Shown: in pieces, positions 1 through 64,000 of the stretch
Position numbering within the stretch: position 1 is the first letter of the stretch
Layout: every line of letters starts with the position of its first letter
Program-made: the position numbers and the translations under genes
Origin: Chloroflexota bacterium
Lineage (GTDB): Bacteria > Chloroflexota > Anaerolineae > Anaerolineales > JBFLVL01
Length of the DNA stretch: 64,000 nt
Assembly: GCA_040758495.1 (NCBI GenBank)
Contig: JBFLVL010000006.1
Span: 73,498-137,497 of the forward strand
Reading direction: 5' to 3'
The notes under the pieces: generated by a model
The model's database searches: none
What the model was told of the DNA's origin: nothing
The model's input: the letters and a program-made list of their open reading frames with translations, nothing else

Positions 1-929
1 GCTACCGCGATGGCCAGTTCGAAATCGTTGCTGGCAGCCGTGAAGGAGACTGCCACGGTCTGGCTGTATGAGGCCCGCATCTTCTTGGCGATAAAAAAGG
101 TGATGAACCACATCAACAGGAAGTAGATCAGCAGCGGGACGGCGATGCGCACCACATCTAGCGGCAGCAGGACAATCACCTCGCCCTTGAGCGAGAACAT
201 GACCACAATGGTGAACAACAGGGCCACCAGCGTCAGCGGGCTGATGCGCGGGGCAAACTCCCGCTCGAACCATTCCTTCCCCTTCCACTTGAGCAGGGAG
301 AAACGGGTGATCACACCCGCTAGGAACGGGATGCCGAGATAGAAGAACACCGTCTTGGCGGCCTCAGCCATAGAAATATGCACATCCAGGCTCTCGACCA
401 ATCCCAATCTCGGCAGAAGGAAACTGATGAAAATCCAAATGTACACCGCGTAGAACAGCACCTGAAAGATGGCGTTGAATGCTACCAGACCGACGGCCAG
501 TTCGCGGTCGCCCTCCGCCAGTTCGTTCCAGACAATGACCATGGCGATGCAGCGCGCCAACCCGACCAGAATGACACCGATCATGTACTCAGGATAGGCG
601 CGCAGGAAGAGGATCGCCAGACCGAACATCACCAGCGGGCCAACGATCCAATTTTGGATCAGAGAGAAAGCCAGCAGTTTCGGCTTGCGAAAGACACGCC
701 CGATCTCCTCGTACTTGACCTTCGCCAGCGGCGGGTACATCATCAGGATCAGGCCGATGGCAATCGGAATGTTGGTCGTACCGACCGAGGCAAGCTGGTT
801 GAACCTGGCAACCTGGTATGTGAAGAAGTAGCCAGTTCCTACACCCACCGCCATCGCCAGGAAAATCCACAGGGTCAGGAAGCGGTCGAGGGTGGAAAGT
901 TTTTTGGTGGTGCTGGTTTCATTGGTCAT
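1..929 (-). CDS. acr3: ACR3-family arsenite efflux permease (3' end cut by window start)
   Basis: Reverse-strand reading from ATG at 929 gives [30 protein letters not shown]..., the typical ACR3 N-terminus. The frame stays open to position 1. It lies 14 nt downstream of arsC on the same strand. Confidence 0.8.
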
Positions 930-942
930 CAAAATCTCCAAA

Positions 943-1359
943 TTAAGAATATGTTTTGAGCAACTGAATTATCTCTTTTTCAATGTCATCGCGCACAGTG
1001 CGAAAGACATTCATGATTTCATCGTCTGTGCCTCCGGTTTTGGTGGGGTCGGGAAAACTGCGATGGACGCGCTTGCCTCTTCCCAGCCAGACGGGACATT
1101 CCTCCGCCGCCGAATCACAGATGGTCACCACCAGGTCGAAATCCACGCCGCGGAATTCGTCGGCCAGTTTTGAGCAGCCTGTGTGCTGGATGCCGATCTC
1201 CTGCAGCGCGGCCAGCGCCTTGGGGTGAATATAGCCCGCGGGCTTTGTCCCCGCGCTGACGGCCTCCCAGGTCCAGCCCAGCCGGGCGTTAACGATGGCC
1301 TCGGCCATCTGGGAACGGCACGAGTTGCCGGTGCATAGGAAGAGGACTCGTTTTTTCAT
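943..1359 (-). CDS. arsC: Arsenate reductase, LMW-PTP / thioredoxin-coupled type
   Basis: 138 aa with the CTGNSCRS P-loop and a second Cys pair in [11 protein letters not shown], the pI258 ArsC-type architecture. Confidence 0.9.
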
Positions 1360-1586
1360 CCCCCGCCCTTCTTTTCACATGCGAGGCACAGGTCTGTCTT
1401 GCGGTTTGTCCAGTAATCCAGCCCGCAGCCGGGGCAGGTCACCTTGCGCAGGCCGCCAGTCTTTTGCGTCGGTTTGGGCGAGTCGGACGGCAGATCGGTG
1501 AGGGGGTCTTTCATGCAGGTGCAGGCCGGTTTGGATGCAGCAGCGTCAGGTTTCTTCTCGTCCATGCGCATTCTCCTGTTCCGCAA
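1356..1586 (-). CDS. Small Cys-rich (zinc-ribbon-like) protein, hypothetical
   Basis: 76-aa ORF with CPGCG...CLAC. It overlaps the arsC start by 4 nt. The start is uncertain (M at 1586, 1571 or 1565) and overlaps the end of the upstream gene. Confidence 0.3.
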   Translation of the reverse strand: MRNRRMRMDEKKPDAAASKPACTCMKDPLTDLPSDSPKPTQKTGGLRKVTCPGCGLDYWTNRKTDLCLACEKKGGG

Positions 1587-3066
1587 GCGGATGCAGCCAC
1601 CAGGCGACCCCCAGCAGGCCCGGGCCGGCGTGCGCCCCGATGACCGGCGTCAATTCGGTCACGAAGTGCTCGTCCGGATGGAAGGAGCCGAGCAGCCTCT
1701 TTTCCAGCGTCGTCGCCTCTTCGAAAGCGTCGGTGTGGGCAATCGCTAGCGAGATGCCTTCTTTGGGCAGTTTTTCACTCAGCCAGGCGACCATCCGCTC
1801 CAGCGCTTTCGCCTTGATGCGGGCCATGCCAATCAGGCGGATCTGCCCCTGGTGGATATACAGGATAGGGTAGAGATGCAGGGCGGATTTCAGCCAGCGG
1901 TTCAGGTGTGCGACGCGTCCGCCCTCAATCAGAAACTTGACCGTATCCAGCGCGCCGACGAAGCCGACGTTCTTCTGCGTCTCCTGGACGACTTCCAGAA
2001 CGGTCTGCAAATCGGCGCCCGCAGCGACGGCGCGCGCCGCCGCCAGGGCGATGAACCCCTGCGCCGGGCCGGCGGTGCGGCTGTCCACCACCTCGGCCAG
2101 GAAAGCGCCGGCGGCCATCTCTGCGCCCAGGCGGGCCGATTCCCAGGTCTGGCTCAGTTCCTGCGGCGGTGTGATCACCACACCGGAATAGTGAGTTTTC
2201 GCCAGTCTCTGGTAGACCGCCAGGAACTCGCCCGGCGAGGGCGCGGAGGTCCGGGGAGAGAGGCCGTCTCGCAGGCGCCGGTAGTACTCGCGCGGGTCAA
2301 TATCCACCCCATCACGGTACTGACCTTCCGGCAAGATCAACGCCAGCGGCACCATGTGGATTTTTTCGCGGCTGCGCCAGTCGGGAGGCAGAGAGGCGAT
2401 GCTGTCGGTGATGACCGCCACGCGCCCTTTTTTCGCCGTCTCGTCTTTGGGCGAGAGCCAGTAGGCCAGCAGGCGCTTCTTGTCGGCGCGCTCGCGCCAA
2501 TCGAGGAGGATCTGCGGGATGGCGCACAATCCCATACTGACCAACAGCACGAGGGGCGACAGAACGATGATCAGCGAGTGGCCACGCCACAGGTTCAGCC
2601 CGATGAGCAGGCTCAGGCTGACCAGCGCCCCGGTCACGGCGCTGCCGGTAATGACCAGATAGACCAACCCTAGCACCGGCAGCACGAGCAGCGTCTCGAA
2701 AGGCGTGAAGACCAGCAGCGCACCCAGCGAAACCGCCAGCCCCTTACCGCCTCGAAAGTGGAAGTACACCGGATAACTATGACCAACCACTGCCGCAACC
2801 GCCCCGCCCAGCGCGCAGGCATCGCTCAGCCCCAGCAAGTGGGCAACACAGACCGGCAGGGCGCCTTTCGAGAAGTCCACCACACTGACCAGCGCGGCTG
2901 GCAAAAGCCCCACGCTGCGCGCCACGTTGGCCGCGCCGGCATTGCGGTTGCCCAGCGTGCGGATGTCCTTGCCGCTCCACAGCCGCGTGACCAGAATCGC
3001 CGAGGAGGCCGAACCCAGTAGGTAACTGACCAGGATCAGCAATGGACAATATACAGGGATTGCCAT
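1546..3066 (-). CDS. plsY: PlsY (acyl-phosphate:glycerol-3-phosphate acyltransferase) fused to a DegV/FakB-type fatty-acid-binding domain
   Basis: The N-terminal ~200 aa match PlsY (YLLGSASSAIL..GNRNAGAANV..GHSYPVYFHFRGGKG). The C-terminal ~290 aa match DegV (VAVITDSIASLP..TSAPSPGEF..). Confidence 0.8.
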   Translation of the reverse strand: MAIPVYCPLLILVSYLLGSASSAILVTRLWSGKDIRTLGNRNAGAANVARSVGLLPAALVSVVDFSKGALPVCVAHLLGLSDACALGGAVAAVVGHSYPVYFHFRGGKGLAVSLGALLVFTPFETLLVLPVLGLVYLVITGSAVTGALVSLSLLIGLNLWRGHSLIIVLSPLVLLVSMGLCAIPQILLDWRERADKKRLLAYWLSPKDETAKKGRVAVITDSIASLPPDWRSREKIHMVPLALILPEGQYRDGVDIDPREYYRRLRDGLSPRTSAPSPGEFLAVYQRLAKTHYSGVVITPPQELSQTWESARLGAEMAAGAFLAEVVDSRTAGPAQGFIALAAARAVAAGADLQTVLEVVQETQKNVGFVGALDTVKFLIEGGRVAHLNRWLKSALHLYPILYIHQGQIRLIGMARIKAKALERMVAWLSEKLPKEGISLAIAHTDAFEEATTLEKRLLGSFHPDEHFVTELTPVIGAHAGPGLLGVAWWLHPLAEQENAHGREET

Positions 3067-3103
3067 CGTTCCACCTCCTTTCCGTTTTCTTGAGTATACC
3101 CTT

Positions 3104-3658
3104 TCACCCTATCGCCGGCGCTTCGATGACGATCTCCTCCAACGCGGCGCGTTTTTCAGCGTACTGCGGTTCGGTCAGCGGCAGACAGTCGGCGAGTTTC
3201 TTTTGCGAGGCGGCCAGTTTCAGAGCGAAGGAGAAGCAGGTTGGTTCGCCGCATTGTTTGCAGTTCGTGTCGGGGAGCAGTTTGTAAATCGCCATTGGCG
3301 TTGGGCGCTGACGCGTGGTGGTATCGGGCATGATCTCGGCGCGGCGCTCCCAGGTGCGGTTGACCAGGTCAATCAACCCTTTGAGTTCTGTCTCAGCACC
3401 TTCGCGGTCTTCCACGTTGGATGTTGCAATCTCGAAAGCGTGAAAGGCGATGTTGTGTCCACCTTTCTTCCACGTCAGGGCTTTGGCTTTTTTGAGATAT
3501 ACCGCGCCGCGTAGGGTGGCATTCAGGTAGGGCAGGACTTCGGAGATATCCACGATCAAACGCGCCCGCGCCGCGTAGCGTTCCGCTCCCGGCTCGCAGG
3601 GCGGGGTGAAAACTTCGAGATCGTACGTTTCGATCAGCATGCGACCCTCCCATCCCAT
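3104..3658 (-). CDS. Fe-S cluster domain protein (C-x2-C-x4-C...C motif of the RnfB/CFeSP N-terminal FeS domain)
   Basis: The C-terminal motif is LPDTNCKQCGEPTCFSFALKLA..LADC. ATG at 3658 overlaps the TGA of the upstream permease (TGATG). An alternative ATG lies at 3640. The rest of the 400-aa track ORF is an out-of-frame overlap with the permease. Confidence 0.55.
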   Translation of the reverse strand: MGWEGRMLIETYDLEVFTPPCEPGAERYAARARLIVDISEVLPYLNATLRGAVYLKKAKALTWKKGGHNIAFHAFEIATSNVEDREGAETELKGLIDLVNRTWERRAEIMPDTTTRQRPTPMAIYKLLPDTNCKQCGEPTCFSFALKLAASQKKLADCLPLTEPQYAEKRAALEEIVIEAPAIG

Positions 3659-4389
3659 CACTCGATGTGCCGTGACAGGGTGTACACGGCCAGTGAAAAT
3701 AATACCGCGCTGAAAACTGCCAGCGCGCCCAGGTCGAGCGCGGCGGTGGTCCATGAGCCGCCCGAAAGCGCGGCGTGCAGAGCCTCCACCGAGTAGGTCA
3801 GCGGCAGGCAGCGGGCGACGACTTGCAGCCAGACGGGGAGCGACTCCACCGGCACGAACACGCCGCCCAGGAACATCATCGGGAAGCGGATGAAATTCGC
3901 CAGCGTCTGCGCCTCGAAGACCTCGCGCACCGCCACTGAGACAAACGCCCCAAGTGCCGAGAAAGCCGTCGCCGAGAGCAACAGCGCCAGGAACAGGAGC
4001 AGCCAGTCGGTCCCGCGCGCGCCGAAGACGGCCAGCGAAATCGCCAGCACCACCAGCGTCACCGTCAGGCCGAAGGTCATGCCGCCCAGCAGTTTCCCCG
4101 CCAGCAGCGCCGGCAGGCGCAGGGGGGCCAGGAACAGTCGCTCCAGCGAGCCAATCCGCCGCTCGAAGACGATGACGATGGCCTCCATCGAACTCGTGCC
4201 GAAGAGTATCGTCAGCGCCAGCAGGCCAGGCACCAGGCCGCGCAGGTCGCCGGGGTTGCGAATGGCGAAGGCCAGGATGAAGGCGAACGGGAACAGGATG
4301 CCCCAACTGATGTTGGGCGGCTTGAAGTAGTAGGCTTTCAGGTCTTTCAGGGCGATGTAGAACATGCCGCGCAGGTCATCCGCCAGCAT
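3658..4389 (-). CDS. ABC-2 type transporter permease
   Basis: 243 aa with 6 predicted TM segments. The start overlaps the upstream ATPase by 14 nt. Confidence 0.8.
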   Translation of the reverse strand: MLADDLRGMFYIALKDLKAYYFKPPNISWGILFPFAFILAFAIRNPGDLRGLVPGLLALTILFGTSSMEAIVIVFERRIGSLERLFLAPLRLPALLAGKLLGGMTFGLTVTLVVLAISLAVFGARGTDWLLLFLALLLSATAFSALGAFVSVAVREVFEAQTLANFIRFPMMFLGGVFVPVESLPVWLQVVARCLPLTYSVEALHAALSGGSWTTAALDLGALAVFSAVLFSLAVYTLSRHIE

Positions 4390-5323
4390 TGCCGCCTCCT
4401 TTTCCGCCTTTCTCGGCCAGCATGACCTCGGCGCTCAAGCCGGTCAGTTGGACAAAGACATCCTCCAGCGAAGGGCGCAGGGTTTCGATCGAGAGGACGC
4501 GCCGCCCGCCCGTCTCGCCCAGCAATCGCTGAACAGCGGATTCGACCCCATCCTCGCACTCGAGGCGCCTCTTCTCTGGCTGACCGTCCGCCCCGGCCAG
4601 CGTGACCTCCACGATGGTCTTGCGCTGCGCCCCGGACCTCAGACCTGCCACCGTGTCAAGGGCGACGATCTTCCCCTTGACGATGATGGCGACGCGGTCG
4701 CACAACCGCTCGGCCTCCTCGAGATAGTGCGTGGTCAGGAAGACGGTCACGCCTTCGTCACGCAGGCTGACGATCATCCCGCGCAGGCTGCGGGCACTCA
4801 TCACGTCCAGGCCGGTGGTGGGTTCGTCGAGGAAGACCAGCGGCGGACGGTGCGCCAGCGCGGCGGCGATGGTCAGGGCGCGCTTCATGCCGCGCGAGAG
4901 TTTGGCGAAGGGGGCATCGCGTTTCTCGCCCAGGCGGAAGCGGCGCAACAGTTCTTCGGCGCGGGCCTTGCGTTCGCGGCGCGGCACGCCGTACAACTGC
5001 ATGGCGAAGAGCAGGTTGTCGAAGGCGGTCAGTTCATCGTACAGGTTGGAGGCCTCCGGCACGACTCCAATGCGCTTCTTGATGCGCGGCAGGTCGGCAG
5101 CCAGGTCCAGCCCCAGCACCTGTGCCCGGCCCGCCGTCGGGCGCGAGAGGCCGGTCAACATGCGGATGATGGTGGTCTTGCCCGCACCGTTGGGGCCGAG
5201 GAAGCCGAACACCTCGCCCTCGTGGATGGCGAAATCAATCCCGTCCACGGCGCGCAGGGGCAGGCGGCCCTTATCGGCAGGGTAGATTTTGGTCAGGCTC
5301 TCAACCTGGATGATTTCATTCAT
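4376..5323 (-). CDS. ABC transporter ATP-binding protein
   Basis: Walker A GPNGAGKTT, signature LSRGMKRAL, Walker B LVFLDEPTTGLD. The start was trimmed to MNEIIQVESL (ATG 5323) because the longer ORF runs into the upstream gene. Confidence 0.9.
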   Translation of the reverse strand: MNEIIQVESLTKIYPADKGRLPLRAVDGIDFAIHEGEVFGFLGPNGAGKTTIIRMLTGLSRPTAGRAQVLGLDLAADLPRIKKRIGVVPEASNLYDELTAFDNLLFAMQLYGVPRRERKARAEELLRRFRLGEKRDAPFAKLSRGMKRALTIAAALAHRPPLVFLDEPTTGLDVMSARSLRGMIVSLRDEGVTVFLTTHYLEEAERLCDRVAIIVKGKIVALDTVAGLRSGAQRKTIVEVTLAGADGQPEKRRLECEDGVESAVQRLLGETGGRRVLSIETLRPSLEDVFVQLTGLSAEVMLAEKGGKGGGNAGG

Positions 5324-5334
5324 AATGAGTGCTC

Positions 5335-6048
5335 CTATAAGACGGCGGGCAGGAAGTCGGCATGGGTATCCCGGCTTGATGCCCGCACGAAATATTCTTG
5401 CCCGAAGAAGAGCCTGCGGCGCTCTTCGGGGGCGCTTGCCATCGGCGAAGAACTCCACTGCGTGGCATGGCAACGCATGGCGGCCAGCTTGATCTCCCAT
5501 GTCTTGCTCACCTCCACAGCCAGGGTAATCGCCTCGTCGGGCACGGGGCGTACCTGCTGCATTTCTAGTTGTTCGGCCAGCGAGCGCGGTACGGCCATCG
5601 TATAGAGAGCAGCGACACTTTTGGCGCGACAGAATGCTTGAGCGGTGAACTCTCCGATGACGATGTGATCCAAGTGGCCAGAAATGCCATCCGGCCCGAA
5701 GGAGAGCATAACCTGCGGCCGCACGACCTCCACTGCGGCCAAGATGTCGGTGATGATCATTTCCGGGTCGGCCTCAGCCAGGCGGCCATCCGCGTAGTCC
5801 AGCAAACGGGGTGGCTCCAGACCCAGCGCAGCGCAGGCGGCGCGCAGTTCGCGCTCACGAACAGCGGACAGTTCCTCGGGCGCACACAGCGGCGGGTCGC
5901 CGCATGAACCAGCCTCGCCGTGCGTGAAGGTCAATACTTCGACGCGCACGCCGCACCGGGCAAGCAGGGCCAACGTCCCACCGGGGCGGAAGGTCTCATC
6001 GTCGGGGTGGGCGAAGACGGCCAGGAGCGTGCTCGGTCGAGTCGGCAT
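5335..6048 (-). CDS. PIG-L/LmbE-family N-acetylglucosaminyl deacetylase
   Basis: AVFAHPDDETF and HLDH motifs. ATG 6048 avoids overlap with the upstream small ORF. An alternative start lies at 6075. Confidence 0.8.
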   Translation of the reverse strand: MPTRPSTLLAVFAHPDDETFRPGGTLALLARCGVRVEVLTFTHGEAGSCGDPPLCAPEELSAVRERELRAACAALGLEPPRLLDYADGRLAEADPEMIITDILAAVEVVRPQVMLSFGPDGISGHLDHIVIGEFTAQAFCRAKSVAALYTMAVPRSLAEQLEMQQVRPVPDEAITLAVEVSKTWEIKLAAMRCHATQWSSSPMASAPEERRRLFFGQEYFVRASSRDTHADFLPAVL

Positions 6049-6058
6049 GACCTTCCCG

Positions 6059-6268
6059 TCATTTCTTGCGCACATACCTGCGCCACTTGGTCCACCAGCG
6101 CAGGATAAACAGGTACAAGCCTGTGACAGCCATCGTCAACATCAGGATTTGCTGCACCCGTTGGAGGGAAGTCCCTGCTGGTGTGGCGCGCAACAGGATT
6201 GCTGCCAGGATCAAGGCGATGAACGGCAGCGCTAGCCAGCGGTGAAACTTGCGTACATACTTATTCAA
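6059..6268 (-). CDS. Small two-TM membrane protein, hypothetical
   Basis: 69-aa ORF with two hydrophobic helices and a basic tail. No recognisable family. Confidence 0.4.
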   Translation of the reverse strand: MNKYVRKFHRWLALPFIALILAAILLRATPAGTSLQRVQQILMLTMAVTGLYLFILRWWTKWRRYVRKK

Positions 6269-6311
6269 TTAATTATCGTCTCCTCCCGAAGCAGTCTTAA
6301 TCCTTGCACTT

Positions 6312-6428
6312 AGAGCCTATCCCCAAAAAACCTACCAATTTGAGTCGGGGAGCTTGCTTCCGTAATTCGACAACATGCCACTTTGTGGCACTTAGTTGTC
6401 GGACTCCAAAGTAATCCGGATAGGCTCT
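6312..6428. repeat. Nested inverted-repeat element (117 nt) in an intergenic region
   Basis: The outer 11-bp arms are agagcctatcc (6312-6322) and ggataggctct (6418-6428). The inner hairpin is cgacaac (6368-6374) / gttgtcg (6395-6401), and it encloses gccac-ttt-gtggc. Confidence 0.6.
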
Positions 6429-6453
6429 TATTACATTGGCCCGATCGGTTGCC

Positions 6454-6699
6454 TTATACGAGCGCATCGGTCAAGAAGGTGATAATCTCCGCTTCACTGG
6501 GGATGCGCCCTGCAGACACAACCTTCTCGTTGATGACCAGGCCGGGTGTGGAGAGAATGTTGTAAGCCATGATGTCGTTGTGGTCGGTCACCTTGACAAT
6601 TTCGGCTTCGAGCGACATTTCTTCCACGACTTTGCGAGCGATCTGTTCCACGCGCTTGCAGTTGGCGCAGCCTGAACCGAGGACTTTGATGATAAGCAT
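6454..6699 (-). CDS. Small thioredoxin-fold protein (redox-active disulfide protein 2 / Thioredoxin_3 type)
   Basis: 81 aa, IKVLGSGCANCKR CxxC motif. Confidence 0.8.
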   Translation of the reverse strand: MLIIKVLGSGCANCKRVEQIARKVVEEMSLEAEIVKVTDHNDIMAYNILSTPGLVINEKVVSAGRIPSEAEIITFLTDALV

Positions 6700-6730
6700 G
6701 TGATTCTCCTAATGATTTGGATTGAGGTTG

Positions 6731-6979
6731 TTATGCAGGGATGGCTTTCACCCAGTCCAGCAGGGTTTCGATGGTAGGGACTTCGCGCTGGCTCACCAGC
6801 CGCCCGTCAATTAGCAGGCCGGGGATGGCATCGAGCGGGATGTGGTGACGGATGATTCGTTCGTCGTCCACGCGTTCCACTTCCACCTCCGTTCGCCCCG
6901 ATTTTCTGACGGCTTCCGCTAGCCGCCTCTCCAAATCCAGGCATTTATAACAACCTGTGCCGAGAATTAGAATTTTCAT
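6731..6979 (-). CDS. Small thioredoxin-fold protein (Thioredoxin_3 type), paralog of 6454-6699
   Basis: 82 aa, ILILGTGCYKCLD CxxC motif. Confidence 0.8.
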   Translation of the reverse strand: MKILILGTGCYKCLDLERRLAEAVRKSGRTEVEVERVDDERIIRHHIPLDAIPGLLIDGRLVSQREVPTIETLLDWVKAIPA

Positions 6980-7030
6980 GTCAGCCTCCTTTTATTATGA
7001 GAGAGAAAGCGCAATACGAAGCGCGAGAGA

Positions 7031-8497
7031 CTACAGTTTTTGCGGAATGGTAGTTATTGTGTTCCGATGGCTCACCCACCGGAGGGCTCCTCCCAGAAGA
7101 GCGAGGAAAGCCAGCAGATAGAACGCAACTAGCCCGATGCTTGCTCCATCCACCCAGGTGCCGTAGATGAGGCCAGCCAGGGTGCTGAAGAGCGCCACCC
7201 AGCCGACGTACGTCCAGGATCTCAATTTGCCGATGATGGCCGAGACGATCAGGATACTTTGCAGGCTGAGTTCGGGGTCGGCCATGAGATAGGCGAGCAG
7301 GGGACCACGGTGCATGCCCAGGCCGAGGAACATGTTGGCAATCGGCACTTCGACCAGAGTGGGGAAATACATGAACACGCCGAAGACCACACCCACCAGG
7401 TTGCCCAGCAGGGTGTTCTGTCCAGCTAGGGCTTCGATCCACTCCGGCTTGATAAACCCGCGAATTACACCCACTGCGAAGACGCCTACTATCAGCAGGG
7501 GGAAGATCTGCTTGACGAACTTCCATGATTCCCACAGGAAGTTGCGGATTTCATCTTCGGTGAGTTTGGTTTTGATGAGCCAGCCAAGAATGACACAGGC
7601 GGTTAATACACCAAAGAATTTACCGTTGACGAGGATATCCAGTCTGCCCGCGTGCGGGGACATGCCCAGCGCGGCCACAAGCAGGGTAATTCCCACCAGC
7701 ACGAGGGAAGTCCACGTCCAACGGTTGAAACCCCCGTGGATGTTCTCGATTCCCTTCCAGGATGCCAGCCCAATGAGCGCGAGCAGGCCGATGATGATCG
7801 CGCCCTGCGCGGTGACGCCCTCTTCGCCTTTGGACGCGTCGAACGGGACGAGACAGTACAGGAAATCCTGGAACCTATCCATGCCTGAAACAGGGACAGT
7901 GACCGTTGTGTACGTATTGGTCAGCAGGCCGATTTTGAGCGTGCCAGAAAGCAACAACGCAACCAGCACAAGCAGAAAGATCAAAGCGACGCGCCGCATT
8001 TTTCCCTGCGCGGCGAACATCGCGTCGGTGGCCTGGTTGTGCGCGACGTCCTCCCTATGGAAGATAAGCGCCATGATCATCCCGATGCCGATGCCAAACG
8101 CGAGGGAGAGGAACAGGCGCGCAAAGGCCAGGTCTGCACCGATGACCCCGCCTGTGTAGATTAGGGCGAGAATATTGGCGGCGGGAGCGAAGAACAGGAA
8201 GGTGATGGCGGGACCAATGCCAGCGCCTTTCTTGTAGATCCCGGCGAAAAGTGGGACGATGGTGCAGGAACACACCGCCAGCACGGAACCCGCCAGCGCG
8301 GCCGCCGGATAAGAAATGAATTTGGGCGTGGTGCGCCCCAGGAAGCGGGTGACCGCCTCCTTGGGGATGAGGGCGGTCATCGCCCCAGCTATGTAGAAGG
8401 CTGGGAGCAGGCACAAGAGAACGTGGGCGGCTAGGTAAGCGGCCAGGTTGCCCAGACCGCCGCGTAGCAGGGTGAGGAAAAGAGCGACGGGGTTCAT
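7031..8497 (-). CDS. Polytopic permease of the ArsP/DUF318 family
   Basis: 488 aa with many TM segments and the vicinal Cys motif LAVCSCTIVP characteristic of ArsP-type permeases. It sits immediately downstream of arsR. Confidence 0.7.
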   Translation of the reverse strand: MNPVALFLTLLRGGLGNLAAYLAAHVLLCLLPAFYIAGAMTALIPKEAVTRFLGRTTPKFISYPAAALAGSVLAVCSCTIVPLFAGIYKKGAGIGPAITFLFFAPAANILALIYTGGVIGADLAFARLFLSLAFGIGIGMIMALIFHREDVAHNQATDAMFAAQGKMRRVALIFLLVLVALLLSGTLKIGLLTNTYTTVTVPVSGMDRFQDFLYCLVPFDASKGEEGVTAQGAIIIGLLALIGLASWKGIENIHGGFNRWTWTSLVLVGITLLVAALGMSPHAGRLDILVNGKFFGVLTACVILGWLIKTKLTEDEIRNFLWESWKFVKQIFPLLIVGVFAVGVIRGFIKPEWIEALAGQNTLLGNLVGVVFGVFMYFPTLVEVPIANMFLGLGMHRGPLLAYLMADPELSLQSILIVSAIIGKLRSWTYVGWVALFSTLAGLIYGTWVDGASIGLVAFYLLAFLALLGGALRWVSHRNTITTIPQKL

Positions 8498-8907
8498 ATA
8501 TGGTTTCCTTCAGAATGTAGGGTCGAGGTTATGACTTTCACTTGTGGGGCAGGTAAATCCGCCCCTGTTTCTTCGGTGCAATGGGGGCAGGCGCACTCCA
8601 CTGCTGCGGGTGGGGCGATAGGGATGGTTACTCCCGCGAGTAACTCTGCGTCGCGCACTAAGGCCAGCAGGGCTGGGTTGGCGATGCTGTAAAAGATGAA
8701 CCGTCCTTCGCGGCGGTCACGCAAAATATCTGCCTGGCGTAGTGCCATCAGATGCTGAGAGATGTACGCCTGTCGTTTTCCTAGCATAGCTTCCAGGTGG
8801 CAGACACAGGCCTCACCCTCGCCAATTGCCAGCAGGATTGCCAGACGAGCTGGATGAGAGATGGTTTTTAGGATGCCAGATATTTTATTGGCGTTCTTGA
8901 GTGTCAT
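8494..8907 (-). CDS. arsR: ArsR/SmtB-family metalloregulator with Cys-rich C-terminal extension
   Basis: HTH region ISHPARLAILLAIGEGEACVCHLEAMLGKRQAYISQHLMAL. The C-terminus carries ECACPHC. The start was set at MTLKNANK (ATG 8907); the track ORF start at 8964 is less likely. Confidence 0.85.
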   Translation of the reverse strand: MTLKNANKISGILKTISHPARLAILLAIGEGEACVCHLEAMLGKRQAYISQHLMALRQADILRDRREGRFIFYSIANPALLALVRDAELLAGVTIPIAPPAAVECACPHCTEETGADLPAPQVKVITSTLHSEGNHI

Positions 8908-8994
8908 CACATTCAATTTCCTGAATATATTATACTCATACGATCCGTTTTGTACATAGGACAAATGTCACTTTTCGTTTGGTTTTTATTACTG

Positions 8995-9095
8995 GTGGTC
9001 TCGGTCCCCTTGCGGGGACAAGTCCCCCATGCGGGGGCAGGCAAGCTCGACCGACGATAGGTAGTAGGTCAAGCGCCTGCTAGCTGAAGCAGGCT
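8995..9095. repeat. Short copy of the mosaic hairpin-module repeat family
   Basis: Contains the gtccccttgcggggac and gtcccccatgcgggggcagg hairpins, a ctcgacc linker and the gcctgctagctgaagcaggc hairpin. Confidence 0.5.
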
Positions 9096-9156
9096 AAAGT
9101 TATGTATAATATACCCAAGCACAAGCAGGGATCATCATGCATTTATCATTAAGGAT

Positions 9157-9184
9157 ATAATGTATATTATATAATGTATATTAT
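9157..9184 (+). promoter_or_regulatory. Perfect tandem 14-mer (ataatgtatattat x2) in an AT-rich divergent promoter region
   Basis: Direct reading: 9157-9170 equals 9171-9184. It sits 39 nt upstream of ATG 9223, in the only strongly AT-rich stretch between arsR and the EPS region. Confidence 0.35.
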
Positions 9185-9222
9185 TGGAACTACAGTGACC
9201 CTTTGAATGAAAGGGAGAAGCC

Positions 9223-10122
9223 ATGAAGCGCTTACGATTTTCCGTACTGTTACTGCTCATCCTCACTGCCATACTTTTCAACATCGAGAGAATCGATATC
9301 GGAGCTGAGAGGGACATTATCAATATACAGTCTTTTGTTTACGTCATTGCCGGTGTGTCCGTCTTGTTAATGATAGCTTTTCCAATCATATTGCGATTAT
9401 CCGTATTCCTTCAGTTGGCTTTCTGGCTGGTTCTTTATCTGGTGGTTAAGTTATTTGTGTTTACCTCGCGTCCGTTAATTGGGGGAGTTTATACCTACCT
9501 GTCCATCGCTGAGATGGCATTGATTTCCCTCTCGGTGGCCATTGCTTATGTGGTTGCCAGGCAATTCACAGATGCTGAAGATACCATTGCCAATATCACA
9601 TTAGATGGTGTCAGCAACCGTGTGCTTCGTCTGGATAGTGCTAAAGATGAAGTATCCAGGGAATTTATTCGCAGCCGTCGTTATCAACGTCCCCTGAGTA
9701 TCCTGCTGCTTCAGCTTGATGATGAGGCAGTTAATATCAGTGTGCATAACACCGCAAAAGAGATCATGCGCGATCTGATGAGGCGCTACACCATGACCAG
9801 TTTATTACGCTCCATAGATGCTCAACTGCGTCGTTCTGATCTGGTATTGGAAGAACCCAAAAAGAATCGCCTCATTCTCGTGCTGCCCGAAACGGATGCC
9901 ACGGGTTCCTCCATGTTAGCCAATAGAATAAAAGAGGCCATCAGTGATCATTTAGGCATCTCCATATCCTGCGGGCTGGCTTCCTTTCCTGATCAAGCAC
10001 TGACCTTTGAGGAACTGATCCATCGCGCAGAGGCAAGTTACCTCAAGCCACCCATTGAAGCTTTGGGGCCCGTTGAGGAAGAAGAGGAAGTCGAAAAGGT
10101 TGCTAAACCGGAGGCGGAGTAG
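9223..10122 (+). CDS. Membrane protein with C-terminal degenerate GGDEF-like domain (RxxD retained, GGDEF lost)
   Basis: About 5 N-terminal TM helices. The C-terminal part reads RRYQRPLSILLLQLDD...LRRSDLVLEEPKKNRLILVLPETD...ISCGLASFP...ELIHRAEAS, which follows the GGDEF fold pattern without the GG(D/E)EF motif. Confidence 0.6.
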   Translation: MKRLRFSVLLLLILTAILFNIERIDIGAERDIINIQSFVYVIAGVSVLLMIAFPIILRLSVFLQLAFWLVLYLVVKLFVFTSRPLIGGVYTYLSIAEMALISLSVAIAYVVARQFTDAEDTIANITLDGVSNRVLRLDSAKDEVSREFIRSRRYQRPLSILLLQLDDEAVNISVHNTAKEIMRDLMRRYTMTSLLRSIDAQLRRSDLVLEEPKKNRLILVLPETDATGSSMLANRIKEAISDHLGISISCGLASFPDQALTFEELIHRAEASYLKPPIEALGPVEEEEEVEKVAKPEAE

Positions 10123-10158
10123 ACATCCATACTCGGCCATCGAGGCGTGGTCACCTGA

Positions 10159-10851
10159 TTGATGACAGTCACCATCCCTGAAGTCAACATTTATACCCAA
10201 AATCCCTGGTTAGAACGGATACATCCAGAAAAGGCCCTCTTCCGAGGTGAGGCTTACGAGGTTGCCAAGAGGTTGTTGGATGTATTTATTCTTATTATTG
10301 GGCTGCCTGTTTGGCTGCCATTGTTAGCCGTTTGTGCTTTACTCATCAAAATAGAATCTCCGCAGGACCCGGCTATGTTCGTGCAGGAACGAACGGGTAG
10401 GGGGGGAAAACGTTTCAAAATGTATAAATTCCGTACCATGGTAGTACACGCCGAAGAGATAAAATCAGAAATTATGCATCTGAACGAGTTAATGTGGCCC
10501 GACTTTAAAATCGCTGATGACCCCCGCGTTACCCGTATGGGTCGCTTCCTCCGTATCACCAGCCTGGATGAGCTTCCGCAAGTATTTAATGTCATTAAAA
10601 ACGATATGAGCCTGGTAGGGCCCCGACCGACATCCTTTTCCCCCGAGGTATATGCGCTCTGGCACACCGAGCGACTGGATGTGATGCCAGGAATAACGGG
10701 ATTGTGGCAAATTTTAGGACGTGGTTCGACGGAGTTTGATGAGCGGTTGAAGATGGACATCGCCTATATCGAGAAGCGCTGTCTCTGGCTGGATTTTCAG
10801 ATCCTTATACGTACGGTCATCGCTGTTTTTCAAAACAAGGGCGCATATTGA
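10159..10851 (+). CDS. Small (PglC/WcaJ C-terminal type) polyprenyl-phosphate sugar-phosphate transferase
   Basis: Bac_transf motifs: KRLLDVFILIIGLPV, KFRTM, LDELPQVFNVIKNDMSLVGPRP. Confidence 0.9.
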   Translation: MMTVTIPEVNIYTQNPWLERIHPEKALFRGEAYEVAKRLLDVFILIIGLPVWLPLLAVCALLIKIESPQDPAMFVQERTGRGGKRFKMYKFRTMVVHAEEIKSEIMHLNELMWPDFKIADDPRVTRMGRFLRITSLDELPQVFNVIKNDMSLVGPRPTSFSPEVYALWHTERLDVMPGITGLWQILGRGSTEFDERLKMDIAYIEKRCLWLDFQILIRTVIAVFQNKGAY

Positions 10852-12125
10852 TGGCCCCCAAGATTGCCTATATTGTGTCCCGCTTTCCCCATCTGCCGGA
10901 GACTTTTATTTTAAGGGAAATGGCAGAGCTGGAACGACGAGGCTGGCAAATCGCCTTGTACCCTCTCATCCGCCAAAAGCAAAAGGTTGTTCATGACGAA
11001 GCCATCACCTGGATAGGACGGATGCGATACATCCCATTTTTCTCGCTGTCGGTGTTGTGGGAGAACCTACTGACCTTTTTTCAAGCGCCACAAAGATATG
11101 TGGCTTTGTTCAGCCAGGCGGTTAAAGAAAACCTTCCCAGTCCAAAGTTTCTCCTCCGTGCTGCGCTCCTGTTTCCCAAAGGGGTGTGTATTGCCAGGAA
11201 GATGCAAATGGAAGGCATCACCCATATTCATTCCCATTATGCTACCCACACGGCTTTTGTGGCCTGGTTGGTCCACCGCCTGATAAACATCAGCTACAGT
11301 ATAACCGTACATGCCCACGACATCTTTGTTGACCAGACGATGTTAGACACCAAGGTAAGGGAGGCGGTATTAGTGGTGTCAATCTCTAAATTTAATTGCC
11401 AGTTCCTTTATGAGTATTTGGGTGCCTGGGCCTTGGATAAAACCGTCGTCATCCATTGTGGCATTGAATTGGACCACTACACCCCTCAACAGAGGAGACA
11501 AGACCAAGGGAAGCGATTGGAGATTATCAATATTGGTAGTTTGCAACCCTATAAAGGACATTCCTATCTTATACAGGCTGGGGCTCTCTTACGGGATAGA
11601 GGCGTCCCTTTTCGTATTCGCATTATCGGGGAAGGGGAAGTACGAGCGGACTTAGAGAGGCTGATCGTTAAAACCGGGCTTGGTTCTCACGTTGAGCTGC
11701 TCGGTGCAAAACCCCAGGCAGAAGTGCCCCAATTGTTGGCAACTGCGAACTGCTACGTTCAACCCAGTGTCATAACGCCCCAGGGCAAAATGGAGGGGTT
11801 ACCAGTTGCCTTGATGGAAGCCATGGCAATGGGGTTGCCCGTGGTTGCCACAGACCTCTCTGCTATCTCCGAGTTGGTGCGCGAAAGTGAGACAGGCAGC
11901 TTGGTCCCCCCCGGAGATGCGGAGGCTTTAGCTGATAGGTTGCAGGCGATATTCTTCGACCGGTCAACCGCTGAGAGGATGGCTTTGAGGGGGCGTAAGG
12001 TTATTGAACAGGAGTTTGACCTGCTAAAAAATGTTACCCAACTGGAGAAGCAGTTCTATGATATCCTACAGGCAGAGCCTTTTCCGGTGGTATCCGAATT
12101 ACGCAACCAAGAAAGCAGGGTTTGA
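10848..12125 (+). CDS. GT4-family glycosyltransferase (WcaL-like)
   Basis: 425 aa with the C-terminal EGLPVALMEAMAMGLPVVATD motif. 4-nt overlap with the upstream gene. Confidence 0.85.
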   Translation: MMAPKIAYIVSRFPHLPETFILREMAELERRGWQIALYPLIRQKQKVVHDEAITWIGRMRYIPFFSLSVLWENLLTFFQAPQRYVALFSQAVKENLPSPKFLLRAALLFPKGVCIARKMQMEGITHIHSHYATHTAFVAWLVHRLINISYSITVHAHDIFVDQTMLDTKVREAVLVVSISKFNCQFLYEYLGAWALDKTVVIHCGIELDHYTPQQRRQDQGKRLEIINIGSLQPYKGHSYLIQAGALLRDRGVPFRIRIIGEGEVRADLERLIVKTGLGSHVELLGAKPQAEVPQLLATANCYVQPSVITPQGKMEGLPVALMEAMAMGLPVVATDLSAISELVRESETGSLVPPGDAEALADRLQAIFFDRSTAERMALRGRKVIEQEFDLLKNVTQLEKQFYDILQAEPFPVVSELRNQESRV

Positions 12126-12293
12126 AGACCCATAAAAGTGTAAAAATATAGATATAATACCCCCAGAGATGTAAAGCAGGCTCTTTATCGGATACCTCAT
12201 GATAGTGTGATAAGCTGCTTCTCAATCCATGAAAAATGACGTATGATTGGTTCTGGACATAAGACGAAATGACACAGCCAGGAGGAAGGACAT

Positions 12294-13409
12294 ATGGAAC
12301 TTAGAATCTACATTCAAATGCTTCAGCGGAGCTGGTGGATCGTGCTGCTCACTGCCTTATCTGCTTTAGCGGTTGCTCTGGCTCTTACTTTTGTTGCCAC
12401 ACCTATATACCAGGCCACCGCGCGCTTCGTTGTAAGCCCGACGTTATCCCTCGCGGATGAGCGGGATGTGGTACGCAGCCTGGAAGTGCTGGATAAACGC
12501 TCTATTGTTGTAACCTATGCCGAGGTGTTAGATAGCTACCGCATATACAACGTCACGCTTGCGGCGCTAAACCTCACCCCAGAGCAACTGGAGGACTACA
12601 TCTATTCTACAGTTGTATTGCCTGAGGCGAATATCCTAGAATTGTCTGTTGAAGGTCCAGACCCCCAGATGGCGATGCTATTAGCCAACAATATCGGTCA
12701 GCAGGCGATTGATTATATTCGCCAGCTATATTCTGCCTACGAGATAGATTTTCTTGATCCTGCTACCATGCCAACTGTGCCCATTCGCCCCAATCCTATT
12801 CGAGATGCAAGTCTAGCGTTCGTCTTGGGAATGGTCGTGGGCGCGGTGTTGGCGATCATCCGTGAACAATTGCGCATCCCCCTGGAGACCTTTATCCGCC
12901 GTACGATGATTGACAGCACGTCTCTGGCGTTCAACCGAAACTATATCGAACGGAAGTTGGAAGAGCATGTAGGGCGTTCTTCCTCTGCTGCGGTGACCAT
13001 GGGCTTGATTCAACTGGATGGTCTGCAGGGTTATCTGGATGTGATGCCCCAACCCGTCATCCAAAGGATCTTGCGTGAGGTAACGGAGGTAATGAGGGAA
13101 GAGCTGCGCGGCAACGACCTCGTCGGTCGTTGGGACAACACCATCTTTGCGGTATTGCTCTTTGACACCCCTGGAAAGGCAGCCGTGAGCACCTTGGGAC
13201 GAGTGCAGGCAGCCTTATCCAAACCTGTACGTTTCAGCCCGGATGGAGAAGCCCTGAACGTGCGCCCCAAAGTTGGCCTGGTAGAACGACAACCCGGAGA
13301 TCCTTCTGGTTTGATCATTGATCGGGCTGGAGAAGCACTGGATCAGGCCATTGGTGATGAAACCGGTTTGGTCCTGTTCAAAATCCGCCCGTTGGTTGGT
13401 TTTGGATAA
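12294..13409 (+). CDS. Polysaccharide co-polymerase (Wzz-like) fused to a degenerate GGDEF domain with intact RxxD I-site
   Basis: The N-terminus (LQRSWWIVLLTALSALAVALALTFVATPIYQATARFVVSP) is a Wzz-type first TM region, and a second TM follows. The C-terminus reads LRGNDLVGRWDNTIFAVLL, which aligns to RxxD-x4-R-x-GGDEF. Confidence 0.7.
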   Translation: MELRIYIQMLQRSWWIVLLTALSALAVALALTFVATPIYQATARFVVSPTLSLADERDVVRSLEVLDKRSIVVTYAEVLDSYRIYNVTLAALNLTPEQLEDYIYSTVVLPEANILELSVEGPDPQMAMLLANNIGQQAIDYIRQLYSAYEIDFLDPATMPTVPIRPNPIRDASLAFVLGMVVGAVLAIIREQLRIPLETFIRRTMIDSTSLAFNRNYIERKLEEHVGRSSSAAVTMGLIQLDGLQGYLDVMPQPVIQRILREVTEVMREELRGNDLVGRWDNTIFAVLLFDTPGKAAVSTLGRVQAALSKPVRFSPDGEALNVRPKVGLVERQPGDPSGLIIDRAGEALDQAIGDETGLVLFKIRPLVGFG

Positions 13410-13474
13410 CTCTCTGAGAGGTAGTGTTCGTTGGTCGGGTGTGCAAGATGGGTTGATTCCAGTGGTCGTATGGT

Positions 13475-14281
13475 TTGACAGTGGATAAATCGGTTGATCT
13501 TGAGGCTATTCGCCAGGGTTTAATTCGCATTCGCGGAGATCCTTCTTCGAGACCTGATGGTTCAGTGGTTATTCCGGTAAATGCAGCCGAAGACCTGGGT
13601 ATGGTACTCCAGCTATTGAATGACCTGGTAGGGTATTCGGGCAGGTACCGTTTTGAGGTAGTGTTAGTGGTCAATAATTATTCTCCTGAACATCCACCCG
13701 AAGAAATAGAAGGCTACCGCCATCTGGGAGCCAACGTTTTGGCGGTCCCCGAAATACAGTCTCCAGGTATAGAAGTGATTCTGGGTGCACGATTGGCAGG
13801 GATGGAAGTAGTTCACTCGGAGAAGACCATCCATTTTGATGCTGACTGCCGTATTCCAAATATAAACGCGTTATTCGATTGGATCATGGAGGCCTTTAAA
13901 TCAGGGGCTCAACTGGCTTATAGCCATGTCAGTTATTATGATTTTCTCAAGATACCCTCAGTTTATACACGGATAGCCGTACATCACCTGATAAGATGGA
14001 TAAAGCGCAACCTTCTGGGCATTCCCACGACTCGGGGAAGCAATTACGCTATTGACCGTTCTCTATTTTTAGCCTTGGCACGTGCTGGAAAGATAAGTGT
14101 GGATTTCCAGGTTGGTCCGGAGGTTAAGGCTTGCGGTGCTCAGATAGCTTATACTGACCATCCCGATATGCGGGTGCTGACATCGGGACGTAAAATCCGG
14201 GGTGGGTGGTTCAGGTTTGTGCGTTATTTACTCTTCAGATTGCGCGTTAATTTGAAGAGCATCCCCAGCCAGTCGTATTAA
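13475..14281 (+). CDS. Putative GT2-like glycosyltransferase
   Basis: VVIPVNAAEDL...VVLVVNNYSPE...FDADC (DxD-like). The start codon is non-ATG on the track and uncertain. Confidence 0.45.
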   Translation: MTVDKSVDLEAIRQGLIRIRGDPSSRPDGSVVIPVNAAEDLGMVLQLLNDLVGYSGRYRFEVVLVVNNYSPEHPPEEIEGYRHLGANVLAVPEIQSPGIEVILGARLAGMEVVHSEKTIHFDADCRIPNINALFDWIMEAFKSGAQLAYSHVSYYDFLKIPSVYTRIAVHHLIRWIKRNLLGIPTTRGSNYAIDRSLFLALARAGKISVDFQVGPEVKACGAQIAYTDHPDMRVLTSGRKIRGGWFRFVRYLLFRLRVNLKSIPSQSY

Positions 14282-14315
14282 ACTGTGGGTACATCCAAGT
14301 GGAGTAAGGTGTGAT

Positions 14316-15791
14316 ATGTTGACTGCTGAAGCTCTAAGAAGAGGGAGGTTGCTACCGCTATACTTTGGAGTTGTCGCCTTAGTCGTAGGAGTCAGCGCGG
14401 GGATTTTAGTTGCCTCCGTACCCAACTCATTAAGGTTGTTTGTTATTGTTATTGGTATTTTTATATTTTTGGCTTCGGTTGCCAGAGTGGATTGGGGGTT
14501 ATTGGTCCTGATCCTGATCTCCTACACTCGCTTCTCCGACATCGCCATCAAGTATCATGGTGCGCCATCGTTTGCCAAGGCTTTTGTCGTGCTGGTAGGC
14601 ATTGCCATACTGATCCGCTGGGTGGTATATGGTGAACGGCCAGCAGGGTGGCAAAAAGCCACAATATTACTGGCGGCTTATGGTCTGGTCGGGTATGCGT
14701 CCATAATCTATGCCGCTGACGCCCTTAGAGTTCAGGAAGCAACCCTCAACTTCCTCAAGGACGCGGCTATCGCCATCATCATCACCATATTACTCCATCG
14801 GGGTAAGATGTTGCGGCAGGTGATTTGGGTGCTCCTGGCGGCCGGCATTTTTTTGGGCACCCTCAGCATAATCCAGTATTTTACCGGCACGTTTGAAAAC
14901 AACTATTGGGGGTTTGCTCAGGCCGATATGCAGCACCTCGCCGGACAGACGAAAGGATATCGGGTAACAGGCCCAATTGGAGACCCGAACTTTTATGCCC
15001 AAATTATGCTGGTGTTGATACCTCTGGCACTTGACCGTCTTTGGAACGAGCGTAAGCAGTCATTACGCTTGATCGCTATCTGGGCGATCGTTGTCTGTTC
15101 CCTGTCCGTGGTGTTGACTTATTCACGAGGCGGTTTTGTTGCTCTGGCCGTGGTGGCAGCTCTGTTACTCATCTATTATCGTCCCAAACCGATGGCCTGG
15201 TTGATTACATTGTTAGTGGTATTGGTTGTCATCCAGTTTGTTCCTGCGGTTTATACTGAGCGTATTATGTCCCTCTCCGATTTCTTGCCCGATGCTGCTT
15301 CTTCCGAACAACCAGGAGCGACATTTCGCGGGCGGGCCAGTGAATTAATCGTGGGTTGGTTAATGTTTCGGGATTCGCCATTGGTGGGAGTGGGCTATAA
15401 CAACTATCCGGTGTATTATCAGGAATATTCCCGTCGTGTGGGGCTGGATCCACGTATTGCAGAAAGGTCTGCACATAACCTGTACATTGAAATAGCTGCT
15501 GAGACAGGTTTGTTAGGCTTAACTGTCTTTGGGTTGATCGTCTGGGATTCGATGCAGGGTGTGTGGTTGGCCTGGAAGAAGTTTAAGGCCGCCCAGATGA
15601 ACGACTTTGCTGGTATAGTCGCGGCTTTTGGTATCGGTTTGGCAGGTTATCTGGTGGCTGGTTTGTTCATTCACGATGCCTATCCGCGCTATCTGTGGAT
15701 TTTAATAGGGATTGCGCTGGCAATTCAAAATGTAGTTAAGAACGAATTAGCTGTAAAGAGCTTTGTTGCTGAAAATAGCGTTATCCGGTAA
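14316..15791 (+). CDS. O-antigen ligase/polymerase (Wzy-type) family membrane protein
   Basis: 491 aa, at least 10 TM segments, Wzy_C-like core LTYSRGGFVALAVVA. Confidence 0.75.
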   Translation: MLTAEALRRGRLLPLYFGVVALVVGVSAGILVASVPNSLRLFVIVIGIFIFLASVARVDWGLLVLILISYTRFSDIAIKYHGAPSFAKAFVVLVGIAILIRWVVYGERPAGWQKATILLAAYGLVGYASIIYAADALRVQEATLNFLKDAAIAIIITILLHRGKMLRQVIWVLLAAGIFLGTLSIIQYFTGTFENNYWGFAQADMQHLAGQTKGYRVTGPIGDPNFYAQIMLVLIPLALDRLWNERKQSLRLIAIWAIVVCSLSVVLTYSRGGFVALAVVAALLLIYYRPKPMAWLITLLVVLVVIQFVPAVYTERIMSLSDFLPDAASSEQPGATFRGRASELIVGWLMFRDSPLVGVGYNNYPVYYQEYSRRVGLDPRIAERSAHNLYIEIAAETGLLGLTVFGLIVWDSMQGVWLAWKKFKAAQMNDFAGIVAAFGIGLAGYLVAGLFIHDAYPRYLWILIGIALAIQNVVKNELAVKSFVAENSVIR

Positions 15792-15822
15792 ACACACACA
15801 GCAACTTGCTCTCCTTTTTCCC

Positions 15823-16713
15823 ATGTTAAATAAATGTCCCATATTCGTTAACGGTTTCCAGCGTGGAGGGACGAACGTCCTCGTAAATTTAATTGCTTCC
15901 CATCCGGGGGTGGGGACCTTGGGCCGAGAAACTCACGAGGTGTTTTATGGTCGGGAAACGGAAGCACTTCAAAAGTGGGTTCGGCGTGCCTTCTACCTGC
16001 CTATCCTGTTAGCCACAAGACAACAATATTTCTGGCCTTATCGTTTTTATCCCCGAAAACCAATCCCCAGTTTTATAACCCGGTATATTGATGGGATATT
16101 TTATATCCACAAGCTGTTAGCCAGGGAGAACCGTCAAACTTTTCAGGCTGAGAACAGGTCTCTTAGCGAAACTGCCCAGTTAAGATTATTGTGCAAAAAT
16201 GTGAACGGGGTCGTGTTGTTGACCAAGTTGTTCGCTGAGATGTACCCCGATGGGATTTTTTTGGGGCTTGTACGCAATGGTTTTGCTCTTGGTGAGGGGT
16301 TTATACGGCGGGGTTGGTCCGTTGAGAGAATAGGGAATATGTATGAACTGGTGTGTCAGGCGATGATCCGGGATGCGAGTAGCTTTGACCATTATTATCT
16401 TTTGCGTTTTGAGGAGATGATCGCTGATCCATTAAACTTTACGAAAAAAGTGTACGGATATCTGGGCCTTGACGACCAGCAGGTCGAGCATTTTCGCTTG
16501 CAGGCCAAACCGTCCATGACGAAAGACGGGAAGAGCGACTACATGTTCGGGGAATCGGATAGGGAAATTTATTGGTTTCCCCCCGAACAATTGAAGGCTC
16601 AGTTCAGACAGGATGTGAACGAGAACCAGATAGCTCGATTGACGGAGGAGCAAAAGGAGCAATTTGTAAAGATAGCTGAACAGTCTATGAGCTATTTCGG
16701 TTATTTGACCTAG
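15823..16713 (+). CDS. Sulfotransferase-family protein
   Basis: 5'-PSB-like FVNGFQRGGTNVL and a C-terminal RFEEMIADP..YGYLGL pattern. The start was set at ATG 15823; the track start at 15763 overlaps the Wzy gene. Confidence 0.65.
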   Translation: MLNKCPIFVNGFQRGGTNVLVNLIASHPGVGTLGRETHEVFYGRETEALQKWVRRAFYLPILLATRQQYFWPYRFYPRKPIPSFITRYIDGIFYIHKLLARENRQTFQAENRSLSETAQLRLLCKNVNGVVLLTKLFAEMYPDGIFLGLVRNGFALGEGFIRRGWSVERIGNMYELVCQAMIRDASSFDHYYLLRFEEMIADPLNFTKKVYGYLGLDDQQVEHFRLQAKPSMTKDGKSDYMFGESDREIYWFPPEQLKAQFRQDVNENQIARLTEEQKEQFVKIAEQSMSYFGYLT

Positions 16714-16775
16714 AGGTTCAATGTTCTGGTTGCTCAGTCCATTGAGAGTAAGAACTGGCTGGGCGGTTTTATTTT

Positions 16776-18248
16776 TTGAGGTATAGATTGGAGAGCAAAA
16801 GCGAACGTCTGGAGTTAGTTACTATAAGGGGCACTTTTTGGACCTATGCCTCCCAATACAGTGGAAAAATCTTGCGTTTTCTGACCACTGTGGTCTTGGC
16901 CTGGTTACTCTCCAAGGAAGACATTGGTCTGGCCGGTTTCGCTCTGGTAGTCATCAATTTTCTAGACGTGCTCAGCGATTTGGGTGTGGGCATGGCGTTG
17001 ATCTACCATCGCGACCACCCGCTGACAGCGGATACCTCATTCTGGATCAGTATAGGTGCGGGTTTTTCCCTGTTTGGTCTAACCTGGCTGATTGCCCCTT
17101 ATGCTGGCGCTTTTTTCAACGACATGCGTTCTGTCTCACTTACCAGGGTGCTGGCTTTGACCTTTCCGATTACAGCCTTTGGGAATGTTCACAGTGCCTT
17201 GCTCAGGAAGGAACTGGAATTTGGGCGAAAATTTATCCCCGATACGGTTGGTTCGCTGGCCAAAGGGTTGTTTTCTATCCTGTTAGCCTTTATGGGTTTT
17301 GGGGCCTGGAGCATCGTGTTGGGTCAGGTGGGAAGTTCGATTGTATCGGTATTCGTTTATTGGATGGTCTTACCCTGGCGCCCTACTTTCCGCTTGGTCC
17401 GTGAGGTTGCCCGCAAGTTGTTATCCTATAGTGTTGGTATCATCTCGATTGATACCTTAGGAGTCTTGCTGCTCAATGTGGATTACCTGATTGTCGGTCG
17501 TTACCTGGGAGCAGCGGCACTCGGCGTTTACACTCTGGCTTTTCGTTTGCCAGAGGTGGCCATAAAACAATTTTGTGGAACGCTATCCAGGGTTATTTTT
17601 CCCGTGTATGCCAAGTTGCGTGATGAACCCCGGAAACTCAATCAGGCTTTCTTGAAAACCATGCGGTATGTATCCATTGTGACCATCCCCTTGGGATTAG
17701 GCCTGGCTTTGGTAGCTGAACCGGTTGTGCTGACCTTCTTTTCCAAGAAATGGATAGAAGCTGTTCCCGTGACGCGGGCTATATCTATTTATTCGTTAGT
17801 AATTTCTCTGGCATTCAACGCCGGTGATATTCTAAAGGCTCAAGGTCGTCTGGCGGTGATGACCAACCTGGCCTTGTTGCGCGCAGCTATTTTGATCCCT
17901 GCCTTATGGTGGGCAGCGACAGTTATTGGCTCATTGACTGCTGTGGGTTGGATGCAGACCGCCATCGCGGTCATAACCAGTTCGATTAATTTAATCGTGG
18001 CTTGTCGTCTGTTCAATACGCCGTTTGTTAAGATGCTGGATTCCTTCCGTCCTGCTGCCATCAGCGGTGTGGTTATGTCCCTGGTGGTATGGGGTGTCCT
18101 GATGGTGTTAAAGGAGGCCTCCCCTGTTTTCCAATTGCTTGCCAGTGTCGGTCTTGGGGGCGTTACCTATGTGGGTTTCTTGTGGGTGATACAACGGGAA
18201 CTGGCCATTGAAACCAGTAACCTGTTACGCTCTGCATGGAGGCGATGA
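16776..18248 (+). CDS. wzx: Wzx-type (MOP/PST family) polysaccharide flippase
   Basis: 490 aa with about 12-14 TM segments and typical N-terminal RGTFWTYASQYSGKILRF. TTG start on the track. Confidence 0.8.
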   Translation: MRYRLESKSERLELVTIRGTFWTYASQYSGKILRFLTTVVLAWLLSKEDIGLAGFALVVINFLDVLSDLGVGMALIYHRDHPLTADTSFWISIGAGFSLFGLTWLIAPYAGAFFNDMRSVSLTRVLALTFPITAFGNVHSALLRKELEFGRKFIPDTVGSLAKGLFSILLAFMGFGAWSIVLGQVGSSIVSVFVYWMVLPWRPTFRLVREVARKLLSYSVGIISIDTLGVLLLNVDYLIVGRYLGAAALGVYTLAFRLPEVAIKQFCGTLSRVIFPVYAKLRDEPRKLNQAFLKTMRYVSIVTIPLGLGLALVAEPVVLTFFSKKWIEAVPVTRAISIYSLVISLAFNAGDILKAQGRLAVMTNLALLRAAILIPALWWAATVIGSLTAVGWMQTAIAVITSSINLIVACRLFNTPFVKMLDSFRPAAISGVVMSLVVWGVLMVLKEASPVFQLLASVGLGGVTYVGFLWVIQRELAIETSNLLRSAWRR

Positions 18249-19396
18249 TGCGCGTTACGCACATTATTGACTCGCTTCGTTGGGGCGGTGCGCAAAAGCT
18301 ACTGGTGACATTTGCCCATGCAGTGCAGGGACAGGACATAGAACTAAACATAGTCAGTTTAATCAAGCATCTTCGAGGCGTAACCATCCCCGATGAGTTG
18401 ACAGAAGCTGGGGTGGGTGTCCACTTTTTTACTTCCAAGGCGCTACATAAACCGAAACGTTTCTACAAACTCATCCGTTTCCTTCAGCGAGAGCGGGTAG
18501 AACTTATCCATACCCATTTGACGTACGCTAACATCCTGGGCGCCCTGGCTGGCAGGCTTCTACGCATCCCGGTGGTTTCTACTTTGCACACCCAGGGTTA
18601 TGACCCACATAAGGATCCACGCCTGTGGCGCCTCCTGGAAACCTGGACACTGCGTTTTGATAATGTGCATCTCAGCAGTGTAGGTTATACAGTGGCTGAA
18701 TCCCAAAAAAGGCGCTTTCCAGGTAAGCCGATCGAGGTGATCCCCAATGCTGTACGGATGCTCACCTCCATATCGGGTGATCAACGCGAAACACTTCGAA
18801 AACAGTTGGCTGGGGATGCCTCCCGCCCCTTGTTGATATCCGTAGGAAGGTTATCGCCCCCTAAGGGTTATTCTGATCTTCTGTCTGCTTTTGCTACCAT
18901 TCACCAAAGGAACCCCTCTGCAGTTTTGTTGATTGTGGGGGATGGGAAATTGCGAAGTGAGTTGAGGAATAAGATTGTATCTCTGGGTCTAAAAGGTCAC
19001 GCCCACCTGCTAGGAGCGCGTGATGACGTCCCCCGTTTGTTGGCGGTTAGCGACCTGTACGTCAGTGCCTCTTATTGGGAGGGCCTGCCGGTAGCATTGC
19101 TGGAGGCCATGTCTGCTGGTTTACCCGTTGTGGCTACAAATGTGGGTGATATCCCAGAAGTACTCGACGAAGGGATGGGCGTTCTTGTGCCTCCATGTCA
19201 GCCAGGAGAGCTTGCGGAAGCGATTTGTTCGCTTTTGAAGGATGAGGGAAAGATGAAGAGTTTAGGCTCGGCTGCCAGGGAACATGTGCGCAAGAACTAC
19301 GACCCGGGTACCTGGGCGCAACGGATATTGTTATTTTATGCTGATGTTCTTTCCCCGTTGAATACTACCTCGGAGAGTGGAGGGAAATGTAGATGA
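18236..19396 (+). CDS. GT4-family glycosyltransferase
   Basis: MRVTHIIDSLRWGGAQK... and EGLPVALLEAMSAGLPVVATNVG. Confidence 0.9.
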   Translation: MEAMMRVTHIIDSLRWGGAQKLLVTFAHAVQGQDIELNIVSLIKHLRGVTIPDELTEAGVGVHFFTSKALHKPKRFYKLIRFLQRERVELIHTHLTYANILGALAGRLLRIPVVSTLHTQGYDPHKDPRLWRLLETWTLRFDNVHLSSVGYTVAESQKRRFPGKPIEVIPNAVRMLTSISGDQRETLRKQLAGDASRPLLISVGRLSPPKGYSDLLSAFATIHQRNPSAVLLIVGDGKLRSELRNKIVSLGLKGHAHLLGARDDVPRLLAVSDLYVSASYWEGLPVALLEAMSAGLPVVATNVGDIPEVLDEGMGVLVPPCQPGELAEAICSLLKDEGKMKSLGSAAREHVRKNYDPGTWAQRILLFYADVLSPLNTTSESGGKCR

Positions 19397-20541
19397 GCTC
19401 TCCCCTCAGAGTGGCGATGATCATCCAAGGGTATCATCCCTGTGTAGGAGGGGCAGAACGACAACTGGCTTCCATTATCCCCTTGCTCCAGGAAAGAGGG
19501 GTTGTTGTACAGGTCTACACCCGAAGGTATGCTGGGCTCAAAGCCTACGAAGAGGTGAGTGGTGTTCCGGTTTATCGGTTACCAGTACCCGGTCCAAAAG
19601 CGATGGCAGCCCTCAGTTTTGTGTTGGCTGTACAACCCATGCTCCAGAAATTTCGCCCTCAGATTGTCCATGCCCATGAGCTGCTTTCTCCTACAACCGC
19701 AGCCATTACGGCGAAGCGCTTGATGGGTGTTCCGGTGGTAGTCAAGGTCCTGCGGGGAGGTCTGTTGGGTGACCTTGCCAAGCTCCGTAAAAAGCTGTTG
19801 GGTGGCAGACGAATCTCCTGGATCAAACGGCATGTTGATCGGTTTATTGCCGTCAGCCGGGAGATTGAGGCAGAACTCAGGGAAATATCTGTGCGAGAGG
19901 ATCGCCTGGCTTTTATTCCTAGCGGTGTGGATACGGTTCGATTTTATCCCCTAAACCGAGAGGAGAAAGACAAGTTGCGGTCCACCCTGGGATTACCGCA
20001 CGTTCCCATCGTTATTTTTACAGGACGGATGGAGGTTGAAAAACGGGTTGATAGGTTAATGCGTATCTGGCCAAAGGTGCTCGCTGTTCATCCGCAGGCG
20101 TTGTTGGTCTTATTGGGCAGTGGTGGGCAACTTGAAACCTGGAAGCGAATGGCAGGTGAGCGGGTGGTTTTTATGGGGCAAGTGGAGGAGGTGACCCCTT
20201 TCTTACAGGCATCAGACGTTTTTGTTTTGCCCTCCTCTACAGAGGGATTGTCAAACGCGTTGTTAGAGGCCATGTCGAGTGGTCTGGCATCCGTTGTGAC
20301 GGATGTTGGAGGAGGGCGTGATGCGGTTGTGCATGGGGAAAGCGGTTGGCTGGTCCCACCAGATGACATGGATACCTTTCAAGAGGCTCTCATAAAATTG
20401 TTGGCTGATCCATCCCTTCGCTCCAAAATTGGCAGGTCGGGTAGAGAGAGGGTGGTCCGTTCCTTTTCATTATCGTATATGGTGGACAAACTCTGCGCGC
20501 TGTATGATGAACTGATGCAAGAACAAGGACACAGAGTGTGA
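19393..20541 (+). CDS. GT4-family glycosyltransferase
   Basis: GGAERQL... and EGLSNALLEAMSSGLASVVTDVGG. 4-nt overlaps on both sides. Confidence 0.9.
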   Translation: MSSPLRVAMIIQGYHPCVGGAERQLASIIPLLQERGVVVQVYTRRYAGLKAYEEVSGVPVYRLPVPGPKAMAALSFVLAVQPMLQKFRPQIVHAHELLSPTTAAITAKRLMGVPVVVKVLRGGLLGDLAKLRKKLLGGRRISWIKRHVDRFIAVSREIEAELREISVREDRLAFIPSGVDTVRFYPLNREEKDKLRSTLGLPHVPIVIFTGRMEVEKRVDRLMRIWPKVLAVHPQALLVLLGSGGQLETWKRMAGERVVFMGQVEEVTPFLQASDVFVLPSSTEGLSNALLEAMSSGLASVVTDVGGGRDAVVHGESGWLVPPDDMDTFQEALIKLLADPSLRSKIGRSGRERVVRSFSLSYMVDKLCALYDELMQEQGHRV

Positions 20542-21782
20542 TATCTGTTTTATTTTGGTTGTGTGTAGCTTTTATCCTCTATACCTACTTTGGTTACCCG
20601 CTTTTTTTAGCTTTCTTAACCCGTTTTATGCCCGCGAAAGTGGAATATCCTGCTTATTTACCATCGGTGACGTTGCTCGTCGCTGCCTGCAATGAAGAAG
20701 TAGTGATTGCAAAGAAACTGGAGAATTGCTTGAAGCTCGATTATCCTGGCGACCAGTTACAGATCCTTGTCGCTGCGGATGGGTCGGATGATCGTACCCC
20801 TGAAATCGTGCGCAGGTTTGCGCGGCAGGGTGTAGAACTAAGCTATTCACCTGAACGTCGTGGCAAGATGGCGGCTATAAATAGAGCCATGCCCATGGCA
20901 CGTGGGGAAGTAGTAGTTTTCTCGGATGCCAATAACATGTACGCAACCGACGCGCTCAAGAAGTTGGTGCAACCTTTTGGGGATTCGCAGGTAGGAGCGG
21001 TGAGTGGAGCCAAAGTTGTCCTCAGTAGGGAGGGTGGGCTGGATGCTTCGGAAGGGCTGTACTGGCGTTACGAGTCGTTTATCAAAAAGCAGGAGACCCG
21101 ATTGGGAAGCTGCACAGGTGTCTCTGGGGAGATATTCGCTGTACGGCGCGACCTCTTCGAGCCTCCACCGGAGGAAATCATCAATGATGATTTTTACATC
21201 GCTTTGCGTATCATCCGAAGAGGTTACCGCATTGCTTATGTTCCTGATGCCAGGTCAATGGAATGGATTTCACCGACTTCGAAGGACGAAGTCATCCGAC
21301 GGAGCCGGATTGTAGCAGGCCGTTTTCAAGCCATGGTACGTGCCCGTGAACTGCTCGATCTGCGGAATGGTTTAGTGGTCTGGCAGGTGGTGTCTCACAA
21401 ATTTTTCAGACCGCTGGTCCCCTGGGCAATGTTAGGCGCATTGCTCGCAAACCTATTAGCAGTCATGCTCCCCCCCCAACCGGGCTGGCATCCCCTGTTG
21501 TCCCTGGCTTATCCGATTAACTGGATATTCCTGGCATTTCAATTATTATTCTATGGTTTAGCGTTATTGGGCAGTGCCGTGCAATTTGAAGGAAGTGTGG
21601 GTAAGCTGTTATGCTTACCTGCGTTCATGGTCAACAGCCAGTTGGCTGCGGTGTTTGGGTTGTTTGGCTACATCTCCGGGCGGCAGACAGCGCTTTGGGA
21701 GCGGGTGCCAAGGGACGCTTCTACGTCTGGTTTACCTCACCCGGTTGATTCTCCGGCAACCAAACCTAAAACCGGTAAGTAA
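20538..21782 (+). CDS. Membrane-embedded GT2 glycosyltransferase (processive cellulose/PNAG-synthase-like), no PilZ domain
   Basis: N-terminal TM, then VTLLVAACNEE, AADGSDDRT, VFSDANN, and C-terminal TM helices. The position of the QxxRW motif reads RRSRI. Confidence 0.8.
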   Translation: MISVLFWLCVAFILYTYFGYPLFLAFLTRFMPAKVEYPAYLPSVTLLVAACNEEVVIAKKLENCLKLDYPGDQLQILVAADGSDDRTPEIVRRFARQGVELSYSPERRGKMAAINRAMPMARGEVVVFSDANNMYATDALKKLVQPFGDSQVGAVSGAKVVLSREGGLDASEGLYWRYESFIKKQETRLGSCTGVSGEIFAVRRDLFEPPPEEIINDDFYIALRIIRRGYRIAYVPDARSMEWISPTSKDEVIRRSRIVAGRFQAMVRARELLDLRNGLVVWQVVSHKFFRPLVPWAMLGALLANLLAVMLPPQPGWHPLLSLAYPINWIFLAFQLLFYGLALLGSAVQFEGSVGKLLCLPAFMVNSQLAAVFGLFGYISGRQTALWERVPRDASTSGLPHPVDSPATKPKTGK

Positions 21783-21791
21783 AAACCAACC

Positions 21792-22880
21792 ATGTCGGAT
21801 CCTAACCAGAAAATCATCGCGGAAATAACTGAAGAGATCCAAGCCCGAATTCCTGATTGGTACGGGAAAGGGGTTTTGGTATCTTCACGGTCACCCGTAT
21901 TAAGGACATCCAAAAAATCGTATTTCCTGGATTATCATCTTCGACCTCAGGCTGGGAAGCCGGTTAAGTTGATGGTTAAGATCCCCAGGCAAAGAAACAT
22001 CGAGATGACCTTGCCACAGACTATTTCGGCAGAGGACCTCATCCAGAAAGCTAAACTAGAATACGAAATGCTGCAGTCCGTTTTCGAAAAAGTGGCGATC
22101 ATTGAAGATCCGCATTTGCGCGCCATACGCGTGTGGGGTTATCTGCCCCGCTGGAACGCAATTGTCATGGAGGAATTGCAGACCAAAACGATGCTGGAAA
22201 TCCTGGCTGGAATCCGGATGCGATTAGGTGTATCAACAGCCTGGAGGAGTTTTGAGGAAACCATGATGCGGGCGGGTAAGTGGCTTCGCCACCTGCACGG
22301 CCCCCCAGATGAATTGGCCTTTAAACCTTTCGATTACGACGAGATGTGTTCCTATGTGGAAATGAAAATGGGCCAATGGAAAGAGGTCCCTCGGTTGAAA
22401 GTCAAGGTACCAGCAATCCAGGAAGCCTTCGCCAATGTTCTGCTGGATGTGAAAAATGAACGCGTACCGGTGGCAACCCTGCATGGTGATTTTACCTTGA
22501 CCAACCTGATCGTATCCTCAGATGGAAGCATCTCAGGTATTGACTTGGATAAAATGTCAGTCGGACCTGTCTATCTGGACCTGGTACGCCTGATTGCCGA
22601 TTTTTCATTGCGCGAAGCTGTCAGGCTGGGATATTTTTTTCATCACGAACACCTTTGTGCTAGCACATCCGCATTTTTACGAGGGTATTTTGAAACCCAC
22701 TCCCCGAATTGGCGGCTTTTGAATGTTTACTGTGCGAAAGAGGCGATCAACATCATCAGTTGGTTCGAAAAAAGGATAAATGGTACTACAGTGATATTTC
22801 GAATTGGAGGTGGTATTTATTTCTGGTGGATGCGCCGGTATGTCCATAAGATGTTGAATCAATACCTTACTCCGGTTTGA
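21792..22880 (+). CDS. APH/choline-kinase-like phosphotransferase
   Basis: Catalytic loop LHGDFTLTNLIV and metal-binding IDLD. Confidence 0.65.
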   Translation: MSDPNQKIIAEITEEIQARIPDWYGKGVLVSSRSPVLRTSKKSYFLDYHLRPQAGKPVKLMVKIPRQRNIEMTLPQTISAEDLIQKAKLEYEMLQSVFEKVAIIEDPHLRAIRVWGYLPRWNAIVMEELQTKTMLEILAGIRMRLGVSTAWRSFEETMMRAGKWLRHLHGPPDELAFKPFDYDEMCSYVEMKMGQWKEVPRLKVKVPAIQEAFANVLLDVKNERVPVATLHGDFTLTNLIVSSDGSISGIDLDKMSVGPVYLDLVRLIADFSLREAVRLGYFFHHEHLCASTSAFLRGYFETHSPNWRLLNVYCAKEAINIISWFEKRINGTTVIFRIGGGIYFWWMRRYVHKMLNQYLTPV

Positions 22881-23006
22881 ACTGCCAGAAAAATAAGAAC
22901 ACTGGCCATGCGTTACCAGGTAGAATATAAATATGGTAAAGTTAAGTAACGTTTACTGTGGGTACATCTAAAGATAAGCCGTTCTTAAACCGTTTGGAGG
23001 AGTACC

Positions 23007-25283
23007 ATGATCATCACAGAAGAAATCAAAAGAATTGTACAGGTTGGTTTGAGTGTCTGTATAGCGCTGACGCTGGTGATGGGGCTGTTTTTCCTGCCTT
23101 CATTTTCCGTCTTTGCTCAAGAGCCTGAACCGGTAGCGACCGAGGCTGTACCTATCGCCGCGGAGGAAGAGGAAAATGAATATCGCTTCAGCGTTTTGGG
23201 ATATGAAGAGCAAACCTTGCATGGCCCGTATGATTCCATCAGCATCGTGTTTGGAATACCCGGGGATTGGGAGTTGATCGAAGGCACGGAAGTGCGGCTT
23301 GACCTTTCCGTGTTCTTCACAGCAGCGGATGGGACCACCGGACCCGCAAATGAGGTTACAGCTTTTGGGGGTATGTTGGATGTTGTCTTCAACGATATTA
23401 CGCTGACAACTGTTTTACTTAATCAGTCTGGCGAGATCGCTGTTAATGTCCCTGTACCTGCCGATGCTTTTATCCCAGCCTATAGTCAGGGACGTCACGA
23501 GTTGCGGTTGGTGTTGAATGCCGAGGAGGACTGTTTGTACGATTGGTGGACGACTGTGGTTGTACGCTCGACCTCACGTTTCATCCTGCCTCACCGTTTT
23601 CTCGTGCCGACCACAGACCTGACACAGCTTCCGAAACCGATCCACCAGGAAGACTCCGTAGCCCCCGATCTGGTCACTATTGTCATCCCTGACGAGCCAA
23701 ACGGTGTTGACCTTCAGGCAGTACTGGCTGTGGCTGCTGGTTTTGGTCGCATGACAGCCGGTGGGATGGTGTACACCTTTGTCCCTGCCAGTCAATTGAC
23801 CGAAGAGCTGCGCGCGAATTCCCACTTGATCTTTGTCGGTAAACCGGTTGCCTTCTCAATCCTGGTCGGTGTAGGCTTCCCTGTTCCTATTGTTGGAAAC
23901 CAATTTGACGTGTCGGCTGCCCAACCCGATGATGGCATTGTTCAGATGGCTCATTCGCCGTGGAACCAGTCCAAAGTCATCCTCCTGGTCAGCGGGACAT
24001 CGGATGTGGGGATCACCAAAGCAGGGCAGGCGATAAGTTCAGGCTTGATCTTGAGTGGTGAGCCTTCCGATTTGGCTTTGGTTGCCGAGGTTCGCCCCGG
24101 TGAGCTGGCAACTTACGTCCCCACTGATCGGACTTTTGCTGATCTCGGTTATGCGTCTGAACAAATCAATCGTGTTGGAATTGTAAACCGGGATTACATC
24201 TTCTATGTGCCCCCTGGACAGGTAGCGGAAGAGGGAGCCTACCTGGAGTTGAGGTATACCCACTCCACCTTATTGGATTACAACCGCTCAGGACTGGTAA
24301 TCAGTTTGAACGATGAACTTATCGGCAGCGAGCGCTTTAGCGATGCAACCTCGCAGCAGGCAGTCTTGCGGGTGACAATACCACCCCGTTTATTGCGTGT
24401 GGGAAATAACCGTATCTCCATTCGGGCTGACCTGTTTCCATTGGATACCTGCTCAAGCTTGTTGTTATACAACAAGTGGTTGTCCCTTTCATCGGATTCC
24501 TTGCTGCATATATCGTTTTTGCCGGTGCTAGCAGACACGACCACGCGGGTTTTGGATTTAGCATATTATCCCGATCTGTTTGCTCTCAGTCCTGGTGAGG
24601 GAGGGGTGGTATTTATCTTGCCCTTGGACGATGTCAATGCCTGGAAAGTGGCTGCACAAATTGCCTTTGACCTGGGCGCCTATACAGAATGGACCTTGGC
24701 CGAACATCTTGTTTACCTGGGAAGTGAAGCCCCTGAGAGCGTGCTACAAACCCGCGATCTAGTGGTTGTGGGTAGAGCGAGCACTTTGCCAATCATCGCT
24801 ACGTTGGGCGATGCTCTACCTGCACCATTTGAAGCAGGGAGTGATGTGGTTACCAGCACCCACTTGCAGATAGAGTACCGTTTGCCAACTGGGGCCAGTA
24901 TCGGTTACCTGGAGTTGCTCACTTCTCCTTGGAACACAGACGGAGCCATTCTGGCGGTGTTGGGCAACAGCGATCTGGGTATCCAATGGGCTGGGAATGC
25001 CTTGACTGTTCCAGAGCTTCAGGGAAAGCTGGCGGGGAACTTTGCTCTGGTTAATGATGACCAGATAGCCACCACGGATACGCGGATAAAGACAGGGGTG
25101 GCTGCGGTGGTAGCGACACCTGCGCCTGGTGGCGTGACCCGGCCGACAACGGCTGGGGAAGTTACGGTGAGTGGTAAACCAAACTGGGTGATCCCTGTTT
25201 TGGGTGGTGTACTGGTGCTCATCGTCCTGGTGATATTGATCGCCATTTCATCCTCGATAAGGCGGTTGGGGCGGCAATCATAA
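23007..25283 (+). CDS. BcsB-like (cellulose synthase regulatory subunit-like) protein with signal anchor and C-terminal TM
   Basis: There are two modules of the BcsB pattern (..VRLDLSVFF..MLDVVFNDITL.. and ..YLELRYTHSTLLDYNRSGLVISLNDELIGS..), plus a C-terminal TM and basic tail. It sits two genes downstream of the GT2 synthase. Confidence 0.6.
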   Translation: MIITEEIKRIVQVGLSVCIALTLVMGLFFLPSFSVFAQEPEPVATEAVPIAAEEEENEYRFSVLGYEEQTLHGPYDSISIVFGIPGDWELIEGTEVRLDLSVFFTAADGTTGPANEVTAFGGMLDVVFNDITLTTVLLNQSGEIAVNVPVPADAFIPAYSQGRHELRLVLNAEEDCLYDWWTTVVVRSTSRFILPHRFLVPTTDLTQLPKPIHQEDSVAPDLVTIVIPDEPNGVDLQAVLAVAAGFGRMTAGGMVYTFVPASQLTEELRANSHLIFVGKPVAFSILVGVGFPVPIVGNQFDVSAAQPDDGIVQMAHSPWNQSKVILLVSGTSDVGITKAGQAISSGLILSGEPSDLALVAEVRPGELATYVPTDRTFADLGYASEQINRVGIVNRDYIFYVPPGQVAEEGAYLELRYTHSTLLDYNRSGLVISLNDELIGSERFSDATSQQAVLRVTIPPRLLRVGNNRISIRADLFPLDTCSSLLLYNKWLSLSSDSLLHISFLPVLADTTTRVLDLAYYPDLFALSPGEGGVVFILPLDDVNAWKVAAQIAFDLGAYTEWTLAEHLVYLGSEAPESVLQTRDLVVVGRASTLPIIATLGDALPAPFEAGSDVVTSTHLQIEYRLPTGASIGYLELLTSPWNTDGAILAVLGNSDLGIQWAGNALTVPELQGKLAGNFALVNDDQIATTDTRIKTGVAAVVATPAPGGVTRPTTAGEVTVSGKPNWVIPVLGGVLVLIVLVILIAISSSIRRLGRQS

Positions 25284-25299
25284 GGTAGTTGTGTTTTCT

Positions 25300-25343
25300 G
25301 GGGAGACCTGACCTGTACCTCCAGGTCGGTCTCCCCTTTTTTT
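25300..25343 (+). terminator. Rho-independent terminator
   Basis: ggggagacctgacctg-tacct-ccaggtcggtctcccc followed by T7, 17 nt after the BcsB-like stop. Confidence 0.85.
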
Positions 25344-25351
25344 ATCCTCAG

Positions 25352-25855
25352 CGAGTGTTTCGATATGCCCTTCGACGGATAACTCCGCGGGTCGAGTGTC
25401 TCCTCTTACTCGCGGGTCGAGTGTCCCCTGCCCCCCGTATGGGGGGGCGTAGCGAGGATCGTATCGAGACCCGATTGTGATCTCGATACGCGCCCTTCGT
25501 ACCCCTACGGGGTACTTCGGGCGCTACTCGATCAGCCGAATTTCGCGGGTCGAGTGCCCCCTGCCCCCCGAACGGTGGGGGGGAACGTAGGTGAGGGTGT
25601 ATCGCCTGCCCTTGCGGTTTGGCCTGTCCCCGTAAGGGGGCAAGGGAGACCCCCCGGTGTTGATCTCGATACGCTTCGCTACTCGACTCAAGGGTCTCGA
25701 TACGGTGCCTTCGGCACCTACTCGACCAACAGAACATCGCGGGTCGAGTAGGGCGAAACGAAGTGCAGCCCATATCGAGACCCCTCGGCGTTGATCTCGA
25801 TACGCTTCGCTACTCGACCCAAGGGGCACACTCGACCAACTGTTGTGTACCTCCT
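25352..25855. repeat. Mosaic hairpin-module repeat cluster B (inverse orientation)
   Basis: Repeated gcgggtcgagtg, tatcgagac and tactcgac linkers join the hairpins ccccccgtatggggggg, gcgcccttcgtacccctacggggtacttcgggcgc and ggtgccttcggcacc. The cluster ends with tgtgtacctcct, similar to the terminal module of clusters G and I. Confidence 0.85.
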
Positions 25856-25915
25856 GATATATAATTTCTACATCTAAAACTTATGCTAATCATCAGACAT
25901 TGAAAGGTAATCAGG

Positions 25916-27040
25916 GTGAACGTACTCCAGGTTCGTCCACGGTTGAGCATCGGTGGGGCAACGGCTTACCTCCTCCTTCTGGTGGAGGGGTTTGCACAAC
26001 GCGGGCATAAGGTCGTGGTCGCCTCCGGAGGAGGTGTGTGGGAAGAAAGGTTACATCCGTCAGCGATTTACTACCCCCAGGTTGGTTTGCTGCCGCGCAT
26101 CAACCTGGGCAGGGTGTTCACTCTACCGAATGTGATGGATTTGTTCCTCTCGTTGTCTAAACTTATTCGGATTATACAAAGCGAAGAAATTGAGGTGATC
26201 AACACCCATCATCGCTTCGCCTCCCTGGTGTGCAGGTTGGCATCCAGAGAGACTGGCGTGCCTCTGGTTTCGACCATGCACGAGTTCCTGGGAGACCATA
26301 AGCTTCTGACGCGGGCAGGAATGGGGGATAAGGTGGTGGTATTAAGCTCGATGGTCAAACGGGCGGTGGTTGAAACCTACAAGCTGAAACCGGATCGGGT
26401 AGAGGTCATCCCTGTGGGGATACCCGTACCGCCTCCCTTGAAAGAGGCTCAAAAAGCCTCCTTGACCAAGGACCTGGGTTTGGAAGCCCAAGCCCCTATC
26501 ATCGTATGCATTGGAAGGCTGATAGCCAGGAAGGGGCAGAAGTATCTACTTCAGGCTATCCCTGGGGTTTTAAAATCCCACCCGCAGGCCCAATTTCTGT
26601 TCGTCGGCGTGGGAGATGACCAACCCGCGCTGGAAGCTCTGGCACGGGAATTGGGGATCACAGAGCAGGTCCGCTTCCTGGGTACCAGGGATGATGTCCC
26701 CAACCTGATCGGGCTGTGCGATTTTACCGTGCTGCCTTCCCTTCAGGAGGAGTTTGGCATTGTGCTGCTCGAATCGTTTGCCCAGAAAAAACCGGTAGTG
26801 GCTACCACGGTTGGGGGCATACCTGAGATTGTCCAAGAAGAGGAAAACGGGTTACTGGTGCCTCCACGGGATAGTCGGGCTTTGAGCGAGGCAATCAACG
26901 GTTTATTGGGCGACCGGAAACGGTTGAAGCGGCTGGGGGAAAATGGCTATCGGCTGGTGCTTGAGCAATACTCTGTCGAGGCTTTCCTGGACAAAACCGA
27001 GGACCTCTACAAAAGTCTCTCAGGACGGCGACAATGTTGA
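25916..27040 (+). CDS. GT4-family glycosyltransferase
   Basis: GGATAYLLLL... and EEFGIVLLESFAQKKPVVATTVGGIPE. Confidence 0.9.
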   Translation: MNVLQVRPRLSIGGATAYLLLLVEGFAQRGHKVVVASGGGVWEERLHPSAIYYPQVGLLPRINLGRVFTLPNVMDLFLSLSKLIRIIQSEEIEVINTHHRFASLVCRLASRETGVPLVSTMHEFLGDHKLLTRAGMGDKVVVLSSMVKRAVVETYKLKPDRVEVIPVGIPVPPPLKEAQKASLTKDLGLEAQAPIIVCIGRLIARKGQKYLLQAIPGVLKSHPQAQFLFVGVGDDQPALEALARELGITEQVRFLGTRDDVPNLIGLCDFTVLPSLQEEFGIVLLESFAQKKPVVATTVGGIPEIVQEEENGLLVPPRDSRALSEAINGLLGDRKRLKRLGENGYRLVLEQYSVEAFLDKTEDLYKSLSGRRQC

Positions 27041-27083
27041 GGCGGGCAAGCAGCCTGAAATCCCCTCTGCAGCTCGGTTAGGG

Positions 27084-28289
27084 TTAGGGGAAATCAAATG
27101 AGACCAGGTGAGAAACCGGGTCCACGGTAACAGACCCATTGGTGAAGTCCCTTTTCCAGACATCCCCCGAAGGGTAACGCCAGCCCAGGGGTTCCCCAAA
27201 GTCAATATCATAGACCGGGTAAAGCCAGATCTCCCGGTGGTGGTCGGCAAGGCTGTAGCGGAACGAAGCCCTGCCAGCGGTGACGAGCAGGTAACAGGCG
27301 AAGGCGAACTGCTGACGCTGGATGTCGTTGGGGTCGCCCTGCGAGACCAGGACGATCTCTTTACCCAACGCTTGGGTTTCTTCGGCAAGACGCAGTTGTT
27401 CTTCCCACTCCTCTGGTGTGAGGTATCCATCCGACCAGTCCACTGCCCAGGCCTCGACCATGGCGCCGTCCAGGTATTGAAGGTAGCGGAACCACACTGA
27501 CGGTTCTCTCAGAGAGATGATGTTAGCGAGCAAGGGGCGTCCGCGAGGTCGGAAGTAACTGGTATAGATGTAGCTCAGGAAGCCTTCGACCGCGGCCTGG
27601 AAACTGGCGTCGTCTGGGTAGTTGGCTAATGTGACCTCGCGCCTGGAATGCTTGGACATGGAGGCTTCCACGTTGTCCAGAAAGACGCCATCCCAGCCGA
27701 GGGTTTCCTGGCTCTGTTGGGCTCTCCCCAGCCAGAAAGCTCGCCATTCGGGGTTGCCTGGGTCCATGAGGACGAATCCCCCACTGCTCATGATGCGGTT
27801 TCCATTAACATCCAGGAGGAACCAGTCGGGGTGTTGCTGACTGATTGCGCAGAAGTCACCCGGGTTGTCGGCTACCTGGTTGCGCCAGGGTTGTTCCTGG
27901 CATGACCCGGGGTCTTGGATGGCATCGAAACGCAGGTACTGGAGAAAAGGGGCCTGAACCCCCATGGCGCGCAGATCATCGCGCCAGCCTTCATCGGCTT
28001 TGGTTAAAATGAAAGTGTCGAAGTGAGTCACCAGTGTGTTCAAATCGCCGTTTTCGGGTGGCTTGTAAAACCAGGCCATCCTTACCGGTTCACCCGCCAG
28101 TGAGAAGGGGGGCAGGCTGACCGGGGAAGCCTGTTCCCCTTTGGAGGTAATTGCGCTGTACAAGGTATACAGAGCGAAGATGATAGCAGCCGTGGGGATG
28201 GCTGCGACGATAATCCATAATAAAGTTTTAATGATTTTGCGGTTGTCCACGGGTAAGCGGCTCCAACGTGTGTTCTTCTGGCTGTACAA
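27084..28289 (-). CDS. Membrane-anchored putative glycoside-hydrolase-like protein (GH114/GHL-type TIM barrel)
   Basis: N-terminal TM. The pattern FDTFIL...WFLLDVNGN...VLMDPGNPEW...WDGVFLDNVE resembles GHL/GH114-type hydrolases. This is family recall only. Confidence 0.4.
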   Translation of the reverse strand: MYSQKNTRWSRLPVDNRKIIKTLLWIIVAAIPTAAIIFALYTLYSAITSKGEQASPVSLPPFSLAGEPVRMAWFYKPPENGDLNTLVTHFDTFILTKADEGWRDDLRAMGVQAPFLQYLRFDAIQDPGSCQEQPWRNQVADNPGDFCAISQQHPDWFLLDVNGNRIMSSGGFVLMDPGNPEWRAFWLGRAQQSQETLGWDGVFLDNVEASMSKHSRREVTLANYPDDASFQAAVEGFLSYIYTSYFRPRGRPLLANIISLREPSVWFRYLQYLDGAMVEAWAVDWSDGYLTPEEWEEQLRLAEETQALGKEIVLVSQGDPNDIQRQQFAFACYLLVTAGRASFRYSLADHHREIWLYPVYDIDFGEPLGWRYPSGDVWKRDFTNGSVTVDPVSHLVSFDFP

Positions 28290-28418
28290 AATCAGGGAGA
28301 TATTTTACTCCATGAATGAGGCAATCAACCGTTTGAAAACCGCCTTTTAGCCCCCATGAGGCGTTTACCATTGCCTCCTGAAAACATCCCTGGCGAAGAA
28401 CCCTATTGTCTGTCCTGG

Positions 28419-28447
28419 TTGACAGCCGGTCACGCCCCCACTACAAT
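28419..28447 (+). promoter_or_regulatory. Near-consensus sigma-70 promoter
   Basis: TTGACA (28419-28424), 17-nt spacer, TACAAT (28442-28447). It lies 31 nt upstream of a GAGGTG Shine-Dalgarno and ATG 28478. Confidence 0.55.
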
Positions 28448-28477
28448 TGCCCAAATCCTTCCCACATCGAGGTGAAC

Positions 28478-28957
28478 ATGCTCAAACATCGAAATTGGTG
28501 GTTGGTGGCGTTGCTTCTGGCAGCCGGGGGACTGTTGGTCTGGTTCCTGGATTTGTATTTCACCCAACCCCGCGTAGTCGTCACCTGGGAGACGGCCAGT
28601 GAACTTGAGACTGCCGGGTTCAACTTATACCGCAGCACAAGTCCCGAGGGGCCATTCACCCAGATCAACGAAAACCTCCTCTCCGCCCAGGGAGACCCGG
28701 TCATCGGTTCCCGCTACGTGTTTACCGATACGCAGGTGGTGGCTGGGGAGTGGTACTATTACGAATTGCAGGAAGTGGAATTGGACGGCAAGGCCTTCAG
28801 CCAGGGGATGGTCAGTGTGCGAGCCACCTCAGGGAGCATGATTACAACGGTTGTGTCCCTTTTACTTTTCATCGGATCGGTGCTGTGGTTGGTAGCTGGG
28901 TTGGTGGTACGACGTAAAGCAGGACGATCGGTTAAGGGGGAGCGTGAAAAAGCCTGA
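28478..28957 (+). CDS. Bitopic membrane protein with beta-sandwich-like 'WETASE..GFNLYR' domain (paralog 1)
   Basis: N-terminal TM, VVTWETASELETAGFNLYRS...GSRYVFTD...WYYYELQEV, then a C-terminal TM plus RRKAGR. ATG 28478 is preceded by GAGGTG. Confidence 0.7.
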   Translation: MLKHRNWWLVALLLAAGGLLVWFLDLYFTQPRVVVTWETASELETAGFNLYRSTSPEGPFTQINENLLSAQGDPVIGSRYVFTDTQVVAGEWYYYELQEVELDGKAFSQGMVSVRATSGSMITTVVSLLLFIGSVLWLVAGLVVRRKAGRSVKGEREKA

Positions 28958-29750
28958 GGCTGTAGACCTCCACCTGGGTCAATTAAGAGTGCAGGTACTG
29001 TCTTCGGATACCAGGCTGATAACGGGTTTAAACCGCCTCTGGCAGGGTTTCCTGGGCAAAGGCTCAGCCGATTGCAGGTTACAGGTGGAGCTGGTCGGAG
29101 AGCAGCGTTCCAGCCCCTGGTCAGACCAGGGGTTGACCTGGCGAGAGGGAAGCGCCTGTTTCACTGCCCTGGGGTACGAAGGCTGGATTGACCTCCGCCA
29201 GGGTGAGGGCCGCCTGCGGCTCTCCTCCCGTTTCCCACTGGAGGATGTGGATTATTTCGTGCGCGTGGCAGTCGCCATGTTGGCGTTTGATGCCGGAGGT
29301 GTGCTGTTTCACGCCGCGGGCATCCTCAGAGGGGAGGGGGTAGTGCTTTTCTATGGCCCCTCCGGCGCTGGGAAGACGACGGTGGCGCGCCACTCACCCG
29401 CGGGAAGTGTGTTGAACGATGACCTGGTGCTGATGTTGCCTGAGGGAAATGTGTGGATGGTTTTTGCCACCCCGTTCTGGAACCCAACCCAGGCACTCCC
29501 TGCTAGCCAACAGGCGCGGCTGCTGGCTCTTTTCCGTCTGGTTCAGGATTTGCGCGTGCTTGCCAGGCCTCTGACGGGGGCCTCGTCCTTAGCTGCATGG
29601 TTAGCGAGCGTGCCCGTACTGACCACCGACCCGACCCGCAACCATCAACTTCTTCAACTTGGCCAACGCTTGCTGGGCAGCGTACCTGCTTATGAGCTGC
29701 ATTTTCTTCCGGATAGCTCTTTCTGGGCAGTCGTAGATGAGCGGATATGA
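28944..29750 (+). CDS. HPr-kinase-C-terminal-domain-like P-loop kinase (HprK-related)
   Basis: LFHAAGILRGEGVVLFYGPSGAGKTTVA followed by NDDLVLM, matching the HprK/P C-domain pattern. GTG start overlaps the upstream gene by 14 nt. Confidence 0.6.
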   Translation: MKKPEAVDLHLGQLRVQVLSSDTRLITGLNRLWQGFLGKGSADCRLQVELVGEQRSSPWSDQGLTWREGSACFTALGYEGWIDLRQGEGRLRLSSRFPLEDVDYFVRVAVAMLAFDAGGVLFHAAGILRGEGVVLFYGPSGAGKTTVARHSPAGSVLNDDLVLMLPEGNVWMVFATPFWNPTQALPASQQARLLALFRLVQDLRVLARPLTGASSLAAWLASVPVLTTDPTRNHQLLQLGQRLLGSVPAYELHFLPDSSFWAVVDERI

Positions 29751-29753
29751 GAG

Positions 29754-30308
29754 ATGCCGAAGACAACACCCGGCTCACCTCCAGATGAAGAACTATTGAG
29801 GCAGATTGCTTCAGGTGATAGCTCGGCGCTGGAAACCTTGTACGAACGTCACAGCGTTCCGGTTTATAACTACCTGCTGCGACTGGTGGGTGAGGTGCCT
29901 GCCGCGGAAGACCTGTTACAGGAGGTATTTATCGCCGTGTGGCGAGGGGCGGGCAGCTATCGCCAGCTTTCCAGCGTGAAAACCTGGGTGTTAAGCATTG
30001 CCCATCATCGTGCGGTATCCTGGTTGCGACGTCGTCGTAAGTTCAGCCTGTTTGAGGATGTACACATATTGGACAGCCGTCCCGGGCCGGAGCTACAAGC
30101 TTTCAGCGGGTGGGAAGTAGAGCAGCTTCAGCAGGCCTTGGAGGGATTGTCGGTTAACCATCGGGCGGTAATTGAGTTGACCTTTGTCCATGGGTTATCG
30201 TATAGGGAGATTGCTCAGGTAATGGGTTGTCCGGAGGGCACGGTCAAGAGTCGCATGAGTTACGCCCTGCGTCAGTTGACCGGGCTGCTCAAAGGGAAGG
30301 GGGTATAG
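29754..30308 (+). CDS. ECF (group 4) sigma-70 factor
   Basis: Region 2 (DLLQEVFIAVWRG) and region 4 (LSYREIAQVMGCPEGTVKSRMSYA). Confidence 0.9.
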   Translation: MPKTTPGSPPDEELLRQIASGDSSALETLYERHSVPVYNYLLRLVGEVPAAEDLLQEVFIAVWRGAGSYRQLSSVKTWVLSIAHHRAVSWLRRRRKFSLFEDVHILDSRPGPELQAFSGWEVEQLQQALEGLSVNHRAVIELTFVHGLSYREIAQVMGCPEGTVKSRMSYALRQLTGLLKGKGV

Positions 30309-30389
30309 GGACTGGCGAATAGCAGGCAGTTAAGATGCCGACTGTCCCTCACTAACGTTCGTATAACCTTTCACCCTGAGCCTTGGATC

Positions 30390-30535
30390 GAGTGGCGAAG
30401 CATATCGCCTGTCCTGCCCGCGGCCGCTGCCGCAGGCAGCAGGCTGGCGGGTTTAGCCAGGGAGATCGGAGGGCGAAGCCCGAAGTCGAAGGAAGCGGAG
30501 AGCTGTACGGCTCATAGTCGAAGGAACAAACTCCA
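30390..30535. repeat. Diverged mosaic hairpin-module segment (cluster C)
   Basis: gatcgagtggcgaagcatatcg resembles ttgagtagcgaagcgtatcgag of cluster E. It also has the cctgcccgcggccgctgccgcaggcagcagg hairpin. Confidence 0.4.
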
Positions 30536-30604
30536 TCCCCTAGCCAAATACACATAATTACGCTAAACTATACACATCAACCCCTTGTTGTATTGGAGAT
30601 TTTT

Positions 30605-30814
30605 ATGCGTACAAATGTGATTCTTGACAAAAACCTTGTCGAACGCGCCAAGCACCTCACTGGCATCAAAACCACTCGCGGCGTGGTTCATGCTGCTCTG
30701 GAAACCCTTGTCCGTCTCCGCGAACAAACCCAGGTCCGGGATCTGCGCGGCAAATTAAAATGGGAGGGTGATTTAGCCACCTCAAGGGAAGGGCATGGGC
30801 ATGATTCTGGTTGA
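30605..30814 (+). CDS. vapB: VapB-type antitoxin
   Basis: MRTNVILDKNLVERAKHLTGIKTTRGVVHAALETLV. GGAG lies 6 nt upstream of ATG 30605. Confidence 0.8.
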   Translation: MRTNVILDKNLVERAKHLTGIKTTRGVVHAALETLVRLREQTQVRDLRGKLKWEGDLATSREGHGHDSG

Positions 30815-31205
30815 CTCCACGGTTTGGATAGACTATTTCAATGGTGTGGTTACCCCAGAAACTGACTACCTCGACGCCATCCTTTCGGAACAACTGATCC
30901 TGGTGGGAGATATCATCCTGGCGGAGGTTTTACAAGGGTTTCATAGCGATTCGGACTTTGAGCAGGCTCGCCTCTCACTGGGAAAATTTCAGCAAGCTCA
31001 CATGCTTAACCCGGAGCTGGCCATCCAGAGCGCCCAGAATTACCGTACCTTACGAAAGCGCGGCATCACCATCCGTAAAACCATAGACTGTTTCATCGCC
31101 ACGTATTGTATCCATACTGGTCAAGACCTTTTGCACACAGACAGCGATTTTGACCCCTTCGAAGACCACTTAGGACTCAGGGTTATCCACCCCACAACTC
31201 AGTGA
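30801..31205 (+). CDS. vapC: PIN-domain toxin VapC
   Basis: MILVDSTVWIDYF... with a downstream acidic D in TDSDF. It overlaps vapB. Confidence 0.85.
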   Translation: MILVDSTVWIDYFNGVVTPETDYLDAILSEQLILVGDIILAEVLQGFHSDSDFEQARLSLGKFQQAHMLNPELAIQSAQNYRTLRKRGITIRKTIDCFIATYCIHTGQDLLHTDSDFDPFEDHLGLRVIHPTTQ

Positions 31206-31234
31206 CACGCTCTCAAATCGTCATCTATAAGGTG

Positions 31235-31575
31235 GATACAATCCTCACTTCCCTCGGATCACTCGACCCGCGAGGATACCCCTGTCCCTCCGTCGAGGCG
31301 ACGTCCCACCGTCGCCGTTTCCCTTGTTTGGAGGGGTCTCCCTTGCCCCCCATGCGGAGGACAGGCAGGCTCGACCCACGAATAAGAGGGGTCTCGATAC
31401 GCCCCTCGCTTCACTCGGGGCACTCGACCTGCGATATCCTGCTGGTCGAGTAGGTGCCGAAGGCACCGTATCGAGACCACCCTAAGACCAGGGCTCGGTC
31501 TCGATACAATCCTCGCCTTCGGCTCGGATCACTCGACCCGCGAGTAAGAGGGGACACTCGACCCGCGTGTTGAGT
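31235..31575. repeat. Mosaic hairpin-module repeat cluster D
   Basis: Contains cactcgacccgcg anchors and the ggcgacgtcccaccgtcgcc, ggtgccgaaggcacc and gtatcgagacc...ggtctcgatac modules. Confidence 0.85.
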
Positions 31576-31696
31576 GAGTTCCGCTAATCAACGCAAGGGA
31601 TACCCGACGTCCGTTCGGACAGTTATGGAACGAACCCCATACCGTTTCCTTCAATGCTATAATGGACTTGAAAACCCCTCTTTGTGAACGAAGGAA

Positions 31697-32095
31697 ATGG
31701 AAATGGCCAATCGCTATAAAGACTGGTTCCGTCAAGCTGAAGCAGACCTGAAGCATGCCCGGAATGCGCTTGAGGCGGGTGATTTTGAATGGAGTTGCTT
31801 TGCAGCTCATCAAGCCGCAGAGAAGGCGTTGAAAGCCGTATATCAGAGGATAAGCCAGGATGCCTGGGGGCACACTTTGATTATCCTTATGGGAAACCTG
31901 CCTGAACCTATCCATCCTCCAGAAGAGTTAATAGATGCTGCCAGGGCGCTGGACAAACACTACATTCCAACACGCTATCCAAACAGTTTCGATTCCGGGG
32001 CCCCGACTGATTTCTACACACAAAAAGAAGCCCGGGAAGCTATCAGAAACGCGGAGGCCATCCTTGAATTCTGTGGTCATCAGATCAGCGAATAA
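31697..32095 (+). CDS. HEPN-domain protein (HEPN/MNT toxin-antitoxin pair)
   Basis: WFRQAEADLKHARNALEAGDFEWSCFAAHQAAEKALKAV. Confidence 0.8.
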   Translation: MEMANRYKDWFRQAEADLKHARNALEAGDFEWSCFAAHQAAEKALKAVYQRISQDAWGHTLIILMGNLPEPIHPPEELIDAARALDKHYIPTRYPNSFDSGAPTDFYTQKEAREAIRNAEAILEFCGHQISE

Positions 32096-32402
32096 AGAAC
32101 ACATTTCACAGGCCGTTGAAAGCTATGTCTCCGACCTTTGTGCCCATCATCCTGAAATTGAGCGGGTTTTCTGGTTTGGTTCTTGGGTGACTGGTATCCC
32201 CACTCCTGGCAGCGATGTGGATTTGTGTATTGTGGTGACCTCCTCCCATCTCCCAGTGCGTGACCGTATGGTTAACTATTTGCCCATCAGGTTTCCGGTG
32301 GGGATAGACCTGTTTGTGTACACACGTGAGGAATTTGATCGCTTGGATGAGGTGTCTCCCGGGTGGAAAAAGGTCATACTGGCAGGCGTTGAGCTGGGAT
32401 GA
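32073..32402 (+). CDS. Minimal nucleotidyltransferase (MNT) partner of HEPN
   Basis: VFWFGSWVTGIPTPGSDVDLCIV (GS-x-G..D-x-D). The start is uncertain; GTG 32073 is proposed. The track ORF from 31935 overlaps HEPN out of frame. Confidence 0.7.
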   Translation: MVIRSANKEHISQAVESYVSDLCAHHPEIERVFWFGSWVTGIPTPGSDVDLCIVVTSSHLPVRDRMVNYLPIRFPVGIDLFVYTREEFDRLDEVSPGWKKVILAGVELG

Positions 32403-32404
32403 CA

Positions 32405-33050
32405 CGCCCCGCGAAATTCGGCTGATCGAGTAGCGCCCTAAGTACCCCGTAGGGGTACGAAGGGCGCGTATCGAGATCACAATCGGGTCAATACAATACT
32501 CCCCTTCGGCTCGCCCCCATACGGGGGCAGGGATCACTCGACCCGCGGAAGTCTGTTGGTCGAGTAGGTGCCGAAGGCACCGTATCGAGGCCACTGCCGA
32601 GGGGTCTCGATACGATCCTCGCCTTCGGCTCGGATCACTCGACCTGCGAGTAAGAGGGGGCACTCGACCCGCGGAAGTCTGTTGGTCGAGTAGGTGCCGA
32701 AGGCACCGTATCGAGGCCACCCTAAGACCAGGGCTCGGTCTCGATACAATCCTCGCCTTCGGCTCGCCCCCATACGGGGGCAGGGATCACTCGACCTGCA
32801 AGTAAGAGGAGGCACTCGACCCGCGATATCCTGCTGGTCGAGTAGGTGCCGAAGGCACCGTATCGAGACCACCCTAAGACCAGGGCTCGATACAATCCTC
32901 GCCTTCGGCTCGCCCCCATACGGGGGCAGGGATCACTCGACCTGCAAGTAAGAGGAGGCACTCGACCCGCGGAGGTCTGTTGGTTGAGTAGCGAAGCGTA
33001 TCGAGACCAAGGGCATGTATCGAAACCAACTTCGGTAAGGAGAGACCAGG
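32405..33050. repeat. Mosaic hairpin-module repeat cluster E (about 2.5 tandem ~150-nt super-units)
   Basis: Super-units start at about 32636, 32789 and 32933. Each reads cactcgacctgca-agtaagagg-cactcgacccgcg-...-ggtcgagtag-gtgccgaaggcac-cgtatcgagacc...ggtctcgatac-...-gcccccatacgggggc. Confidence 0.9.
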
Positions 33051-33130
33051 TCTCTCAAGACGGCTGGCAGCAAATTTGAACCTTTTCACCCCCTTCCACG
33101 ACTATATGATTGAGACCAAGGGAAACCTCT

Positions 33131-33799
33131 ATGTCACCTCCCTCATCCCCACAAGAATACATACCCTGGTACCTGAACGACAGCCTGGAGCCGGAAGGAC
33201 GACAGGCTGTTGAGACATGTCTGGAGGGGGCAACACAAGCTCAGGTGGAATTTGTCCGACAGATACAAACTTCCCTAAAATTGTTACCCCAAACCGCTCC
33301 CGCGCCCTATGTGCGTGAGCGGTTGCTGGCGCGTGTGGCCCAACCTCAACCACGCTGGCGATTTGCCTGGGCCTGGACGGGGCTGCTGAGCGTCCTGCTG
33401 ATGGTCCTGGTATGGATGGTGCTCAAGCCGGGCGTAGTGCTGCGTTGGGCGGTCTCGCCAGGGGAAGTGGCAGCCTTTCGGGTGTATCGTGCACCCGCGG
33501 ATGATGGGGAGTTCACGCTGGTGCAGGAAGTGACCGCCTCACCAGAAGAGCGCGAGTATCGAGTGATTGACTGGCGACTGCTGCCCGGTTTGGCCTACGT
33601 CTACCTGATAGAAGCAGTGACACCGGAGGGAGGTAGAGCCTTCCAACAGGTGGTTACTGCCGATACCTGGGGCGCCTTGCCCGGGCAGTTGCTGGTGGTA
33701 GTCATCAGCATGTTGATGGCTTACATCCTGGTAAAATATGCACAATACGTATCCATACCGGTGATATGGAAAGGAGGAGGTGTAGAAGGATATATTTAA
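33131..33799 (+). CDS. Anti-sigma-factor-like membrane protein carrying the shared beta-sandwich-like domain (paralog 2)
   Basis: The N-terminal cytoplasmic segment resembles anti-sigma N-domains (YIPWYLNDSLEPEGRQAVETCLE). It is followed by a TM, then VLRWAVSPGEVAAFRVYRA...YRVIDW...YVYLIEAV and a C-terminal TM. Confidence 0.55.
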   Translation: MSPPSSPQEYIPWYLNDSLEPEGRQAVETCLEGATQAQVEFVRQIQTSLKLLPQTAPAPYVRERLLARVAQPQPRWRFAWAWTGLLSVLLMVLVWMVLKPGVVLRWAVSPGEVAAFRVYRAPADDGEFTLVQEVTASPEEREYRVIDWRLLPGLAYVYLIEAVTPEGGRAFQQVVTADTWGALPGQLLVVVISMLMAYILVKYAQYVSIPVIWKGGGVEGYI

Positions 33800-33848
33800 A
33801 AATAGTTTTTCAAATCATATCTTCAAAGCCTTAGTTAAGGAGTAAAAC

Positions 33849-35963
33849 ATGAAATATCTAAGATATGCATTAATCGTTGTGCTACTGGTGGCCTTAGCTA
33901 CCGCTGGTGTTGCTTTAGCCGCAGTAGATACCTTCACCAGTACGCCAACCTCAGCGCCACAAACCACGGAAACTGATTGGACGCTTGAATATTCTTTCAC
34001 ATGGCCTGGTGCGGGTACAGATATTGCATTTTGTCTGTACTATGAAGAAGGTGAGACATGGAATGCGAGATTTGTCGCTATCACAGAAGCTTCAGCAACT
34101 GGCGATAATTACACAGCTGTAAATAGTGATCTATGTCCCACCTTAGCTGGGTATGACAGTATTTACTACTATGTCGTTGACTCAGCAAACTTTCAAGCAA
34201 CTGAGACTGAAAGGATCACCTGGGATAATGTAACTGTTCCCGCGGGTGCTACTGTTGGTGTACATGACTTTTTTGCCAGGGTATATACAGGTAGTGATTG
34301 TTCTAACGCAGTGGCTGGTGATGGAGCAGATGATCCCGGAGGTGCTACTTGTGGCACTACGCAAGGTGGCGGAAAGTTTCACCAATTCACGGTTGAATCT
34401 GACCCCGCAACCATTTACGTTTCTGATTCGGGTACCTGCGGTGGTTACGGTGACGTTGGGCAGGACTGTTACCAGTCGTTGGATACAGCACTCAGTAAAG
34501 CCAATACCTTCGGCTCAACTACAATCCGGGTTGTTGGAGATCTGACACTGGACAATAATGGATCGGATCTATCTGGTGCGGGAAGTCTGAGTGCGTTTAA
34601 CGGACTAAGCACCCCTCGGCTCATTTCACCGGGTACCTGCACTGGAACTGCCGTTGGTGATGGAACTTTTTATATGCTGGATGTAGATAGGGCGGTGACG
34701 GTAAGTGACATCACATTCGTAGGTACAGCCTGTAACACAGCCAGTGTCATCGGAGTACGCCTGAGTGATGCCAGTGCTACGATCAATAATGTTACTGTCC
34801 AAAACTTTGATGCAACCAGCCAAATTGGTGTAAAAATCACTGTAGCTGGAACACTCTCGAATAGCACTATACAGAGTAACACGACAGGAGTTGTAAGTGC
34901 GGGTAGTACGATCTCGGGTAACACAATTAGCAGCAACTCTGGTGTTGGGCTTTCTATTACCGGAGGTACTCCCACTGTTTCAGGCAACACCATCTCCAGC
35001 AATGGCGGTGACGGCATCAACTCAGATCAAACCGGTGGTACCTTTCAGGATAACGATGTTACCAGCAACACTGGAGATGGGATCCAAGTACCTGCCGGTT
35101 TTGCTGGGACTATCCTAGAGAACCATATAACCGGTAGTGGCGGTTACGGTGTTAATTTTGGTGGAGCTCCGAACGCCGCTATCGTACTGAAATATAATAA
35201 CATCTACAGCAACACCACTGGTCAATTGGTAAATGGTAGTTCTGTCGCTGTTGGTGGAAACTACCTGGGTGATAACGCCACATCTGGTACGTATGGTGGG
35301 TTTGACGGTGCTATCGTTGGTTCGCCATTTACCCGTACGACTCCGGGCATTAGCACTGCTAATATTTACACACAGGATAACCTGGCAGATGGGAATGACT
35401 GCTCTGATCCATCATCCCATTACACAACTGTTGGTCCTATCCAGCTATGCAATAACACAGGTGACAACACGCTTGATTTCGTTATCGTTGACCTGGGCAC
35501 CGATACACCCTTTGGTATAGGAACAGACCCAGATCAGGGTCAACAATGCTCCAACTACTACGATGTGTATGTTGATCATGGTACAGCGAATACTGGTCAG
35601 GTATGGGTTATGATCCCAGTGAAAGCGGGACTCTGTCAGAGTACATATGTGCCTGCCAACTGCTCGGACGTGCCGCATGCCTACATCAACTCCGGTATGA
35701 GCCGCTGGTCACAAACCGAGAGCTGGTCTTGCGTACCGAACGCTACCAGCCCAACAAAGGTAACAGGTTATAGACCTGCCAGCACTCTCGGCGACACAGG
35801 TTTTGTAGTTTTGGGCGACAACGCCCCCACGGCCATCACCCTGCTTGGTCTGAGTGCCAAGAGCCAGCCCGCAGCTAACCCCATCGCCCTGGCGGTTGCT
35901 GGTCTGCTGCTCGTCGTGCTCCTCGGCCTCGGCGTCCGTCAGGTGGTCCGTCGTCGCATCTAA
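33849..35963 (+). CDS. Secreted parallel beta-helix repeat protein with C-terminal TM + RRRI tail
   Basis: Signal peptide, then PbH1-type repeats (ISGNTISSNSGVGLSI / VSGNTISSNGGDGIN / DNDVTSNTGDGIQV / ENHITGSGGYGVNF). The C-terminus is AITLLGLSAKS...ALAVAGLLLVVLLGLGVRQVVRRRI. A strong SD (aaggag) precedes the start. Confidence 0.75.
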   Translation: MKYLRYALIVVLLVALATAGVALAAVDTFTSTPTSAPQTTETDWTLEYSFTWPGAGTDIAFCLYYEEGETWNARFVAITEASATGDNYTAVNSDLCPTLAGYDSIYYYVVDSANFQATETERITWDNVTVPAGATVGVHDFFARVYTGSDCSNAVAGDGADDPGGATCGTTQGGGKFHQFTVESDPATIYVSDSGTCGGYGDVGQDCYQSLDTALSKANTFGSTTIRVVGDLTLDNNGSDLSGAGSLSAFNGLSTPRLISPGTCTGTAVGDGTFYMLDVDRAVTVSDITFVGTACNTASVIGVRLSDASATINNVTVQNFDATSQIGVKITVAGTLSNSTIQSNTTGVVSAGSTISGNTISSNSGVGLSITGGTPTVSGNTISSNGGDGINSDQTGGTFQDNDVTSNTGDGIQVPAGFAGTILENHITGSGGYGVNFGGAPNAAIVLKYNNIYSNTTGQLVNGSSVAVGGNYLGDNATSGTYGGFDGAIVGSPFTRTTPGISTANIYTQDNLADGNDCSDPSSHYTTVGPIQLCNNTGDNTLDFVIVDLGTDTPFGIGTDPDQGQQCSNYYDVYVDHGTANTGQVWVMIPVKAGLCQSTYVPANCSDVPHAYINSGMSRWSQTESWSCVPNATSPTKVTGYRPASTLGDTGFVVLGDNAPTAITLLGLSAKSQPAANPIALAVAGLLLVVLLGLGVRQVVRRRI

Positions 35964-35981
35964 CAGCATCCTCATCAGGTT

Positions 35982-36011
35982 GGAGAAATCACCCCAAAGG
36001 GTGGTTTCTCC
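35982..36011 (+). terminator. Hairpin downstream of the beta-helix gene (weak terminator candidate)
   Basis: ggagaaatcaccc-caaa-gggtggtttctcc with one G-U pair. No clear U-tract follows. Confidence 0.35.
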
Positions 36012-36037
36012 TTCCTGAAAAACCTGTGTTTTGCATA

Positions 36038-36066
36038 TTGCTTTTTTAGAATGATTAAGCTACAAT
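36038..36066 (+). promoter_or_regulatory. Candidate sigma-70 promoter of the small peptide gene
   Basis: TTGCTT (36038-36043), 17-nt spacer, TACAAT (36061-36066). Confidence 0.45.
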
Positions 36067-36125
36067 ATGCCCAGAATTTATAGTGGATTTGCTGTTATTT
36101 ATCACTACAGGAGAGTGAGGGCAAT

Positions 36126-36299
36126 ATGGCCATGATAGAAACAAAACCCCAAACTAAAAAACAGGAGGAGTTGCTGCGGAAAGCCTATGAGAAGCCGCAG
36201 GTAAAGCTCACTCTACCTCTGGAAACCCGGGCTGGTTCACCCCTAGGTGTTAATCCCTTTGACCCCTTCAACATGGGGCCGGATCCTAACCAGCAATAG
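36126..36299 (+). CDS. Free-standing 57-aa peptide, precursor-like (not on the ORF track because under 60 aa)
   Basis: ATG 36126 is preceded by AGGAGAG. The translation is MAMIETKPQTKKQEELLRKAYEKPQVKLTLPLETRAGSPLGVNPFDPFNMGPDPNQQ. It has its own promoter candidate and its own terminator. Confidence 0.55.
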   Translation: MAMIETKPQTKKQEELLRKAYEKPQVKLTLPLETRAGSPLGVNPFDPFNMGPDPNQQ

Positions 36300-36350
36300 T
36301 TAACCGGTTTATGCATCCAGGTTGGTACTAGTACTGAAGTAACGAAATAA

Positions 36351-36387
36351 AGGCGGTTCGCTGTTCACAAAGCGAATCGCCTTTTTT
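36351..36387 (+). terminator. Rho-independent terminator of the peptide gene
   Basis: ggcggttcgc-tgttcacaaa-gcgaatcgcc (one G-U pair) followed by T6. Confidence 0.75.
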
Positions 36388-36397
36388 CATTTCGTAA

Positions 36398-36705
36398 GGT
36401 AGCTGCTCAGGCATCCCTCGCCAGGGCTGGCAGGGCCCCCCATACGGGGGGCAGGCCCCCCATAGAGCTTGTGAAGAAATTATGGTTTCAGACAAAAGGA
36501 GAGCAGAGAAGGTGATCTCGGATCAGCTTACCGTTGCCTCCCAAGCCAGACCAAAGAGGTTGCCCTGATGCCCTGCTTCGAGCAGGCCCCCCTACGGGGG
36601 CAGGCAAAGTCCGTTCAAACGGACTGGAAGCCCAGTGCATTTTTTAGTCGGATTTCATCCGACTTTGGTTCTCAGCCTGAGAATTTATTCTCAGGCTTCA
36701 GGCTC
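36398..36705 (+). mobile_element. Truncated, longer copy of the GGTAACTGCTCAG-TIR MITE
   Basis: The left end ggtagctgctcaggcatccctcgc matches 44829-44852. The internal cagtgcattttttagtcggatttcatccgactttggttctcagcctgagaatt-attctcaggc is near-identical to 44958-45021. The right TIR is replaced by mosaic cluster F. Confidence 0.7.
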
Positions 36706-37265
36706 ACGAATAAGAGGGGTCTCGATACACCCCTCGTTCCACTCGGGGCACTCGACCCGTGGAAGTCTGTTGGTCGAGTAGGTGCCGAAGGCACCGTATC
36801 GAGACCAACACCGAGGGGTCTCGATACGATCCTCACTACGCTCGGATCACTCGACCCGCGAAATTCGGCTGATCGAGTAGCGCCCGAAGTACCCCGTAGG
36901 GGTACGAAGGGCGCGTATCGAGATCACAATCAGGTCAATACAATCCTCGCTCCGCTTCCCCCATGCGGGGGGCAGGGGGCACTCGACCCGCGATATCCTG
37001 CTGGTCGAGTAGGTGCCGAAGGCACCGTATCGAGACCAACACCGAGGGGTCTCGATACGATCCTCGCTACCCCCCATGCGGGGGGCAGGGGACACTCGAC
37101 CCGCGATATCCTGCTGGTCGAGTAGGTGCCGAAGGCACCGTATCGAGACCACCCTAAGACCAGGGCTCGGTCTCGATACAATCCTCGCCTTCGGCTCGCC
37201 CCCATACGGGGACAGGGATCACTCGACCTGCAAGTAAGAGGAGGCATTCGACCCGCGAACAAGAT
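36706..37265. repeat. Mosaic hairpin-module repeat cluster F
   Basis: Same modules as clusters D and E (cactcgacccg, ggtcgagtaggtgccgaaggcaccgtatcgagacc, gtaccccgtaggggtac, gcccccatacgggg). Confidence 0.9.
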
Positions 37266-37294
37266 AGGCTCAATCCTCAAGATATTCGGTATAA

Positions 37295-40200
37295 TTGATA
37301 CCCATGGATAGCTCCCTCACAACAAAAAACATCCTCCGCTGGTTCGTCGTTGTCTCGTTGTTAATCGCTACTCCCTGGACAGGGTGGATTTTAGCCCAAG
37401 GGCAATCTGAAGATCAGACTCCTAATGTGCATATAGTACGCTCCAACGATGAGGGGATTTTGGTGGAATATCTCATGCCCAACCCCGAAGTATTCACCGA
37501 GGCTGTGCAATCAGGAGTTGGAGGACGTCTGGTTATACCTGGAATGTCCCTCTACCAGCAGCCTGGCAAACCACAATTACCCATACAAAGTGTACTGTTG
37601 GGTATACCCCCCAGCGGAGAAGTATCGCTCAATGTGATCCAGGCAGAAGGGGTGATTTTACCAGGTACCTATGATGTCCCTCCTTCCCCACAACCAGCAT
37701 CCATGGAGGAAGATCTCCAACCAGCAGGATGGCTTATTGGTGGGGAGGGTTACGTGGGTCTGCAGACTTTTCCCCAATCCCCGGCAAGCATAACCGATGA
37801 GGCCTGGCTACGCTCGCAGCGCTTAATTCGCCTGGAACTTTTCCCTTTTCAGTACAACCCCAGCCAAAAGACCCTGGTCTGGTACCCTCGATTGCTGGTA
37901 GAGATACGCTTCAGCTCCCAGGCCCGAAAGGCTGCCCAATCCGCTGCCTCAGGATGCCTCTTTGCCCGATGTTTTGAGGCGGCCTCGTTTGAGTCGGTGT
38001 TACAGAGTGCCTTGTTGAATTACGATCAGGCAAAGACATGGAGAATACCCCCCTATCAAAACCCGCAATTGAGCGCTCCAGCACCTGTATTTGCGGATTT
38101 TGCCCCTTCAAACTCCGGTGAGAAATACAAAATCGTTGTGGATACGGATGGTCTCTACACAGTGACGTATGCCGATCTGGTAGCCGCGGGTATGAATGTG
38201 GGCAGTGTAAACCCCCAGAATTTCCAGATGACCAATCAAGGACGGGGGGTTGCCATCTACGTTTCCGGTGAGGGCGACGGCAGTTTCGATCCTAGTGATG
38301 GGATATATTTTTACGGCGAGCAGTTCCGGGGAGATTATCTGGCCAGCCTGTATGCCTCCGAGGGGGAGGACTGGCTGTATCTATTTAACGGCGGACGCAA
38401 ATCGGATTTCAATGCCACCATGCTGGAGAAGTACACGCAAGACAATGTCTACTGGTTGACCGTCGGTTCTACGTCCGGTTTGAGGATGACGACAGTATCA
38501 GGAGACCCAACCGGAAGTTTGGCCTCCACTCCCCAGACTTTCACCGAGACGATACATGCTGAACAACAGATCGTCTGGTGGACATTTCACTTCACCAGCG
38601 AGGACACCTGGTTCTGGGATCACATCAACGATATCACCGCTCCCGTTACCAGGAATTATTCGTTTACGTTGACCAACGTAGCAACCGGAGCTTACAATGC
38701 CACTATCCGTGCCGAGGTAGTGCCCCGGAATCATAACCCGGATTCCAGCCCGGATCACCACACGAAGTTTTATATCCAGAACACCTCCCAACTGATAGAC
38801 GATGCCTATTGGGATGGGAAGGATCGTTATTCTTTTCAATCTGTCATCCCCCAGTCTCAATTGGTAGAAGGAAACAATATTCTCATTTTATGGGCTGAAA
38901 AGACCGCGGGGATGACATCCGACAGGCTGTACTTTGATTGGTTTGAAGTCGAGTATCAACGCCTCTATCAGGCACAAAGCGACGAGTTGACCTTTGGAGG
39001 TGACACTGCCGGTACCTGGAAATACCAGGTGCCAGGTTTTACCTCGGCAGACATTCGGGTGTTTGACATTACAAATCCCCTCCTGCCCACGCAATTTACT
39101 TCCCCGGAGATCGTTGGGGCTTCAGGGACATTTACTGTGACCTTTGAGGCCACCCACGGTGCCGGAGCGGAATTTATTGCTGCGGGGTCTTCCGGTGTAC
39201 ATCCCCCCAAGCAAATTACTCGTTATGTACCCCCCAATTTTGCCGGCCTCCCCGAAGCGGATTACATCTTTATCACCCATGCCGATTTCGCTGCCACCCT
39301 ACAAACCTTAGCGAATTTCCGTGCCGGGCAGGGTATGAGTACTTTGATTGTAGACGTAGCTGATTTGTACAACGAATTCAATTACGGCATCTACCATCCT
39401 ATAGCGATAAAAAATTTCCTGGCGTACACCTTTGCCAACTGGTTAAGCCCTCCAGAGTATGTGCTTTTGGTAGGGAGTGGACACTGGAACTTCCATGGGT
39501 CGCCAAACTACGGCAACCCAGCAATTTATATGCCACCCTATCTGGCTTTTCTTGACCTCAGCCAGGGTGAGGTAGACAGCGCCAACCAACTGGCCATGTT
39601 GGTGGGTGATGACATTTTGCCGGATGTGCATATCGGGCGGCTGCCGGTGAACAATACCACCGAATTAAACACGGTAATAAACAAAATCATCGCCTACGAA
39701 GGTGCGCCGGAAGCAAGCTGGCAGACATACTTTACCTTTGTGGCTGATAACACCCCTGACTCGGCGGGCGATTTTGTAGCCATGTCCGAGAGCGCTATCA
39801 GCAAATTGCCACCGGGAGCAAATGTAGATCGGATTTATTCGAACGACTATGCCAATGATGCGGCACAGGTTCGAACCGCTATCGCTAACAGCCTGAACAT
39901 AACCGGCACCCTGGTTTTGAATTACGTTGGACATGGCTCTATTCAGCGTTGGGCGCATGAAGAGATATTCCGAAACGCGGATGTGGCTACGCTGACGAAC
40001 ATCAACCAATTGCCTGTCGTGCTCTCCATGACCTGTCTGGATGCGTATTGGATTTACCCCAACCAACAGAGCCTCATCAATGAGATGTTGTTCTACACCA
40101 ATGGTGGCGCAGTGACGACCTTTTCGCCAACGGGTTTAGGGGTAGCTACCGGCCATGATGTCTTGCACGCTGGATTTTACGATGCCGTTTTCCATGATAA

Positions 40201-40453
40201 TGAGCAGGTCATGGGGCCGGTGACTTTGTTGGCGAAATTGGACCTCTATGCTACGGGACAGGATTTGGATTTGATCCAAACCTTCACCATTTTTGGTGAC
40301 CCTGCGCTTCACATTCAGGTGCCCAGCAGCCTGGAACCAACACCTACTCCGACACCAACCTTCACTAATACACCCACACCTACTTTTACTCATACCCCAA
40401 CCCCAACCCCGACTCCTTCTAAGATATTCATACCTATAGTGGTTCATCGTTAA
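37295..40453 (+). CDS. Secreted peptidase C25 (gingipain/PorU family) homolog with Thr/Pro-rich C-terminal tail
   Basis: Signal peptide and a GKPQLP propeptide-like motif. The catalytic region reads DYIFITHADF..LLVGSGHWNF..HIGRLPV..NYVGHGSIQRW..LSMTCLDAYW (His/Cys dyad context). The C-terminus is TPTPTPTFTNTPTPTFTHTPTPTPTPS. An alternative ATG at 37304 lies just downstream of a TATAAT at 37290-37295. Confidence 0.8.
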   Translation: MIPMDSSLTTKNILRWFVVVSLLIATPWTGWILAQGQSEDQTPNVHIVRSNDEGILVEYLMPNPEVFTEAVQSGVGGRLVIPGMSLYQQPGKPQLPIQSVLLGIPPSGEVSLNVIQAEGVILPGTYDVPPSPQPASMEEDLQPAGWLIGGEGYVGLQTFPQSPASITDEAWLRSQRLIRLELFPFQYNPSQKTLVWYPRLLVEIRFSSQARKAAQSAASGCLFARCFEAASFESVLQSALLNYDQAKTWRIPPYQNPQLSAPAPVFADFAPSNSGEKYKIVVDTDGLYTVTYADLVAAGMNVGSVNPQNFQMTNQGRGVAIYVSGEGDGSFDPSDGIYFYGEQFRGDYLASLYASEGEDWLYLFNGGRKSDFNATMLEKYTQDNVYWLTVGSTSGLRMTTVSGDPTGSLASTPQTFTETIHAEQQIVWWTFHFTSEDTWFWDHINDITAPVTRNYSFTLTNVATGAYNATIRAEVVPRNHNPDSSPDHHTKFYIQNTSQLIDDAYWDGKDRYSFQSVIPQSQLVEGNNILILWAEKTAGMTSDRLYFDWFEVEYQRLYQAQSDELTFGGDTAGTWKYQVPGFTSADIRVFDITNPLLPTQFTSPEIVGASGTFTVTFEATHGAGAEFIAAGSSGVHPPKQITRYVPPNFAGLPEADYIFITHADFAATLQTLANFRAGQGMSTLIVDVADLYNEFNYGIYHPIAIKNFLAYTFANWLSPPEYVLLVGSGHWNFHGSPNYGNPAIYMPPYLAFLDLSQGEVDSANQLAMLVGDDILPDVHIGRLPVNNTTELNTVINKIIAYEGAPEASWQTYFTFVADNTPDSAGDFVAMSESAISKLPPGANVDRIYSNDYANDAAQVRTAIANSLNITGTLVLNYVGHGSIQRWAHEEIFRNADVATLTNINQLPVVLSMTCLDAYWIYPNQQSLINEMLFYTNGGAVTTFSPTGLGVATGHDVLHAGFYDAVFHDNEQVMGPVTLLAKLDLYATGQDLDLIQTFTIFGDPALHIQVPSSLEPTPTPTPTFTNTPTPTFTHTPTPTPTPSKIFIPIVVHR

Positions 40454-40519
40454 CTGGAGTGGAAGCGAAGTGGTTGATGTGAAATTTAGGGAGGGATTTG
40501 TTATCCCGATGCAAGGATC

Positions 40520-40888
40520 AGGTTCGGCTCGCCTACGGGGGGCAGGCCATACGGGGGGCAGGGGACACTCGACCCGCGAGGATACCCCTGCCCCTCCGTC
40601 AAGGCGACGTCCCACCGTCGCCGTTTCCCTCGGGGGGCAGGGGATACTCGACCCGCGGAGGTCTGTTGGTCGAGTGTGCCCGAAGTGCCCCGCAGTGGCA
40701 CGAAGGGCATGTATCGAGACCAACATCGAGGGGTCTCCCTTGCCCCCCATGCGGGGGGCAGGCAGGCTCGACCCGCGAGGATACCCCTGCTCCTCCGTCA
40801 AGGCGACGTCCCACCGTCGCCGTTTCCCTACTCGACCCGCGATATCCTGCTGGTTTCGTTATTCAAGTGATGCGTAACTCCTGAGGAT
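40520..40888. repeat. Mosaic hairpin-module repeat cluster G
   Basis: Contains two copies of ctcgacccgcgaggatacccctgc-cctccgtcaaggcgacgtcccaccgtcgccgtttccc. It ends with the terminal module ttcaagtgatgcgtaactcct (tgcgtaactcct at 40871-40882). Confidence 0.85.
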
Positions 40889-40910
40889 ATTGGCTTGAAG
40901 AGCAGGAAAT

Positions 40911-41462
40911 ATGGCTAGTAGCTGGAATGAACCGTTGCGCCCAGGCAAAGAGGGGCTGATCGCCTTCAAGGTCAAGGGTGACAGCATGGTTCCTATCCTG
41001 CACCCTGGGGATATCGTTCATGTAGACCCTGGGCCAGGGATATCCTATCGTGTGGGAGATGTGGTGCTCATATTCCGTAAGGAGGAGCTGATCACGCACC
41101 GCTTGCTTTATAAAGTTGTAGAAGGCTGGTACACCAAGGGGGACAATCGTCTGGACCTCGACCCTGTGGTTAATGAACAATCTATGATTGGTAAGGTGGT
41201 CGTTTTGGAGAAGGCCGGGAAAAGGATTGACCTTCAAAAGCCCTTTTGGCGAAGTGCCAATCGGGTAATGGGAAGTCTGCATTGGCTTTTCGTTTTATGC
41301 TTTGATAAAATTCGGTTGTTTGCGTCTTGGAGCAGACTCAACCGTTATCCCTTGTTTAAGCGTTGCGGAAGGAAAACTATGCTCATTATCCAGAAAGCCA
41401 TCTCCGTCACGATACTTTTTAGTGGAAGGGTGTTGGCGATTTTTGATCGGAGGGGAGGATGA
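40911..41462 (+). CDS. S26B (SipW/Sec11/archaeal-type) signal-peptidase-like serine peptidase
   Basis: Boxes KGDSMVPIL, GDIVHV, LITHRLL (His rather than Lys) and YTKGDNRLDLDP. It has no N-terminal TM; a hydrophobic segment sits near the C-terminus. Confidence 0.65.
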   Translation: MASSWNEPLRPGKEGLIAFKVKGDSMVPILHPGDIVHVDPGPGISYRVGDVVLIFRKEELITHRLLYKVVEGWYTKGDNRLDLDPVVNEQSMIGKVVVLEKAGKRIDLQKPFWRSANRVMGSLHWLFVLCFDKIRLFASWSRLNRYPLFKRCGRKTMLIIQKAISVTILFSGRVLAIFDRRGG

Positions 41463-41758
41463 GGTTGACTTTGGAATCGCGCCCTCTTTGCCATCCCGAG
41501 GTGGTCGGTCGGGTCGTGGAGGACGAAGCGGTCATCGTCCTGCCGGAAAAGGGGCAGGTCAAGGTGCTGAACGCGGTAGGAGCGCGCATCTGGTCTCTGC
41601 TGGATGGCTCCCGCAGGGTGAGGGAGGTCGTTGAGGAGTTGTGTAATGAGTACGACGTCACGCACGCGGAAATGGAGTCCGATGCTCTGGCTTTTTTAAC
41701 GGAGTTATTAGAGGAGGGGGCAATCGTATTGTCTTCGGAAGAGATTCCAGAGAGTTGA
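41459..41758 (+). CDS. PqqD-family protein (RiPP recognition element-like)
   Basis: VVEDEAVIVLPEKGQVKVLNAVGARIWSLLDGSRRVREVVEELCNEYDV...DALAFLTELLEEGAIV. ATGA overlap with the peptidase gene. Confidence 0.8.
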   Translation: MRLTLESRPLCHPEVVGRVVEDEAVIVLPEKGQVKVLNAVGARIWSLLDGSRRVREVVEELCNEYDVTHAEMESDALAFLTELLEEGAIVLSSEEIPES

Positions 41759-41785
41759 TCCTTGTCCCATAAAAAAGTATTTTCT

Positions 41786-42610
41786 ATGAAGGTCAGGTAT
41801 CTGATTGGGACAATTGTCATTTTCACCCTGGCGGGTTTAGGCCTTGTCGTTTTTACCCGTGTGGGAAGCGCGGCTGTTACCCTGGTCAGTTTTACGGCTA
41901 CACCTGGTGACAGTAAGGTGACGCTGGATTGGGAAACGGCCTCGGAGATTGATTTCGCCGGCTTTTTTGTCCAGCGCAGTACCCAGGAAGATGGCACCTA
42001 TGCTCGCATCAGCCCCTTCATCCCTGCGGAGGGGGATAGCATTGTGGGGGCAAGGTACAGTTTTGTGGACACGAATGCGGTCAATGGCAGCACCTATTAC
42101 TACAAGCTGGAGGCCATTAATAACGACCAGACGTACGAACTGCACGGCCCCGTTTCGGCTACCCCTGGCAGCTCAATAACCACCACTCCCACGGCCACCC
42201 GCACACCCACCCCAACGACTTCGGGCACGGTATCTCCCAGCCCCACACCCACGCGCACACGGACCCCAACGCGGACCCCTACCCGTGGTACCCCTACCAA
42301 GACTCCAACAGGCACGATTTCCCCCACCGCAACCGACACCCCCTCAGCCACCCCCTCTCCGGAATTCACGGCAACACCGACCGTGACTCCTACCTTTACG
42401 CCCTTTGTAATCTCACTGCCGACTCTGGCCCTGCCCTCAAGGACTCCCACGCCAACGGAAACTCCCCTTCCCCCAAGTGAGGAGGTAGGGGGAGGCCAGG
42501 GATTGCCTATAGGTTTTCGCCTGGGGTTGCTTGCCTTGGGGATTAGCGTGGTGGGCGGAGGGTTGTTCGCTGCGGCGATATATTTCTTTTATAGACGAGG
42601 TGGCTGGTGA
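41786..42610 (+). CDS. Membrane-anchored protein with the shared beta-sandwich-like domain (paralog 3), Thr/Pro-rich linker and C-terminal TM
   Basis: TLVSFTATPGDSKVTLDWETASEIDFAGFFVQRS...GARYSFVDT...YYYKLEAI, then about 100 aa of TPTPT-type linker, then TM + YRRGGW. Confidence 0.75.
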   Translation: MKVRYLIGTIVIFTLAGLGLVVFTRVGSAAVTLVSFTATPGDSKVTLDWETASEIDFAGFFVQRSTQEDGTYARISPFIPAEGDSIVGARYSFVDTNAVNGSTYYYKLEAINNDQTYELHGPVSATPGSSITTTPTATRTPTPTTSGTVSPSPTPTRTRTPTRTPTRGTPTKTPTGTISPTATDTPSATPSPEFTATPTVTPTFTPFVISLPTLALPSRTPTPTETPLPPSEEVGGGQGLPIGFRLGLLALGISVVGGGLFAAAIYFFYRRGGW

Positions 42611-44763
42611 TAGACCGCCTGAATATATTCATTCGGGGGAGAGTCTCTGCACGGCTTTTGGGCATACTGGCTGTCAGTTCCCTGATTTCTGCTTACCTGA
42701 ATGGTTGTTCGCCTTCTGGGAACGTGGTCGGGTCTGACCTGCCTCCCAGTGAGGGAGTGAAGTTAATGATTCCCACCACCGGAATCTACGAAGTCTCCTC
42801 CCAAGCGTTGCGCGCGGTTTGGGGAAAACAAATTGAGCCGGGCACCTTGCAGCTTACGTACGAGGGAGGTCCACAACCCATCTGGCTGGTGAGGGATGGT
42901 AGTGAGTGGCGCCTCCGTTTTTACGCCCAGGCTACGGATAGCGAGTACACTGCAGATAATGTGTATTGGTTATCCGAAGGTGAAACCCCTTGGTTGTTGA
43001 TCAATGAGGTGCCTCATGGGGTAGGGGAGGCGGGCTCCGAGCTGATCCACCAATACACGGCTACTATCCATCAGGAAGAGAATCTGCGTTTTCTGCCCAA
43101 GGTTGAGAGCGGGGATCACTGGTTGTGGCTGGCGATGACCGCACCTCAGGGGGAGACTTTCACCCTGAAACTGGACGCGCTGGCTCCTGGTGGAGGGTAT
43201 CTGCGCGTGGGGCTATGGGGAAGTACGGAGGCGGAGGACAGTGAGGCTGATCATCATCTCCGCGCCAGCCTTAACGGTCAGTTGGTCGCCGAGGCCCGTT
43301 GGGATGGTGTGGGACGCTATGTCCTAGAGGGTGAGGTACCCCCAGGGTTGTTGCGTGAGGGCGAAAACGAAATCAGCCTGGAGGCACCCGGCGATACCGG
43401 CGTGCTTGTAGATACGGTCGTCCTGGATTGGATCGAATTGGATTACCCCCGCTTTCTTGTGCCTGGAGAGGGCCAGCTCAGCTTTGAGGGTTTTGATGGG
43501 ATGATTGGGTTGGTAGGTTTTCCGGAGGGCGTGGATGTTTTCGAGCGTCTTCCGACGGGTGAGATGAACCATTTCACATCGCTTTATCAAAGTGGTGATT
43601 CGTTCTACTTCATGGGACACTCTGGACGGCATTACACTGTTGTGCCCAATGGAGCTTATTTGCAGCCCAGCGCAATGCATCCTGCCTCCTTACTCCCTGA
43701 CCTGCGTGCCTTAGAAGGAGCCGATTATCTGGTCATCGCTCCCCAGGATTTTCTACCCTATGTGGAACCTCTCCTCGAATACCGGCGTCAGCAGGGGTTA
43801 GCGGCTCTGTCCATTCCCGTGGAAGCGGTGTACGACCAGTTCAACTTCGGCTTGCCAGAGCCCCAAGCCATCCAGGCTTTCCTTCGTTACGCCGCAGCTC
43901 AGTGGAATCCCAGCCCTCGCTATCTTTTACTTGTTGGGGATACCACCTACGATGTCCATGGCTATCAGGTATCTACTGATTGGAATAGGATGCCTACTTT
44001 TTGGATGGATACCATCTTTGGAGGTGTGACTGCCTCTGACATATTCTACGCCCTCGTAGATGACGACCCCCGACCGGATATTGCGGTTGGTCGCTTTCCC
44101 GTTCAAACAACTGAGCAGTTGCAGCGTATGATAGCCAAGACCCTGGCTTACGAACAAGATCCCCCACAAGGTGAATGGCAGAGTCTCGTCCTTGGCGTTG
44201 CGGATGGGGATGCTCCGTCCTTTGAAGGCGATGCCCAAGCCTTTTTGGCTCATTTTTCATCCCCTTACAAGACAAGGCTCTTCGTGCCCGAAGCAGGGGA
44301 GCAGGGGGTTAATCAAAAAGTGATAGAGTTTATTAATAAGGGCGTCTTTCTGATCGCCTATTTTGGTCACGGCAGTGTAACCCAGTGGGGCAAAGGTGGT
44401 ATTTTTTACGCCCAGGATGTAGGGCAGCTTGCCAACAGTCATCTGCCCATCATCGTGAACATGACCTGTTTGACAGGATTATTTACCCATCCGCAGGTAG
44501 ATTCGCTGGCTGAGACCTTATTATGGAAAGCGGACGGCGGGGCGGTTGCGGTGCTGGCCCCTACCAGCTTAACGTTACCCCAGGACCAGAATGTGCTCAG
44601 CGATGCGCTGGCTCAGGCCTGGCTAGCGGATGCACCCTCCAGGTTGGGGGAGATACTTCTGCATGCCTGGAACCAGGTTCCCCTGGAGGACGAGACTGTG
44701 AGAGAAGTACTGTATACCTTCCTGCTGTTTGGTGATCCAGCTCTGGTAATACCAGCGCCTTAA
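42607..44763 (+). CDS. Peptidase C25 (gingipain/PorU family) homolog, probable lipoprotein
   Basis: LISAYLNGC lipobox-like signal. The catalytic region reads DYLVIAPQDF..LLLVGDTTYDVHG..AVGRFPV..AYFGHGSVTQW..VNMTCLTGLF. GTGA overlap with the upstream gene. Confidence 0.8.
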   Translation: MIDRLNIFIRGRVSARLLGILAVSSLISAYLNGCSPSGNVVGSDLPPSEGVKLMIPTTGIYEVSSQALRAVWGKQIEPGTLQLTYEGGPQPIWLVRDGSEWRLRFYAQATDSEYTADNVYWLSEGETPWLLINEVPHGVGEAGSELIHQYTATIHQEENLRFLPKVESGDHWLWLAMTAPQGETFTLKLDALAPGGGYLRVGLWGSTEAEDSEADHHLRASLNGQLVAEARWDGVGRYVLEGEVPPGLLREGENEISLEAPGDTGVLVDTVVLDWIELDYPRFLVPGEGQLSFEGFDGMIGLVGFPEGVDVFERLPTGEMNHFTSLYQSGDSFYFMGHSGRHYTVVPNGAYLQPSAMHPASLLPDLRALEGADYLVIAPQDFLPYVEPLLEYRRQQGLAALSIPVEAVYDQFNFGLPEPQAIQAFLRYAAAQWNPSPRYLLLVGDTTYDVHGYQVSTDWNRMPTFWMDTIFGGVTASDIFYALVDDDPRPDIAVGRFPVQTTEQLQRMIAKTLAYEQDPPQGEWQSLVLGVADGDAPSFEGDAQAFLAHFSSPYKTRLFVPEAGEQGVNQKVIEFINKGVFLIAYFGHGSVTQWGKGGIFYAQDVGQLANSHLPIIVNMTCLTGLFTHPQVDSLAETLLWKADGGAVAVLAPTSLTLPQDQNVLSDALAQAWLADAPSRLGEILLHAWNQVPLEDETVREVLYTFLLFGDPALVIPAP

Positions 44764-44798
44764 AAAAGATGCGACGTACTCCTGAAGTACGCCGCATC
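44762..44798 (-). terminator. Rho-independent terminator read on the minus strand (serves the convergent ABC gene; hairpin may act bidirectionally)
   Basis: The plus strand reads aaaaaa-gatgcgacgtact-cctga-agtacgccgcatc. On the minus strand the hairpin is followed by T6. Confidence 0.6.
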
Positions 44799-44828
44799 TA
44801 CACCAGCTATATTGTGATAATCAGACAG

Positions 44829-45043
44829 GGTAACTGCTCAGGCATCCCTCGCACCGGATTGATCCTTCGGCTAGCTCACCTGTGCCTGCGGCACTGGCGC
44901 AGGCAGGACAAGAATCCAGGGCTGACAGACAAAATCTGTTCAAACGGGTTGACAGCTCAGTGCATTTTTTAGTCGGATTTCATCCGACTTTGGTTCTCAG
45001 CCTGAGAATTCATTCTCAGGCGTATGCAGGCTGAGCAGTTACC
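44829..45043 (+). mobile_element. MITE (215 bp) with 13-bp terminal inverted repeats and 6-bp target-site duplication
   Basis: TIRs are ggtaactgctcag (44829-44841) and ctgagcagttacc (45031-45043). They are flanked by direct agacag (44823-44828 and 45044-45049). Internal hairpins are agtcggatttcatccgact and cctgagaattcattctcagg. Confidence 0.85.
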
Positions 45044-45050
45044 AGACAGT

Positions 45051-46943
45051 TTAGTAGTGGGTCAGGCTGCCCTCGACTTTGGCTCGTTGAACAGCCATCC
45101 GGAAGACGATCAGGCTAAGCGGAACGCCTGCAAAACAGAATATCGTCAAAGCCATCAGGTCAATCCAGACCTCCTGGAAGGAGGCGCCCTGTAAGAGCAC
45201 CTTACGCATGGCTTCCAGCGCGTAGGTGATGGGGAAGAGCTTAGCGATGGTCTGCAACCATGAGGGGAGGATGGTCAATGGGAAGTAAACTCCACCGAGT
45301 AGTCCTGCAAACGCATTGAACACCCAGGTGATGGGGTCTCCGCGTTTGAGCACCATGATGAAACTGGCGGCTATTATTCCCAGGCTGCTGAATGCCCCAA
45401 TGGTCAGAAGCAGAATGAGAAAAGCCAGAGGGTAATTGCCGCGATTTATGGGGATGGGAGAAAGTAGCACCCCAACGGCCAGGTATACGACAAATCGTAA
45501 GGTGGTCAACAGGTAACTCCACAAGGACGAAGACAGGATGATCGTGGTGACTGGTGTGGGAGTGGTCAGCATGGCTTCCAGCGTGCCGGTAGTTTGAGCC
45601 TGCCGCAAGCTGTTGGCAAAACCGGAGAGGCCAACCCCAAAGTAGCCCGCAATGGCGATGCCGATAAGCACAAAGGCGAAGTAATCTCCACCGTAGGGTT
45701 CAAGGTAGGGGAGGGCTGTGGGGCCGATGAGCTTAGATATGAAGTAGAACACAGCCACTGAGAACAGGATGTTCAGAAAGGATAAGAAGAAAGCCACGCG
45801 GTAGCTGATCTCAGAGCGGACATCACGTTTCAGGAAAGCCCATGCTACTCGCAACCCATGTTTAACCCTTGCCACCATTTGGTGAAAGACAGGTTGTGTT
45901 TGTTGAGACAAGTGTGTAGTGGAAGGGGGAAGGGATACGGGTGCGGGAGGCGACTTGGTAGAGGCTCCTGACGGTTTCTCCACCAGTTGTTTAAAGATGG
46001 TTTCCAGGGTTACCGGCCTTCGCTGGTAGGAGATGATTTTTGCACCCAGTTGGTTGATGTGTGAAAGTGCGAGAGAGGCTGTCTGCTCGTCTGGGAGGGT
46101 TATCCTGGTCTCATCGTCATCCTGTTTGTGGGTTTGTAGTGAGAACCGCTTGCTTAATGTATTGTGCATAGCCTTTGTCAACCCTCCCACACATAGAAAG
46201 ATATCTTCTGAGAGGCCTGATTGTTGGCGAAGTTCATCTAAAGAACCACAAGCCAGTATCTCTCCTTGGTGCATTATAGCGATGCGGTTGCACAGCTTTT
46301 CAGCCTCGGTAAGCCGGTGGGTGGTCAGGAATACAGTTATCCCTTCCTTTTCTACCAGTTGACTCCGGATAAGGGTATGAAGCCGCTCTGTGGCAATGGG
46401 GTCGAGGTCATTGGTGGGTTCATCCAGGTATAACAGGCTGGGGTTGTTGAGTAAAGCTCGGGCGATTCCTAAACGTTTGCGCATCCCGTTGGAGTAAACC
46501 TGGACAGGCTTGTGGGCTGCTTCTGTCAATCCTACCTGTTCTAATGCCCAGGCAATCCTTTTGTCTTTTTCCTCGCCGAACAATCCAAACATGGTAGAAA
46601 AGAAATCCAGGTTTTGGCTTCCGGTTAAGCGCCAGTAAAAGCTGCGTTCGTCCCCGGTACTTAACCCTACAACGCTTTTGATAAATTGTTGTTGGTTCAG
46701 GTCGTATCCTTTGATGTGCGCAGTACCTGAACAGGGGGTGATCAACGTGCACAAGAGCTTGATTAACGTCGTTTTACCCGCGCCATTGGGGCCCACCAAC
46801 CCAAACAGCTCCCCATCTTTTACGCGCAGGTTTACATCCTTGACCACGAGTTGAGGTGCATCGCGGTGAGAATGTAAAGGCAACAGGCTAAGGGTTTGAG
46901 GGAAATATTTACTTAGATGAAAGGTTTCAATGGCCCAATCCAA
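45051..46943 (-). CDS. Fused ABC transporter: N-terminal ATPase + C-terminal ABC-2 permease
   Basis: Walker A GPNGAGKTT, signature YSNGMRKRL, Walker B LLYLDEPTNDLD. A linker follows, then 6 TM segments of ABC-2 type (RDVRSEISYRVAFFLSF...). Confidence 0.85.
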   Translation of the reverse strand: MDWAIETFHLSKYFPQTLSLLPLHSHRDAPQLVVKDVNLRVKDGELFGLVGPNGAGKTTLIKLLCTLITPCSGTAHIKGYDLNQQQFIKSVVGLSTGDERSFYWRLTGSQNLDFFSTMFGLFGEEKDKRIAWALEQVGLTEAAHKPVQVYSNGMRKRLGIARALLNNPSLLYLDEPTNDLDPIATERLHTLIRSQLVEKEGITVFLTTHRLTEAEKLCNRIAIMHQGEILACGSLDELRQQSGLSEDIFLCVGGLTKAMHNTLSKRFSLQTHKQDDDETRITLPDEQTASLALSHINQLGAKIISYQRRPVTLETIFKQLVEKPSGASTKSPPAPVSLPPSTTHLSQQTQPVFHQMVARVKHGLRVAWAFLKRDVRSEISYRVAFFLSFLNILFSVAVFYFISKLIGPTALPYLEPYGGDYFAFVLIGIAIAGYFGVGLSGFANSLRQAQTTGTLEAMLTTPTPVTTIILSSSLWSYLLTTLRFVVYLAVGVLLSPIPINRGNYPLAFLILLLTIGAFSSLGIIAASFIMVLKRGDPITWVFNAFAGLLGGVYFPLTILPSWLQTIAKLFPITYALEAMRKVLLQGASFQEVWIDLMALTIFCFAGVPLSLIVFRMAVQRAKVEGSLTHY

Positions 46944-46999
46944 ACCAAACTCCGATTTACTAGCTACTTGACACTAAAAACCTGTTTTCCGCCATCTTG

Positions 47000-47705
47000 C
47001 TCGATATACTCCCTTCGTGCTCCTACGGGGTACTTTGGGAGTTACTCGACCAACTGCAATTCGCGGGTCGAGTGCCCGAAACGAAGTGAAGGGCGTATCG
47101 AGACCCTCTTTTCGTTGAGGACCTTGTCTAGGTCGAGACCCCCTCCAAACAAGGGAAACGGCGACGGTGGGACGTCGCCTTGACGGGGGGGCAGGGGTAT
47201 CCTCGCAGGTCGAGTGCCTCCTCTTACTTGCAGGTCGAGTGATCCCTGTCCCCGTATGGGGGCGAGCCGAAGGCGAGGATTGTATCGAGACCAAGCCCTG
47301 GTCTTAGGGTGGTCTCGATACGGTGCCTTCGGCACCTACTCGACCAACAGGATATCGCGGGTCGAGTGATCCCTGTCCCTGTATGGGGGTGAGCCGAAGG
47401 CGAGGATTGTATCGAGACCGAGACCTGGTCTTAGGGTGGTCTCGATACGGTGCCTTCGGCACCTACTCGACCAGCAGGATATCGCAGGTCGAGTGATCCC
47501 TGTCCCCGTATGGGGGCGAGCCGAAGGCGAGGATTGTATCGAGACCGAGCCCTGGTCTTAGGGTGGTCTCGATACGGTGCCTTCGGCACCTACTCGACCA
47601 GCAGGATATCGCGGGTCGAGTAGGGCGAAACGAAGTGCAGCCCATATCGAGACCCCTCGGTGTTGGTCTCAATACGCCGCTTTCAGGGACACTTGACCTG
47701 CAACG
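47000..47705. repeat. Mosaic hairpin-module repeat cluster H (inverse orientation) with three tandem 127-bp units
   Basis: ggtcgagtgatccctgtcc recurs at 47233, 47360 and 47487, and ggtcgagt again at 47614, a 127-bp period. Each unit carries the ccccgtatggggg, gtatcgagacc...ggtctcgatac, ggtgccttcggcacc and ctcgacc...ggtcgag hairpins. Confidence 0.9.
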
Positions 47706-47817
47706 GCTACGAACTGTCAGGTGGTTTGCCGATTGATAAAGAAAAAAAGCACCCTGTTTATCGTTGGTGCGATGAGGTCAGGGTGCATTTGAATGTAGAG
47801 CCCAGAAGAAAGGTGGT

Positions 47818-48714
47818 TTATGGTTGCGTTTTCTGGGCACGGGGGATTAATAACCACCTGCCCTGGGGTATTGTGGCGCCATCACCAAGGGCGTTGTAAT
47901 AACGCAGATCATCTATATTGGTTTTTAAATCGGCAGCCAGGGTCTCGACGCTGATCCCACCGTTGGCAACAATGTAAACTTCGAAGGAGGGCAGTCCGGA
48001 GGTATCAAACGTGTTAATGGGTACGACCACATACCAACCGCTCCATAGGGGGGAAGGCATCCAGAAATTTACAGCCTGGATTGCTTCCTGAGTCGTACCA
48101 TAGATATTAGCTATAAGCACCAGGCTTTCACCTTCGGTCACTTGATGGATTACAAATTTGGGTTCATTGCCGAATGGCACCCCTAAGGGAGGACCGGGTG
48201 TGGGGGAGCTGAGGGGTAAAGGAGTATTGGTTGCTGTAGGTGGTGTTAAGGGGGTTTCAGTGATTTCAGGACTGGAAGCCGTAATGGTGGCAGTTGGGTT
48301 TATTGTTGGTAAGGCAGTAGGGGAAGGTGGCATCAGTGTTATGGTAGGTTGTGCCGTGGCGGGGGAGCTAAAAGGAAGAGGGAGGTTGAAGAGCGGACCA
48401 GCAAGGAATTGCCAACCCGCCAGTCCAACAGCCATAATAAGAAAAGCGCCAACGATAATGCTTAGCAAGCGAAGATTAGTTGATAACCTCCGTACCGGGT
48501 GGTGTTGTATATGTACGGGCAGAGGTTCAAGCGCCTCGCGATGAAATACGGTACATTCCTTGTGTTTGTTTGTGAGGCAATAAGCATTTTGGTGTTTCAG
48601 GCTGATGCTTTCGACAGGGTTTGCATGATGACAATAATTTTGTAAGGAAGGGTATGAATAATACGTTTCGTTGTCTTCTTGACGTCCGAGATATGGGCAG
48701 ATAGAAATTTCCAT
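47818..48714 (-). CDS. Membrane protein: Cys/His-rich cytoplasmic N-terminus, TM, Thr/Pro-rich linker, LysM domain
   Basis: The N-terminus is CPYLG...YCHH...YCLT...ECTVF. The C-terminal part VIHQVTEGESLVLIANIYGTTQEAIQAVN is LysM-like. Confidence 0.65.
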   Translation of the reverse strand: MEISICPYLGRQEDNETYYSYPSLQNYCHHANPVESISLKHQNAYCLTNKHKECTVFHREALEPLPVHIQHHPVRRLSTNLRLLSIIVGAFLIMAVGLAGWQFLAGPLFNLPLPFSSPATAQPTITLMPPSPTALPTINPTATITASSPEITETPLTPPTATNTPLPLSSPTPGPPLGVPFGNEPKFVIHQVTEGESLVLIANIYGTTQEAIQAVNFWMPSPLWSGWYVVVPINTFDTSGLPSFEVYIVANGGISVETLAADLKTNIDDLRYYNALGDGATIPQGRWLLIPRAQKTQP

Positions 48715-48815
48715 TGATGTTTTTTCGTGTAGCAGGTTGGTTAGTGCAAGGTAGCTTTTTCCCTAGAGTTTTTACTACCTTATTTTTGGGAAAAAGGGCA
48801 TGGTTAGTGTTTGCG

Positions 48816-50729
48816 CTATGATGATCCCGGAGGCTGCGGTTTGCGAAACCAGGTTTGTTTCTGAAGGGACTTATCGGGATGGGAGCTGTATGCTGCGTAT
48901 TGAAGTTCTCTCTCATATTCTTCCTGGAAGTAGCCCTCCTCCTTGTCCGCGCGTTTGTAGGAGTAGGATGCGTAGGGTGCGTACTCCTTGTAGTAATAGC
49001 TGCGGCTTTGGGGGATGCGGTTGAACACCACACCAACAGTATGTATCTCTAGCCGTCGTAATTGTTCAATTAGGGTGGCCGCAGCTTTGGTTTCCGTTTT
49101 TCCCGGCTGGACTACCAGAAGCAGGCCATCCACACTGGTGGCCAGTGAGGTGGCGTCCGATACCAGGCTTGGGGGGCTGTCAATGATAACGATGTCTGCC
49201 TGGGATTTTATTTGATTCAGTATCTGGCGCATTTTCTCGGAGCTGAGCAATTCAGATGGGTTAGGTGGTAAAGCCCCGCTGGTAATAACTGCCAGGTTAT
49301 CCATTTTCCAGACACGCGCCACTTTCTGCAGCGATTGGTCTTCCCGGAATAAGCTGGTGAGGCCAATCCGGTTTGAAACCCCCAATAGTTTATGAACCAT
49401 TGGCCGTCGCAAGTCTGCATCCAGCAGGACTACTCGCTTTTGTGCTTGGGCCAGGATCAATGCCAGGTTGACAGCAGTTGTGGTTTTACCTTCACAAGGA
49501 GAGGGGCTGGTTACTAAAATCGTTTTCAATGTCCTTGAGTTATTGGCAAATTCCAGGTTTACTCGCAGGGCGCGGTAAGATTCTGCCATCGGTGAGCGGG
49601 GATTTGCAATTACAGAGGGGTATGCCCCTTTCTTGGATGTAGATGTTTCTGGAATGAAACCAATGATCGGTAACTGTAGTACTTGTTCCACTTCCTCAGG
49701 AGTTTTGATGGTTGTGTCCAGGTACTCGATGAGGAAAACCAAACTTCCGGACAACAGTAGCCCCAGTACGCCGCCCACGGATATATTGGTAATCGTGCCC
49801 GTTTGTACCGGTCTTGAGGAGGGTTGAGCACGCTCAATCTGGACGATGTTGGGTGTGTTCTTCAATCTGGCAAGGCGGATAGACTCGTAGTTGCTTAGCA
49901 GGGAAGAATAGATTTGCTGATAAAGGGCAAGGTTTACTTGTAGTTGGTTGATGCGTGTATCTTGGGTGGTGCTTCCGGAAGTTTGACCCCTACCAACGAT
50001 GTTCAAATAGATTTGCTGGTATAAAGAAAGTAGCCCTTGTAGCTGATCTAGCCTGGCTTTTTCTTCTTCTATCTGAAGCTTCTCGCTCTCTGTGAGCAGG
50101 TCTTCATCTTTTACCTGGAGTGCCTCTAATCTACCCCGTACCTCGAGCATCTCTGTTTGCAGACTTGAGATTTGGGATTCGACCTGTTGTTGCTGGGTCT
50201 GTAGAGTTTCTTCTGAGGCGTTGAGGATATCAGATTGGATTTGTTGAATTTGGCTTTCTACAGCCTGTAATTGCGCTTGCAGGGTCTCCTCGGAGGAGGC
50301 ATATCGAGTAGTTTGTAGCTCTTCATTGTAATGGATAAAAACAGCGATTAATGTGTTGGCGATATCTGCGGCTCTTTGTGGGTCAGTATCATCTACAGTA
50401 ACTTCCAGCACCTGGGTTTCTTCCACTTGCTTAACCCTGATTTGCCCGGCACCGACATTAGAGTTGAGCAAGGCACTGGTCTGTTCTAATACAGGTTCGG
50501 TGGTAATGAGCTGTGCGTACGTTTTGGCGAGCTGCAGTTCTGTGTAGATGGCGTATGCATCCGGCATGCGGTCTTCCGGGGCCCGCATGATGAGTATTTT
50601 CGTGGTGGCTCGATAGATGGGAGTCTGTTGTAAGCTATAGATATATCCCCCAATCATGCCTAGAAGTGCACAAACGATGAGCAGCCACATCCATCGGCGT
50701 AGCAGTTGTAAGTATTGTTTTAGTTCCAT
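48816..50729 (-). CDS. Polysaccharide co-polymerase / BY-type tyrosine kinase (Wzc/EpsB-like)
   Basis: Wzz N-terminus (LRRWMWLLIVCALLGMIGGYIYSLQQTPIYRA) and a long coiled coil. Walker A is SPSPCEGKTTTAVNLA, followed by DADLRRP. The C-terminal Tyr cluster is YYYKEYAPYASYSY. Confidence 0.85.
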   Translation of the reverse strand: MELKQYLQLLRRWMWLLIVCALLGMIGGYIYSLQQTPIYRATTKILIMRAPEDRMPDAYAIYTELQLAKTYAQLITTEPVLEQTSALLNSNVGAGQIRVKQVEETQVLEVTVDDTDPQRAADIANTLIAVFIHYNEELQTTRYASSEETLQAQLQAVESQIQQIQSDILNASEETLQTQQQQVESQISSLQTEMLEVRGRLEALQVKDEDLLTESEKLQIEEEKARLDQLQGLLSLYQQIYLNIVGRGQTSGSTTQDTRINQLQVNLALYQQIYSSLLSNYESIRLARLKNTPNIVQIERAQPSSRPVQTGTITNISVGGVLGLLLSGSLVFLIEYLDTTIKTPEEVEQVLQLPIIGFIPETSTSKKGAYPSVIANPRSPMAESYRALRVNLEFANNSRTLKTILVTSPSPCEGKTTTAVNLALILAQAQKRVVLLDADLRRPMVHKLLGVSNRIGLTSLFREDQSLQKVARVWKMDNLAVITSGALPPNPSELLSSEKMRQILNQIKSQADIVIIDSPPSLVSDATSLATSVDGLLLVVQPGKTETKAAATLIEQLRRLEIHTVGVVFNRIPQSRSYYYKEYAPYASYSYKRADKEEGYFQEEYERELQYAAYSSHPDKSLQKQTWFRKPQPPGSS

Positions 50730-50829
50730 TCAGTTCTTTGCCAGATAAATTATTATTTAGGTTAGCAGGCTATGATAATTGAACATAGAGGATGAAATTA
50801 TAACAAAAAAGGTAGATATGCGCATTATT

Positions 50830-51999
50830 TTATTGGCATACCGCCGAGATCACTGTATTAATTTGTGCCTCACTCATTGTGGGATACAGAGGTAAGGTGA
50901 CTTCGCGTTGAGCAACCTCTTCTGTGTTGGAGAGGCGGATGTCAGGATATAGATGTCTGTAATAGCTAAAGGTATGTATCGGTGGATAATGAATGCTGGT
51001 TTGAATACCCTTTTCTCTCAAGTTATCCATAAAAGCTTGACGGTCAGAACCGGGTGGCAGAAGGACAGGAAAGATGTGATGAGCTGATTGTCCTTTATGT
51101 TGTGTGAAGGGAATTTCCAGTGAGGTATGGTTTAGGGCTTGTCGGTATTGGTCGGTTATTTGCGCTCGTTTCAGATTATTTTGTTCTAATTTTTCCAATT
51201 GCACGATACCTAACGCCGAACGAATCTCGTCCAACCGGTAATTGTAGCCTAATTCGATAACATCGTACGAATAAGCATGCCCTTGATGACGGTCCCAGGT
51301 CATGGTCGTCATGCCATGCGAACGCAGCAAACGTACTTTCTCGGCGACCTCGTGGCGGTTGGTTACTAACATGCCTCCTTCGCCGGTGACGAGATTCTTG
51401 TTGGAGAAGAAACTAAAGCAGCCAGCGTCTCCCCAGGTTCCCAAATAGCGTCCCTTCAATGTGGCTCCCGGAGCGTGGGCTGCGTCTTCGATAATTACCA
51501 GGTTGTGGCGCTCGGCGAGGGACTCAATGTCTTCCATGCGACAGGGGTAACCACCGTAGTGCATCACGATGATCCCTTTGGTCTGGGGGGTGATGTTGCG
51601 TTCGATGTCTTCTGGTGAGATGTTCAACTCCTGTGAGCTGAGGATATCTGCAAATCGGACATGTGCGCCTGTGTAACGCACCGCGTTGGCAGTAGCCACA
51701 AAGGATAATGAGGGAACGATCACCTCATCCCCTTTCCCAAACCCCAGAGCGATACAAGCCAGGTGTAAAGCGACAGTGGCGTTAGATACGGCTATGGCAT
51801 ACTTTACGCCCAAGAATTCAGCAAACCGACCTTCGAATTCCTGGGTGACTGAACCCATTGTCAACCAACGGCTGTGTAACACGCGAAGGACGGCCTCTTC
51901 CTCCTGGGGGCCAAAGTCCAGGTCAGATAGTGGTACGCGCCATTCCATTTTTTTAACCGGTAATGTTGAAGAGTGGAAATCCATTCTGAGATCAATCAT
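50830..51999 (-). CDS. DegT/DnrJ/EryC1-family PLP-dependent sugar aminotransferase
   Basis: Typical fold pattern, including FFSNKNLVTGEGGML (Lys in SNK). The start could instead be M at 51948. Confidence 0.85.
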   Translation of the reverse strand: MIDLRMDFHSSTLPVKKMEWRVPLSDLDFGPQEEEAVLRVLHSRWLTMGSVTQEFEGRFAEFLGVKYAIAVSNATVALHLACIALGFGKGDEVIVPSLSFVATANAVRYTGAHVRFADILSSQELNISPEDIERNITPQTKGIIVMHYGGYPCRMEDIESLAERHNLVIIEDAAHAPGATLKGRYLGTWGDAGCFSFFSNKNLVTGEGGMLVTNRHEVAEKVRLLRSHGMTTMTWDRHQGHAYSYDVIELGYNYRLDEIRSALGIVQLEKLEQNNLKRAQITDQYRQALNHTSLEIPFTQHKGQSAHHIFPVLLPPGSDRQAFMDNLREKGIQTSIHYPPIHTFSYYRHLYPDIRLSNTEEVAQREVTLPLYPTMSEAQINTVISAVCQ

Positions 52000-52702
52000 C
52001 CCCTAAGATGAGGTTCCTAATGTCGTTGAACTCATCTATAGCTCGTTTGTAATCGTCTGGGTGTCCCAAGTCCTGCCAATACCCATCATAAGGATATCCT
52101 CTGACATGTTCCTGATTCTTGACCAGCTTGAGTACCAGATCGGGGAAGTCTAGATATTGATTGTAGGGGATGTAATCTAGAACGCGGGGTTCAAAGACGT
52201 AGATCCCCATGCTGACGTTATAGTCATACGTGGGTTTTTCGCTGTAATCTATCACCTTATTAGTGCCATCGGTGTGAATCACTCCCAGTTCGATCTTCAC
52301 CTGGCGAGTGTGCATGGCAATGGTGGCAACAGCAGAAGATCGCTTATGAGCCAGGAGGAGGTCGTGCAGGTTCAGGGTGGTGAGGACGTCCCCATTGGTG
52401 ACCAGGAATGTATCTTTCAAATCCGGTATCAAGGATAGAGGTCCCGCGGTCCCCAGGGGTTTCTCTTCGTAGCTATAGTGGATGTTTAGACCCAATTGGG
52501 TGCCATCTTTGAAGAAGGCACGCAGCAGCTCTGCAAGATGGCCTACGGTCAGGTAGACATCATTGATTCCTGCGCGGGCCATTTGACGAAGGATGATCTC
52601 CAAGATGGGCATATCATCAATGGGCATCAACGGTTTGGGGAGTATCTTGGTGTAGGGGTCTAAACGAGTGCCTTTCCCCCCTGCCAGAACGACTGCTTTC
52701 AT
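51992..52702 (-). CDS. Sugar-1-phosphate nucleotidylyltransferase
   Basis: MKAVVLAGGKGTRLDPYTKILPKPLMPI. The track ORF start at 52720 is also possible. Confidence 0.85.
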   Translation of the reverse strand: MKAVVLAGGKGTRLDPYTKILPKPLMPIDDMPILEIILRQMARAGINDVYLTVGHLAELLRAFFKDGTQLGLNIHYSYEEKPLGTAGPLSLIPDLKDTFLVTNGDVLTTLNLHDLLLAHKRSSAVATIAMHTRQVKIELGVIHTDGTNKVIDYSEKPTYDYNVSMGIYVFEPRVLDYIPYNQYLDFPDLVLKLVKNQEHVRGYPYDGYWQDLGHPDDYKRAIDEFNDIRNLILGDD

Positions 52703-52736
52703 TCCTTTCCTCCTAAACATTTTTTTCGATAAGTGC

Positions 52737-53025
52737 TTATATCTCGTCGTAAAGATCTCTCCATTCAGGATTGATACGGTTGATCAGATCGATTTTTTTT
52801 CTGTCTAGAACCACCTTTGATCTGTTTTTCCCGCGCTATTGCAGCATAAATATCATCATCGAATTCAAAATACACAAGTTTTTTCACATTGTATTTCCTG
52901 GTAAATTTACTCCCTATCTCTTCTTTATGTTCGAATACGCGCCTTTTCAGATCGTTAGTAACACCTGTGTATAGAACGGTATTATTCTTGTTGGTCATGA
53001 TGTAGACAAAGTATTGTTGGGTCAT
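52737..53025 (-). pseudogene. GIY-YIG (UPF0213-type) nuclease gene with apparent frameshift in an A8/T8 homopolymer
   Basis: The N-terminus is YFVYIMTNKNNTVLYTGVTNDLKRRVFEH. After ...GGSRQKK the annotated frame ends as NRSDQPYQS*. The -1 frame reads IDLINRINPEWRDLYDEI*, the canonical family C-terminus. The T8 run is at 52793-52800. Confidence 0.7.
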
Positions 53026-53097
53026 CAGGTGATTGTTGGGAGAGAAATGACATAAACAAGAAAGATGTCGTTGCGAGCCTTGCGAAGCAACCTTTAA

Positions 53098-53293
53098 CTT
53101 GATTAATCAGGAGTTACGCAGTTCGCTGATCGAGTGGCCCTGTAAGGGCCGTATCGAGATCAAGAACTGCACTAAAATGGGTCTCCCTTGCCCAGACCGC
53201 AAGGGCAGGCGATACAATCCTCGCCTTCGGCTCGCCATACGGGGGCAGGGATCACTCGACCTGCCGGTTTCTTTAATCAAGTGCGTAACTCCT
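53098..53293. repeat. Mosaic hairpin-module cluster I bounded by 12-nt inverted repeats
   Basis: aggagttacgca (53109-53120) pairs with tgcgtaactcct (53282-53293). The interior holds ggccctgtaagggcc, cttgcccagaccgcaagggcagg, gccatacgggggc and cactcgacc modules. Confidence 0.8.
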
Positions 53294-53459
53294 AATTTGT
53301 GAGATTGCTTTGTTAGTTCCCTCACTTCGTTCGGGACAAGCCTACTAAGAAACTTGCATGTGTCATCGCGAGGAGCGTTTTGTGCGACGAAGCGATCTCC
53401 CACTGGTTAAGGAGGAGATTGCTTCACCCCTTCGGGGTTCGCAATGACATGAGTGGAGT

Positions 53460-54479
53460 TCATAGCTGATATAGCCCTGAGCGGTAAAGGTGCAAGTTGT
53501 CGGATATCCAATTGATCGTGTGCTGAAGGCCATCATCAAGGGTGATTTGTGGTTGCCAACCCAAGATTTCCCGTGCTTTCCGGTTGTCCGAAAGTAACCG
53601 TTCGACTTCGCTCTTTTCCGGGCGCAGACGGGCGGAGTCTACCATAATCTTGGCAGATTTACCAATCAAGGAGAGGATTTTTTCTGTAAGTTCCCCTATG
53701 CTTACTTCATAACCGGTACCCAGGTTGAAGGTCTCTCCTTCAATTTCAGAAGTGGTAGCAACTTTGAGGAAACCCGAGATCGTGTCTGAGATGTAGGTGA
53801 AGTCGCGTATGGCCTCCAAGTTCCCAAGTTTTATTGTGTTTCCGGTTAGGGCTTGGGTGATGATTGTGGGGATTACCGCGCGGGTAGATTGTCTGGGGCC
53901 GTAGGTGTTGAAGGGGCGCAGGGTTACAATGGGTAGGTTGTAAGCACAATAAAAACTTTCAGCAAGTTTATCGGCACCAATCTTGCTGGCGGAGTAGGGT
54001 GACTGCCCTTGAAGTGGGTGATCTTCACAAATTGGAACCTCCATGGCAGTGCCGTAGACTTCGCTGGTTGATGTATGTATGATACGCTCAACTTCAACGT
54101 ACCGGGAAGCCAGGAGTACATTGAGAGTACCCATAACGTTTGTTTCCACAACTTCCGCGGGATGAACGTAGGAGTAGGGGATGGCGATGAGAGCTCCCAG
54201 ATGAAAGATAAGGCTCACACCCTTTACAGCTTCCTGTATTGCCGGTAGGTCGCGTAAATCTCCAGCAACGATTTCCAATGCCTCAAAAACATCGCTAGGT
54301 AATAATTTGAGCAGACCAGGGTCACCCCGAGAGTTGTAACGCACGAAGGCACGTACGTATGCGCCCTCGGTTACCAGCCTTTCAACCAAATGGCTGGCGA
54401 TGAAACCGCCAGCCCCGGTGACCAAAACTTTTTTCCCTTGCCAAACAAAGTTCTTATCGTTTCTTGGAGGTTGTTTCAT
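53460..54479 (-). CDS. NAD-dependent sugar epimerase/dehydratase (SDR extended family)
   Basis: VLVTGAGGFIASHLVERL and catalytic YSASK. Confidence 0.9.
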   Translation of the reverse strand: MKQPPRNDKNFVWQGKKVLVTGAGGFIASHLVERLVTEGAYVRAFVRYNSRGDPGLLKLLPSDVFEALEIVAGDLRDLPAIQEAVKGVSLIFHLGALIAIPYSYVHPAEVVETNVMGTLNVLLASRYVEVERIIHTSTSEVYGTAMEVPICEDHPLQGQSPYSASKIGADKLAESFYCAYNLPIVTLRPFNTYGPRQSTRAVIPTIITQALTGNTIKLGNLEAIRDFTYISDTISGFLKVATTSEIEGETFNLGTGYEVSIGELTEKILSLIGKSAKIMVDSARLRPEKSEVERLLSDNRKAREILGWQPQITLDDGLQHTINWISDNLHLYRSGLYQL

Positions 54480-56145
54480 GAGGGATGTTTTTCAGGTCAG
54501 TGCGGATGCCCTGTAATTTCTGCTGGAGGGAGGCAAGATCGCCCGATGTTGCTACCGAGTCTAATTCGTCAAGCCATTTCGAAACCCAAGCGATGGGGAT
54601 TTTATGCTTGTGATCAGCTTTTAACTTGTCGCGGGTTTCTGTTGGTGAACGTTTGGACGGGAAGTATGAGTGAACGATTTCAAGGATATCTGGGATGATA
54701 ATCACGTGAGCATCTGTGGAATGACAGATCTCCAGGATTTGGCTGCTGCGTTCTGGGGTAATGGTGCTGATGGAATACAGTAATAGACCGGCGTCGCATT
54801 CTTTCATTAATCGGGGGATATCGTTCGTTGTCCCCAAGACATTGCACCCGTCAATTCGCATCCCGACCTTTCGGGGGTCATCGTCCACTAGACCGGCGAT
54901 TGTAAAGGCTCTGGAAAGATCCGTGTTGCGTATCAACCATATAGCGAACCTGCCAACCTGGCCTGCGCCAACGATCAAAACCCGTTCGCCAAATAGCGCT
55001 TTATGGCCACGTACGTCTAGCCATCGTGTGGCTATGCCTGTCAGTATGCGGGTGCGGTAGCGTACAGCGAAGAAGCCAAGGAAAGCCAGTATGCCTGAGA
55101 CTGCCAGCAAACCCCAGGGTAAAGGGGAATGAAGTAGTACATCGGAAATAATCAATACCCCTGTCACTGCGGCAGTGGATACTGCCAGGTCAAGGGCTTC
55201 TGAGGGTCGGGCTCTAGACCAGTCGGTACGGTTGATGCCGGTAAGTGCATTGATCAAACTGAATATCACAGAGATGCCTGAGGCAATTAAGATGGCATTG
55301 CCCCAACCAATGTGTATAGGTCCTGCTGAGCGCCAGATACCTCCAGCCATACCCACGGCTAGTAATGATACGATGACATCAACCAGGAACCACCTCAAAT
55401 GCCTGCTAAGAAAACGGGATAGAAAACCCCAAAATATCAGGTGTTCGGGTAAGGGGTGCTTTCTAACATTGGGCAGGAGGGCAGTTAATGTAAGAAAGAT
55501 GATATCCAGATCGAGCAAGACGCTGCGGTTACGCACATAAAGACGGTCCAGGCGTAACTTGGAGGGCAGGATATCTTCCAGGTAGTCGTCCATGACCTGG
55601 TCATTATTTAACAAATTTTCCTCGTTGATATAGACGAGGGAGGCTGGGCTGGTCATGCCTGGTCTCATGGACAAAATCTCACGGCGAATATCTTCAGGCC
55701 ATGTATGCACAATTTCCGGATCTTCTGGCCGAGGCCCGACCAGACTCATTTCACCTTTGAGCACGTTCCACAGTTGGGGGAGTTCGTTGAGCTTGGTATC
55801 CCGTAACCAGCGACCGAACGGGGTGATGCGGGGGTCACTTTGAGCGGTGATCCTTGGCCCGTTGTAGCTTTCGGCGTTTTCGTACATCGTCCGGAACTTC
55901 AGGATGTGGAAGGTGCGTCCATGACGACCCACGCGCAAACCCTGATAGAAGGTCGGGCCGGGGGTGTCGCGTCGGATGAGGAGGGCAACAAAAGCAAAAA
56001 AAGGGGATAGAAAAACCAGTCCTAAAAAGGTGGAGATGATATCCAACGAGCGGCGGACAACTCGATAGGTAAAACTTCGCAGGGTTGAGGCTTTTCTCTT
56101 TTTTGTGAATGGGGTGGTGGATTGGCTAGGGATAGTTTCTGGCAT
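54454..56145 (-). CDS. Polyprenyl-phosphate sugar-phosphate transferase with permuted domain order (Bac_transf N-terminal, then 4 TM, then Rossmann-like CoA_binding_3-type domain)
   Basis: Residues ~30-215 read SLDIISTFLGLVFLSPFF..KFRTM..LNELPQLWNVLKGEMSLVGPRPE. They are followed by four hydrophobic helices, then ERVLIVGAGQVGRFAIWLI...GLVDDDPRKVG. Confidence 0.8.
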   Translation of the reverse strand: MPETIPSQSTTPFTKKRKASTLRSFTYRVVRRSLDIISTFLGLVFLSPFFAFVALLIRRDTPGPTFYQGLRVGRHGRTFHILKFRTMYENAESYNGPRITAQSDPRITPFGRWLRDTKLNELPQLWNVLKGEMSLVGPRPEDPEIVHTWPEDIRREILSMRPGMTSPASLVYINEENLLNNDQVMDDYLEDILPSKLRLDRLYVRNRSVLLDLDIIFLTLTALLPNVRKHPLPEHLIFWGFLSRFLSRHLRWFLVDVIVSLLAVGMAGGIWRSAGPIHIGWGNAILIASGISVIFSLINALTGINRTDWSRARPSEALDLAVSTAAVTGVLIISDVLLHSPLPWGLLAVSGILAFLGFFAVRYRTRILTGIATRWLDVRGHKALFGERVLIVGAGQVGRFAIWLIRNTDLSRAFTIAGLVDDDPRKVGMRIDGCNVLGTTNDIPRLMKECDAGLLLYSISTITPERSSQILEICHSTDAHVIIIPDILEIVHSYFPSKRSPTETRDKLKADHKHKIPIAWVSKWLDELDSVATSGDLASLQQKLQGIRTDLKNIPHETTSKKR

Positions 56146-56210
56146 GTTTCCCCCCTCTTAGGGTGGTGTAGATATCATACCATGAGATGGGTATATTTTT
56201 GAAATGTTGG

Positions 56211-56498
56211 TTATATGGATGGAAAAGTAGATTCCGCGTGCCAACGAAGGGGGGAGGGATGAACTGGGTTTGGCCATTCATCACTTCCATAAGAAGTGAG
56301 GCTGATTAATCTAACCTGGGGTATCTCTTCCCCGCTTTCAAGACGATCGGTCACGTGGAGTTGAATGGCATCCTGAATGTTCGCCAGCGCTTCTTCATAG
56401 GTGCTACCTTGAGTTTAGCAGCCCTGCAGTTCAGGACAGTAAGCAAAGTATCCTTCCTCATCGCGTTCGATCACCACAGAAAAGCGATAGTTCTTCAC
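56211..56498 (-). pseudogene. HicB-family antitoxin gene interrupted by an in-frame TAA
   Basis: GTG 56498 is preceded by AGGAGA. The translation is VKNYRFSVVIERDEEGYFAYCPELQGC-TAA(56415-56417)-TQGSTYEEALANIQDAIQLHVTDRLESGEEIPQ... in the same frame. Confidence 0.7.
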
Positions 56499-56587
56499 GT
56501 TTATCTCCTGTTCCTTGGGAGGAAACGATCCATTTTCTGGGAAGATTATATCATTTGCAAGAGGGTAGGGAGTAGAGAGCGGGGGTC

Positions 56588-56697
56588 GGGGGGAGGGTGT
56601 CAGGTGTTGCGGGTTAGCGGTGGTTGGGGGGGGATGAGCACCAGGTAGTGGGTGTCCCCAAAGGGGATGATATTGAAGAATTTCAGACTTTAGGGGA
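56588..56697. repeat. G-rich ~110-nt repeat, copy a
   Basis: gagggtgtcaggtgttgcgggttagcggtggttggggggggatgagcaccaggtagtgggtgtccccaaaggggatgatattgaagaatttcaga. The paralogous copy is at 57582-57703. Confidence 0.75.
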
Positions 56698-56756
56698 ACA
56701 AGTACAAAGACCACTGGAAACGGTACCATTTTGCGTGTGATGGGAGGCGCGGGAAC

Positions 56757-57041
56757 TTACTGACGACCAAGCCCTAATTTTTCATACAAGTCGGGCGACT
56801 TCGGCCCCACATAGAGCAAATCAACCGTTTGCTCATCTGCTATAACCTGATAAACGAGCCGGCAACCACGCGGCAACCAAAGGCGATAATAGCCAGGATG
56901 TTCATCGAGTTCTTTAGCCCCCGAAGGATACGGATCGTCAGCAAGGGATTTGACGCGGCGACGAGCCATACTGCAAACGTCGCCTGGCAGCGCTTCCAGC
57001 AAACGCATAAAACGCCGGTCATAACGCAGACGGTAACCCAT
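56757..57041 (-). CDS. RelE/ParE-family type II toxin
   Basis: 94 aa. ...GYYRLWLPRGCRLVYQVIADEQTVDLLYVGPK is typical of RelE/StbE. Confidence 0.75.
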   Translation of the reverse strand: MGYRLRYDRRFMRLLEALPGDVCSMARRRVKSLADDPYPSGAKELDEHPGYYRLWLPRGCRLVYQVIADEQTVDLLYVGPKSPDLYEKLGLGRQ

Positions 57042-57049
57042 TTGCGCCC

Positions 57050-57280
57050 TTACTCCAGGTGACGAGTAGCCTCATCCCACTCTTCTGCCGTCGCTGAAAT
57101 CACATCTTGAGGGTTTTTCTGGCGGTAGGACTGCGTTTCCTGAACTTGCTGCCAAAGGAACGCTTCTTCAGCATGCCGCTCTTTTACAAACAGCACGAAG
57201 TCGAAAACTTCTTCCGCCAAAGATTCTGGCAGTCGTTTCACCTCACGCAAAAGCATTTCGCGTATGTTCAGGGCAGTCAT
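57050..57280 (-). CDS. Antitoxin (DUF2281-like) paired with the RelE toxin
   Basis: 76 aa, LPESLAEEVFDFVLFVKERH. It lies 8 nt upstream of the toxin. Confidence 0.6.
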   Translation of the reverse strand: MTALNIREMLLREVKRLPESLAEEVFDFVLFVKERHAEEAFLWQQVQETQSYRQKNPQDVISATAEEWDEATRHLE

Positions 57281-57444
57281 ATTCGTTCTCCGGTTGTCAT
57301 CAAAAACCTTTCTTTGATGTTTTCTAAAGTCTCTTCGTAAGTTTTACCATCGGAATAACACCCTGCGATGAGAGGACAATCTGCCAAGTAAACATCATCC
57401 TCTGGATCATATTGGATAACCACAGGATATTGATACTCTTTCAT
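57277..57444 (-). CDS. Short HicB-N-terminal-like ORF (55 aa, probably a truncated remnant; under 60 aa so absent from the track)
   Basis: MKEYQYPVVIQYDPEDDVYLADCPLIAGCYSDGKTYEETLENIKERFLMTTGERI. Its stop overlaps the next ATG (ATGA). Confidence 0.45.
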   Translation of the reverse strand: MKEYQYPVVIQYDPEDDVYLADCPLIAGCYSDGKTYEETLENIKERFLMTTGERI

Positions 57445-57581
57445 CTTTTTTCACCTCTCACAAATCAAGCCTGCTACATTTTTTGAATTGTATCACACAC
57501 TTTGCGGGCGCCCCGCTACGCGGGATCTTCGAGATGGCGGCCAAGAGGGGCGTCAAGTGGAGGATAGACGATGGAGGATGG

Positions 57582-57703
57582 AGAGGGTGTTAGGGGTTAG
57601 GAGTTGCGAGTTAGGAGTTAGGGGTTGCGGTTGGCAGCGGTTGGGGGGGATGAGCACCGGGTAGTGGGTATCCTCAGAGGGGATGATATTGAAGATATTC
57701 AGA
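57582..57703. repeat. G-rich ~120-nt repeat, copy b (overlaps the GT2 stop codon)
   Basis: gagggtgttaggggttaggagttgcgagttaggagttaggggttgcggttggcagcggttgggggggatgagcaccgggtagtgggtatcctcagaggggatgatattgaagatattcaga. Confidence 0.75.
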
Positions 57704-58853
57704 TCACTTCACTTGACCTGAGAGGCGTTTTGCCCCGTTTATCTCCCCAGCGGTTCCAGAATTTGACCAGGCCAACGAGAAAGCCCAGGCCGTAGCTGAG
57801 GTGGAGGATGGCGTAGGTAAGAGGCAATAGTCCGATGATCGCCAGTCTGATAGTCGTTGGTCGGGTAGTCGTTGGTCTGATAGTGGTGTAGAGGGAGGCG
57901 GTGAGGGTGGCGAGGAGGTAGAGGGAGGGGATGAGTAGTGAAGGGTGAATGGTTAATTGTGAATGGTTAATTGTGAATTGTAAATTGTGAATGGGGAATG
58001 GGGCGAGGAGGAGGGAGAGGAGGAGGGCGAGGACGAAGAGAGGGGGGATGAACTGGCGGGGGCGCATCTGGCGGGGGTGTTTTTGCAGGACGCGGACTTT
58101 CCAGTAGCCGTATTGGAAGTATTGACGCCACAAAGCGCGCGGCGCGCCCCGTACGGTATATTCGGATTTGATCCTGGGGCTGAGCAGAATCTTGCCTCCC
58201 GCAGCGCGCAGGCGATAGTTGAACTCGTCGTCTTGATCGCGGACCAGTTCTTCGTCGAAGGGGCCGATGGCATCGAAGACGCTCCTGGGCCAGGCTCCCA
58301 TGTAGACCGTGTCCCCCCATTCTTCTTTATCAGAGTAATGAAAGCGCGCTCCGCCGACGCCAAAAGGTGAACTGGTCGCCAGGGCCACGGCGCGGCCAAA
58401 AGCGTTCTCGCCCACAGCGTTCATGCGCCCGCCGACGTTGTCCGCCCCGCTGCGCGCCAAAGCATCCACGCATTGGCGCACGTAATCGGGGGCAATCACG
58501 GTATGTCCATCCACGCGGATGATGATCTCGCCGCGGGCGTGCTGCAGGCCCAGATTGAGGCCGGTGGGGACGATTTGTTGGGGGTTGTCTATCAGTTGAA
58601 TATTGGGAAACGTGTTCTTTTTTTGCAACGAATGGCTCGAATGTTCGCGAATTATTTTGTTATGTTTTTTGATAACCTGCTGGATGATGTCACGGGTGCC
58701 GTCGGTGGACATGCCGTCGGCGATGAGGATTTCCAGTCGGTCGGGGGGGTAGTCCTGAGCCAGGACGGCGTTCAGGCAGCGCTGGATGTAGCGAGCTTCG
58801 TTGCGGATTGGGAGGAGGAGGGAGACGAAGGGGTGTGCTGTGGTTGACATCAT
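57699..58853 (-). CDS. GT2-family glycosyltransferase (ExoA-like) with C-terminal TM region containing an in-frame short tandem repeat
   Basis: LLLPIRNEARYIQRCLNAVLAQDYPPDRLEILIADGMSTDGTRD. The C-terminal region has hydrophobic helices. The repeat-encoded FPIHNLQFTINHSQLTIHP maps to about 57945-58000. Confidence 0.85.
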   Translation of the reverse strand: MMSTTAHPFVSLLLPIRNEARYIQRCLNAVLAQDYPPDRLEILIADGMSTDGTRDIIQQVIKKHNKIIREHSSHSLQKKNTFPNIQLIDNPQQIVPTGLNLGLQHARGEIIIRVDGHTVIAPDYVRQCVDALARSGADNVGGRMNAVGENAFGRAVALATSSPFGVGGARFHYSDKEEWGDTVYMGAWPRSVFDAIGPFDEELVRDQDDEFNYRLRAAGGKILLSPRIKSEYTVRGAPRALWRQYFQYGYWKVRVLQKHPRQMRPRQFIPPLFVLALLLSLLLAPFPIHNLQFTINHSQLTIHPSLLIPSLYLLATLTASLYTTIRPTTTRPTTIRLAIIGLLPLTYAILHLSYGLGFLVGLVKFWNRWGDKRGKTPLRSSEVI

Positions 58854-58882
58854 ACTTAATCTACGGTATCATGAAAGCGAAT

Positions 58883-58988
58883 AATCGGGTGGCCAGGTGC
58901 CTCCACGGTAACCACCCCAGGGATGTGAGCCTGGCTGCGAGTGCCCTGATACAGGCACCCACCCGATTTTTGTTTTTTCAGTGGCGTC
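58883..58988 (+). other. Long imperfect hairpin followed by a U-rich tract on the plus strand
   Basis: aatcgggtgg (58883-58892) pairs with ccacccgatt (58969-58978). An inner pair is gtgcct/aggcac. It is followed by tttttgtttttt. It sits between the 151-aa ORF stop and the GT2 start. Confidence 0.5.
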
Positions 58989-59442
58989 AACAATACAACA
59001 AAAGATCATCCAACGTCGCCACATGATCGGGTTTTCGATTACTTCTATGGGTCTCCCAAGCCAGCTTATGAGCAGAAGATTTCTTACCTATGCGCTGGAA
59101 GGTAATCGCCCCTTTTGGAAAATCAGGAACCCAGTTCAGAATGAATTGGAGCAGCACCCCCTTTATTTCTCCTTCTTTGCCCTCATATTCGACATCAATC
59201 GTCACGCTGGCAACGTTAGATATCTGTCTCCTCAGAAGCAATAGGATACCAGCTACAAACATACGTAATGCTATCATACCGGGCTTCATACCTCTGCTCC
59301 GCAACTTCCGTTGACAAGCACGCTTGACAGCGGCGGGAATAAGTATCACACACTGAATGCCGTTGGAAAAAGCCATCACAGTATGCTGATGAGTCTGTTC
59401 TATCTTTATACTCTGGTCAATTTCGATATGGTGTTGCGACAA
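58987..59442 (-). CDS. Hypothetical protein (151 aa), no recognised family
   Basis: ORF only. It has one central hydrophobic segment (MIALRMFVAGILLLL). The start codon is uncertain. Confidence 0.35.
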   Translation of the reverse strand: MSQHHIEIDQSIKIEQTHQHTVMAFSNGIQCVILIPAAVKRACQRKLRSRGMKPGMIALRMFVAGILLLLRRQISNVASVTIDVEYEGKEGEIKGVLLQFILNWVPDFPKGAITFQRIGKKSSAHKLAWETHRSNRKPDHVATLDDLLLYC

Positions 59443-59484
59443 TGTTGAGTTGTCCCCGTAATACCATGTTCATTCAATCGGTGG

Positions 59485-59619
59485 CTATGCCTTCGGTGAT
59501 GATATTTTCGAGCGGTCAGGGAGGTAGTCCTGAGCCAGGACGGCGTTCAGGCAGCGCTGGATGTAGCGGGATTCGTTGCGGATGGGGAGGATGAGGGTTA
59601 CGAGGAGGAAATGCGGCAT
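59485..59619 (-). pseudogene. 5'-terminal remnant (44 codons) of a GT2 gene paralogous to 57699-58853
   Basis: MPHFLLVTLILPIRNESRYIQRCLNAVLAQDYLPDRSKISSPKA*. Positions 59524-59568 are 45/45 identical to 58749-58793. Confidence 0.8.
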
Positions 59620-59844
59620 CGAATGTTACGAATGGGAACGAATTTTTGGTAGTTGGTTACGAGGGTTTTTTTTAACCACGAATTACACGAATTTCTTTGA
59701 GGGAGGAGGTAGAGTTGGAATTGTCAATTGTGAATGGGGGGCAGGTTTGCACGTTGGCAGGTTGGAGATTGGATACTAGATAATGGATATTGGATTGGGG
59801 ATACTTGTCTTTTTGATTTGGGGTTTATGGTGTTGTCCAACGTC

Positions 59845-60156
59845 TCAATCCTGGGTTTCAGTGGGTGTGAATGTAACTTCAAGCTCCGCTCCCAGAGCCT
59901 CTGCTACTTTTTGGAGGAAATGAAGCGAAGGGTTGGTGGTGCCGCGTTCGAGGCGAGAGATGTTTGGCTGGCCTGTGCCGACCTTCTCGGCCAATTCCTG
60001 TTGTGACAGGCCGCGTTGAAGCCTGAGTTGAATTACCTGACGAGCCACCTGAAATTCCGGCTCCAATGCCCGGTAGGCAGCCAGAAATTCAGCGTCTTGC
60101 ATTTGTTCCTCAAGATATTCTCCGAAAGGACGGCTTGTTCTCAGTCTAGTCATCAT
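59845..60156 (-). CDS. XRE-family HTH antitoxin (HigA-like)
   Basis: LRLQRGLSQQELAEKVGTGQPNISRLERG. 4-nt overlap with the upstream toxin. Confidence 0.8.
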   Translation of the reverse strand: MMTRLRTSRPFGEYLEEQMQDAEFLAAYRALEPEFQVARQVIQLRLQRGLSQQELAEKVGTGQPNISRLERGTTNPSLHFLQKVAEALGAELEVTFTPTETQD

Positions 60157-60506
60157 ATTTCTTCTCTTTCCAGAAAGTCGGCTAATCTACTTTGAGCAAT
60201 GCCGATTTCTTGCCGGGGTGTTTTACGGGTCTTTTTCAAGAAGGCGTGTAACAAGATGAAGCGTTGTCCGGTAAAGGCGAAGTAAAGTATCCGGTAAACC
60301 TTGTGTCTCGACCGAATACGCAGTTCCCAAAGTTTCCCTTCAAGATGCTTGATGTAAGGGGCGCCAAGCTGTAAACCGAAATCTGCAAGTAATCCGATGG
60401 TATGCACGATACGGACACGATCAGTAACCGGCAATTGGTTTAGAAAATTCTCTACCGGAGAACGACCCCGCGAGTCGACATAGTTTTCTACAGTCCAATC
60501 TGCCAT
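60153..60506 (-). CDS. RelE/HigB (Gp49-like) family toxin
   Basis: ...KHLEGKLWELRI..YRILYFAFTGQRFILLHAFLKKTRKTPRQEI. Confidence 0.8.
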   Translation of the reverse strand: MADWTVENYVDSRGRSPVENFLNQLPVTDRVRIVHTIGLLADFGLQLGAPYIKHLEGKLWELRIRSRHKVYRILYFAFTGQRFILLHAFLKKTRKTPRQEIGIAQSRLADFLEREEI

Positions 60507-60541
60507 GCTATTTCGCTGTCACAGCAATTATAGCATATACG

Positions 60542-60715
60542 CTATAAAGTAGAGAAATGAGAATACGATGGTATGGAGGACATGCTGTAGGCGATGAGGA
60601 TTTCCAGTCGGTCGGGGGGGTAATCCTGGGCCAGGACAGAGTTCAGACAGCGTTCGATGTAACGGGCTTCATTTCGGATGGCGAGGATGAGGGTTACGAG
60701 GGGGAGATGCGGCAT
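60542..60715 (-). pseudogene. Second 5'-terminal remnant (57 codons) of a GT2 gene paralog
   Basis: MPHLPLVTLILAIRNEARYIERCLNSVLAQDYPPDRLEILIAYSMSSIPSYSHFSTL*. The upstream ~90 nt (60716-60800) is homologous to 59620-59700. Confidence 0.8.
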
Positions 60716-60814
60716 CGAATGTCACGAGTGAGAACGAATTTTTGGTAGAGGGTTACGAGGGGGGGTTTTTCACCACGAATTACACGAATTTTCGCGAAAA
60801 GAACTGGGAACACT

Positions 60815-61267
60815 TCATTTGCTTTCACCGGCTCGCCACCTGGCTACCGAATCAATAACGCCTCTGGCTTTTGCTATCGAACTCCTGGCAGCCCCCAGTG
60901 CCTCTTGTCCCGATTCTTGTGTGAACAGATCCCATGGTAGCGTGTATGTGGTTTCGTCACCATAATCGGTCAGGAAGTGCTCTCTCAATCCCAATGCTAA
61001 CAAGTCAGGCAAGAGCTGCTGTAATTTATCCCGGATAGAATCAGGTAACCGCTGGTTACGGATTATTACAGCGATCTCTTTTGCTGGATCATGTGACTTT
61101 GGCACAATCTGGAAAAGTGCCAGGACGGATTTCCCCGAATTTTCTGCACTTAACTGGGCATTATCCACACAGGATCGCCACCGTTTTAAATCCTTGTCTT
61201 GTTCCGCCTCGGATAAAAATCCCTCTGCCAATGCCATGTGGTAAGCAACTTCATCGGGTGTATTCAC
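60815..61267 (-). CDS. HEPN-domain protein (second HEPN/MNT pair)
   Basis: 150 aa, N-terminal YHMALAEGFLSEAEQDKDLKRWRSCVDNAQLSAENSGKSVLA. It overlaps the MNT gene by 17 nt. Confidence 0.65.
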   Translation of the reverse strand: MNTPDEVAYHMALAEGFLSEAEQDKDLKRWRSCVDNAQLSAENSGKSVLALFQIVPKSHDPAKEIAVIIRNQRLPDSIRDKLQQLLPDLLALGLREHFLTDYGDETTYTLPWDLFTQESGQEALGAARSSIAKARGVIDSVARWRAGESK

Positions 61268-61772
61268 GAAAACCTTCCCAGGTGAGTTCCCAATCCCTGT
61301 TTGGAATCTGGGGGAACAGCCACATCCGTTTCCCCCCTGTTTTCTTCCGCTGCAACCCTGCTTGCTGGATCGCGTTTAGCGCTCGCTGACGGTATGGTTC
61401 AAAATACAAATCTCCAAAGAGACAGATCCCATCCGCACAGACATCCAATAAGAGTGGTGTGAGATTGGCCTCAAATTCACACGGTGTTTTTGCGATAAAT
61501 GTGATCAAACCCGGCAAACGATCCAGGATAGGTAGCAGGGTCATCCGGACAGTGCGTTGACGTGCAAGTGGATCACGGGGTAAATTCTCAATCACAACAA
61601 AAAGGTCATGATCGCTATCTGAACGCTGTTCACCATGTACTTGAGACCCAAATAATACGATGGTTTTTAGTTGTTCTCCAAACGCGCGTTCAAGGGCCTG
61701 AATGACTTCATGATAACGCTTCAGCACAAGCTCTTTGTGTTTCGTTTTCCCGGTAAGAGGTGAGGTATTCAT
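61251..61772 (-). CDS. Nucleotidyltransferase (MNT) partner
   Basis: IVLFGSQVHGEQRSDSDHDLFVVI. Confidence 0.75.
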   Translation of the reverse strand: MNTSPLTGKTKHKELVLKRYHEVIQALERAFGEQLKTIVLFGSQVHGEQRSDSDHDLFVVIENLPRDPLARQRTVRMTLLPILDRLPGLITFIAKTPCEFEANLTPLLLDVCADGICLFGDLYFEPYRQRALNAIQQAGLQRKKTGGKRMWLFPQIPNRDWELTWEGFREYTR

Positions 61773-61902
61773 TCTTATGTACCATTTGAAATTTTTCGCG
61801 CTTGACGTTGTTTTTCTGTTTGTTATTGTACCACCAGTCTTTAACAGGAGGTGAACACAGACATGCCAGGATGAAGCGCTATCATTTTCTTTTAGGGCTG
61901 AA

Positions 61903-61930
61903 GGGGGATTGGGGACTGGGGATTAGGGGG
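61903..61930 (+). other. Canonical G-quadruplex-forming motif
   Basis: GGGGG-att-GGGG-act-GGGG-atta-GGGGG, immediately followed by ttaggagttgcg, which is shared with 57596-57607. Confidence 0.6.
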
Positions 61931-63352
61931 TTAGGAGTTGCGGGACAGGGGGTTCTTTTGCTGCGGATTTCTTTTGGCGAGGTGGGAGATAACAGCCCGG
62001 AATTTGCCGTTGGGTTCGCGGGGAATTTCAGCGACGGGTTCCAGGATAACTTCGACTGGTCCCATGCGAGCCTGAAGGCGTTCGACGATGGAGCGGCCGG
62101 CAGCGGGGGTGTAATCGGGGGCTGGGACATAACGTACGTGTACACAGTCGAGAGATTCTTGGATGATCTGGGCTTCGCGGATTGAGAGCCCATAGAAAAC
62201 CGGATTTACCCAGAATATATACCTTCCATCAGGGGTAATCAAAAGATCGTTCAATCGACCCTCGATTTCACCCAATAGTGGAAGAGAACGACCACATAAA
62301 CATTTCACGTCTTTCTCGAGGCTTCCGCGATCACCAACCTCATACCTGATTAGAGGCATATCCGCATTTAACAAACCTGTAATAATGATCCGACCAGAAT
62401 CTCCATTTTTCACAGGACCATCATCAAAATCATTGAGAATTTCAATGAAGCCCACCTCTGGCCAGATATGCATTTTCCCCTCTGTACATTCACTTGCACT
62501 AGTAACATATTCACCCATTCCATACGTATTCCTGACCGGACACCTAAAGGCTTTGGAGATGGCTTCTTTATGCATTGGCAGAAGTTGCTCAGCGTTACTA
62601 AAAATTACTTTCAACCCAGGTAACTTCAGTCCTTGGTCTATGGCGTAGTTTGCCAGTACGGCAGCGGAGGAGGGGTAGAAGATCATGTGAGTGGGTTTGT
62701 ATTTCTGCAGAGCTTCCACATACCATCTTGCACTCTTCTTCGAAAGGTGATATGTAGAAAGATATAGTTGGTTTAGTGCATAGTTGTAAACCCCAAAAGG
62801 GGGACGTGATTGGAGAAATGGAACAACCAATTGCCCACCAAGGATTGCCCATCTCTCATTGATACTTGTCTGATGCCAGACTCTAACCCTCGCCTCAAAA
62901 ATAGCGAACCAACAAGTAAGCGTTTCTTTCGTTAAGTAGACCGATATGGGGGTTCCCGTTGTCCCACTAGTTTGATCACGGAACATTCGTCTAATGTTTC
63001 TATCATCGGACACAAAGCGATTAGGTGCAGCTCGGAGCTCTTCTTTTTTCAGGATTGGCCAATTCTCCAGAACTTCCCAAGAAGTGCGGTCTCCTTCACG
63101 ACGGCGCTTCATCCAACTTTCACGATAATAAGGCACCTGTGTTGCAGCACGGTGAAGCACGTATGCAAGTCGCTCTTCCTGCCATGCTTTCCAGCGTTCT
63201 GCTGACCAGGTTTCTCTTTCCAAGGATTCCGACACCAACCGCTCGTGTTCCGGACCGTAGCGCCAAGTACGTAGGTAGTAACCGCGAGCAGTAGCTGCCA
63301 GCACACGTAAAGGGTGTGGGAGATGATGATAAAGTTTTATCCAATTAAGCAA
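61931..63352 (-). CDS. Phenylacetate-CoA ligase-like adenylate-forming enzyme (CapK / F390 synthetase family)
   Basis: 473 aa with the SGTTGTPISVY AMP-binding motif. This family is common in capsule/EPS loci. Confidence 0.8.
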   Translation of the reverse strand: MLNWIKLYHHLPHPLRVLAATARGYYLRTWRYGPEHERLVSESLERETWSAERWKAWQEERLAYVLHRAATQVPYYRESWMKRRREGDRTSWEVLENWPILKKEELRAAPNRFVSDDRNIRRMFRDQTSGTTGTPISVYLTKETLTCWFAIFEARVRVWHQTSINERWAILGGQLVVPFLQSRPPFGVYNYALNQLYLSTYHLSKKSARWYVEALQKYKPTHMIFYPSSAAVLANYAIDQGLKLPGLKVIFSNAEQLLPMHKEAISKAFRCPVRNTYGMGEYVTSASECTEGKMHIWPEVGFIEILNDFDDGPVKNGDSGRIIITGLLNADMPLIRYEVGDRGSLEKDVKCLCGRSLPLLGEIEGRLNDLLITPDGRYIFWVNPVFYGLSIREAQIIQESLDCVHVRYVPAPDYTPAAGRSIVERLQARMGPVEVILEPVAEIPREPNGKFRAVISHLAKRNPQQKNPLSRNS

Positions 63353-64000
63353 GTGATATCAGCTCTCGAAACAGAGACTCCCACTGTGGCAAAATCACCT
63401 TCCAATCAAATTGCTCTGACTTATGACGAGCGTTGAGCGAAAGACGTTCTGCCAAGCCGGGTTCGGTGAGGATGCGGCGTATGTCCGAAGCCATTTCAAG
63501 AGGGTTGTTCGGTGGGACGAGGAGGGCGTCGTGTTCATCCTTTAACAGGCAAGGGATACCCCCTACATCTGTACTGACAATACATAAACCACAAGCCATG
63601 GCTTCGATCACGCTGACGGGGAAGTTATCCATGTTTGTGGTATTGATAAAAATGTCGCCTTGGTTCAACCAGAGGGGCACATCGACCTTGGGTACGCCTC
63701 CCACAAAGCGAATGTGTTCCATAACATTCAGTTTGCAGGCAACCTCTAGGGTTTTCTGCAGGCTACCATCCCCCTTATCCGGGCCAATCATAGTCAAGGT
63801 AGTATTAGGAAAATGCGGCAGGAGGGCTGCTAGTACGCGCGAGGCTAATACGGGGTTGTAGATAGAGTGGAATGACCGTAGCCAGATGAGGCGAGGTTTG
63901 GGTCGGAAACGGAGGCGAAAAGGATAGGCAGCAAGGTCTATGGGGTTGGGAATCAGACGTATGTCCTGACGATAGGACCGCATGGCTTCAACCAGATAGT
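63345..64000 (-). CDS. GT4-family glycosyltransferase (5' end beyond window)
   Basis: C-terminal GT-B domain DNFPVSVIEAMACGLCIVSTDVGGIP. The frame is open upstream of the track's Met to the window end. Confidence 0.8.
   Translation of the reverse strand, partial: YLVEAMRSYRQDIRLIPNPIDLAAYPFRLRFRPKPRLIWLRSFHSIYNPVLASRVLAALLPHFPNTTLTMIGPDKGDGSLQKTLEVACKLNVMEHIRFVGGVPKVDVPLWLNQGDIFINTTNMDNFPVSVIEAMACGLCIVSTDVGGIPCLLKDEHDALLVPPNNPLEMASDIRRILTEPGLAERLSLNARHKSEQFDWKVILPQWESLFRELISLA

Follow-up and report, generated by a model that had tools for sequence, protein, structure and literature searches.

The window analyzed here, a 64,000-nucleotide stretch of a Chloroflexota genome, contains nine hairpin clusters whose spans sum to about 3.56 kb (Table 1), and all of them lie between long ORFs according to the ORF map and the Pfam annotation of the window, in agreement with the intergenic clusters of roughly 3.5 kb in total described in the initial annotation. 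The modules quoted there were also found, i.e. GGTGCCGAAGGCACC in 11 copies (both strands summed), ACTCGACC/GGTCGAGT in 46 and GTATCGAGACC in 24 exact copies. When one mismatch was allowed, 37 copies of GTATCGAGACC were counted, without exception within clusters, versus 0.74 ± 0.88 in shuffled sequences, and 0 of 100 shuffles reached 37. The proposed sharing of the terminal module TGCGTAACTCCT held for the exact matches at 40871(+) and 53282(+), to which a third at 53109(-) was added, but not for the copy at 25844, which carries 2 mismatches and, taken alone, is within chance. The association of the clusters with toxin-antitoxin cassettes and a candidate gene system was found to be positional and to go no further; the repeats fill intergenic spacers generally.

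Table 1. Repeat clusters, family-B repeats and GIY-YIG gene of the window
Feature	Positions	Strand	Content	Context
Cluster	8995-9095		Small; one variant family-A unit at ~8997-9052(-) with head GGTCGAG, two inner GC hairpins and tail CGAGACC (read from sequence)	
Cluster	25352-25855		Family-A array, at least 6 units: 25415-25456(+), 25482-25533(-), 25665-25688(-), 25696-25727(-), 25742-25779(+), 25796-25819(-); tail-inserted hairpin at 25598-25650	Terminator of BcsB-like gene on one side, next glycosyltransferase gene on the other
Cluster	30386-30535		Degenerate family-A remnant GATCGAGT-GGCGAAGC-ATATCG at 30386-30407, then more GC hairpins (read from sequence)	
Cluster	31235-31590		Family-A array; units 31393-31429(-), 31444-31475(+), 31500-31538(-); GGCGACG..CGTCGCC module at 31297-31316	3' of PIN gene
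Cluster	32405-33050		Family-A array, 8 alternating units: 32424-32475(+), 32558-32589(+), 32606-32644(-), 32684-32715(+), 32740-32796(-), 32836-32867(+), 32886-32942(-), 32982-33005(+)	Begins 3 nt past stop codon of nucleotidyltransferase gene
Cluster	36706-37265		Family-A array, 8 units: 36721-36757(-), 36772-36803(+), 36820-36856(-), 36871-36922(+), 37003-37034(+), 37063-37101(-), 37116-37147(+), 37172-37228(-)	5' of first C25 peptidase gene
Cluster	40520-40888		Mixed array; single strict unit 40668-40718(+); variant units with GGGAGACC tail; two GGCGACG..CGTCGCC modules; terminal TGCGTAACTCCT at 40871-40882	
Cluster	47000-47705		Family-A array, 10 units, three tandem dimers of 127 bp (47230-47621) among them	LysM-domain gene and ABC transporter gene, both minus strand
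GIY-YIG gene	52737-53025	-	UPF0213/Slx1-like; PF01541, E = 4.9e-18	
Family-B unit	53067-53094	+	Head GTCGTTGCGA, hairpin, tail GAAGCAACCTT	42 nt 5' of GIY-YIG start codon
Cluster	53098-53293		Family A; single strict unit 53128-53158(+) and partial units; inverted TGCGTAACTCCT pair at both ends, 53109-53120(-) and 53282-53293(+)	Nested in family-B element, upstream of GIY-YIG gene
Family-B dimer	53362-53448		Units 53362-53399(+) and 53415-53448(-); head GTCATYGCGA, GNA-capped hairpin, tail GAAGCRATCTC	

The modules had been regarded as a free vocabulary of shuffled, independent hairpins; instead, most of them are parts of one composite unit, here termed family A, with a variable central hairpin. 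This unit has the head GGTCGAGTA and the tail GTATCGAGACC; the GC hairpin between them varies and usually carries a C-GNA-G triloop. The unit reads 5'-GGTC GAGTA-(variable GC stem, mostly C-GNA-G triloop)-GTATCGA GACC-3' over ~30-60 nt, with GAGTAG directly 5' of every hairpin. Accordingly, the central hairpin may be GGTGCCGAAGGCACC, the nested GTACCCCGTAGGGGTAC hairpin or GCCCCC..GGGGGC, whereas GTATCGAGACC-N-GGTCTCGATAC arises where two inverted units meet tail to tail and CTCGACC-N14-GGTCGAG where neighboring units meet head to head. The strict pattern GGTCGAGT-hairpin-GTATCGAG(ACC) matched 37 units in the window. It accounts for only ~40-60% of the length of the larger clusters, the remainder being variant units (e.g. 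GGTCGAG...GGGAGACC) together with additional hairpins, for instance GGCGACG..CGTCGCC, and it misses the variant unit of the first cluster because the TA...GTAT core is absent there. The unit ends covary, GGTC occurring with GACC, GATC with GATC and GGTT with AACC (Fisher p = 2e-4 for the window and 1e-9 for the loci from other genomes), and therefore each unit forms an extended hairpin with imperfect pairing, in which a purine-rich internal loop is conserved. Units alternate in orientation, and two inverted units form a dimer of 100-130 bp. The suggested likeness to BIMEs was thus substantiated (alternating GC-rich palindromes, intergenic and mosaic); with BOX elements modularity alone is in common.

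The pairing within the units was analyzed in 108 non-redundant dimers. Each central hairpin is self-paired: canonical pairs occupy stem position 2 in 96% of the dimers (57% in shuffles) and stem position 5 in 87% (44% in shuffles), with GC and CG both common. From one hairpin of a dimer to the other, pairing did not exceed the shuffle level. Triloops are strand-specific (GNA in 121 of 172, TNC in only 3), and GNA triloops are a stability motif of the DNA type. According to the folding predictions, family-A dimers can adopt, as single strands, a four-way junction, as computed for the dimer at 32553-32650 (z = -5.15). Transcript punctuation by termination, which had been proposed, was not borne out, since T-tails are absent from the unit hairpins and the number of terminator-like sites shows no enrichment (21 versus 19.3 expected). 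Neither was a signature at the RNA level detected, as stems show no excess of G-U over A-C (151 versus 139) and the repeats match no Rfam family.

Family A is a widespread REP/BIME-like palindrome of Chloroflexota and Actinomycetota. Identical heads and tails were found in at least 240 loci from other genomes and metagenomes of both phyla, the Actinomycetota including Agromyces, Nocardioides, Gordonia, Aeromicrobium and others. A comparison of orthologous sites (L148/L230, L036/L120 and L178/L182) revealed the presence/absence polymorphism that the initial annotation had suggested looking for, with dimers present in one member and absent from the other, even in frame within a ClpC-like ORF; insertion accounts for these observations more readily than a fixed function does. 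At the insertion junctions, which are blurred by divergence, no duplication of the target site was seen.

Among 57 ORFs situated between units, GIY-YIG was the commonest Pfam family. At the loci found by their DNA, 7 of 7 GIY-YIG genes are bracketed by family-A units, versus 0.1-1 expected. In an independent search that started from the protein, three loci (L241, L245 and L246) carry family-A units on both sides of the gene. The distance is 63-70 bp to the ATG and between -9 and +5 nt relative to the stop codon, and all 21 units of these loci lie within 600 bp of the gene (p = 1e-14); two further results of this search (L243/L244 and L242) show variant units. Hence a gene of ~95 codons for a UPF0213/Slx1-like GIY-YIG protein is bracketed in every family-A case examined (seven found by DNA and three by protein). 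In some cases its stop codon is the TAG of a unit head, and the orientation of the nearest unit is not uniform (L207, L152). In the catalytic site, Tyr, Tyr, Arg, His and Glu are invariant or nearly so, and the best fold matches were UPF0213 proteins (E = 6e-12 by sequence) followed by the Slx1 nuclease domain (rmsd ~2 Å over ~70 residues). No extra DNA-binding domain of the homing-endonuclease kind is present in the protein. Depending on the species, the gene lies in a cas operon, an R-M operon or housekeeping neighborhoods, and therefore the gene itself moves. The RAYT partner that the initial annotation had suggested searching for was not found in the scanned ORFs, which comprise part of those of the window and a subset of those of the loci, and the partner of family A appears to be this small Slx1-like GIY-YIG nuclease, not the tyrosine transposase of classical REPs. 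The link with repeats is not valid for the whole UPF0213 family, because E. coli yhbQ, a member of it, has no flanking repeats.

The window itself contains no GIY-YIG gene of the family-A type. Its sole GIY-YIG gene is frameshifted at an A8 run, so that the ORF as written stops at 52765; the repaired gene encodes 95 amino acids with 75-78% identity to Roseiflexus and Anaerolineales proteins. This gene is probably the partner of a second repeat, family B, single units of which fold with z = -3.1 and which also flanks the Roseiflexus and metagenome homologs of the gene. Two further repeat types were observed in Alphaproteobacteria, where the GIY-YIG homologs of Methylobacterium and Sphingomonas are flanked by other inverted repeats. 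In a Methylobacterium replicon, the only one in which copies of gene and repeat were counted, the gene occurs once and its flanking repeat at at least 40 places. Different GIY-YIG subfamilies thus pair with different head and tail sequences. No prior description of these GIY-YIG-linked repeats was found in the literature.

The reading that we favor, with a probability of roughly 0.58, is that the arrays are non-autonomous, REPIN- or MITE-like copies of a selfish element borne by a GIY-YIG gene and mobilized by its nuclease. The full element would consist of the ~95-aa nuclease gene between inverted units; the nuclease would recognize the units in their folded state, as a hairpin or as branched DNA, and nick or cut there, and repair or religation would then copy, move or amplify the units. 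The arrays of the window would be passive residents in the intergenic spacers of a polysaccharide and toxin-antitoxin gene island, and their effects on mRNA, if any, would be secondary. We know of no GIY-YIG enzyme that transposes DNA.

Several known systems resemble this arrangement in part. Like family A, the REP/BIME and REPIN-RAYT repeats of the GTAG superfamily (E. coli, Pseudomonas) are short, GC-rich, imperfect palindromes with GTAG directly 5', intergenic, present as inverted dimers and as alternating arrays with head-head and tail-tail junctions, and now and then located in frame within genes. The REPIN-RAYT system also brackets a small nuclease gene with enzyme subfamilies matched to repeat sequences, but there the gene encodes an HUH tyrosine transposase. 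Unlike in REPs, the hairpin of family A varies freely, while the flanks to its left and right are long, conserved and mutually covarying; these flanks are near-identical in two phyla. MITEs and their autonomous IS share the coexistence of short non-coding copies with inverted ends and a longer gene-carrying copy, and the variable occupation of orthologous sites, but here neither a DDE transposase nor a target-site duplication was seen and units are also amplified as tandem arrays. IS200/IS605 and derivatives offer a plausible model, in which a hairpin folded from a single strand is recognized together with the conserved nucleotides next to it, and the loops are strand-specific here, too. No TnpA/TnpB was found, however, and the elements are symmetric, without distinct left and right ends. 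Branched DNA is what Slx1 cuts, and the repeat dimers can fold into a four-way junction; the GIY-YIG protein, which matches Slx1 and UPF0213 proteins (E. coli YhbQ, B. subtilis YazA, BH0048, EF2693), nevertheless lacks the RING/PHD domain and the Slx4 partner of the Slx1-Slx4 system. Prokaryotic Slx1-like proteins have been viewed as vertically inherited and not selfish (Dunin-Horkawicz et al. 2006). BOX of Streptococcus and the Correia/CGTC repeats of Neisseria are likewise modular, hairpin-forming and intergenic, but they show no sequence relation to family A and a different module logic, and we know of no report of a GIY-YIG gene associated with them. For the CGTC REPs of Neisseria, too, no transposase is known.

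The constant occurrence of the GIY-YIG gene within arrays would also be expected if it were independent of the repeats, either selfish or of the homing type, and inserted preferentially into the arrays or survived there, the repeats being spread or maintained by a host function, by slippage or recombination or by an unseen transposase. The gene would then parasitize the repeats, much as some insertion sequences target REPs, and the variable gene context and non-uniform unit orientation agree with such an origin. We nevertheless consider it rather unlikely, because the gene-to-unit spacing is fixed (63-70 bp on the upstream side, 0-5 nt on the downstream side), with the head TAG sometimes serving as stop codon, units surround only the gene in the protein-found loci, the homing type of DNA-binding domain is missing, and four nuclease subfamilies show the same architecture, each in a different repeat family, which cognate recognition explains better. 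A classical RAYT-dependent REP, with GTAG as the guide and the RAYT gene elsewhere in the genome, would account for the GAGTAG motif and the alternating arrays. Di Nocera et al. (2013) report that in two Chloroflexi, T. roseum and R. castenholzii, the GTAG-tagged family GTAG-23 is clustered and has small palindromes as insertion sites; family A is likened to it by that description. This explanation is improbable, as Y1_Tnp/RAYT domains were found in 0 of 40 window ORFs and 0 of 57 unit-flanked ORFs, the GIY-YIG gene takes the RAYT-like bracketed position in every case, and, in what is a weak test, approximate RayT and IS608 TnpA query sequences had no match in 1.56 Mb of loci.

Slightly less probable still is that the units are non-mobile host elements selected as RNA or as DNA-binding sites, for mRNA 3'-end protection, operon punctuation, or nucleoid or topoisomerase protein binding. 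E. coli BIMEs have established roles of this type, the hairpins are very stable, and clusters directly follow stop codons in co-directional gene strings, so that such roles could be a secondary use of the units; the negative terminator, G-U and Rfam results, the DNA-type triloops and the variable occupation of sites, including the ClpC-like ORF, argue against a primary one. The separation of short genes, toxin-antitoxin cassettes included, by palindromic spacers on one strand also recalls integron cassettes with attC sites. However, the conserved attC core GTTRRRY is absent from the units as read, arrays reach 700 bp, and no integrase was found among the scanned window ORFs. This reading and that of an assembly or duplication artefact are effectively refuted, the artefact because many assemblies contain these units, in hundreds of contigs unrelated to one another; the local duplication or misassembly considered in the initial annotation is likewise at odds with the loci that share head and tail elsewhere.

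Reading the sequence directly at each locus confirmed the nine hairpin-repeat clusters described in the initial annotation, and a motif search recovered the hairpin modules quoted there; all clusters lie in gaps separating long ORFs, as judged from the ORF map and Pfam. The modules had been described as a vocabulary of shuffled stem-loops, and they are indeed present, but they are not independent, being parts of one composite unit. This family-A unit opens with a head GGTCGAGTA and closes with a tail GTATCGAGACC; between them lies the central hairpin, which is GC-rich and free to vary in sequence and length. A strict pattern found 37 such units across the nine intergenic clusters, and the tail, with up to one mismatch allowed, occurs in the window in 37 copies versus 0.74 expected, all of them within clusters. 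The last G of the head GGTCGAGTAG is the first base of the stem, and its GTAG tag falls within the defining distance (0-2 nt 5') of the hairpin. Alternative central hairpins are GGTGCCGAAGGCACC, a nested GTACCCC..GGGGTAC and GCCCCC..GGGGGC, whereas the module gtatcgagacc-N-ggtctcgatac marks where two inverted units meet tail to tail and ctcgacc-N14-ggtcgag where adjacent units meet head to head. Variant units account for the rest of the clusters together with additional hairpins, of which some are inserted in tails. The proposed likeness to BIMEs holds, as the elements are short GC-rich palindromes present in many copies, intergenic and of alternating orientation.

The four bases that begin the head complement the four that end the tail, and these ends covary, GATC at the head being matched by GATC at the tail (Fisher p = 2e-4 in the window and 1e-9 elsewhere) and, in another lineage, GGTT heads being paired with AACC tails. 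Therefore, the unit forms an extended imperfect hairpin whose conserved internal loop has GAGTA on one side and GTATCGA on the other. When folded as DNA, single family-A units gave z values of -3.9 to -4.9, and one window dimer, i.e. two inverted units, folded to a four-way junction (z = -5.15). Self-pairing of the central hairpins was evident in 108 non-redundant dimers, with canonical pairs at stem position 2 in 96% (57% in shuffled sequences) and at position 5 in 87% (44% shuffled), GC and CG being both common. Pairing between the two central hairpins of a dimer was no better than in shuffles of these 108 dimers, and a simple long hairpin was rejected as the structure of the dimer for this reason.

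To determine the distribution of family A, the tail-to-tail hairpin was scanned in public metagenomes (at least 120 loci) and in GTDB species representatives (at least 120 loci). All loci listed share the same layout, with identical head and tail around unrelated central hairpins, and the 240 loci listed contain about 730-750 units, a figure that varies with the limit set on central-hairpin length. The recurrence of head and tail in at least 240 loci elsewhere excludes the local duplication or artefact that had been considered for the window. Among the matches listed, the hosts were Actinomycetota (Agromyces, Nocardioides, Gordonia, Aeromicrobium, Flexivirga, Rathayibacter and other Microbacteriaceae) and Chloroflexota (Anaerolineales and Chloroflexia MAGs). 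The window-specific junction GGTGCCGAAGGCACCGTATCGAG had zero exact matches in GTDB representative genomes, and the species representatives therefore lack the subfamily found in the window. Dimers of inverted units, spaced about 10-40 nt apart, predominate, which is partly due to the search pattern. Three pairs of loci from related species (L148/L230, L036/L120 and L178/L182) have orthologous intergenic regions that differ by exactly one dimer, and no target-site duplication was evident in three filled/empty comparisons. In a locus of Agromyces subbeticus (L185, 6790-6860) a dimer is translated in frame within the linker of a ClpC-like protein (GRVATQERIETPSPGLDTAAGGLLDRR), and the ortholog in L220 lacks it.

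GIY-YIG was the commonest Pfam family among the 57 ORFs situated between two units. In the 240 loci listed, seven small GIY-YIG genes were detected by profile search, and all seven are bracketed by unit arrays, versus 0.1-1 expected. In an independent test starting from the protein, homologs were found in 472 clusters, mostly from Nocardioides, and traced to their contigs. In three of these loci (L241, L245 and L246) family-A units flank the gene on both sides, the nearest lying 63-70 bp upstream of the start codon and -9 to +5 nt from the stop; 21 of 21 units were within 600 bp of the gene and none elsewhere in the loci (p = 1e-14). Variant units were found in L243/L244 and in L242, and the TAG of the unit head serves as stop codon in some of the GIY-YIG genes. 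A conserved TCCACA(G), which may be a promoter element or a recognition site, is present in L241, L243, L245 and L246 about 10-20 nt past the upstream unit and before the start codon. In the protein match tables, many GIY-YIG genes are on metagenome contigs of only 500-1500 bp, which fits assemblies broken by flanking repeats, and some annotated proteins (e.g. P0128) have N-terminal extensions that are translated repeat units.

The associated protein is a stand-alone GIY-YIG domain of about 95 aa (Pfam PF01541) that belongs by its features to the UPF0213/prokaryotic Slx1-like group, with no extra domains and no C-terminal Asn. The catalytic residues Y16, R26, H30 and E63 are invariant and Y6 is nearly so. 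Its structure was predicted with a pLDDT of 90, and the fold matches UPF0213 first and the Slx1 nuclease domain second; the PDB entries matched by sequence, 1ZG2 and 1YWL, are UPF0213 proteins of unknown function. A homing endonuclease of the I-TevI type, which combines the GIY-YIG nuclease with a sequence-specific DNA-binding domain and resides in introns or free-standing in phages, was rejected because the protein has no extra domain, and the GIY-YIG gene of the window itself showed only weak, sub-threshold NCBIfam similarity. Slx1 cleaves branched DNA (PMC7017083). Dunin-Horkawicz et al. (2006) assigned these stand-alone proteins to the Slx1 lineage, considered them vertically inherited and left open that further GIY-YIG members might be molecular parasites.

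Taken together, these results are best explained by a small selfish element that in its full form carries the Slx1-like GIY-YIG nuclease, with the clusters being arrays of its non-autonomous, REPIN/MITE-like copies. This interpretation builds on the repeat structure, its spread, the presence or absence of dimers at orthologous sites and the association of gene and repeats; the nuclease would recognise the folded units and drive their spread. The main rival is that the GIY-YIG gene simply targets repeat arrays that already existed, which the bracketing of genes by arrays would also fit, and against which the confinement of units to the surroundings of the gene in the three protein-derived loci can be set. 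A primary RNA or host function of the units is less likely. The triloops are strand-specific, C-GNA-G in 121 of 172 cases and the complement in only 3, and the mini-hairpin GCGAAGC recurs among units; C-G-closed GNA triloops are unusually stable in single-stranded DNA. G-T pairs in stems (151) show no excess over A-C (139), and unit hairpins lack T-tails. The strand-specific GNA loops, the lack of a G-T excess and the absence of T-tails point to folded DNA rather than RNA as the family-A signal. A structured-RNA cloverleaf was rejected, since the conserved bases are all in symmetric stems, wobble asymmetry is lacking and the loops are of DNA type. Rfam gave 0 matches in the window at gathering score and nothing relevant at E <= 1 in 10 unit-rich loci elsewhere.

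Spread of the units by a RAYT, the tyrosine transposase of classical REPs, encoded elsewhere in these genomes would agree with the REP-like appearance of family A, which is likewise short, GC-rich, GTAG-tagged, intergenic and alternating in clusters. However, the repeats of REP/BIME-RAYT systems flank their cognate RAYT (a Y1 HUH transposase), whereas those of family A flank the GIY-YIG gene. The RAYT/TnpA(REP)-like partner that had been suggested was not found in what was scanned: Pfam detected no Y1_Tnp/RAYT domain among the ORFs scanned, whether from the window or flanked by units, and a weak phmmer screen of the loci with RAYT queries gave no match. A RAYT elsewhere in these genomes is a less likely agent, and family A is a system that works like REP/BIME-RAYT yet has no RAYT among the ORFs scanned. 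REPINs consist of two inverted REPs with a short spacer forming one long hairpin that replicates as a unit; the inverted dimers of family A are present or absent as wholes at orthologous sites, but their two central hairpins are not paired together. MITEs have terminal inverted repeats and target-site duplications and derive from an IS with a transposase; family A has inverted ends and a longer gene-carrying form, and the gene carried is none of the known transposases. Integron attC sites have R''/L''-L'/R' boxes with a GTTRRRY core and lie near cassettes and intI; they were rejected because, by reading against the attC consensus, the units have no GTTRRRY core, and no integrase was found among the ORFs scanned. 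The searchable literature, queried with sequence strings and keywords, contained no report linking GIY-YIG to such repeats. Family A may be the same repeat as GTAG-23, a GTAG-tagged family of Chloroflexi (Di Nocera et al., 2013).

A second repeat type, family B, flanks the GIY-YIG gene of the window itself; its units have a head GTCATTGCGA, a GNA-capped hairpin and a tail GAAGCAATCTC, the same architecture as in family A. The conserved C-terminus of the gene product (KKIDLINRINPEWRDLYDEI) resumes in the +1 frame, so that the gene is either a pseudogene or carries a homopolymer sequencing error. The family-A cluster at 53.1 kb is bracketed by an inverted pair of TGCGTAACTCCT and looks like a nested insertion because it is situated between family-B units. 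Homologs of the window's GIY-YIG gene form at least 7985 clusters, of which Roseiflexus and Anaerolineales provide the best named ones, and family-B units bracket these homologs too (Roseiflexus sp. and one metagenome contig). In Roseiflexus sp. (L247; BPIA01000001, 1583220-1588510) the gene is inserted between cas4 and cas1 of a type I-C-like cas operon in which family-B arrays occupy several intergenic gaps, and in the metagenome contig the homolog lies within a restriction-modification operon. Homologs in Methylobacterium and Sphingomonas have other flanking inverted repeats, with GCGTAGC/GCGAAGC mini-hairpins; a Methylobacterium replicon has a single GIY-YIG gene and the flanking repeat at 40 or more places. 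No such flanking repeats were found at E. coli yhbQ.

These observations raise a wider proposal, to which we give slightly less than even odds: prokaryotic stand-alone Slx1-like GIY-YIG proteins (UPF0213/YhbQ-type) would be, in many lineages, the engines of an unrecognised class of selfish DNA, with one gene between inverted units and tens to hundreds of gene-less intergenic units, dimers or arrays. Chloroflexota, Actinomycetota and Alphaproteobacteria would thus share a REPIN-RAYT-like system that is the second of its kind and distinct in mechanism, its substrate being DNA folded into hairpins or four-way junctions. Few non-coding features of bacterial genomes are as abundant as REP-type repeats, and to our knowledge an enzyme is known only for those linked to RAYT, CGTC-tagged families and many others being without one. 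If true, a consistent link between GIY-YIG and REP-like repeats across phyla would give the large UPF0213/YhbQ family a testable function, account for repeats that break metagenome assemblies and yield spurious ORFs, add an enzyme class to hairpin- or branched-DNA-dependent mobility and provide compact structure-specific nucleases with defined DNA substrates.

Coordinates of individual features in the window
Feature	Position	Strand	Remark
GIY-YIG gene	52737-53025	-	frameshifted at A8 run; subfamily other than the family-A partner
TGCGTAACTCCT, exact copy (one of three)	53109-53120	-
TGCGTAACTCCT, exact copy	53282-53293	+
TGCGTAACTCCT, exact copy	40871-40882	+
Peptidase gene group	37295-44763		two C25 (gingipain-like) peptidase genes around S24-like peptidase, PqqD-like and unannotated 282-aa ORF
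96-nt repeat, copy 1	36601-36696		91% identity between the two copies
96-nt repeat, copy 2	44926-45021
162-nt repeat, copy 1	58720-58900
162-nt repeat, copy 2	59495-59675
162-nt repeat, copy 3	60591-60771
Glycosyltransferase ORF	57699-58853	-
14-nt tandem repeat	57932-58001		TGAATGGTTAATTG-like, about 5 copies

The ORFs between which the clusters lie belong to a polysaccharide-biosynthesis island with toxin-antitoxin pairs (PIN; HEPN with nucleotidyltransferase), which by Pfam also encodes two C25 peptidases and one ECF sigma factor. The window derives from a Chloroflexota MAG, as one of its proteins is 100% identical to a protein annotated in this way and has Anaerolineae such as Bellilinea as named relatives. 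The peptidase gene group may serve in peptide maturation and probably corresponds to the "candidate system" of the initial annotation, and the repeats only separate its genes; the analysis shows that the window clusters are general genomic repeats and not components of this neighbouring TA/peptidase "system". The G+C content is 55-67% over positions 1-9000 and about 50% beyond, and the repeat-rich polysaccharide/TA island may be a compositionally distinct insertion. The 96-nt repeat consists of three small AT-richer hairpins with T-runs, is terminator-like and is unrelated to families A and B. The 162-nt triple repeat was set aside as unrelated, since it represents the conserved, coding ends of paralogous glycosyltransferase-type genes. 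The 14-nt tandem repeat overlaps the 3' (lower-coordinate) end of the glycosyltransferase ORF.

What the first reader, a model, noticed from the sequence alone, without database searches (positions are those of the whole stretch)
28419..46943. Candidate undescribed envelope maturation system: HprK-like kinase, ECF sigma/anti-sigma, S26B peptidase, PqqD/RRE, two C25 peptidases, shared-domain anchor proteins and a small peptide
If the TA cassettes and repeat clusters are ignored, twelve genes form three tightly coupled groups.

(i) The consensus promoter at 28419-28447 is followed by the TM/beta-sandwich protein (28478-28957). Next comes the HprK-C-like P-loop kinase (28944-29750, 14-nt overlap), then the ECF sigma (29754-30308).

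(ii) The anti-sigma protein carrying the same extracytoplasmic domain (33131-33799) is followed by the 704-aa beta-helix protein with TM+RRRI tail, the free-standing 57-aa peptide gene, and the 1052-aa C25 homolog.

(iii) The SipW/Sec11-type S26B peptidase is followed by PqqD (ATGA overlap), the beta-sandwich/TP-linker anchored protein, and the lipoprotein-type C25 homolog (GTGA overlap). A fused NBD-ABC-2 exporter lies convergent to this group.

PqqD-type RREs and HprK-like kinases are known from RiPP loci, for example phosphorylated lasso peptides. Here there is no lasso cyclase, B2 protease, radical-SAM or YcaO enzyme. The only candidate processing enzymes are a signal-peptidase-like protease and two clan-CD C25 enzymes. 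That family contains PorU, the sortase-like transpeptidase of type IX secretion.

I know of no described system with this combination. The working hypothesis is that an RRE guides, and a kinase modulates, cleavage or transpeptidation of the small peptide or of the TM-plus-basic-tail proteins. The product would be attached to the polysaccharide made by the flanking genes, under ECF control.
Basis: partly seen in the sequence, partly recalled or inferred. Interest (0 to 1): 0.85.

Follow-up and report, generated by a model that had tools for sequence, protein, structure and literature searches.

The report
Peptide-maturation genes coupled to PorU-like peptidases
This Chloroflexota region carries a conserved, uncharacterised gene system that joins the machinery for maturing a small ribosomal peptide to two cell-surface cysteine peptidases related to the PorU sortase, a combination for which I found no description.

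Summary
All twelve genes exist at the stated coordinates, and profile searches support every family assignment. The juxtaposition is not chance. In about 50 Chloroflexota loci with enough flank, the short C25 gene is accompanied by a long C25 (43), an Fn3-like anchor (44), PqqD (33), an S24/S26B peptidase (32) and a ScmC/HprK-like kinase (27). Several gene orders occur. Four of five kinase-anchored look-ups found the same set. The window equals the compact loci L013, L022 and L095 plus inserted VapBC and HEPN/MNT cassettes and REP-like repeats.

The 57-aa ORF is a real, conserved precursor peptide. Three clades share a lasso-type YxxPx[LIV] leader motif and an invariant small residue nine positions after a conserved His. 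One clade has two Cys and a neighbouring radical SAM/SPASM enzyme.

The S26B-like peptidase has no N-terminal membrane anchor, so it is probably cytoplasmic. Both C25 enzymes keep the catalytic His and Cys, and the short one models as PorU-like.

Most likely the peptide is matured in the cytoplasm in RiPP fashion, exported, and then used by the surface C25 pair. The proposed link to flanking polysaccharide genes is not conserved. The chemistry is untested. I rate it a new variant of known kinds, with high interest.

The parts
28419..28447 (+). Sigma-70-like promoter candidate (TTGACA-17-TACAAT), 30 nt upstream of the first gene
   Evidence: 11 of 12 matches, the best site in 28000-47500. The overall number of sites is not above shuffles, so this is only a candidate.
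28478..28957 (+). TM1: small bitopic membrane protein (N-terminal TM, Fn3-like extracytoplasmic domain, C-terminal TM plus basic tail), translationally coupled to the kinase
   Evidence: 23 homologues with conserved W..T.SE..T.GFN.YR and YYY.LE motifs; weak Fn3-like PDB match. No Pfam or NCBIfam family. Found upstream of the kinase in 23 of 50 loci.
28944..29750 (+). ScmC-family P-loop kinase-like protein of the PEPCK/HprK fold
   Evidence: precomputed PF27840 ScmC; NCBI names it hypothetical protein AB1345_04580. HprK_rel_B E 2e-5 and ScmC E 1.6e-3, both far below cut-off; invariant H123, G138-S-G-x-G-K-T146 and D159-D160. AF2 pLDDT 94.7; Foldseek best hit ATP-PEPCK E 1.7e-8; HprK/P 1knx E 3.6e-5.
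29754..30308 (+). ECF sigma factor
   Evidence: Sigma70_r2 E 6.7e-17, r4_2 E 5.4e-16, TIGR02937 at 111 bits against a 42.9 cut-off. It directly precedes the anti-sigma gene in L013, L022 and L095.
33131..33799 (+). Anti-sigma factor: cytoplasmic N-terminus, TM, the same Fn3-like domain outside, second TM
   Evidence: NF052375 anti-sigma E 8e-7, below cut-off; 8 homologues; hhalign against the TM1 family gives probability 98.3%, E 1.8e-14. In this genome it is separated from the sigma gene by VapBC, HEPN/MNT and repeats.
33849..35963 (+). Accessory 704-aa secreted right-handed beta-helix protein with C-terminal TM plus RRRI
   Evidence: Beta_helix E 5.8e-18, NosD E 5.9e-10. A homologue sits at the same position (sigma ... 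peptide) only in L090.
36126..36299 (+). Precursor peptide gene (57 aa): leader ...YEKPQVKLTLPLETRA-G, core SPLGVNPFDPFNMGPDPNQQ (boundary inferred)
   Evidence: 31 unique homologues plus 3 more, in three clades. All have Y-x-x-P-x-[LIVF]. In the 23 sequences that keep the conserved His (the window's peptide has Leu at that position), G or A lies 9 residues after it. GGAG RBS. The gene lies immediately upstream of the long C25 gene in most loci.
36349..36384 (+). Strong intrinsic-terminator-like hairpin 50 nt after the peptide gene
   Evidence: 14-bp stem with 7 GC pairs and a T-run. This layout is typical of precursor-gene attenuation in peptide clusters (inference).
37295..40453 (+). Long C25 cysteine peptidase: signal peptide, gingipain-type propeptide, PorU-like middle, catalytic domain, TP linker, C-terminal ...IFIPIVVHR tag
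   Evidence: Peptidase_C25 E 1.4e-83, Propeptide_C25 E 1.1e-23. T9SS_sortase PorU model 295 bits against a 420 cut-off; catalytic H877 and C911 invariant in 50 of 50. C-terminal [FYL]LP[LIV]xx[KR] motif.
40911..41462 (+). Sec11/SipW-type (S26B) Ser/His peptidase without an N-terminal membrane anchor; ATGA overlap with PqqD
   Evidence: Peptidase_S24 E 1.2e-7; sigpep_I_arch 40.8 bits against a 51.85 cut-off; homologue L068 reaches 54.8. S25 is nearly invariant; M26, H63, R64, G77-D78 and D84 are invariant; best PDB hit SEC11C, E 2.8e-12; no N-terminal hydrophobic segment in 43 and 141 homologues.
41459..41758 (+). PqqD-type RiPP recognition element (peptide chaperone)
   Evidence: PqqD E 7e-19; best NCBIfam hit lasso_PqqD_Bac E 7.8e-12, then ScmD E 6.8e-11, all below cut-offs. 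Present in 33 of 50 loci.
41762..42610 (+). Anchor protein: signal peptide, Fn3-like domain, long Thr/Pro linker, C-terminal TM plus basic tail
   Evidence: 43% identity to TM1 over the domain, E 4e-20. Present in 44 of 50 loci directly upstream of the short C25. C-termini listed.
42607..44763 (+). Short C25 cysteine peptidase, lipoprotein-type, PorU-like architecture
   Evidence: Peptidase_C25 E 9e-81. PorU model 219.6 bits against a 420 cut-off. H588 and C621 invariant in 79 of 79; a lipobox-like Cys in many homologues. AF2 pLDDT 87.4; best PDB match PorU 6ZA2, E 2.4e-29 over 789 columns, ahead of the gingipains.
44767..44799 (.). Terminator-like hairpin between the convergent short C25 and ABC genes
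   Evidence: 15-bp stem with 7 GC pairs, reported on the minus strand with a T-run.
45051..46943 (-). Fused NBD plus ABC-2 permease exporter, convergent
   Evidence: ABC_tran E 1.6e-30, ABC2_membrane E 2.9e-16. A homologue, fused or split, sits in the same convergent position in 23 of 50 loci.

Best explanation
The region holds one conserved, uncharacterised Chloroflexota system. In this genome it is stretched by two inserted toxin-antitoxin cassettes and by REP-like repeats.

**Cytoplasmic half: a RiPP-type peptide maturation module.**
1. The 57-aa precursor carries a lasso-like YxxPx[LIV] leader motif. The PqqD recognition element binds it.
2. The ScmC/HprK/PEPCK-fold P-loop protein modifies the peptide. 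Most likely it phosphorylates the conserved Ser/Thr that follows the conserved Ala-Gly. Sister loci add a radical SAM/SPASM enzyme acting on two Cys.
3. The anchor-less Sec11-type Ser/His peptidase, translationally coupled to PqqD, removes the leader next to Ala-Gly.
4. The convergent ABC-2 transporter exports the product.

**Extracytoplasmic half.**
- Two catalytically intact PorU-like C25 cysteine peptidases. One is secreted and has a gingipain-type propeptide and a short C-terminal hydrophobic-LP tag. The other is membrane-tethered as a lipoprotein.
- Membrane proteins that display a shared Fn3-like domain.
- The same domain is the sensor part of the anti-sigma factor, which gives optional ECF feedback.

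I propose that the exported peptide is the substrate or co-substrate of the C25 pair at the cell surface, by trimming or by transpeptidation.

**Shown:** gene content, family and fold assignments, catalytic-residue conservation, peptide conservation and co-conservation. **Inferred:** every biochemical step and the link between the peptide and the C25 enzymes.
For: **Co-conservation**
- About 50 Chloroflexota loci with at least 8 kb upstream of the short C25 carry long C25 (43), anchor (44), PqqD (33), S24 (32), kinase (27) and TM1 (23).
- The components stay together through at least three different gene orders: the window type, a kinase-PqqD-rSAM-peptide type, and a Caldilineae type with divergent kinase, peptide and PqqD.
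- Reverse test: 4 of 5 kinase-anchored look-ups show peptide, long C25, S24 and PqqD downstream.
- L013, L022 and L095 have exactly the window's gene set in about 13 kb.

**The peptide**
- 34 homologues fall in three clades with a shared Y-x-x-P-x-[LIVF] motif. In the 23 sequences that keep the conserved His (the window's own peptide has Leu there), H+8 is Ala in 17 and H+9 is Gly in 21 and Ala in 2.
- L065 has tandem copies. The window gene has an RBS and its own terminator.
- The peptide gene abuts the long C25 gene in many loci.
- The two-Cys clade sits next to a radical SAM/SPASM gene.

**Precedent**
- In lasso system bsf, YxxPxL spans positions -17 to -12. The HPr-kinase-like BsfK phosphorylates core Ser3, and the RRE BsfB1 accelerates this (PMC10368454).
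- Here Ser or Thr occupies H+10 in 17 of 23 peptides.

**Enzymes**
- Peptidase: Sec11-like Ser/His motifs, nucleophile Ser replaced by Cys in one lineage, and no N-terminal anchor.
- C25: His and Cys invariant in 50 of 50 and 79 of 79. Signal peptides or lipoboxes are present. The short C25 model best matches PorU 6ZA2.
Against: - No modification, cleavage or export has been observed. All steps are inferred from homology and synteny.
- S24 keeps its position next to the C25 and anchor genes even where PqqD has moved to the kinase. It also occurs alone with the short C25 in 4 of the 50 loci counted (and in L067, which lacks enough flank), without a detectable PqqD or peptide. This fits a C25-related role at least as well as leader removal.
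- Some loci (L001, L048, L073, L082) have both C25 genes and the anchor but no kinase, PqqD or peptide. The C25 half can therefore work without the peptide.
- L089 has TM1, kinase, sigma and anti-sigma without C25 within 10 kb.
- The residue before the conserved Gly is Leu in clade 3, so a simple signal-peptidase -3/-1 rule does not hold throughout.
- Clade 2 lacks a conserved Ser/Thr after Gly but has a conserved C-terminal Ser, so the acceptor site is not uniform.
- Kinase activity of ScmC-family proteins is unproven.
Confidence: 0.5

Rival explanations
1. Surface-protein sorting system. The lipoprotein C25 acts like the PorU sortase on secreted cargo that carries the short C-terminal [FYL]-L-P-[LIV]-x-x-[KR] tag: the long C25, M23 and S8 peptidases, and cohesin-like proteins. 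The Fn3-like anchor proteins hold or receive that cargo. The small peptide module is only a regulator or an accessory, not the product.
For: - The tag is on 29 of 50 long C25 proteins and on other large secreted proteins in or beside the loci. It occurs in 44 of 1274 long ORFs against a 0.35% positional background.
- The short C25 is PorU-like in fold.
- The anchor plus short C25 pair is the most conserved unit.
- Loci exist with both C25 genes and the anchor but no peptide module (L001, L048, L073, L082).
- Dockerin-like C-termini on some long C25 paralogues sit beside cohesin-domain, tag-bearing neighbours.
Against: - The tag is missing from many long C25 proteins (L006, the Caldilineae type). 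It is only about 9 residues, unlike the roughly 80-residue T9SS C-terminal domain.
- A genome-wide census of the tag was not possible.
- This model does not explain why a precursor peptide, RRE, kinase and radical SAM enzyme stay linked to the C25 genes through several rearrangements, nor why the peptide gene abuts the long C25 gene.
Confidence: 0.22
2. Dedicated signal-peptidase model, as for SipW. The S26B-type enzyme removes signal peptides from the adjacent C25 and anchor proteins. PqqD, the kinase and the peptide are an unrelated neighbouring cassette.
For: - The family profile's best PDB matches are the SEC11 catalytic subunits.
- Homologue L068 passes the archaeal-type signal peptidase I cut-off.
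- S24 stays next to the anchor and short C25 in all architectures, and pairs alone with the short C25 in 4 of the 50 loci counted.
Against: - None of 43 locus homologues and none of 141 database homologues has a hydrophobic segment before the catalytic Ser. The active site is therefore predicted to be on the cytoplasmic side, where signal peptides are not cleaved.
- The gene overlaps the cytoplasmic PqqD gene by ATGA in the window, and the two are adjacent in the window-type loci.
Confidence: 0.1
3. The processed peptide or TM-tail protein is attached to the polysaccharide made by the flanking genes, under ECF control.
For: - The window flanks do encode polysaccharide functions: GT2, BcsB-like, GT4, GHL15, Wzz/BY-kinase, DegT and a nucleotidyltransferase.
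- PorU attaches its cargo to a glycolipid (established knowledge of T9SS).
Against: - Homologues of the flanking genes are absent from almost all related loci: none for BcsB, GT4, GHL15, LysM or DegT; GT2 in 5 loci; Wzz/BY-kinase in 7.
- ECF sigma and anti-sigma are present in only 7 of 50 loci.
Confidence: 0.05
4. Chance juxtaposition of unrelated genes in one metagenome-assembled genome.
For: In the window the genes are broken into three groups by TA cassettes and repeats.
Against: The same gene set recurs compactly across Anaerolineae, Caldilineae, Ardenticatenaceae, Promineifilaceae, Thermoflexales, Chloroflexales and one Armatimonadota contig. This was found from two independent anchor proteins.
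Confidence: 0.01

Closest known systems
Phosphorylated lasso peptide clusters (e.g. bsf of Bradymonas sediminis; HPr-kinase-like BsfK plus RRE BsfB1)
   Same: - A small precursor with a YxxPx[L/I/V] leader motif.
- A free-standing PqqD-type RRE whose best NCBIfam hit is the lasso PqqD model.
- An HprK/PEPCK-fold P-loop protein.
- In bsf, RRE-assisted phosphorylation of a Ser near the start of the core is documented (PMC10368454).
   Different: - No lasso cyclase and no B2 transglutaminase-type protease in the locus.
- The acidic residue in the core is not at a fixed position 7-9.
- The candidate leader peptidase is a Sec11-type Ser/His enzyme.
- Two C25 peptidases and Fn3-like anchor proteins are added.
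SynChlorMet (SCM) cassette and related Haft-defined ScmC/PqqD/radical SAM-SPASM cassettes (also HPr-rel-A, GeoRSP)
   Same: - The kinase belongs to Pfam PF27840 ScmC.
- PqqD hits ScmD, E 6.8e-11.
- Sister loci carry a radical SAM/SPASM enzyme that hits ScmE and ScmF, next to a two-Cys peptide.
   Different: - All NCBIfam equivalog scores are far below cut-off: ScmC 17.9 against 125, ScmD 42 against 100, ScmE/F about 90-99 against 400.
- The window clade has no radical SAM enzyme and no Cys.
- To my knowledge SCM cassettes are not associated with C25 peptidases, and their function is itself unknown.
PorU, the C25 sortase of type IX secretion, with gingipains as its C25 cargo
   Same: - Both C25 proteins align to the PorU model over about 600-740 residues.
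- The short C25 model best matches the PorU crystal structure 6ZA2.
- The pairing of a membrane-tethered C25 with a secreted, propeptide-bearing C25 recalls PorU and the gingipains.
   Different: - Scores are below the PorU cut-off (295 and 220 against 420).
- The hosts are Chloroflexota, where no T9SS is known.
- The cargo has no T9SS C-terminal domain, only a roughly 9-residue tag on some proteins.
- A cytoplasmic peptide-maturation module is attached.
SipW/Sec11 (S26B) signal peptidases, and the cytoplasmic S26 protease SodX of Ni-SOD maturation
   Same: - Ser/His dyad motifs SM.P, HR and GD...D.
- Best PDB hits are SEC11A/C.
- A weak hit to the Ni-SOD maturation protease, E 1.5e-4.
   Different: - There is no N-terminal signal anchor, unlike SipW and Sec11.
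- The gene is coupled to an RRE gene.
- The nucleophile is Cys in the Amarolinea lineage.

Membership tests
RRE-dependent RiPP biosynthetic cluster | Short precursor peptide gene with a conserved leader and a variable core | tested here: met
   34 homologues in three clades. The leader is conserved (Y-x-x-P-x-[LIVF], and in the 23 sequences that keep the His, H-x8-G/A) and the C-terminal part is variable. L065 has tandem copies.
RRE-dependent RiPP biosynthetic cluster | PqqD-like RiPP recognition element | tested here: met
   PF05402 at E 7e-19, 68.4 bits against a 23.4 cut-off.
RRE-dependent RiPP biosynthetic cluster | A core-modifying enzyme with demonstrated action on the peptide | not testable with these tools
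   The only candidates are the ScmC-family kinase-like protein in the window and radical SAM/SPASM enzymes in sister loci.
Lasso peptide cluster | Asn-synthetase-like lasso cyclase and transglutaminase-like B2 protease | tested here: not met
   No such Pfam or NCBIfam hits among the ORFs scanned between 28.4 and 47 kb.
Lasso peptide cluster | Core with Gly/Ala/Ser/Cys at position 1 and Asp/Glu at positions 7-9 | tested here: inconclusive
   The first acidic residue falls at position 7 to 11 depending on the homologue and the assumed cleavage site.
SynChlorMet cassette (ScmC, ScmD, ScmE, ScmF) | ScmC and ScmD equivalog scores at or above cut-off | tested here: not met
   TIGR04249 at 17.9 bits against 125, and TIGR04248 at 42.2 against 100. 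Pfam-level ScmC family membership is met.
SynChlorMet cassette (ScmC, ScmD, ScmE, ScmF) | Two radical SAM/SPASM maturases in the cassette | tested here: not met
   None in the window. Sister loci have one radical SAM/SPASM enzyme, scoring about 85-99 bits against a 400 cut-off.
HPr-rel-A system (TIGR04352 plus TIGR04353) | HprK-related kinase A and its PqqD partner above cut-off | tested here: not met
   HprK_rel_A is not hit by the window protein. PqqD_rel_X scores 21.6 bits against 35.
T9SS sortase PorU | NF033707 score at or above 420 bits | tested here: not met
   295.1 bits (long C25) and 219.6 bits (short C25). The fold-level best match is PorU 6ZA2.
T9SS sortase PorU | Cargo with the T9SS C-terminal sorting domain, and other T9SS components | tested here: not met
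   No Por_Secre_tail-type hit in any locus protein scanned. The rest of the genome could not be examined.
Peptidase family C25 (clan CD) | Catalytic His and Cys in the caspase-like domain | tested here: met
   GHGS and MTC motifs. His and Cys are invariant in 50 of 50 long and 79 of 79 short homologues.
S26B (Sec11/SipW/archaeal-type) signal peptidase I | Ser/His dyad motifs and profile similarity | tested here: met
   S25 is nearly invariant; H63-R64 and G77-D78 are invariant. SEC11C is hit at E 2.8e-12. TIGR02228 scores 40.8 bits against 51.85 for the window protein and 54.8 for L068.
S26B (Sec11/SipW/archaeal-type) signal peptidase I | N-terminal membrane anchor that places the active site on the trans side | tested here: not met
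   0 of 43 and 0 of 141 homologues have a hydrophobic segment before the catalytic Ser.
ECF sigma / anti-sigma pair | Sigma-70 regions 2 and 4 with an adjacent membrane anti-sigma | tested here: met
   TIGR02937 at 111 bits against 42.9. The anti-sigma is only a weak hit (E 8e-7), but it lies directly after the sigma gene in L013, L022 and L095.

The most novel reading that the evidence does not exclude
This would be a ribosomal-peptide pathway whose product is handled outside the cell by clan-CD, PorU-like transpeptidases. After leader removal the matured peptide exposes a small N-terminal residue. The C25 pair then either cyclises or trims it. Alternatively the pair uses it as the acceptor to fix tag-bearing secreted enzymes, or the Fn3-like anchor proteins, covalently at the Chloroflexota cell surface. 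That would amount to a counterpart of T9SS sortase chemistry outside Bacteroidota, with a ribosomal peptide in place of a glycolipid.
Probability: 0.2. Interest if true: 0.9.

Novelty: new variant of a known kind. Interest (0 to 1): 0.76.

Why it matters
- **RiPP biology.** RiPP machinery (RRE, HprK-like kinase, radical SAM) has so far been linked to soluble natural products. Here it is linked by synteny across Chloroflexota to PorU-like peptidases and membrane anchors. If the link is functional, ribosomal peptide maturation would play a part in building the cell envelope.
- **C25 and PorU enzymes.** PorU-type enzymes would gain a role outside type IX secretion.
- **ScmC-family proteins.** The finding gives a testable substrate for these proteins, whose function is unknown.
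- **S26B peptidases.** It defines an anchor-less, probably cytoplasmic subfamily with more than 200 clusters at 50% identity.
- **Chloroflexota surfaces.** It points to a candidate C-terminal sorting tag in abundant filamentous bacteria of sludge and sediments, whose surface biology is poorly known.

Tried and rejected
- **Exact look-up of the window PqqD.** Not on record.
- **Word-indexed homology search with S24.** It found only the protein itself. The later exhaustive phmmer search found 216 representatives at E below 1e-10.
- **Structure prediction with locus-derived alignment A5.** It was redone with alignment A8, built from database hits.
- **Lasso-peptide reading.** Rejected for membership: no cyclase, no B2 protease, and no fixed acidic ring position.
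- **SipW-like dedicated signal peptidase.** Judged unlikely because no homologue has an N-terminal anchor.
- **Polysaccharide linkage.** Rejected because the flanking genes are not conserved next to the system.
- **Beta-helix protein as a core component.** Rejected because it recurs only in L090.
- **Rfam scan of 28-48 kb.** No families found.
- **Literature searches.** PqqD+C25+Chloroflexi, RRE+HPr kinase+peptidase, C25+RiPP+gingipain, SynChlorMet, PorU+Chloroflexi+C25, and peptidase C25+precursor peptide+radical SAM gave nothing describing this system. One search (ScmC or PqqD) was swamped by unrelated acronyms.
- **Simple -3/-1 signal-peptidase rule for leader cleavage.** It holds in clades 1 and 2 but not in clade 3, where Leu precedes Gly.

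Full report
**1. Observation**

Profile searches support each assignment:
- Two Peptidase_C25 proteins (E 1.4e-83 and 9e-81). The long one also has the gingipain-type Propeptide_C25 domain.
- PqqD (E 7e-19).
- A Peptidase_S24 hit whose NCBIfam best match is archaeal-type signal peptidase I.
- An ECF sigma factor.
- A right-handed beta-helix protein.
- A fused ABC_tran plus ABC-2 exporter.

The P-loop protein hits HprK_rel_B and ScmC only weakly in my scans. The database's precomputed Pfam for this exact protein is PF27840 (ScmC), and NCBI calls it a hypothetical protein of a Chloroflexota MAG. An AlphaFold model built from 30 homologues (pLDDT 94.7) matches ATP-dependent PEP carboxykinases best (E 1.7e-8, TM about 0.6). 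It also matches HPr kinase/phosphatase (E 3.6e-5). The H...GxSGxGKT...DD motif is invariant.

The extracytoplasmic domain shared by the small TM protein, the anchor protein and the anti-sigma factor is real:
- 43% identity, E 4e-20.
- hhalign probability 98.3%.
- Weakly Fn3-like.
- In no Pfam or NCBIfam family.

The intervening material is VapB/VapC, HEPN/MNT and clusters of REP-like repeats with a period of about 125 nt.

**2. Is it a system?**

Homologues of the short C25 were traced to their contigs. A scan of one genome per species returned 80 loci. Almost all are Chloroflexota (Anaerolineae, Caldilineae, Ardenticatenaceae, Promineifilaceae, Thermoflexales, Chloroflexales), plus one Armatimonadota contig.

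I built HMMs for each window protein family and searched six-frame ORFs of all loci. Among about 50 loci with at least 8 kb upstream of the short C25, the counts are:

| Component | Loci |
|---|---|
| Long C25 | 43 |
| Fn3-like anchor | 44 |
| PqqD | 33 |
| S24/S26B peptidase | 32 |
| Kinase | 27 |
| TM1 | 23 |
| Convergent ABC-2 exporter | 23 |
| Sigma and anti-sigma | 7 |

L013, L022 and L095 have exactly the window's order in about 13 kb: TM1, kinase, sigma, anti-sigma, peptide, long C25, S24, PqqD, anchor, short C25, convergent ABC. The window is therefore that canonical locus plus insertions.

The components stay together through rearrangement:
- A second architecture runs TM1, kinase, PqqD, radical SAM/SPASM, peptide, long C25, S24, anchor, short C25.
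- A Caldilineae/Amarolinea architecture has kinase, peptide and PqqD divergent from the C25 genes.

Starting instead from kinase homologues, 4 of 5 look-ups show the peptide, long C25, S24 and PqqD downstream. Chance juxtaposition is excluded.

**3. The small peptide**

The 57-aa ORF has a GGAG ribosome-binding site and a strong terminator hairpin 50 nt downstream. Iterated HMM searches found 34 homologues in three clades:
- Clade 1, the window type: ...kpYxKPxIIHELxLETRAG[ST]P..., with a Pro/Asp-rich tail.
- Clade 2: ...YEKPAVIHRQvMEsIAGxC...DPVNGK...C...S. It has two Cys and a C-terminal Ser, and always sits next to a radical SAM/SPASM gene.
- Clade 3: ...TY[EQ]TPTLTKHQRLQKVTLGTV...WL[LM]PG[NQ].

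All share Y-x-x-P-x-[LIVF]. In the 23 sequences that keep a conserved His (the window's own peptide has Leu there):
- H+8 is Ala (17) or Leu (6).
- H+9 is Gly (21) or Ala (2).
- H+10 is Ser or Thr in 17.

YxxPxL is the RRE-binding motif of lasso leaders, spanning positions -17 to -12. In the bsf lasso system an HPr-kinase-like enzyme phosphorylates core Ser3, and the PqqD-type RRE accelerates this (PMC10368454). If the leader here ends at the conserved Gly, the Tyr, Pro and [LIV] fall at -17, -14 and -12 (read directly from the sequence). The peptide is thus a bona fide RRE-type precursor. The conserved Ser/Thr after Ala-Gly is the obvious candidate acceptor for the kinase-like protein.

**4. 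The peptidases**

*The S24 family.*
- The nucleophile Ser is nearly invariant, and the His-Arg and Gly-Asp motifs are invariant, as in Sec11/SipW-type (S26B) enzymes.
- Its best PDB matches are SEC11C and SEC11A (E about 1e-12).
- None of 43 locus homologues and none of 141 database homologues has a hydrophobic segment before the catalytic Ser. The exhaustive search found 216 representatives at E below 1e-10.
- I therefore predict a cytoplasmic or peripheral enzyme, not a classical signal peptidase.
- In the Amarolinea lineage the nucleophile is Cys (GECM), which argues that catalysis matters.
- In the window it overlaps PqqD by ATGA.

*The C25 families.*
- Both retain the catalytic His and Cys without exception, and both have signal peptides.
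- The short one usually has a lipobox Cys.
- Its model (pLDDT 87.4) matches the PorU crystal structure 6ZA2 best (E 2.4e-29 over 789 columns), ahead of the gingipain catalytic domains.

**5. An unexpected extra**

Of the 50 long C25 proteins, 29 end in a short motif [FYL]-L-P-[LIV]-x-x-[KR]-x0-2. The window's long C25 ends in ...SKIFIPIVVHR. The same ending is found on other large secreted proteins in or beside the loci:
- M23 peptidases.
- An S8 subtilase.
- Cohesin-domain proteins.
- A PMP-repeat protein.

It occurs in 44 of 1274 long ORFs, against 0.35% at random positions. It looks like a sorting or docking tag. Whether the short C25, the Fn3-like domain or something else reads it could not be tested.

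**6. Mechanism**

The best-supported reading is a two-compartment system.
- In the cytoplasm, PqqD presents the precursor to the ScmC-type kinase-like enzyme (and to radical SAM/SPASM in sister loci). The anchor-less S26B-like peptidase removes the leader next to Ala-Gly. The ABC-2 transporter exports the product.
- Outside, the two PorU-like C25 enzymes and the Fn3-like anchors act on or with this peptide.
- The anti-sigma factor senses the same process through the same Fn3-like domain.

Gene content, folds, catalytic residues and linkage are shown. Every reaction is inferred.

Counter-evidence:
- S24 stays with the anchor and short C25 even when PqqD moves. It also pairs alone with the short C25 in 4 of the 50 loci counted.
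- Some loci have the C25 half without any peptide module.
- L089 has TM1, kinase, sigma and anti-sigma without C25 nearby.

The main rival is therefore a protein-sorting system in which the peptide module is accessory.

**7. Comparison and novelty**

The cytoplasmic half works like phosphorylated-lasso and ScmC/PqqD/radical SAM cassettes. It fails their membership tests: no cyclase or B2 protease, and all equivalog scores far below cut-off. The outer half resembles PorU with gingipains but is below the PorU cut-off, and no T9SS cargo C-terminal domain was found in the locus proteins scanned. No NCBIfam equivalog names the kinase, PqqD, C25 genes, peptide, TM1 or anchor, and six literature searches found nothing.

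I file it as a new variant of known kinds, an RRE-dependent peptide cassette fused to PorU-like peptidases. There is about a one-in-five chance that it represents genuinely new chemistry: a ribosomal peptide processed or ligated by clan-CD transpeptidases at the cell surface.

Noticed in passing
window 40420-40453 (C-terminus of the long C25); also L019:17465-22036(-), L033:4242-8075, L059:15746-19054(-), L064:478-3681(-), L090:4440-8360(-): A short extreme C-terminal motif [FYL]-L-P-[LIV]-x-x-[KR]-x0-2 is shared by 29 of 50 long C25 proteins and by neighbouring large secreted proteins (M23, S8, cohesin-like, PMP-repeat). It is about ten-fold enriched over positional background. It may be a Chloroflexota sorting or docking tag.
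   Followed up: partly
window 31250-31590, 32390-32990, 36600-37260, 40554-40830, 44926-45021, 47033-47655: Clusters of REP/MITE-like intergenic repeats with a unit of about 113-130 nt and a conserved core ...CTCGACCCGCG...GGTCGAGT. They fill every enlarged intergenic gap of the locus. A 96-nt element containing a hairpin occurs at 36601-36696 and 44926-45021.
   Followed up: partly
window 30593-31205 and 31697-32402: VapB/VapC and HEPN/MNT toxin-antitoxin pairs lie between the ECF sigma gene and its anti-sigma gene. These two genes are adjacent in L013, L022 and L095.
   Followed up: yes
L040:8164-8727, L049:8182-8742, L050:7322-7882, L052:2609-3166, L061:7127-7687: In the Ca. Amarolinea-related lineage the S26B-like peptidase has Cys in place of the nucleophile Ser (GECM instead of G[DSN]SM).
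   Followed up: no
L036:1424-2506, L046:1948-3015, L051:3247-4317, L055:3040-4101, L065:3416-4495, L068:3515-4648, L071:2902-4008; L008:2077-3741: Sister loci carry a radical SAM/SPASM enzyme between PqqD and a two-Cys peptide with a C-terminal Ser. L008 carries a B12-binding radical SAM enzyme. L065 has two tandem peptide genes (4485-4649 and 4685-4834).
   Followed up: partly
L033:992-4273, L035:1103-4351, L042:908-4303, L040:850-4014, L085:3864-6908: Extra long C25 paralogues end in dockerin-like repeats (...DxDxDGxITVVDI...). In L033, L035 and L042 they are followed by genes that include a cohesin-domain protein carrying the LP tag. This suggests cohesin-dockerin style surface assembly.
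   Followed up: no
L003:1-2615, L006:1-3839, L090:879-9350, L093:1-7030: Extended synteny lies upstream of the TM1 and kinase genes in several loci: a large M23 peptidase (Big_7/PPC domains), a response regulator with an HD_5 domain, and a GT2 glycosyltransferase, all on the opposite strand.
   Followed up: no
L094:8832-10010: In one locus an NTP_transf_5 nucleotidyltransferase and an Rce1-like CPBP protease directly precede the kinase. As I recall it, nucleotidyltransferases accompany HprK-like kinases and PqqD in the HPr-rel-A cassette.
   Followed up: no
window 1-6000: GC content is 58-65% in the first 6 kb, against about 48-57% in the rest of the window.
   Followed up: no
window 20538-28289 and 47818-52720: The flanks encode polysaccharide functions (GT2, APH-like kinase, BcsB-like, GT4, GHL15; LysM protein, Wzz/BY-kinase, DegT aminotransferase, nucleotidyltransferase). 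These are not conserved next to the system elsewhere.
   Followed up: yes

Follow-up and report, generated by a model that had tools for sequence, protein, structure and literature searches.

A window of 64,000 nucleotides from a Chloroflexota genome (the whole stretch of DNA analysed here) contains a reading frame for a 57-residue peptide with the outline of a processed precursor, 4.6 kb upstream of genes for a PqqD-family protein and a peptidase of the S24/S26 type. The locus raises two questions: is this short reading frame a gene, and, if so, is its product a substrate of the two proteins encoded downstream or part of a larger system?

The peptide family and its expression signals

The reading frame occupies positions 36126 to 36299 of the forward strand (the strand of every feature below unless stated), starts with ATG and gives exactly the translation quoted in a preliminary description of this DNA. 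Its NCBI annotation is ‘MAG: hypothetical protein AB1345_04620 [Chloroflexota bacterium]’, and no Pfam or NCBIfam family model matches it at E ≤ 10. With the single peptide as query, a word-indexed protein search returned only the self-match, an exact-sequence contig look-up returned no record and a tblastn-type scan of JGI metagenome contigs returned no relatives. Phmmer detected seven small homologs at E < 1e-3 among 1.84 billion representatives, and a profile search detected at least 120 clusters at E < 3e-12 and 1,322 at E ≤ 10. The family matches listed are all 42 to 78 residues long, and those with a named source all come from Anaerolineae or other Chloroflexota. Related loci in genomes were retrieved with an 18-sequence alignment of closer family members as the query; 48 of the 74 genome loci (L032 to L079) were excluded as FAD-dependent oxidoreductases that share PEIIHELEL, with GxGxxG read from their translations.

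The family consensus is RKPYxKPxI..L.LETRAG[ST]PL...DP, and Y21, L32, E33, R35, A36, G37, P39, P44 and D46 are invariant in the eight-sequence phmmer alignment. Among 120 profiled members, numbered with A36 as position +1 and R35 as -1, the leader has Y at -15 in 119, P at -12 in 117, I or V at -10 in 118 and T, V or I at -2 in 119, while the core has S or T at +3 and P at +4 in 119 each; position -1 can also be occupied by K or Q. With YxxPxV and T-R-A-G, the preliminary description had singled out the positions that this large family conserves best. In a 22-codon block of 35 distinct homologous DNAs, differences at codon positions 1, 2 and 3 number 3,282, 2,038 and 8,106, respectively, and differing codon pairs are synonymous in 5,955 cases versus non-synonymous in 3,463. 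Judged by this dominance of third-position substitutions, the frame is kept in relatives, a point on which the preliminary description had made its reading depend, and is under purifying selection.

Translation signals are conserved as well. The Shine-Dalgarno region (36109 to 36122) comprises the AGGAGAG reported previously (36109 to 36115) and GAGGG (36118 to 36122), 4 to 5 nt 5' of the ATG at 36126, and a purine motif of this kind is found 4 to 18 nt 5' of the ATG in 39 of 42 distinct family genes. On the 3' side of the reading frame, a hairpin followed by six T residues (36349 to 36387) may act as an intrinsic terminator or attenuator. The terminator scan gives a stem of 14 bp with seven G-C pairs (36349 to 36384) before TTTTTT, and folding of 36300 to 36400 yields -34.9 kcal/mol (z = -5.1), a value equalled by none of 200 shuffles. 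Of 13 other core loci that were folded, 12 have a strong hairpin at the equivalent site, between the peptide gene and the downstream peptidase gene C25a; the exception is L020, whose 31-nt gap has none. Hairpins between precursor and enzyme genes are typical of operons in which the precursor precedes its enzymes. No RNA family was matched in Rfam over 35500 to 41000 (E ≤ 1).

The proposed promoter is less secure. The letters TTGCTT (36038 to 36043), a 17-nt spacer and TACAAT (36061 to 36066) are present in the AT-rich gap 3' of the preceding gene, which encodes a secreted protein (the cargo, below). The promoter scan omits this site because TTGCTT matches TTGACA at only three of six positions, and promoter-like sites occur in the region at chance level (12 observed versus 9.8 expected). 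Given the weak -35 match and the chance-level site count, the sequence at 36038 to 36066 is regarded only as a candidate sigma-70-type promoter. Short length and weak promoter consensus match could suggest a chance intergenic reading frame that is no gene. This reading is refuted by the family search, the coding test and synteny: at least 120 homologs with invariant residues, third-codon-position substitutions, a conserved Shine-Dalgarno sequence and a conserved gene order leave it with practically no probability.

Within the peptide, residues 1 to 35 or 1 to 36 would form a leader and AGSPLGVNPFDPFNMGPDPNQQ the core. The leader motif is K-A-Y21-E-K-P24-Q-V26 (36186 to 36203) and the junction motif is L-E33-T-R35-A36-G37 (36222 to 36236). 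The leader could be cut between A36 and G37, in the manner of a signal peptidase, or between R35 and A36, as in lasso peptides, which would place Thr at -2. A Sec signal peptide was considered and rejected because residues 1 to 35 are charged, without any hydrophobic stretch; only the -3/-1 pattern of T-R-A fits. A double-glycine (C39) leader was rejected because positions -4, -7 and -8 are unfitting.

Genomic contexts and partner proteins

Genes of the family occur in two contexts. In the core context, the order is FN3 membrane protein, HprK-like kinase, (ECF sigma/anti-sigma), peptide, C25a, (S26-like), PqqD, FN3 protein, C25b and ABC transporter. The segment from the peptide through C25a, S26, PqqD and the FN3 protein fn3TP to C25b recurs in L018 and L020 and, without S26, in L015 and L021; the same core order is found on the truncated contigs L012, L017, L023, L024 and L028, and genes for the FN3 protein fn3_183 and the HprK-like protein lie upstream of the peptide in L007, L023 and L028. 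A reciprocal search from PqqD yielded 390 metagenome relatives. Among the PqqD-anchored metagenome loci with DNA upstream of C25a, the peptide gene lies 5' of C25a in 10 of 12, and L089 and L119 have no peptide there. Homologous small reading frames near PqqD, S26B and C25 genes, which the preliminary description had proposed to look for in other genomes, are thus a recurrent arrangement. The core locus of the window sits in a large exopolysaccharide (EPS) locus with glycosyltransferases, Wzx/Wzy, Wzz/BY-kinase and a sulfotransferase.

In the satellite context, the peptide gene lies 3' of a gene for a secreted, adhesin-like protein (GEVED is an adhesin domain in the literature) that ends in P[ST]A[VI]xLxx[FL]xA, a transmembrane (TM) helix and a basic tail. 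A cargo-type tail is encoded directly upstream of 21 of the 34 family genes with upstream DNA, and C25a directly downstream of 13 of the 37 with downstream DNA. For 29 distinct peptide genes with both flanks, the neighbours are cargo only (16), C25a only (6), both (3) or neither (4). One contig carries three tandem pairs of cargo and peptide genes, and several cargo-type genes stand without a peptide gene beside them. Most family genes are >10 kb from any PqqD, and action in trans must therefore be assumed. The placement of peptide genes 3' of genes for secreted proteins with a C-terminal anchor tail is the strongest regularity at these loci and was absent from the preliminary description. The two contexts together point to an undescribed, peptide-dependent system for protein sorting or signalling. 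A literature search found no description of a peptide/PqqD/C25 system in Chloroflexota or of the tail motif.

The cargo gene of the window (33849 to 35963) encodes a secreted 704-residue parallel beta-helix protein (Beta_helix/NosD in Pfam). Its C-terminal tail (approximately 35823 to 35960) consists of APTAITLLGLSAK, a linker, a TM helix and RQVVRRRI, and its NCBIfam matches are weak and generic, to several CTERM-sorting models. The motif P[ST]A[VI]xLxx[FL]xA is long and strand-like and lies 8 to 15 residues before the TM helix; with the helix and the basic tail, it is a candidate C-terminal sorting signal for which no curated model matches.

The PqqD-family protein (41459 to 41758; PF05402, E 7e-19) is predicted to supply the leader recognition element (RRE). 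Its best NCBIfam match is lasso_PqqD_Bac (45 bits versus a cutoff of 80), and its best PDB relatives are the lasso B1 proteins TbiB1 (5v1u, E 1.2e-10), 9x90 and TfuB1, which all rank above PqqD 3g2b. The S26B-like (Ser/His) peptidase (40911 to 41462; Peptidase_S24, E 1.2e-7) is a candidate leader peptidase whose gene overlaps the PqqD start by 4 nt; both genes are at the distance from the peptide gene, 4.6 kb downstream, that the preliminary description had given. Its best model is archaeal-type signal peptidase I (E 2e-10), and the Ni-SOD maturation protease is also matched (E 1.5e-4), with both scores under cutoff; no PDB match was found, and a word-indexed protein search gave only the self-match. 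In 15 orthologs, which lack an N-terminal membrane anchor, the motifs SMxP, tHRl and GD are kept, with SM, P, HR and GD invariant and T and L at ≥80%. An anchor-less peptidase with these Ser/His/Asp motifs would suit a non-Sec substrate of its own. About one-quarter of core loci lack the gene (L015, L021, L097, L105, L107, L110, L137 and L152), and the protein therefore cannot be the universal leader peptidase. The earlier suggestion that the peptide is the partner of PqqD and S26 is supported by conserved synteny with PqqD, the S26-like peptidase and C25 and is weakened by the missing S26-like genes and by the distance of most members from PqqD.

The HprK-like P-loop kinase (28944 to 29750), which was also absent from the preliminary description, has the motifs H...GxSGxGKTT...NDD, and H...GxSGxGK[ST]...DD is invariant in four orthologs. 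NCBIfam matches are HprK_rel_B (E 2e-5, 23.9 bits versus a cutoff of 200) and ScmC (E 1.6e-3, far below cutoff); sequence and profile searches of the PDB gave only P-loop-level matches, PEPCK among them, and an AlphaFold2 single-sequence model was unusable (pLDDT 36.6). Core loci keep its gene 5' of the peptide gene, and it is a candidate kinase for the Ser or Thr of AG[ST]P. The kinase gene is overlapped by that of fn3_183 (28406 to 28957), an FN3-like domain flanked by TM helices, whose orthologs adjoin the kinase in L007, L023, L028, L100, L105, L107 and L126. An ECF sigma factor (29754 to 30308; NCBIfam sigma-70 ECF models) and an anti-sigma factor with an extracytoplasmic FN3-like domain (33110 to 33799; NCBIfam antisigma, E 8e-7; Pfam fn3, E 0.003) are also encoded. 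Orthologs of the latter are found in L013, L015, L028, L080, L105 and L107, and the pair lies directly 5' of the peptide gene in L028, L105 and L107.

Two PorU/gingipain-like cysteine peptidases are encoded downstream. C25a (37295 to 40453; Peptidase_C25, E 1.4e-83) has a signal peptide, a C25 propeptide domain (Propeptide_C25) and a Thr/Pro-rich C terminus, and its best PDB matches are PorU (6za2) and RgpB. C25b (42607 to 44763; Peptidase_C25, E 9e-81), also conserved in core loci, has a lipobox-like LNGC near the N terminus and matches PorU 6za2 (E 8e-20) and RgpB (E 9e-18). Both keep the catalytic GHG and TC motifs and match the NCBIfam model of the T9SS sortase PorU below its cutoff of 420 (C25a, E 9e-88, 295 bits; C25b, E 6e-65, 220 bits). 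In a check for Arg specificity, an Asp of C25b aligns with RgpB Asp163, and the C25a alignment is shifted there. Between PqqD and C25b, and conserved there in core loci, lies fn3TP (41762 to 42610), a membrane protein that combines a Thr/Pro-rich linker with an FN3-like domain; the first strand of this domain, AAVTLVSFTA, is itself a cargo tail motif. An ABC exporter with its ATPase fused to an ABC-2 permease (45051 to 46943, reverse strand; Pfam ABC_tran and ABC2_membrane) is a candidate exporter of the peptide, and L086, L100, L106 and L111 likewise have an ABC homolog beyond C25b, on the opposite strand.

A proposed role for the peptide and its alternatives

The peptide is a small gene product encoded with an RRE protein and has a conserved leader and junction, as expected of an RRE-dependent precursor in general. 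The explanation that best accommodates both contexts, with a probability of about 0.6, is that it is an RRE-dependent precursor of leader and core and serves a conserved set of genes, which handles tail-anchored cargo, as its dedicated small substrate. From the partner domains and motifs, we infer the following course. The recognition element of PqqD would bind the leader at K-x-Y-x-K-P-x-(I/V), as lasso B1 proteins do, and the HprK-like kinase, aided by PqqD, might modify the Ser or Thr of A-G-(S/T)-P. The leader would then be cut at E-T-R-A-G, by the anchor-less S26B-like peptidase, where present, between A36 and G37 in keeping with the -3/-1 rule or, alternatively, between R35 and A36, which would give the lasso arrangement of Thr at -2. 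Because the peptide has no signal for export, and both C25 peptidases and the cargo motif are extracytoplasmic, export must be postulated as a further step; the neighbouring ABC transporter could export the product of approximately 21 residues, which is rich in Pro, Asp and Gly. Outside the cell, this product would act with the two PorU-like peptidases and the FN3 membrane proteins, a set that would handle surface proteins ending in P[ST]A[VI]xLxx[FL]xA, a TM helix and a basic tail. As individual cargo genes are followed by their own copy of the peptide gene, the peptide is probably needed in proportion to cargo, whether as a consumed co-substrate, as an adaptor or as a signal of cargo load to the FN3 anti-sigma/ECF sigma pair.

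A bolder version, to which we would give rather long odds, makes the matured peptide a consumable sorting partner, for which PorU-like C25 transpeptidases would exchange the cargo tail and which would serve as a handle or linker to the envelope or exopolysaccharide. RRE-guided cleavage, perhaps with phosphorylation, would expose a Gly or Ala N terminus before export; C25 would remove the motif, TM helix and basic tail, and the new C terminus of the cargo would be joined to the peptide. Such ligation would account for the presence of a peptide gene beside individual cargo genes.

Other explanations share parts of this evidence. The ECF sigma factor and FN3 anti-sigma factor, which are found in the core and also near satellite pairs (L003, L013, L080 and L082), together with a precursor that comes first in its operon and is followed by a hairpin, and with a conserved ABC exporter, could indicate a pheromone-like signal, exported at a dose set per cargo operon and sensed by the anti-sigma factor, which would tune the ECF regulon with no sorting chemistry. 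This is unlikely, since the pair is not in every core locus within reach and the invariable linkage of two PorU-like peptidases is left unexplained. The tight placement after cargo genes, with some gaps of 1 to 30 nt that suggest translational coupling, is also what would be expected of a small, unprocessed cytoplasmic accessory that targets or holds the cargo tail, with PqqD, S26 and the kinase serving another substrate; the missing export signal and the many copies far from PqqD agree with this. Near-identical peptides nevertheless accompany very different cargo, and the conserved part is a lasso-type leader with a junction motif rather than a fold-sized domain. The peptide, furthermore, heads the PqqD/C25 operon without preceding cargo in L015, L018, L021, L028, L100 and L105 to L107, and in core loci no second small gene stood out as a candidate substrate. 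An accessory of this kind is therefore quite improbable.

An ordinary lasso precursor of the paeninodin (phosphorylated) type, with its cyclase C and B2 protein encoded elsewhere in the genome and C25 and cargo as unrelated neighbours, would account for the leader pattern in paeninodin spacing (YxxPx(I/V), T/V/I at -2 and A-G), for the Asp that 84 of 120 members have at core position 9, for a PqqD nearest to lasso B1 proteins and for the HprK-like kinase, which is present as in phosphorylated lasso clusters (PMC8498205, PMC10368454). The enzymes of lasso formation were not encountered in the DNA searched. No asparagine-synthetase-like cyclase was matched by Pfam or NCBIfam in the 49 distinct window reading frames scanned, no transglutaminase-like B2 was found among these, small reading frames between 30.5 and 45 kb included, and no SGGxDS PP-loop motif occurs in reading frames of ≥300 residues in 808 kb of 117 related loci. 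Known lasso peptide rings have sizes of 7 to 9. The first acidic core residue of the family lies at positions 6 to 15 (92 of 120 at 7 to 9), and that of the window peptide, D46, is position 11 from A36 or 10 from G37, outside the range of a lasso acceptor. Peptides of Thermoflexales core loci have cores of the GGGVLVDP type, AGSPL, the would-be ring residues, are far more conserved than is usual in lasso cores, and several copies per genome stand behind cargo genes. The lasso reading is, on this evidence, very doubtful.

On the most conservative reading, the family is a new candidate class of ribosomally synthesized peptides (RiPPs). It is in any case a large unannotated family of small proteins (at least 120 clusters and possibly >1,000) in a poorly studied, environmentally abundant phylum, in which lasso-type leader recognition (PqqD/RRE and an HprK-like kinase) is tied to an anchor-less S26B-like peptidase and two PorU-like C25 peptidases. 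To our knowledge, neither type of peptidase has been seen in such a role. If the peptide is a co-substrate or load signal, this would be a new coupling of ribosomal peptide maturation to surface assembly in the monoderm-like Chloroflexota; if ligation occurs, it would be the first RiPP-type peptide serving as a sortase co-substrate.

Comparison with known systems

Phosphorylated lasso systems (paeninodin, BsfA) are composed of a precursor A, an RRE protein B1, an HPr-kinase homolog K and an ABC exporter D, and in one of them the kinase homolog phosphorylates core Ser3 in a reaction accelerated by the RRE (PMC10368454). The present system resembles them in its leader, with Y-x-x-P-x-(L/I/V) and T (rarely V or I) two residues before an A-G start, in the frequent Asp at core position 9, and in the B1-like PqqD, HprK-like kinase and ABC exporter of the cluster. 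Provided that cleavage is between R35 and A36, the family Tyr is at -15, as in paeninodin, and differs from the -17 of other lasso leaders (PMC10368454). The paeninodin precursor (MKKQYSKPSLEVLDVHQTMAGPGTSTPDAFQ..., PMC11594732) aligns without gaps with the family consensus and agrees at Y, KP, T(-2), AG, PD and F.P; the similarity is weak (11 of 31 identities, BLASTP E 5e-4 as a single comparison, hhalign P 0.005) and concerns a partner picked by hand rather than found by search. Unlike lasso clusters, the locus has an S26B-like Ser/His peptidase beside PqqD in place of a transglutaminase-type B2, a near-invariant ETRAGSPL that spans the junction and the start of the core, numerous gene copies in a genome, tied to surface-protein genes, and two C25 peptidases as obligatory neighbours.

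The S26-like peptidase shares its S26B Ser/His signature with SipW, which serves biofilm matrix proteins, and the Ni-SOD maturation protease, with sub-threshold matches that include the SipW model. As with dedicated S26 peptidases, the presumed substrate is small and has small or aliphatic residues at -3 and -1 (T-R-A before G). It differs from SipW and the Ni-SOD protease in lacking an N-terminal anchor, in the coupling of its gene to that of PqqD and in scores below cutoff.

Among solved structures, C25a and C25b are most similar to PorU of the type 9 secretion system (T9SS), with the catalytic His and Cys motifs kept, and like PorU they are extracytoplasmic and linked to proteins that share a C-terminal sorting region. 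Their scores are, in contrast to PorU, under the model cutoff, and their host belongs to the Chloroflexota; no T9SS components were seen in the 64-kb window. The cargo signal also departs from T9SS, being a short motif, TM helix and basic tail of sortase or exosortase type instead of a beta-sandwich C-terminal domain, and a ribosomal peptide and an RRE are encoded in the locus.

No exosortase, archaeosortase, rhombosortase or class A to F sortase was found among the window reading frames scanned, and we know of no sorting system with a companion peptide gene. The resemblance to PEP-CTERM/exosortase and LPXTG/sortase systems lies in the tripartite cargo tail of motif, TM helix and basic residues, in the many diverse cargo proteins per genome and in the position of the core within an EPS locus.

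Peptide gene and family

The ORF at 36126 to 36299 (+) translates into the 57-residue peptide quoted in the preliminary description, and NCBI lists an identical protein, annotated as hypothetical, from a Chloroflexota MAG. The proposed Shine-Dalgarno sequence (AGGAGAG, 36109 to 36115) indeed lies 5' of the ATG, as does GAGGG (36118 to 36122), and the proposed terminator is a 14-bp hairpin (36349 to 36384) followed by T6, which ranked second among terminator-like sites in a scan of 13 kb and folds far more strongly than shuffled sequences (z = -5.1). The proposed promoter hexamers exist (36038 to 36043 and 36061 to 36066), but just 3 of the 6 bases of the -35 element agree with the consensus. 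Promoter-like matches in the peptide region occurred at chance frequency in a scan, and a promoter at these hexamers is a guess. Rfam holds no family matching the peptide region. The position of the post-peptide hairpin is kept in the peptide-C25a gap of related loci (L017, L023, L100, L105, and L126). A stem sequence, GCGAGCTTCG...CGAAGCTCGC, is common to these hairpins on several unrelated contigs, sometimes without the T-run, so that the hairpin may have a role beyond that of a generic terminator.

A word-indexed protein search with the peptide found nothing beyond the sequence itself, and neither Pfam nor NCBIfam contains a model for it, even at an E value of ≤10. Exhaustive phmmer searching of 1.84 billion representatives returned seven further proteins of 45 to 78 aa (E values of 5e-7 to 1e-3), and Y21, L32, E33, R35, A36, G37, P39, P44, and D46 are invariant in the eight-sequence alignment. 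The profile from these sequences matched 1,322 proteins at an E value of ≤10. The best 120 of these all have E values of <3e-12 and lengths of 42 to 78 aa, none carries a Pfam domain, and their named sources are all Anaerolineae, Anaerolineales, or Chloroflexota MAGs.

With A36 as +1, conservation among these 120 members covers R at -18 (107), K at -17 and P at -16 (111 each), Y at -15 (119), P at -12 (117), I/V at -10 (118), L at -4 (118), T/V/I at -2 (119), S/T at +3 and P at +4 (119 each), L at +5 (111), D at +9 (84), and D at +12 (100). E at -3, R at -1, A at +1, and G at +2 occur in 120/120, counts that are not independent, as these residues belonged to the selection pattern. Position -1 is also K or Q in wider family sampling, with A-G still invariant. 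The preliminary description had named loss of the frame in relatives as evidence against the gene; the frame is conserved, because differences at codon positions 1, 2, and 3 (3,282, 2,038, and 8,106 in 35 distinct DNA sequences) are dominated by the third position and an SD-like motif precedes the ATG in 39 of 42 distinct family genes. Loci L149 (9995 to 10509) and L150 (around 960) are arranged differently, in that the gene immediately after PqqD encodes a variant peptide, ..KPYQ[AT]PA[MV][IV]YEAPLEVRAG[LS]PLGKRFLIPDLTDPAGLWKKK, with a basic C terminus.

Core and satellite loci

Related loci were obtained by exact-protein look-ups (L001 to L005 and L080 to L084), by a genome scan with a close sub-alignment (true members, L006 to L031), and by a reciprocal metagenome scan from the PqqD-ortholog alignment, in which 80 of 390 relatives were kept (L085 to L164). 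Another 48 genome-scan loci (L032 to L079), from Acidimicrobiia and others, were rejected as family members; they encode FAD-dependent oxidoreductases (GxGxxG read from translations) with only the word PEIIHELEL in common.

The core order is peptide, C25a, (S26-like), PqqD, fn3TP, and C25b, and it occurs in genome loci L012, L015, L017, L018, L020, L021, L023, L024, and L028 and metagenome loci L100, L105, L106, L107, L111, L112, L114, L117, L126, and L148. Genes for fn3_183 and the HprK-like protein often lie upstream, sometimes with an ECF/anti-sigma pair, and an ABC transporter often lies downstream on the opposite strand. The peptide is upstream of C25a in 10 of the 12 PqqD-anchored loci whose DNA reaches 5' of C25a (absent there in L089 and L119), and roughly three quarters of core loci have the S26-like gene. 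In the satellite context, the peptide gene directly follows a secreted-protein (cargo) gene on the same strand, with gaps of 1 to about 200 nt; one contig has three tandem cargo-peptide pairs, and two others have two each. Both flanks could be read for 29 distinct peptide genes, of which 16 adjoin cargo only, 6 C25a only, 3 both (including the window), and 4 neither. Several MAGs supply core and satellites alike. In four Thermoflexales loci (L015, L018, L019, and L021), an ORF 5' of the peptide has a C terminus that, read by eye, resembles a nucleotide-sugar dehydrogenase or low-molecular-weight phosphatase. Loci L162 to L164 have an HprK-like gene adjoining a PqqD gene, and neither a peptide of this family nor a C25 gene could be detected in the vicinity; these loci may represent a system that is related yet distinct.

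The core locus is embedded in a large exopolysaccharide locus, which makes up the window and has genes for priming sugar transferases, GT4 and GT2 glycosyltransferases, Wzy-like, Wzx-like, and Wzz/BY-kinase proteins, a sulfotransferase, a BcsB-like protein, GHL15, and sugar-nucleotide enzymes. The cluster comprises fn3_183 (28406 to 28957; an FN3-like domain between two TM helices), the HprK-like P-loop protein (28944 to 29750), an ECF sigma factor (29754 to 30308), an anti-sigma factor with an FN3-like ectodomain (33110 to 33799), the 704-aa secreted beta-helix cargo (33849 to 35963), the peptide, C25a (37295 to 40453), the S24/S26 peptidase (40911 to 41462), PqqD (41459 to 41758), the FN3/Thr-Pro-rich membrane protein fn3TP (41762 to 42610), C25b (42607 to 44763), and an ABC exporter (45051 to 46943, minus strand).

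Insertions separating these genes include VapBC and HEPN/MNT pairs and REP-like repeat arrays. The toxin-antitoxin pairs VapB/PIN (30593 to 31205) and HEPN/nucleotidyltransferase (31697 to 32402) separate the ECF sigma gene from its anti-sigma gene; the two are adjacent in L028, L105, and L107. Dense REP/MITE-like arrays (31250 to 33050, 36400 to 37260, 40470 to 40880, and 46970 to 47650; 14 repeat families with units of 25 to 170 nt) sit between genes of a cluster that relatives keep compact. ORFs within them (e.g., 36568 to 37125 and 40470 to 40877) have no Pfam match and are probably spurious. Two copies of a 96-nt element (36601 to 36696 and 44926 to 45021; 91% identity), each with small hairpins, flank the 8.3-kb block of C25a, S26, PqqD, fn3TP, and C25b, and the first copy has no Rfam match.

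Partner proteins and cargo tails

Among solved structures, the PqqD protein best matches lasso B1 leader-binding proteins, namely, TbiB1 (E value of 1.2e-10), 9x90, and TfuB1, which all rank above PqqD itself. The S26-like peptidase, whose gene overlaps the PqqD start codon, lacks an N-terminal anchor and in 15 orthologs carries SMxP, tHRl, and GD motifs, in which SM, P, HR, and GD never vary and T and L are kept in ≥80%; these motifs correspond to the Ser/His/Asp signature that marks signal peptidases of the ER/archaeal type (S26B). C25a and C25b match PorU (6za2) and RgpB with scores under the curated PorU cutoff, and the GHG and TC catalytic motifs are kept. C25a has a signal peptide and C25b a lipobox-like LNGC, and both are therefore predicted to act outside the membrane. 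The HprK-like protein conserves H...GxSGxGKTT...NDD motifs; its HprK_rel_B and ScmC matches fall far under cutoff and its PDB matches are only at P-loop/PEPCK level, so that its assignment as a kinase is weak.

Satellite cargo proteins begin with a signal peptide and differ in their passenger domains, which include SpaA-like, FN3, beta-helix, and GEVED, an adhesin-type ligand-binding fold (PMC10952558). Their common C terminus consists of P[ST]A[VI]xLxx[FL]xA, 8 to 15 residues, a TM helix, and an Arg/Lys tail; generic C-terminal sorting models give weak, subthreshold matches through the TM and basic part. The motif P[ST]A[VI][TS]Lxx[FL]xA in the window cargo tail (35823 to 35860) is also the first strand of the fn3TP FN3-like domain (GSAAVTLVSFTATPGDSKVTLDWETASE, conserved in orthologs), and the FN3-like domains of fn3_183 and the anti-sigma factor start at the next strand, immediately past the TM helix. 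This arrangement suggests, by inference only, strand complementation between cargo tails and the three membrane proteins.

Proposed maturation and relation to known systems

The observations of the preliminary description are confirmed; its interpretation of the peptide as a precursor for the nearby PqqD and S26B proteins is partly supported. In the proposed mechanism, the RRE would guide recognition of the leader, the HprK-like kinase would probably modify the peptide on Ser/Thr, the leader would be cleaved at the ETRAG junction, and the matured peptide would be exported and its function coupled to the C25 peptidases and tail-bearing cargo. There are two readings of the cleavage site. Cleavage between A36 and G37 would fit the signal-peptidase -3/-1 rule (T/V/I at -3 and A at -1) and A-G invariance even where K or Q precedes A36. 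Cleavage between R35 and A36 would fit the lasso rule (T/V/I at -2) and make Ser core position 3. Although the peptides are nearly identical, their genes are duplicated beside cargo genes, which argues for a dose-dependent role, as a consumed cosubstrate or adaptor or as a load signal to the FN3 anti-sigma/ECF pair, rather than a catalytic or purely structural one.

Lasso leaders require Tyr, Pro, and Leu for B1 binding and have Thr, rarely Ile/Val, at -2, and an HPr-kinase homolog can phosphorylate core Ser3 with RRE assistance (PMC10368454; PMC8498205). The paeninodin precursor (PMC11594732) aligns with the family consensus without gaps over 31 positions with 11 identities, which match at positions with defined functions, namely, the recognition-motif Y and P, the hydrophobic residue at P+2, Thr at -2, the A-G start, and core P-D at 8 and 9 (BLASTP E value of 5e-4 for one chosen comparison; hhalign P value of 0.005, with a probability of only 7%). 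The invariant Ser/Thr of the family would likewise be residue 3 if cut between R35 and A36. From this alignment, the leader rules, and the Ser/Thr position, the family appears either to descend from phosphorylated lasso precursors or to have converged on them. However, it fails on the defining lasso features of a nearby cyclase/B2 and a fixed acceptor Asp: the window ORFs scanned included no asparagine-synthetase-like cyclase or transglutaminase-like B2, a crude screen of 808 kb for the PP-loop motif revealed no lasso cyclase in related loci, and the Asp lies variably at positions 6 to 15 (11 in the window peptide).

No description of the peptide family, tail motif, or gene set was found in the literature or in curated family databases. 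Each part is of a known kind (RRE-dependent precursor, clan-CD sortase-like peptidase, C-terminal sorting tail), whereas the way they are combined, the occurrence of an S26B-like peptidase next to an RRE, and the peptide-cargo gene pairing are new. A categorically new sorting chemistry is unlikely. The placement of the core locus within an exopolysaccharide biosynthesis locus recalls the EPS linkage of exosortase systems.
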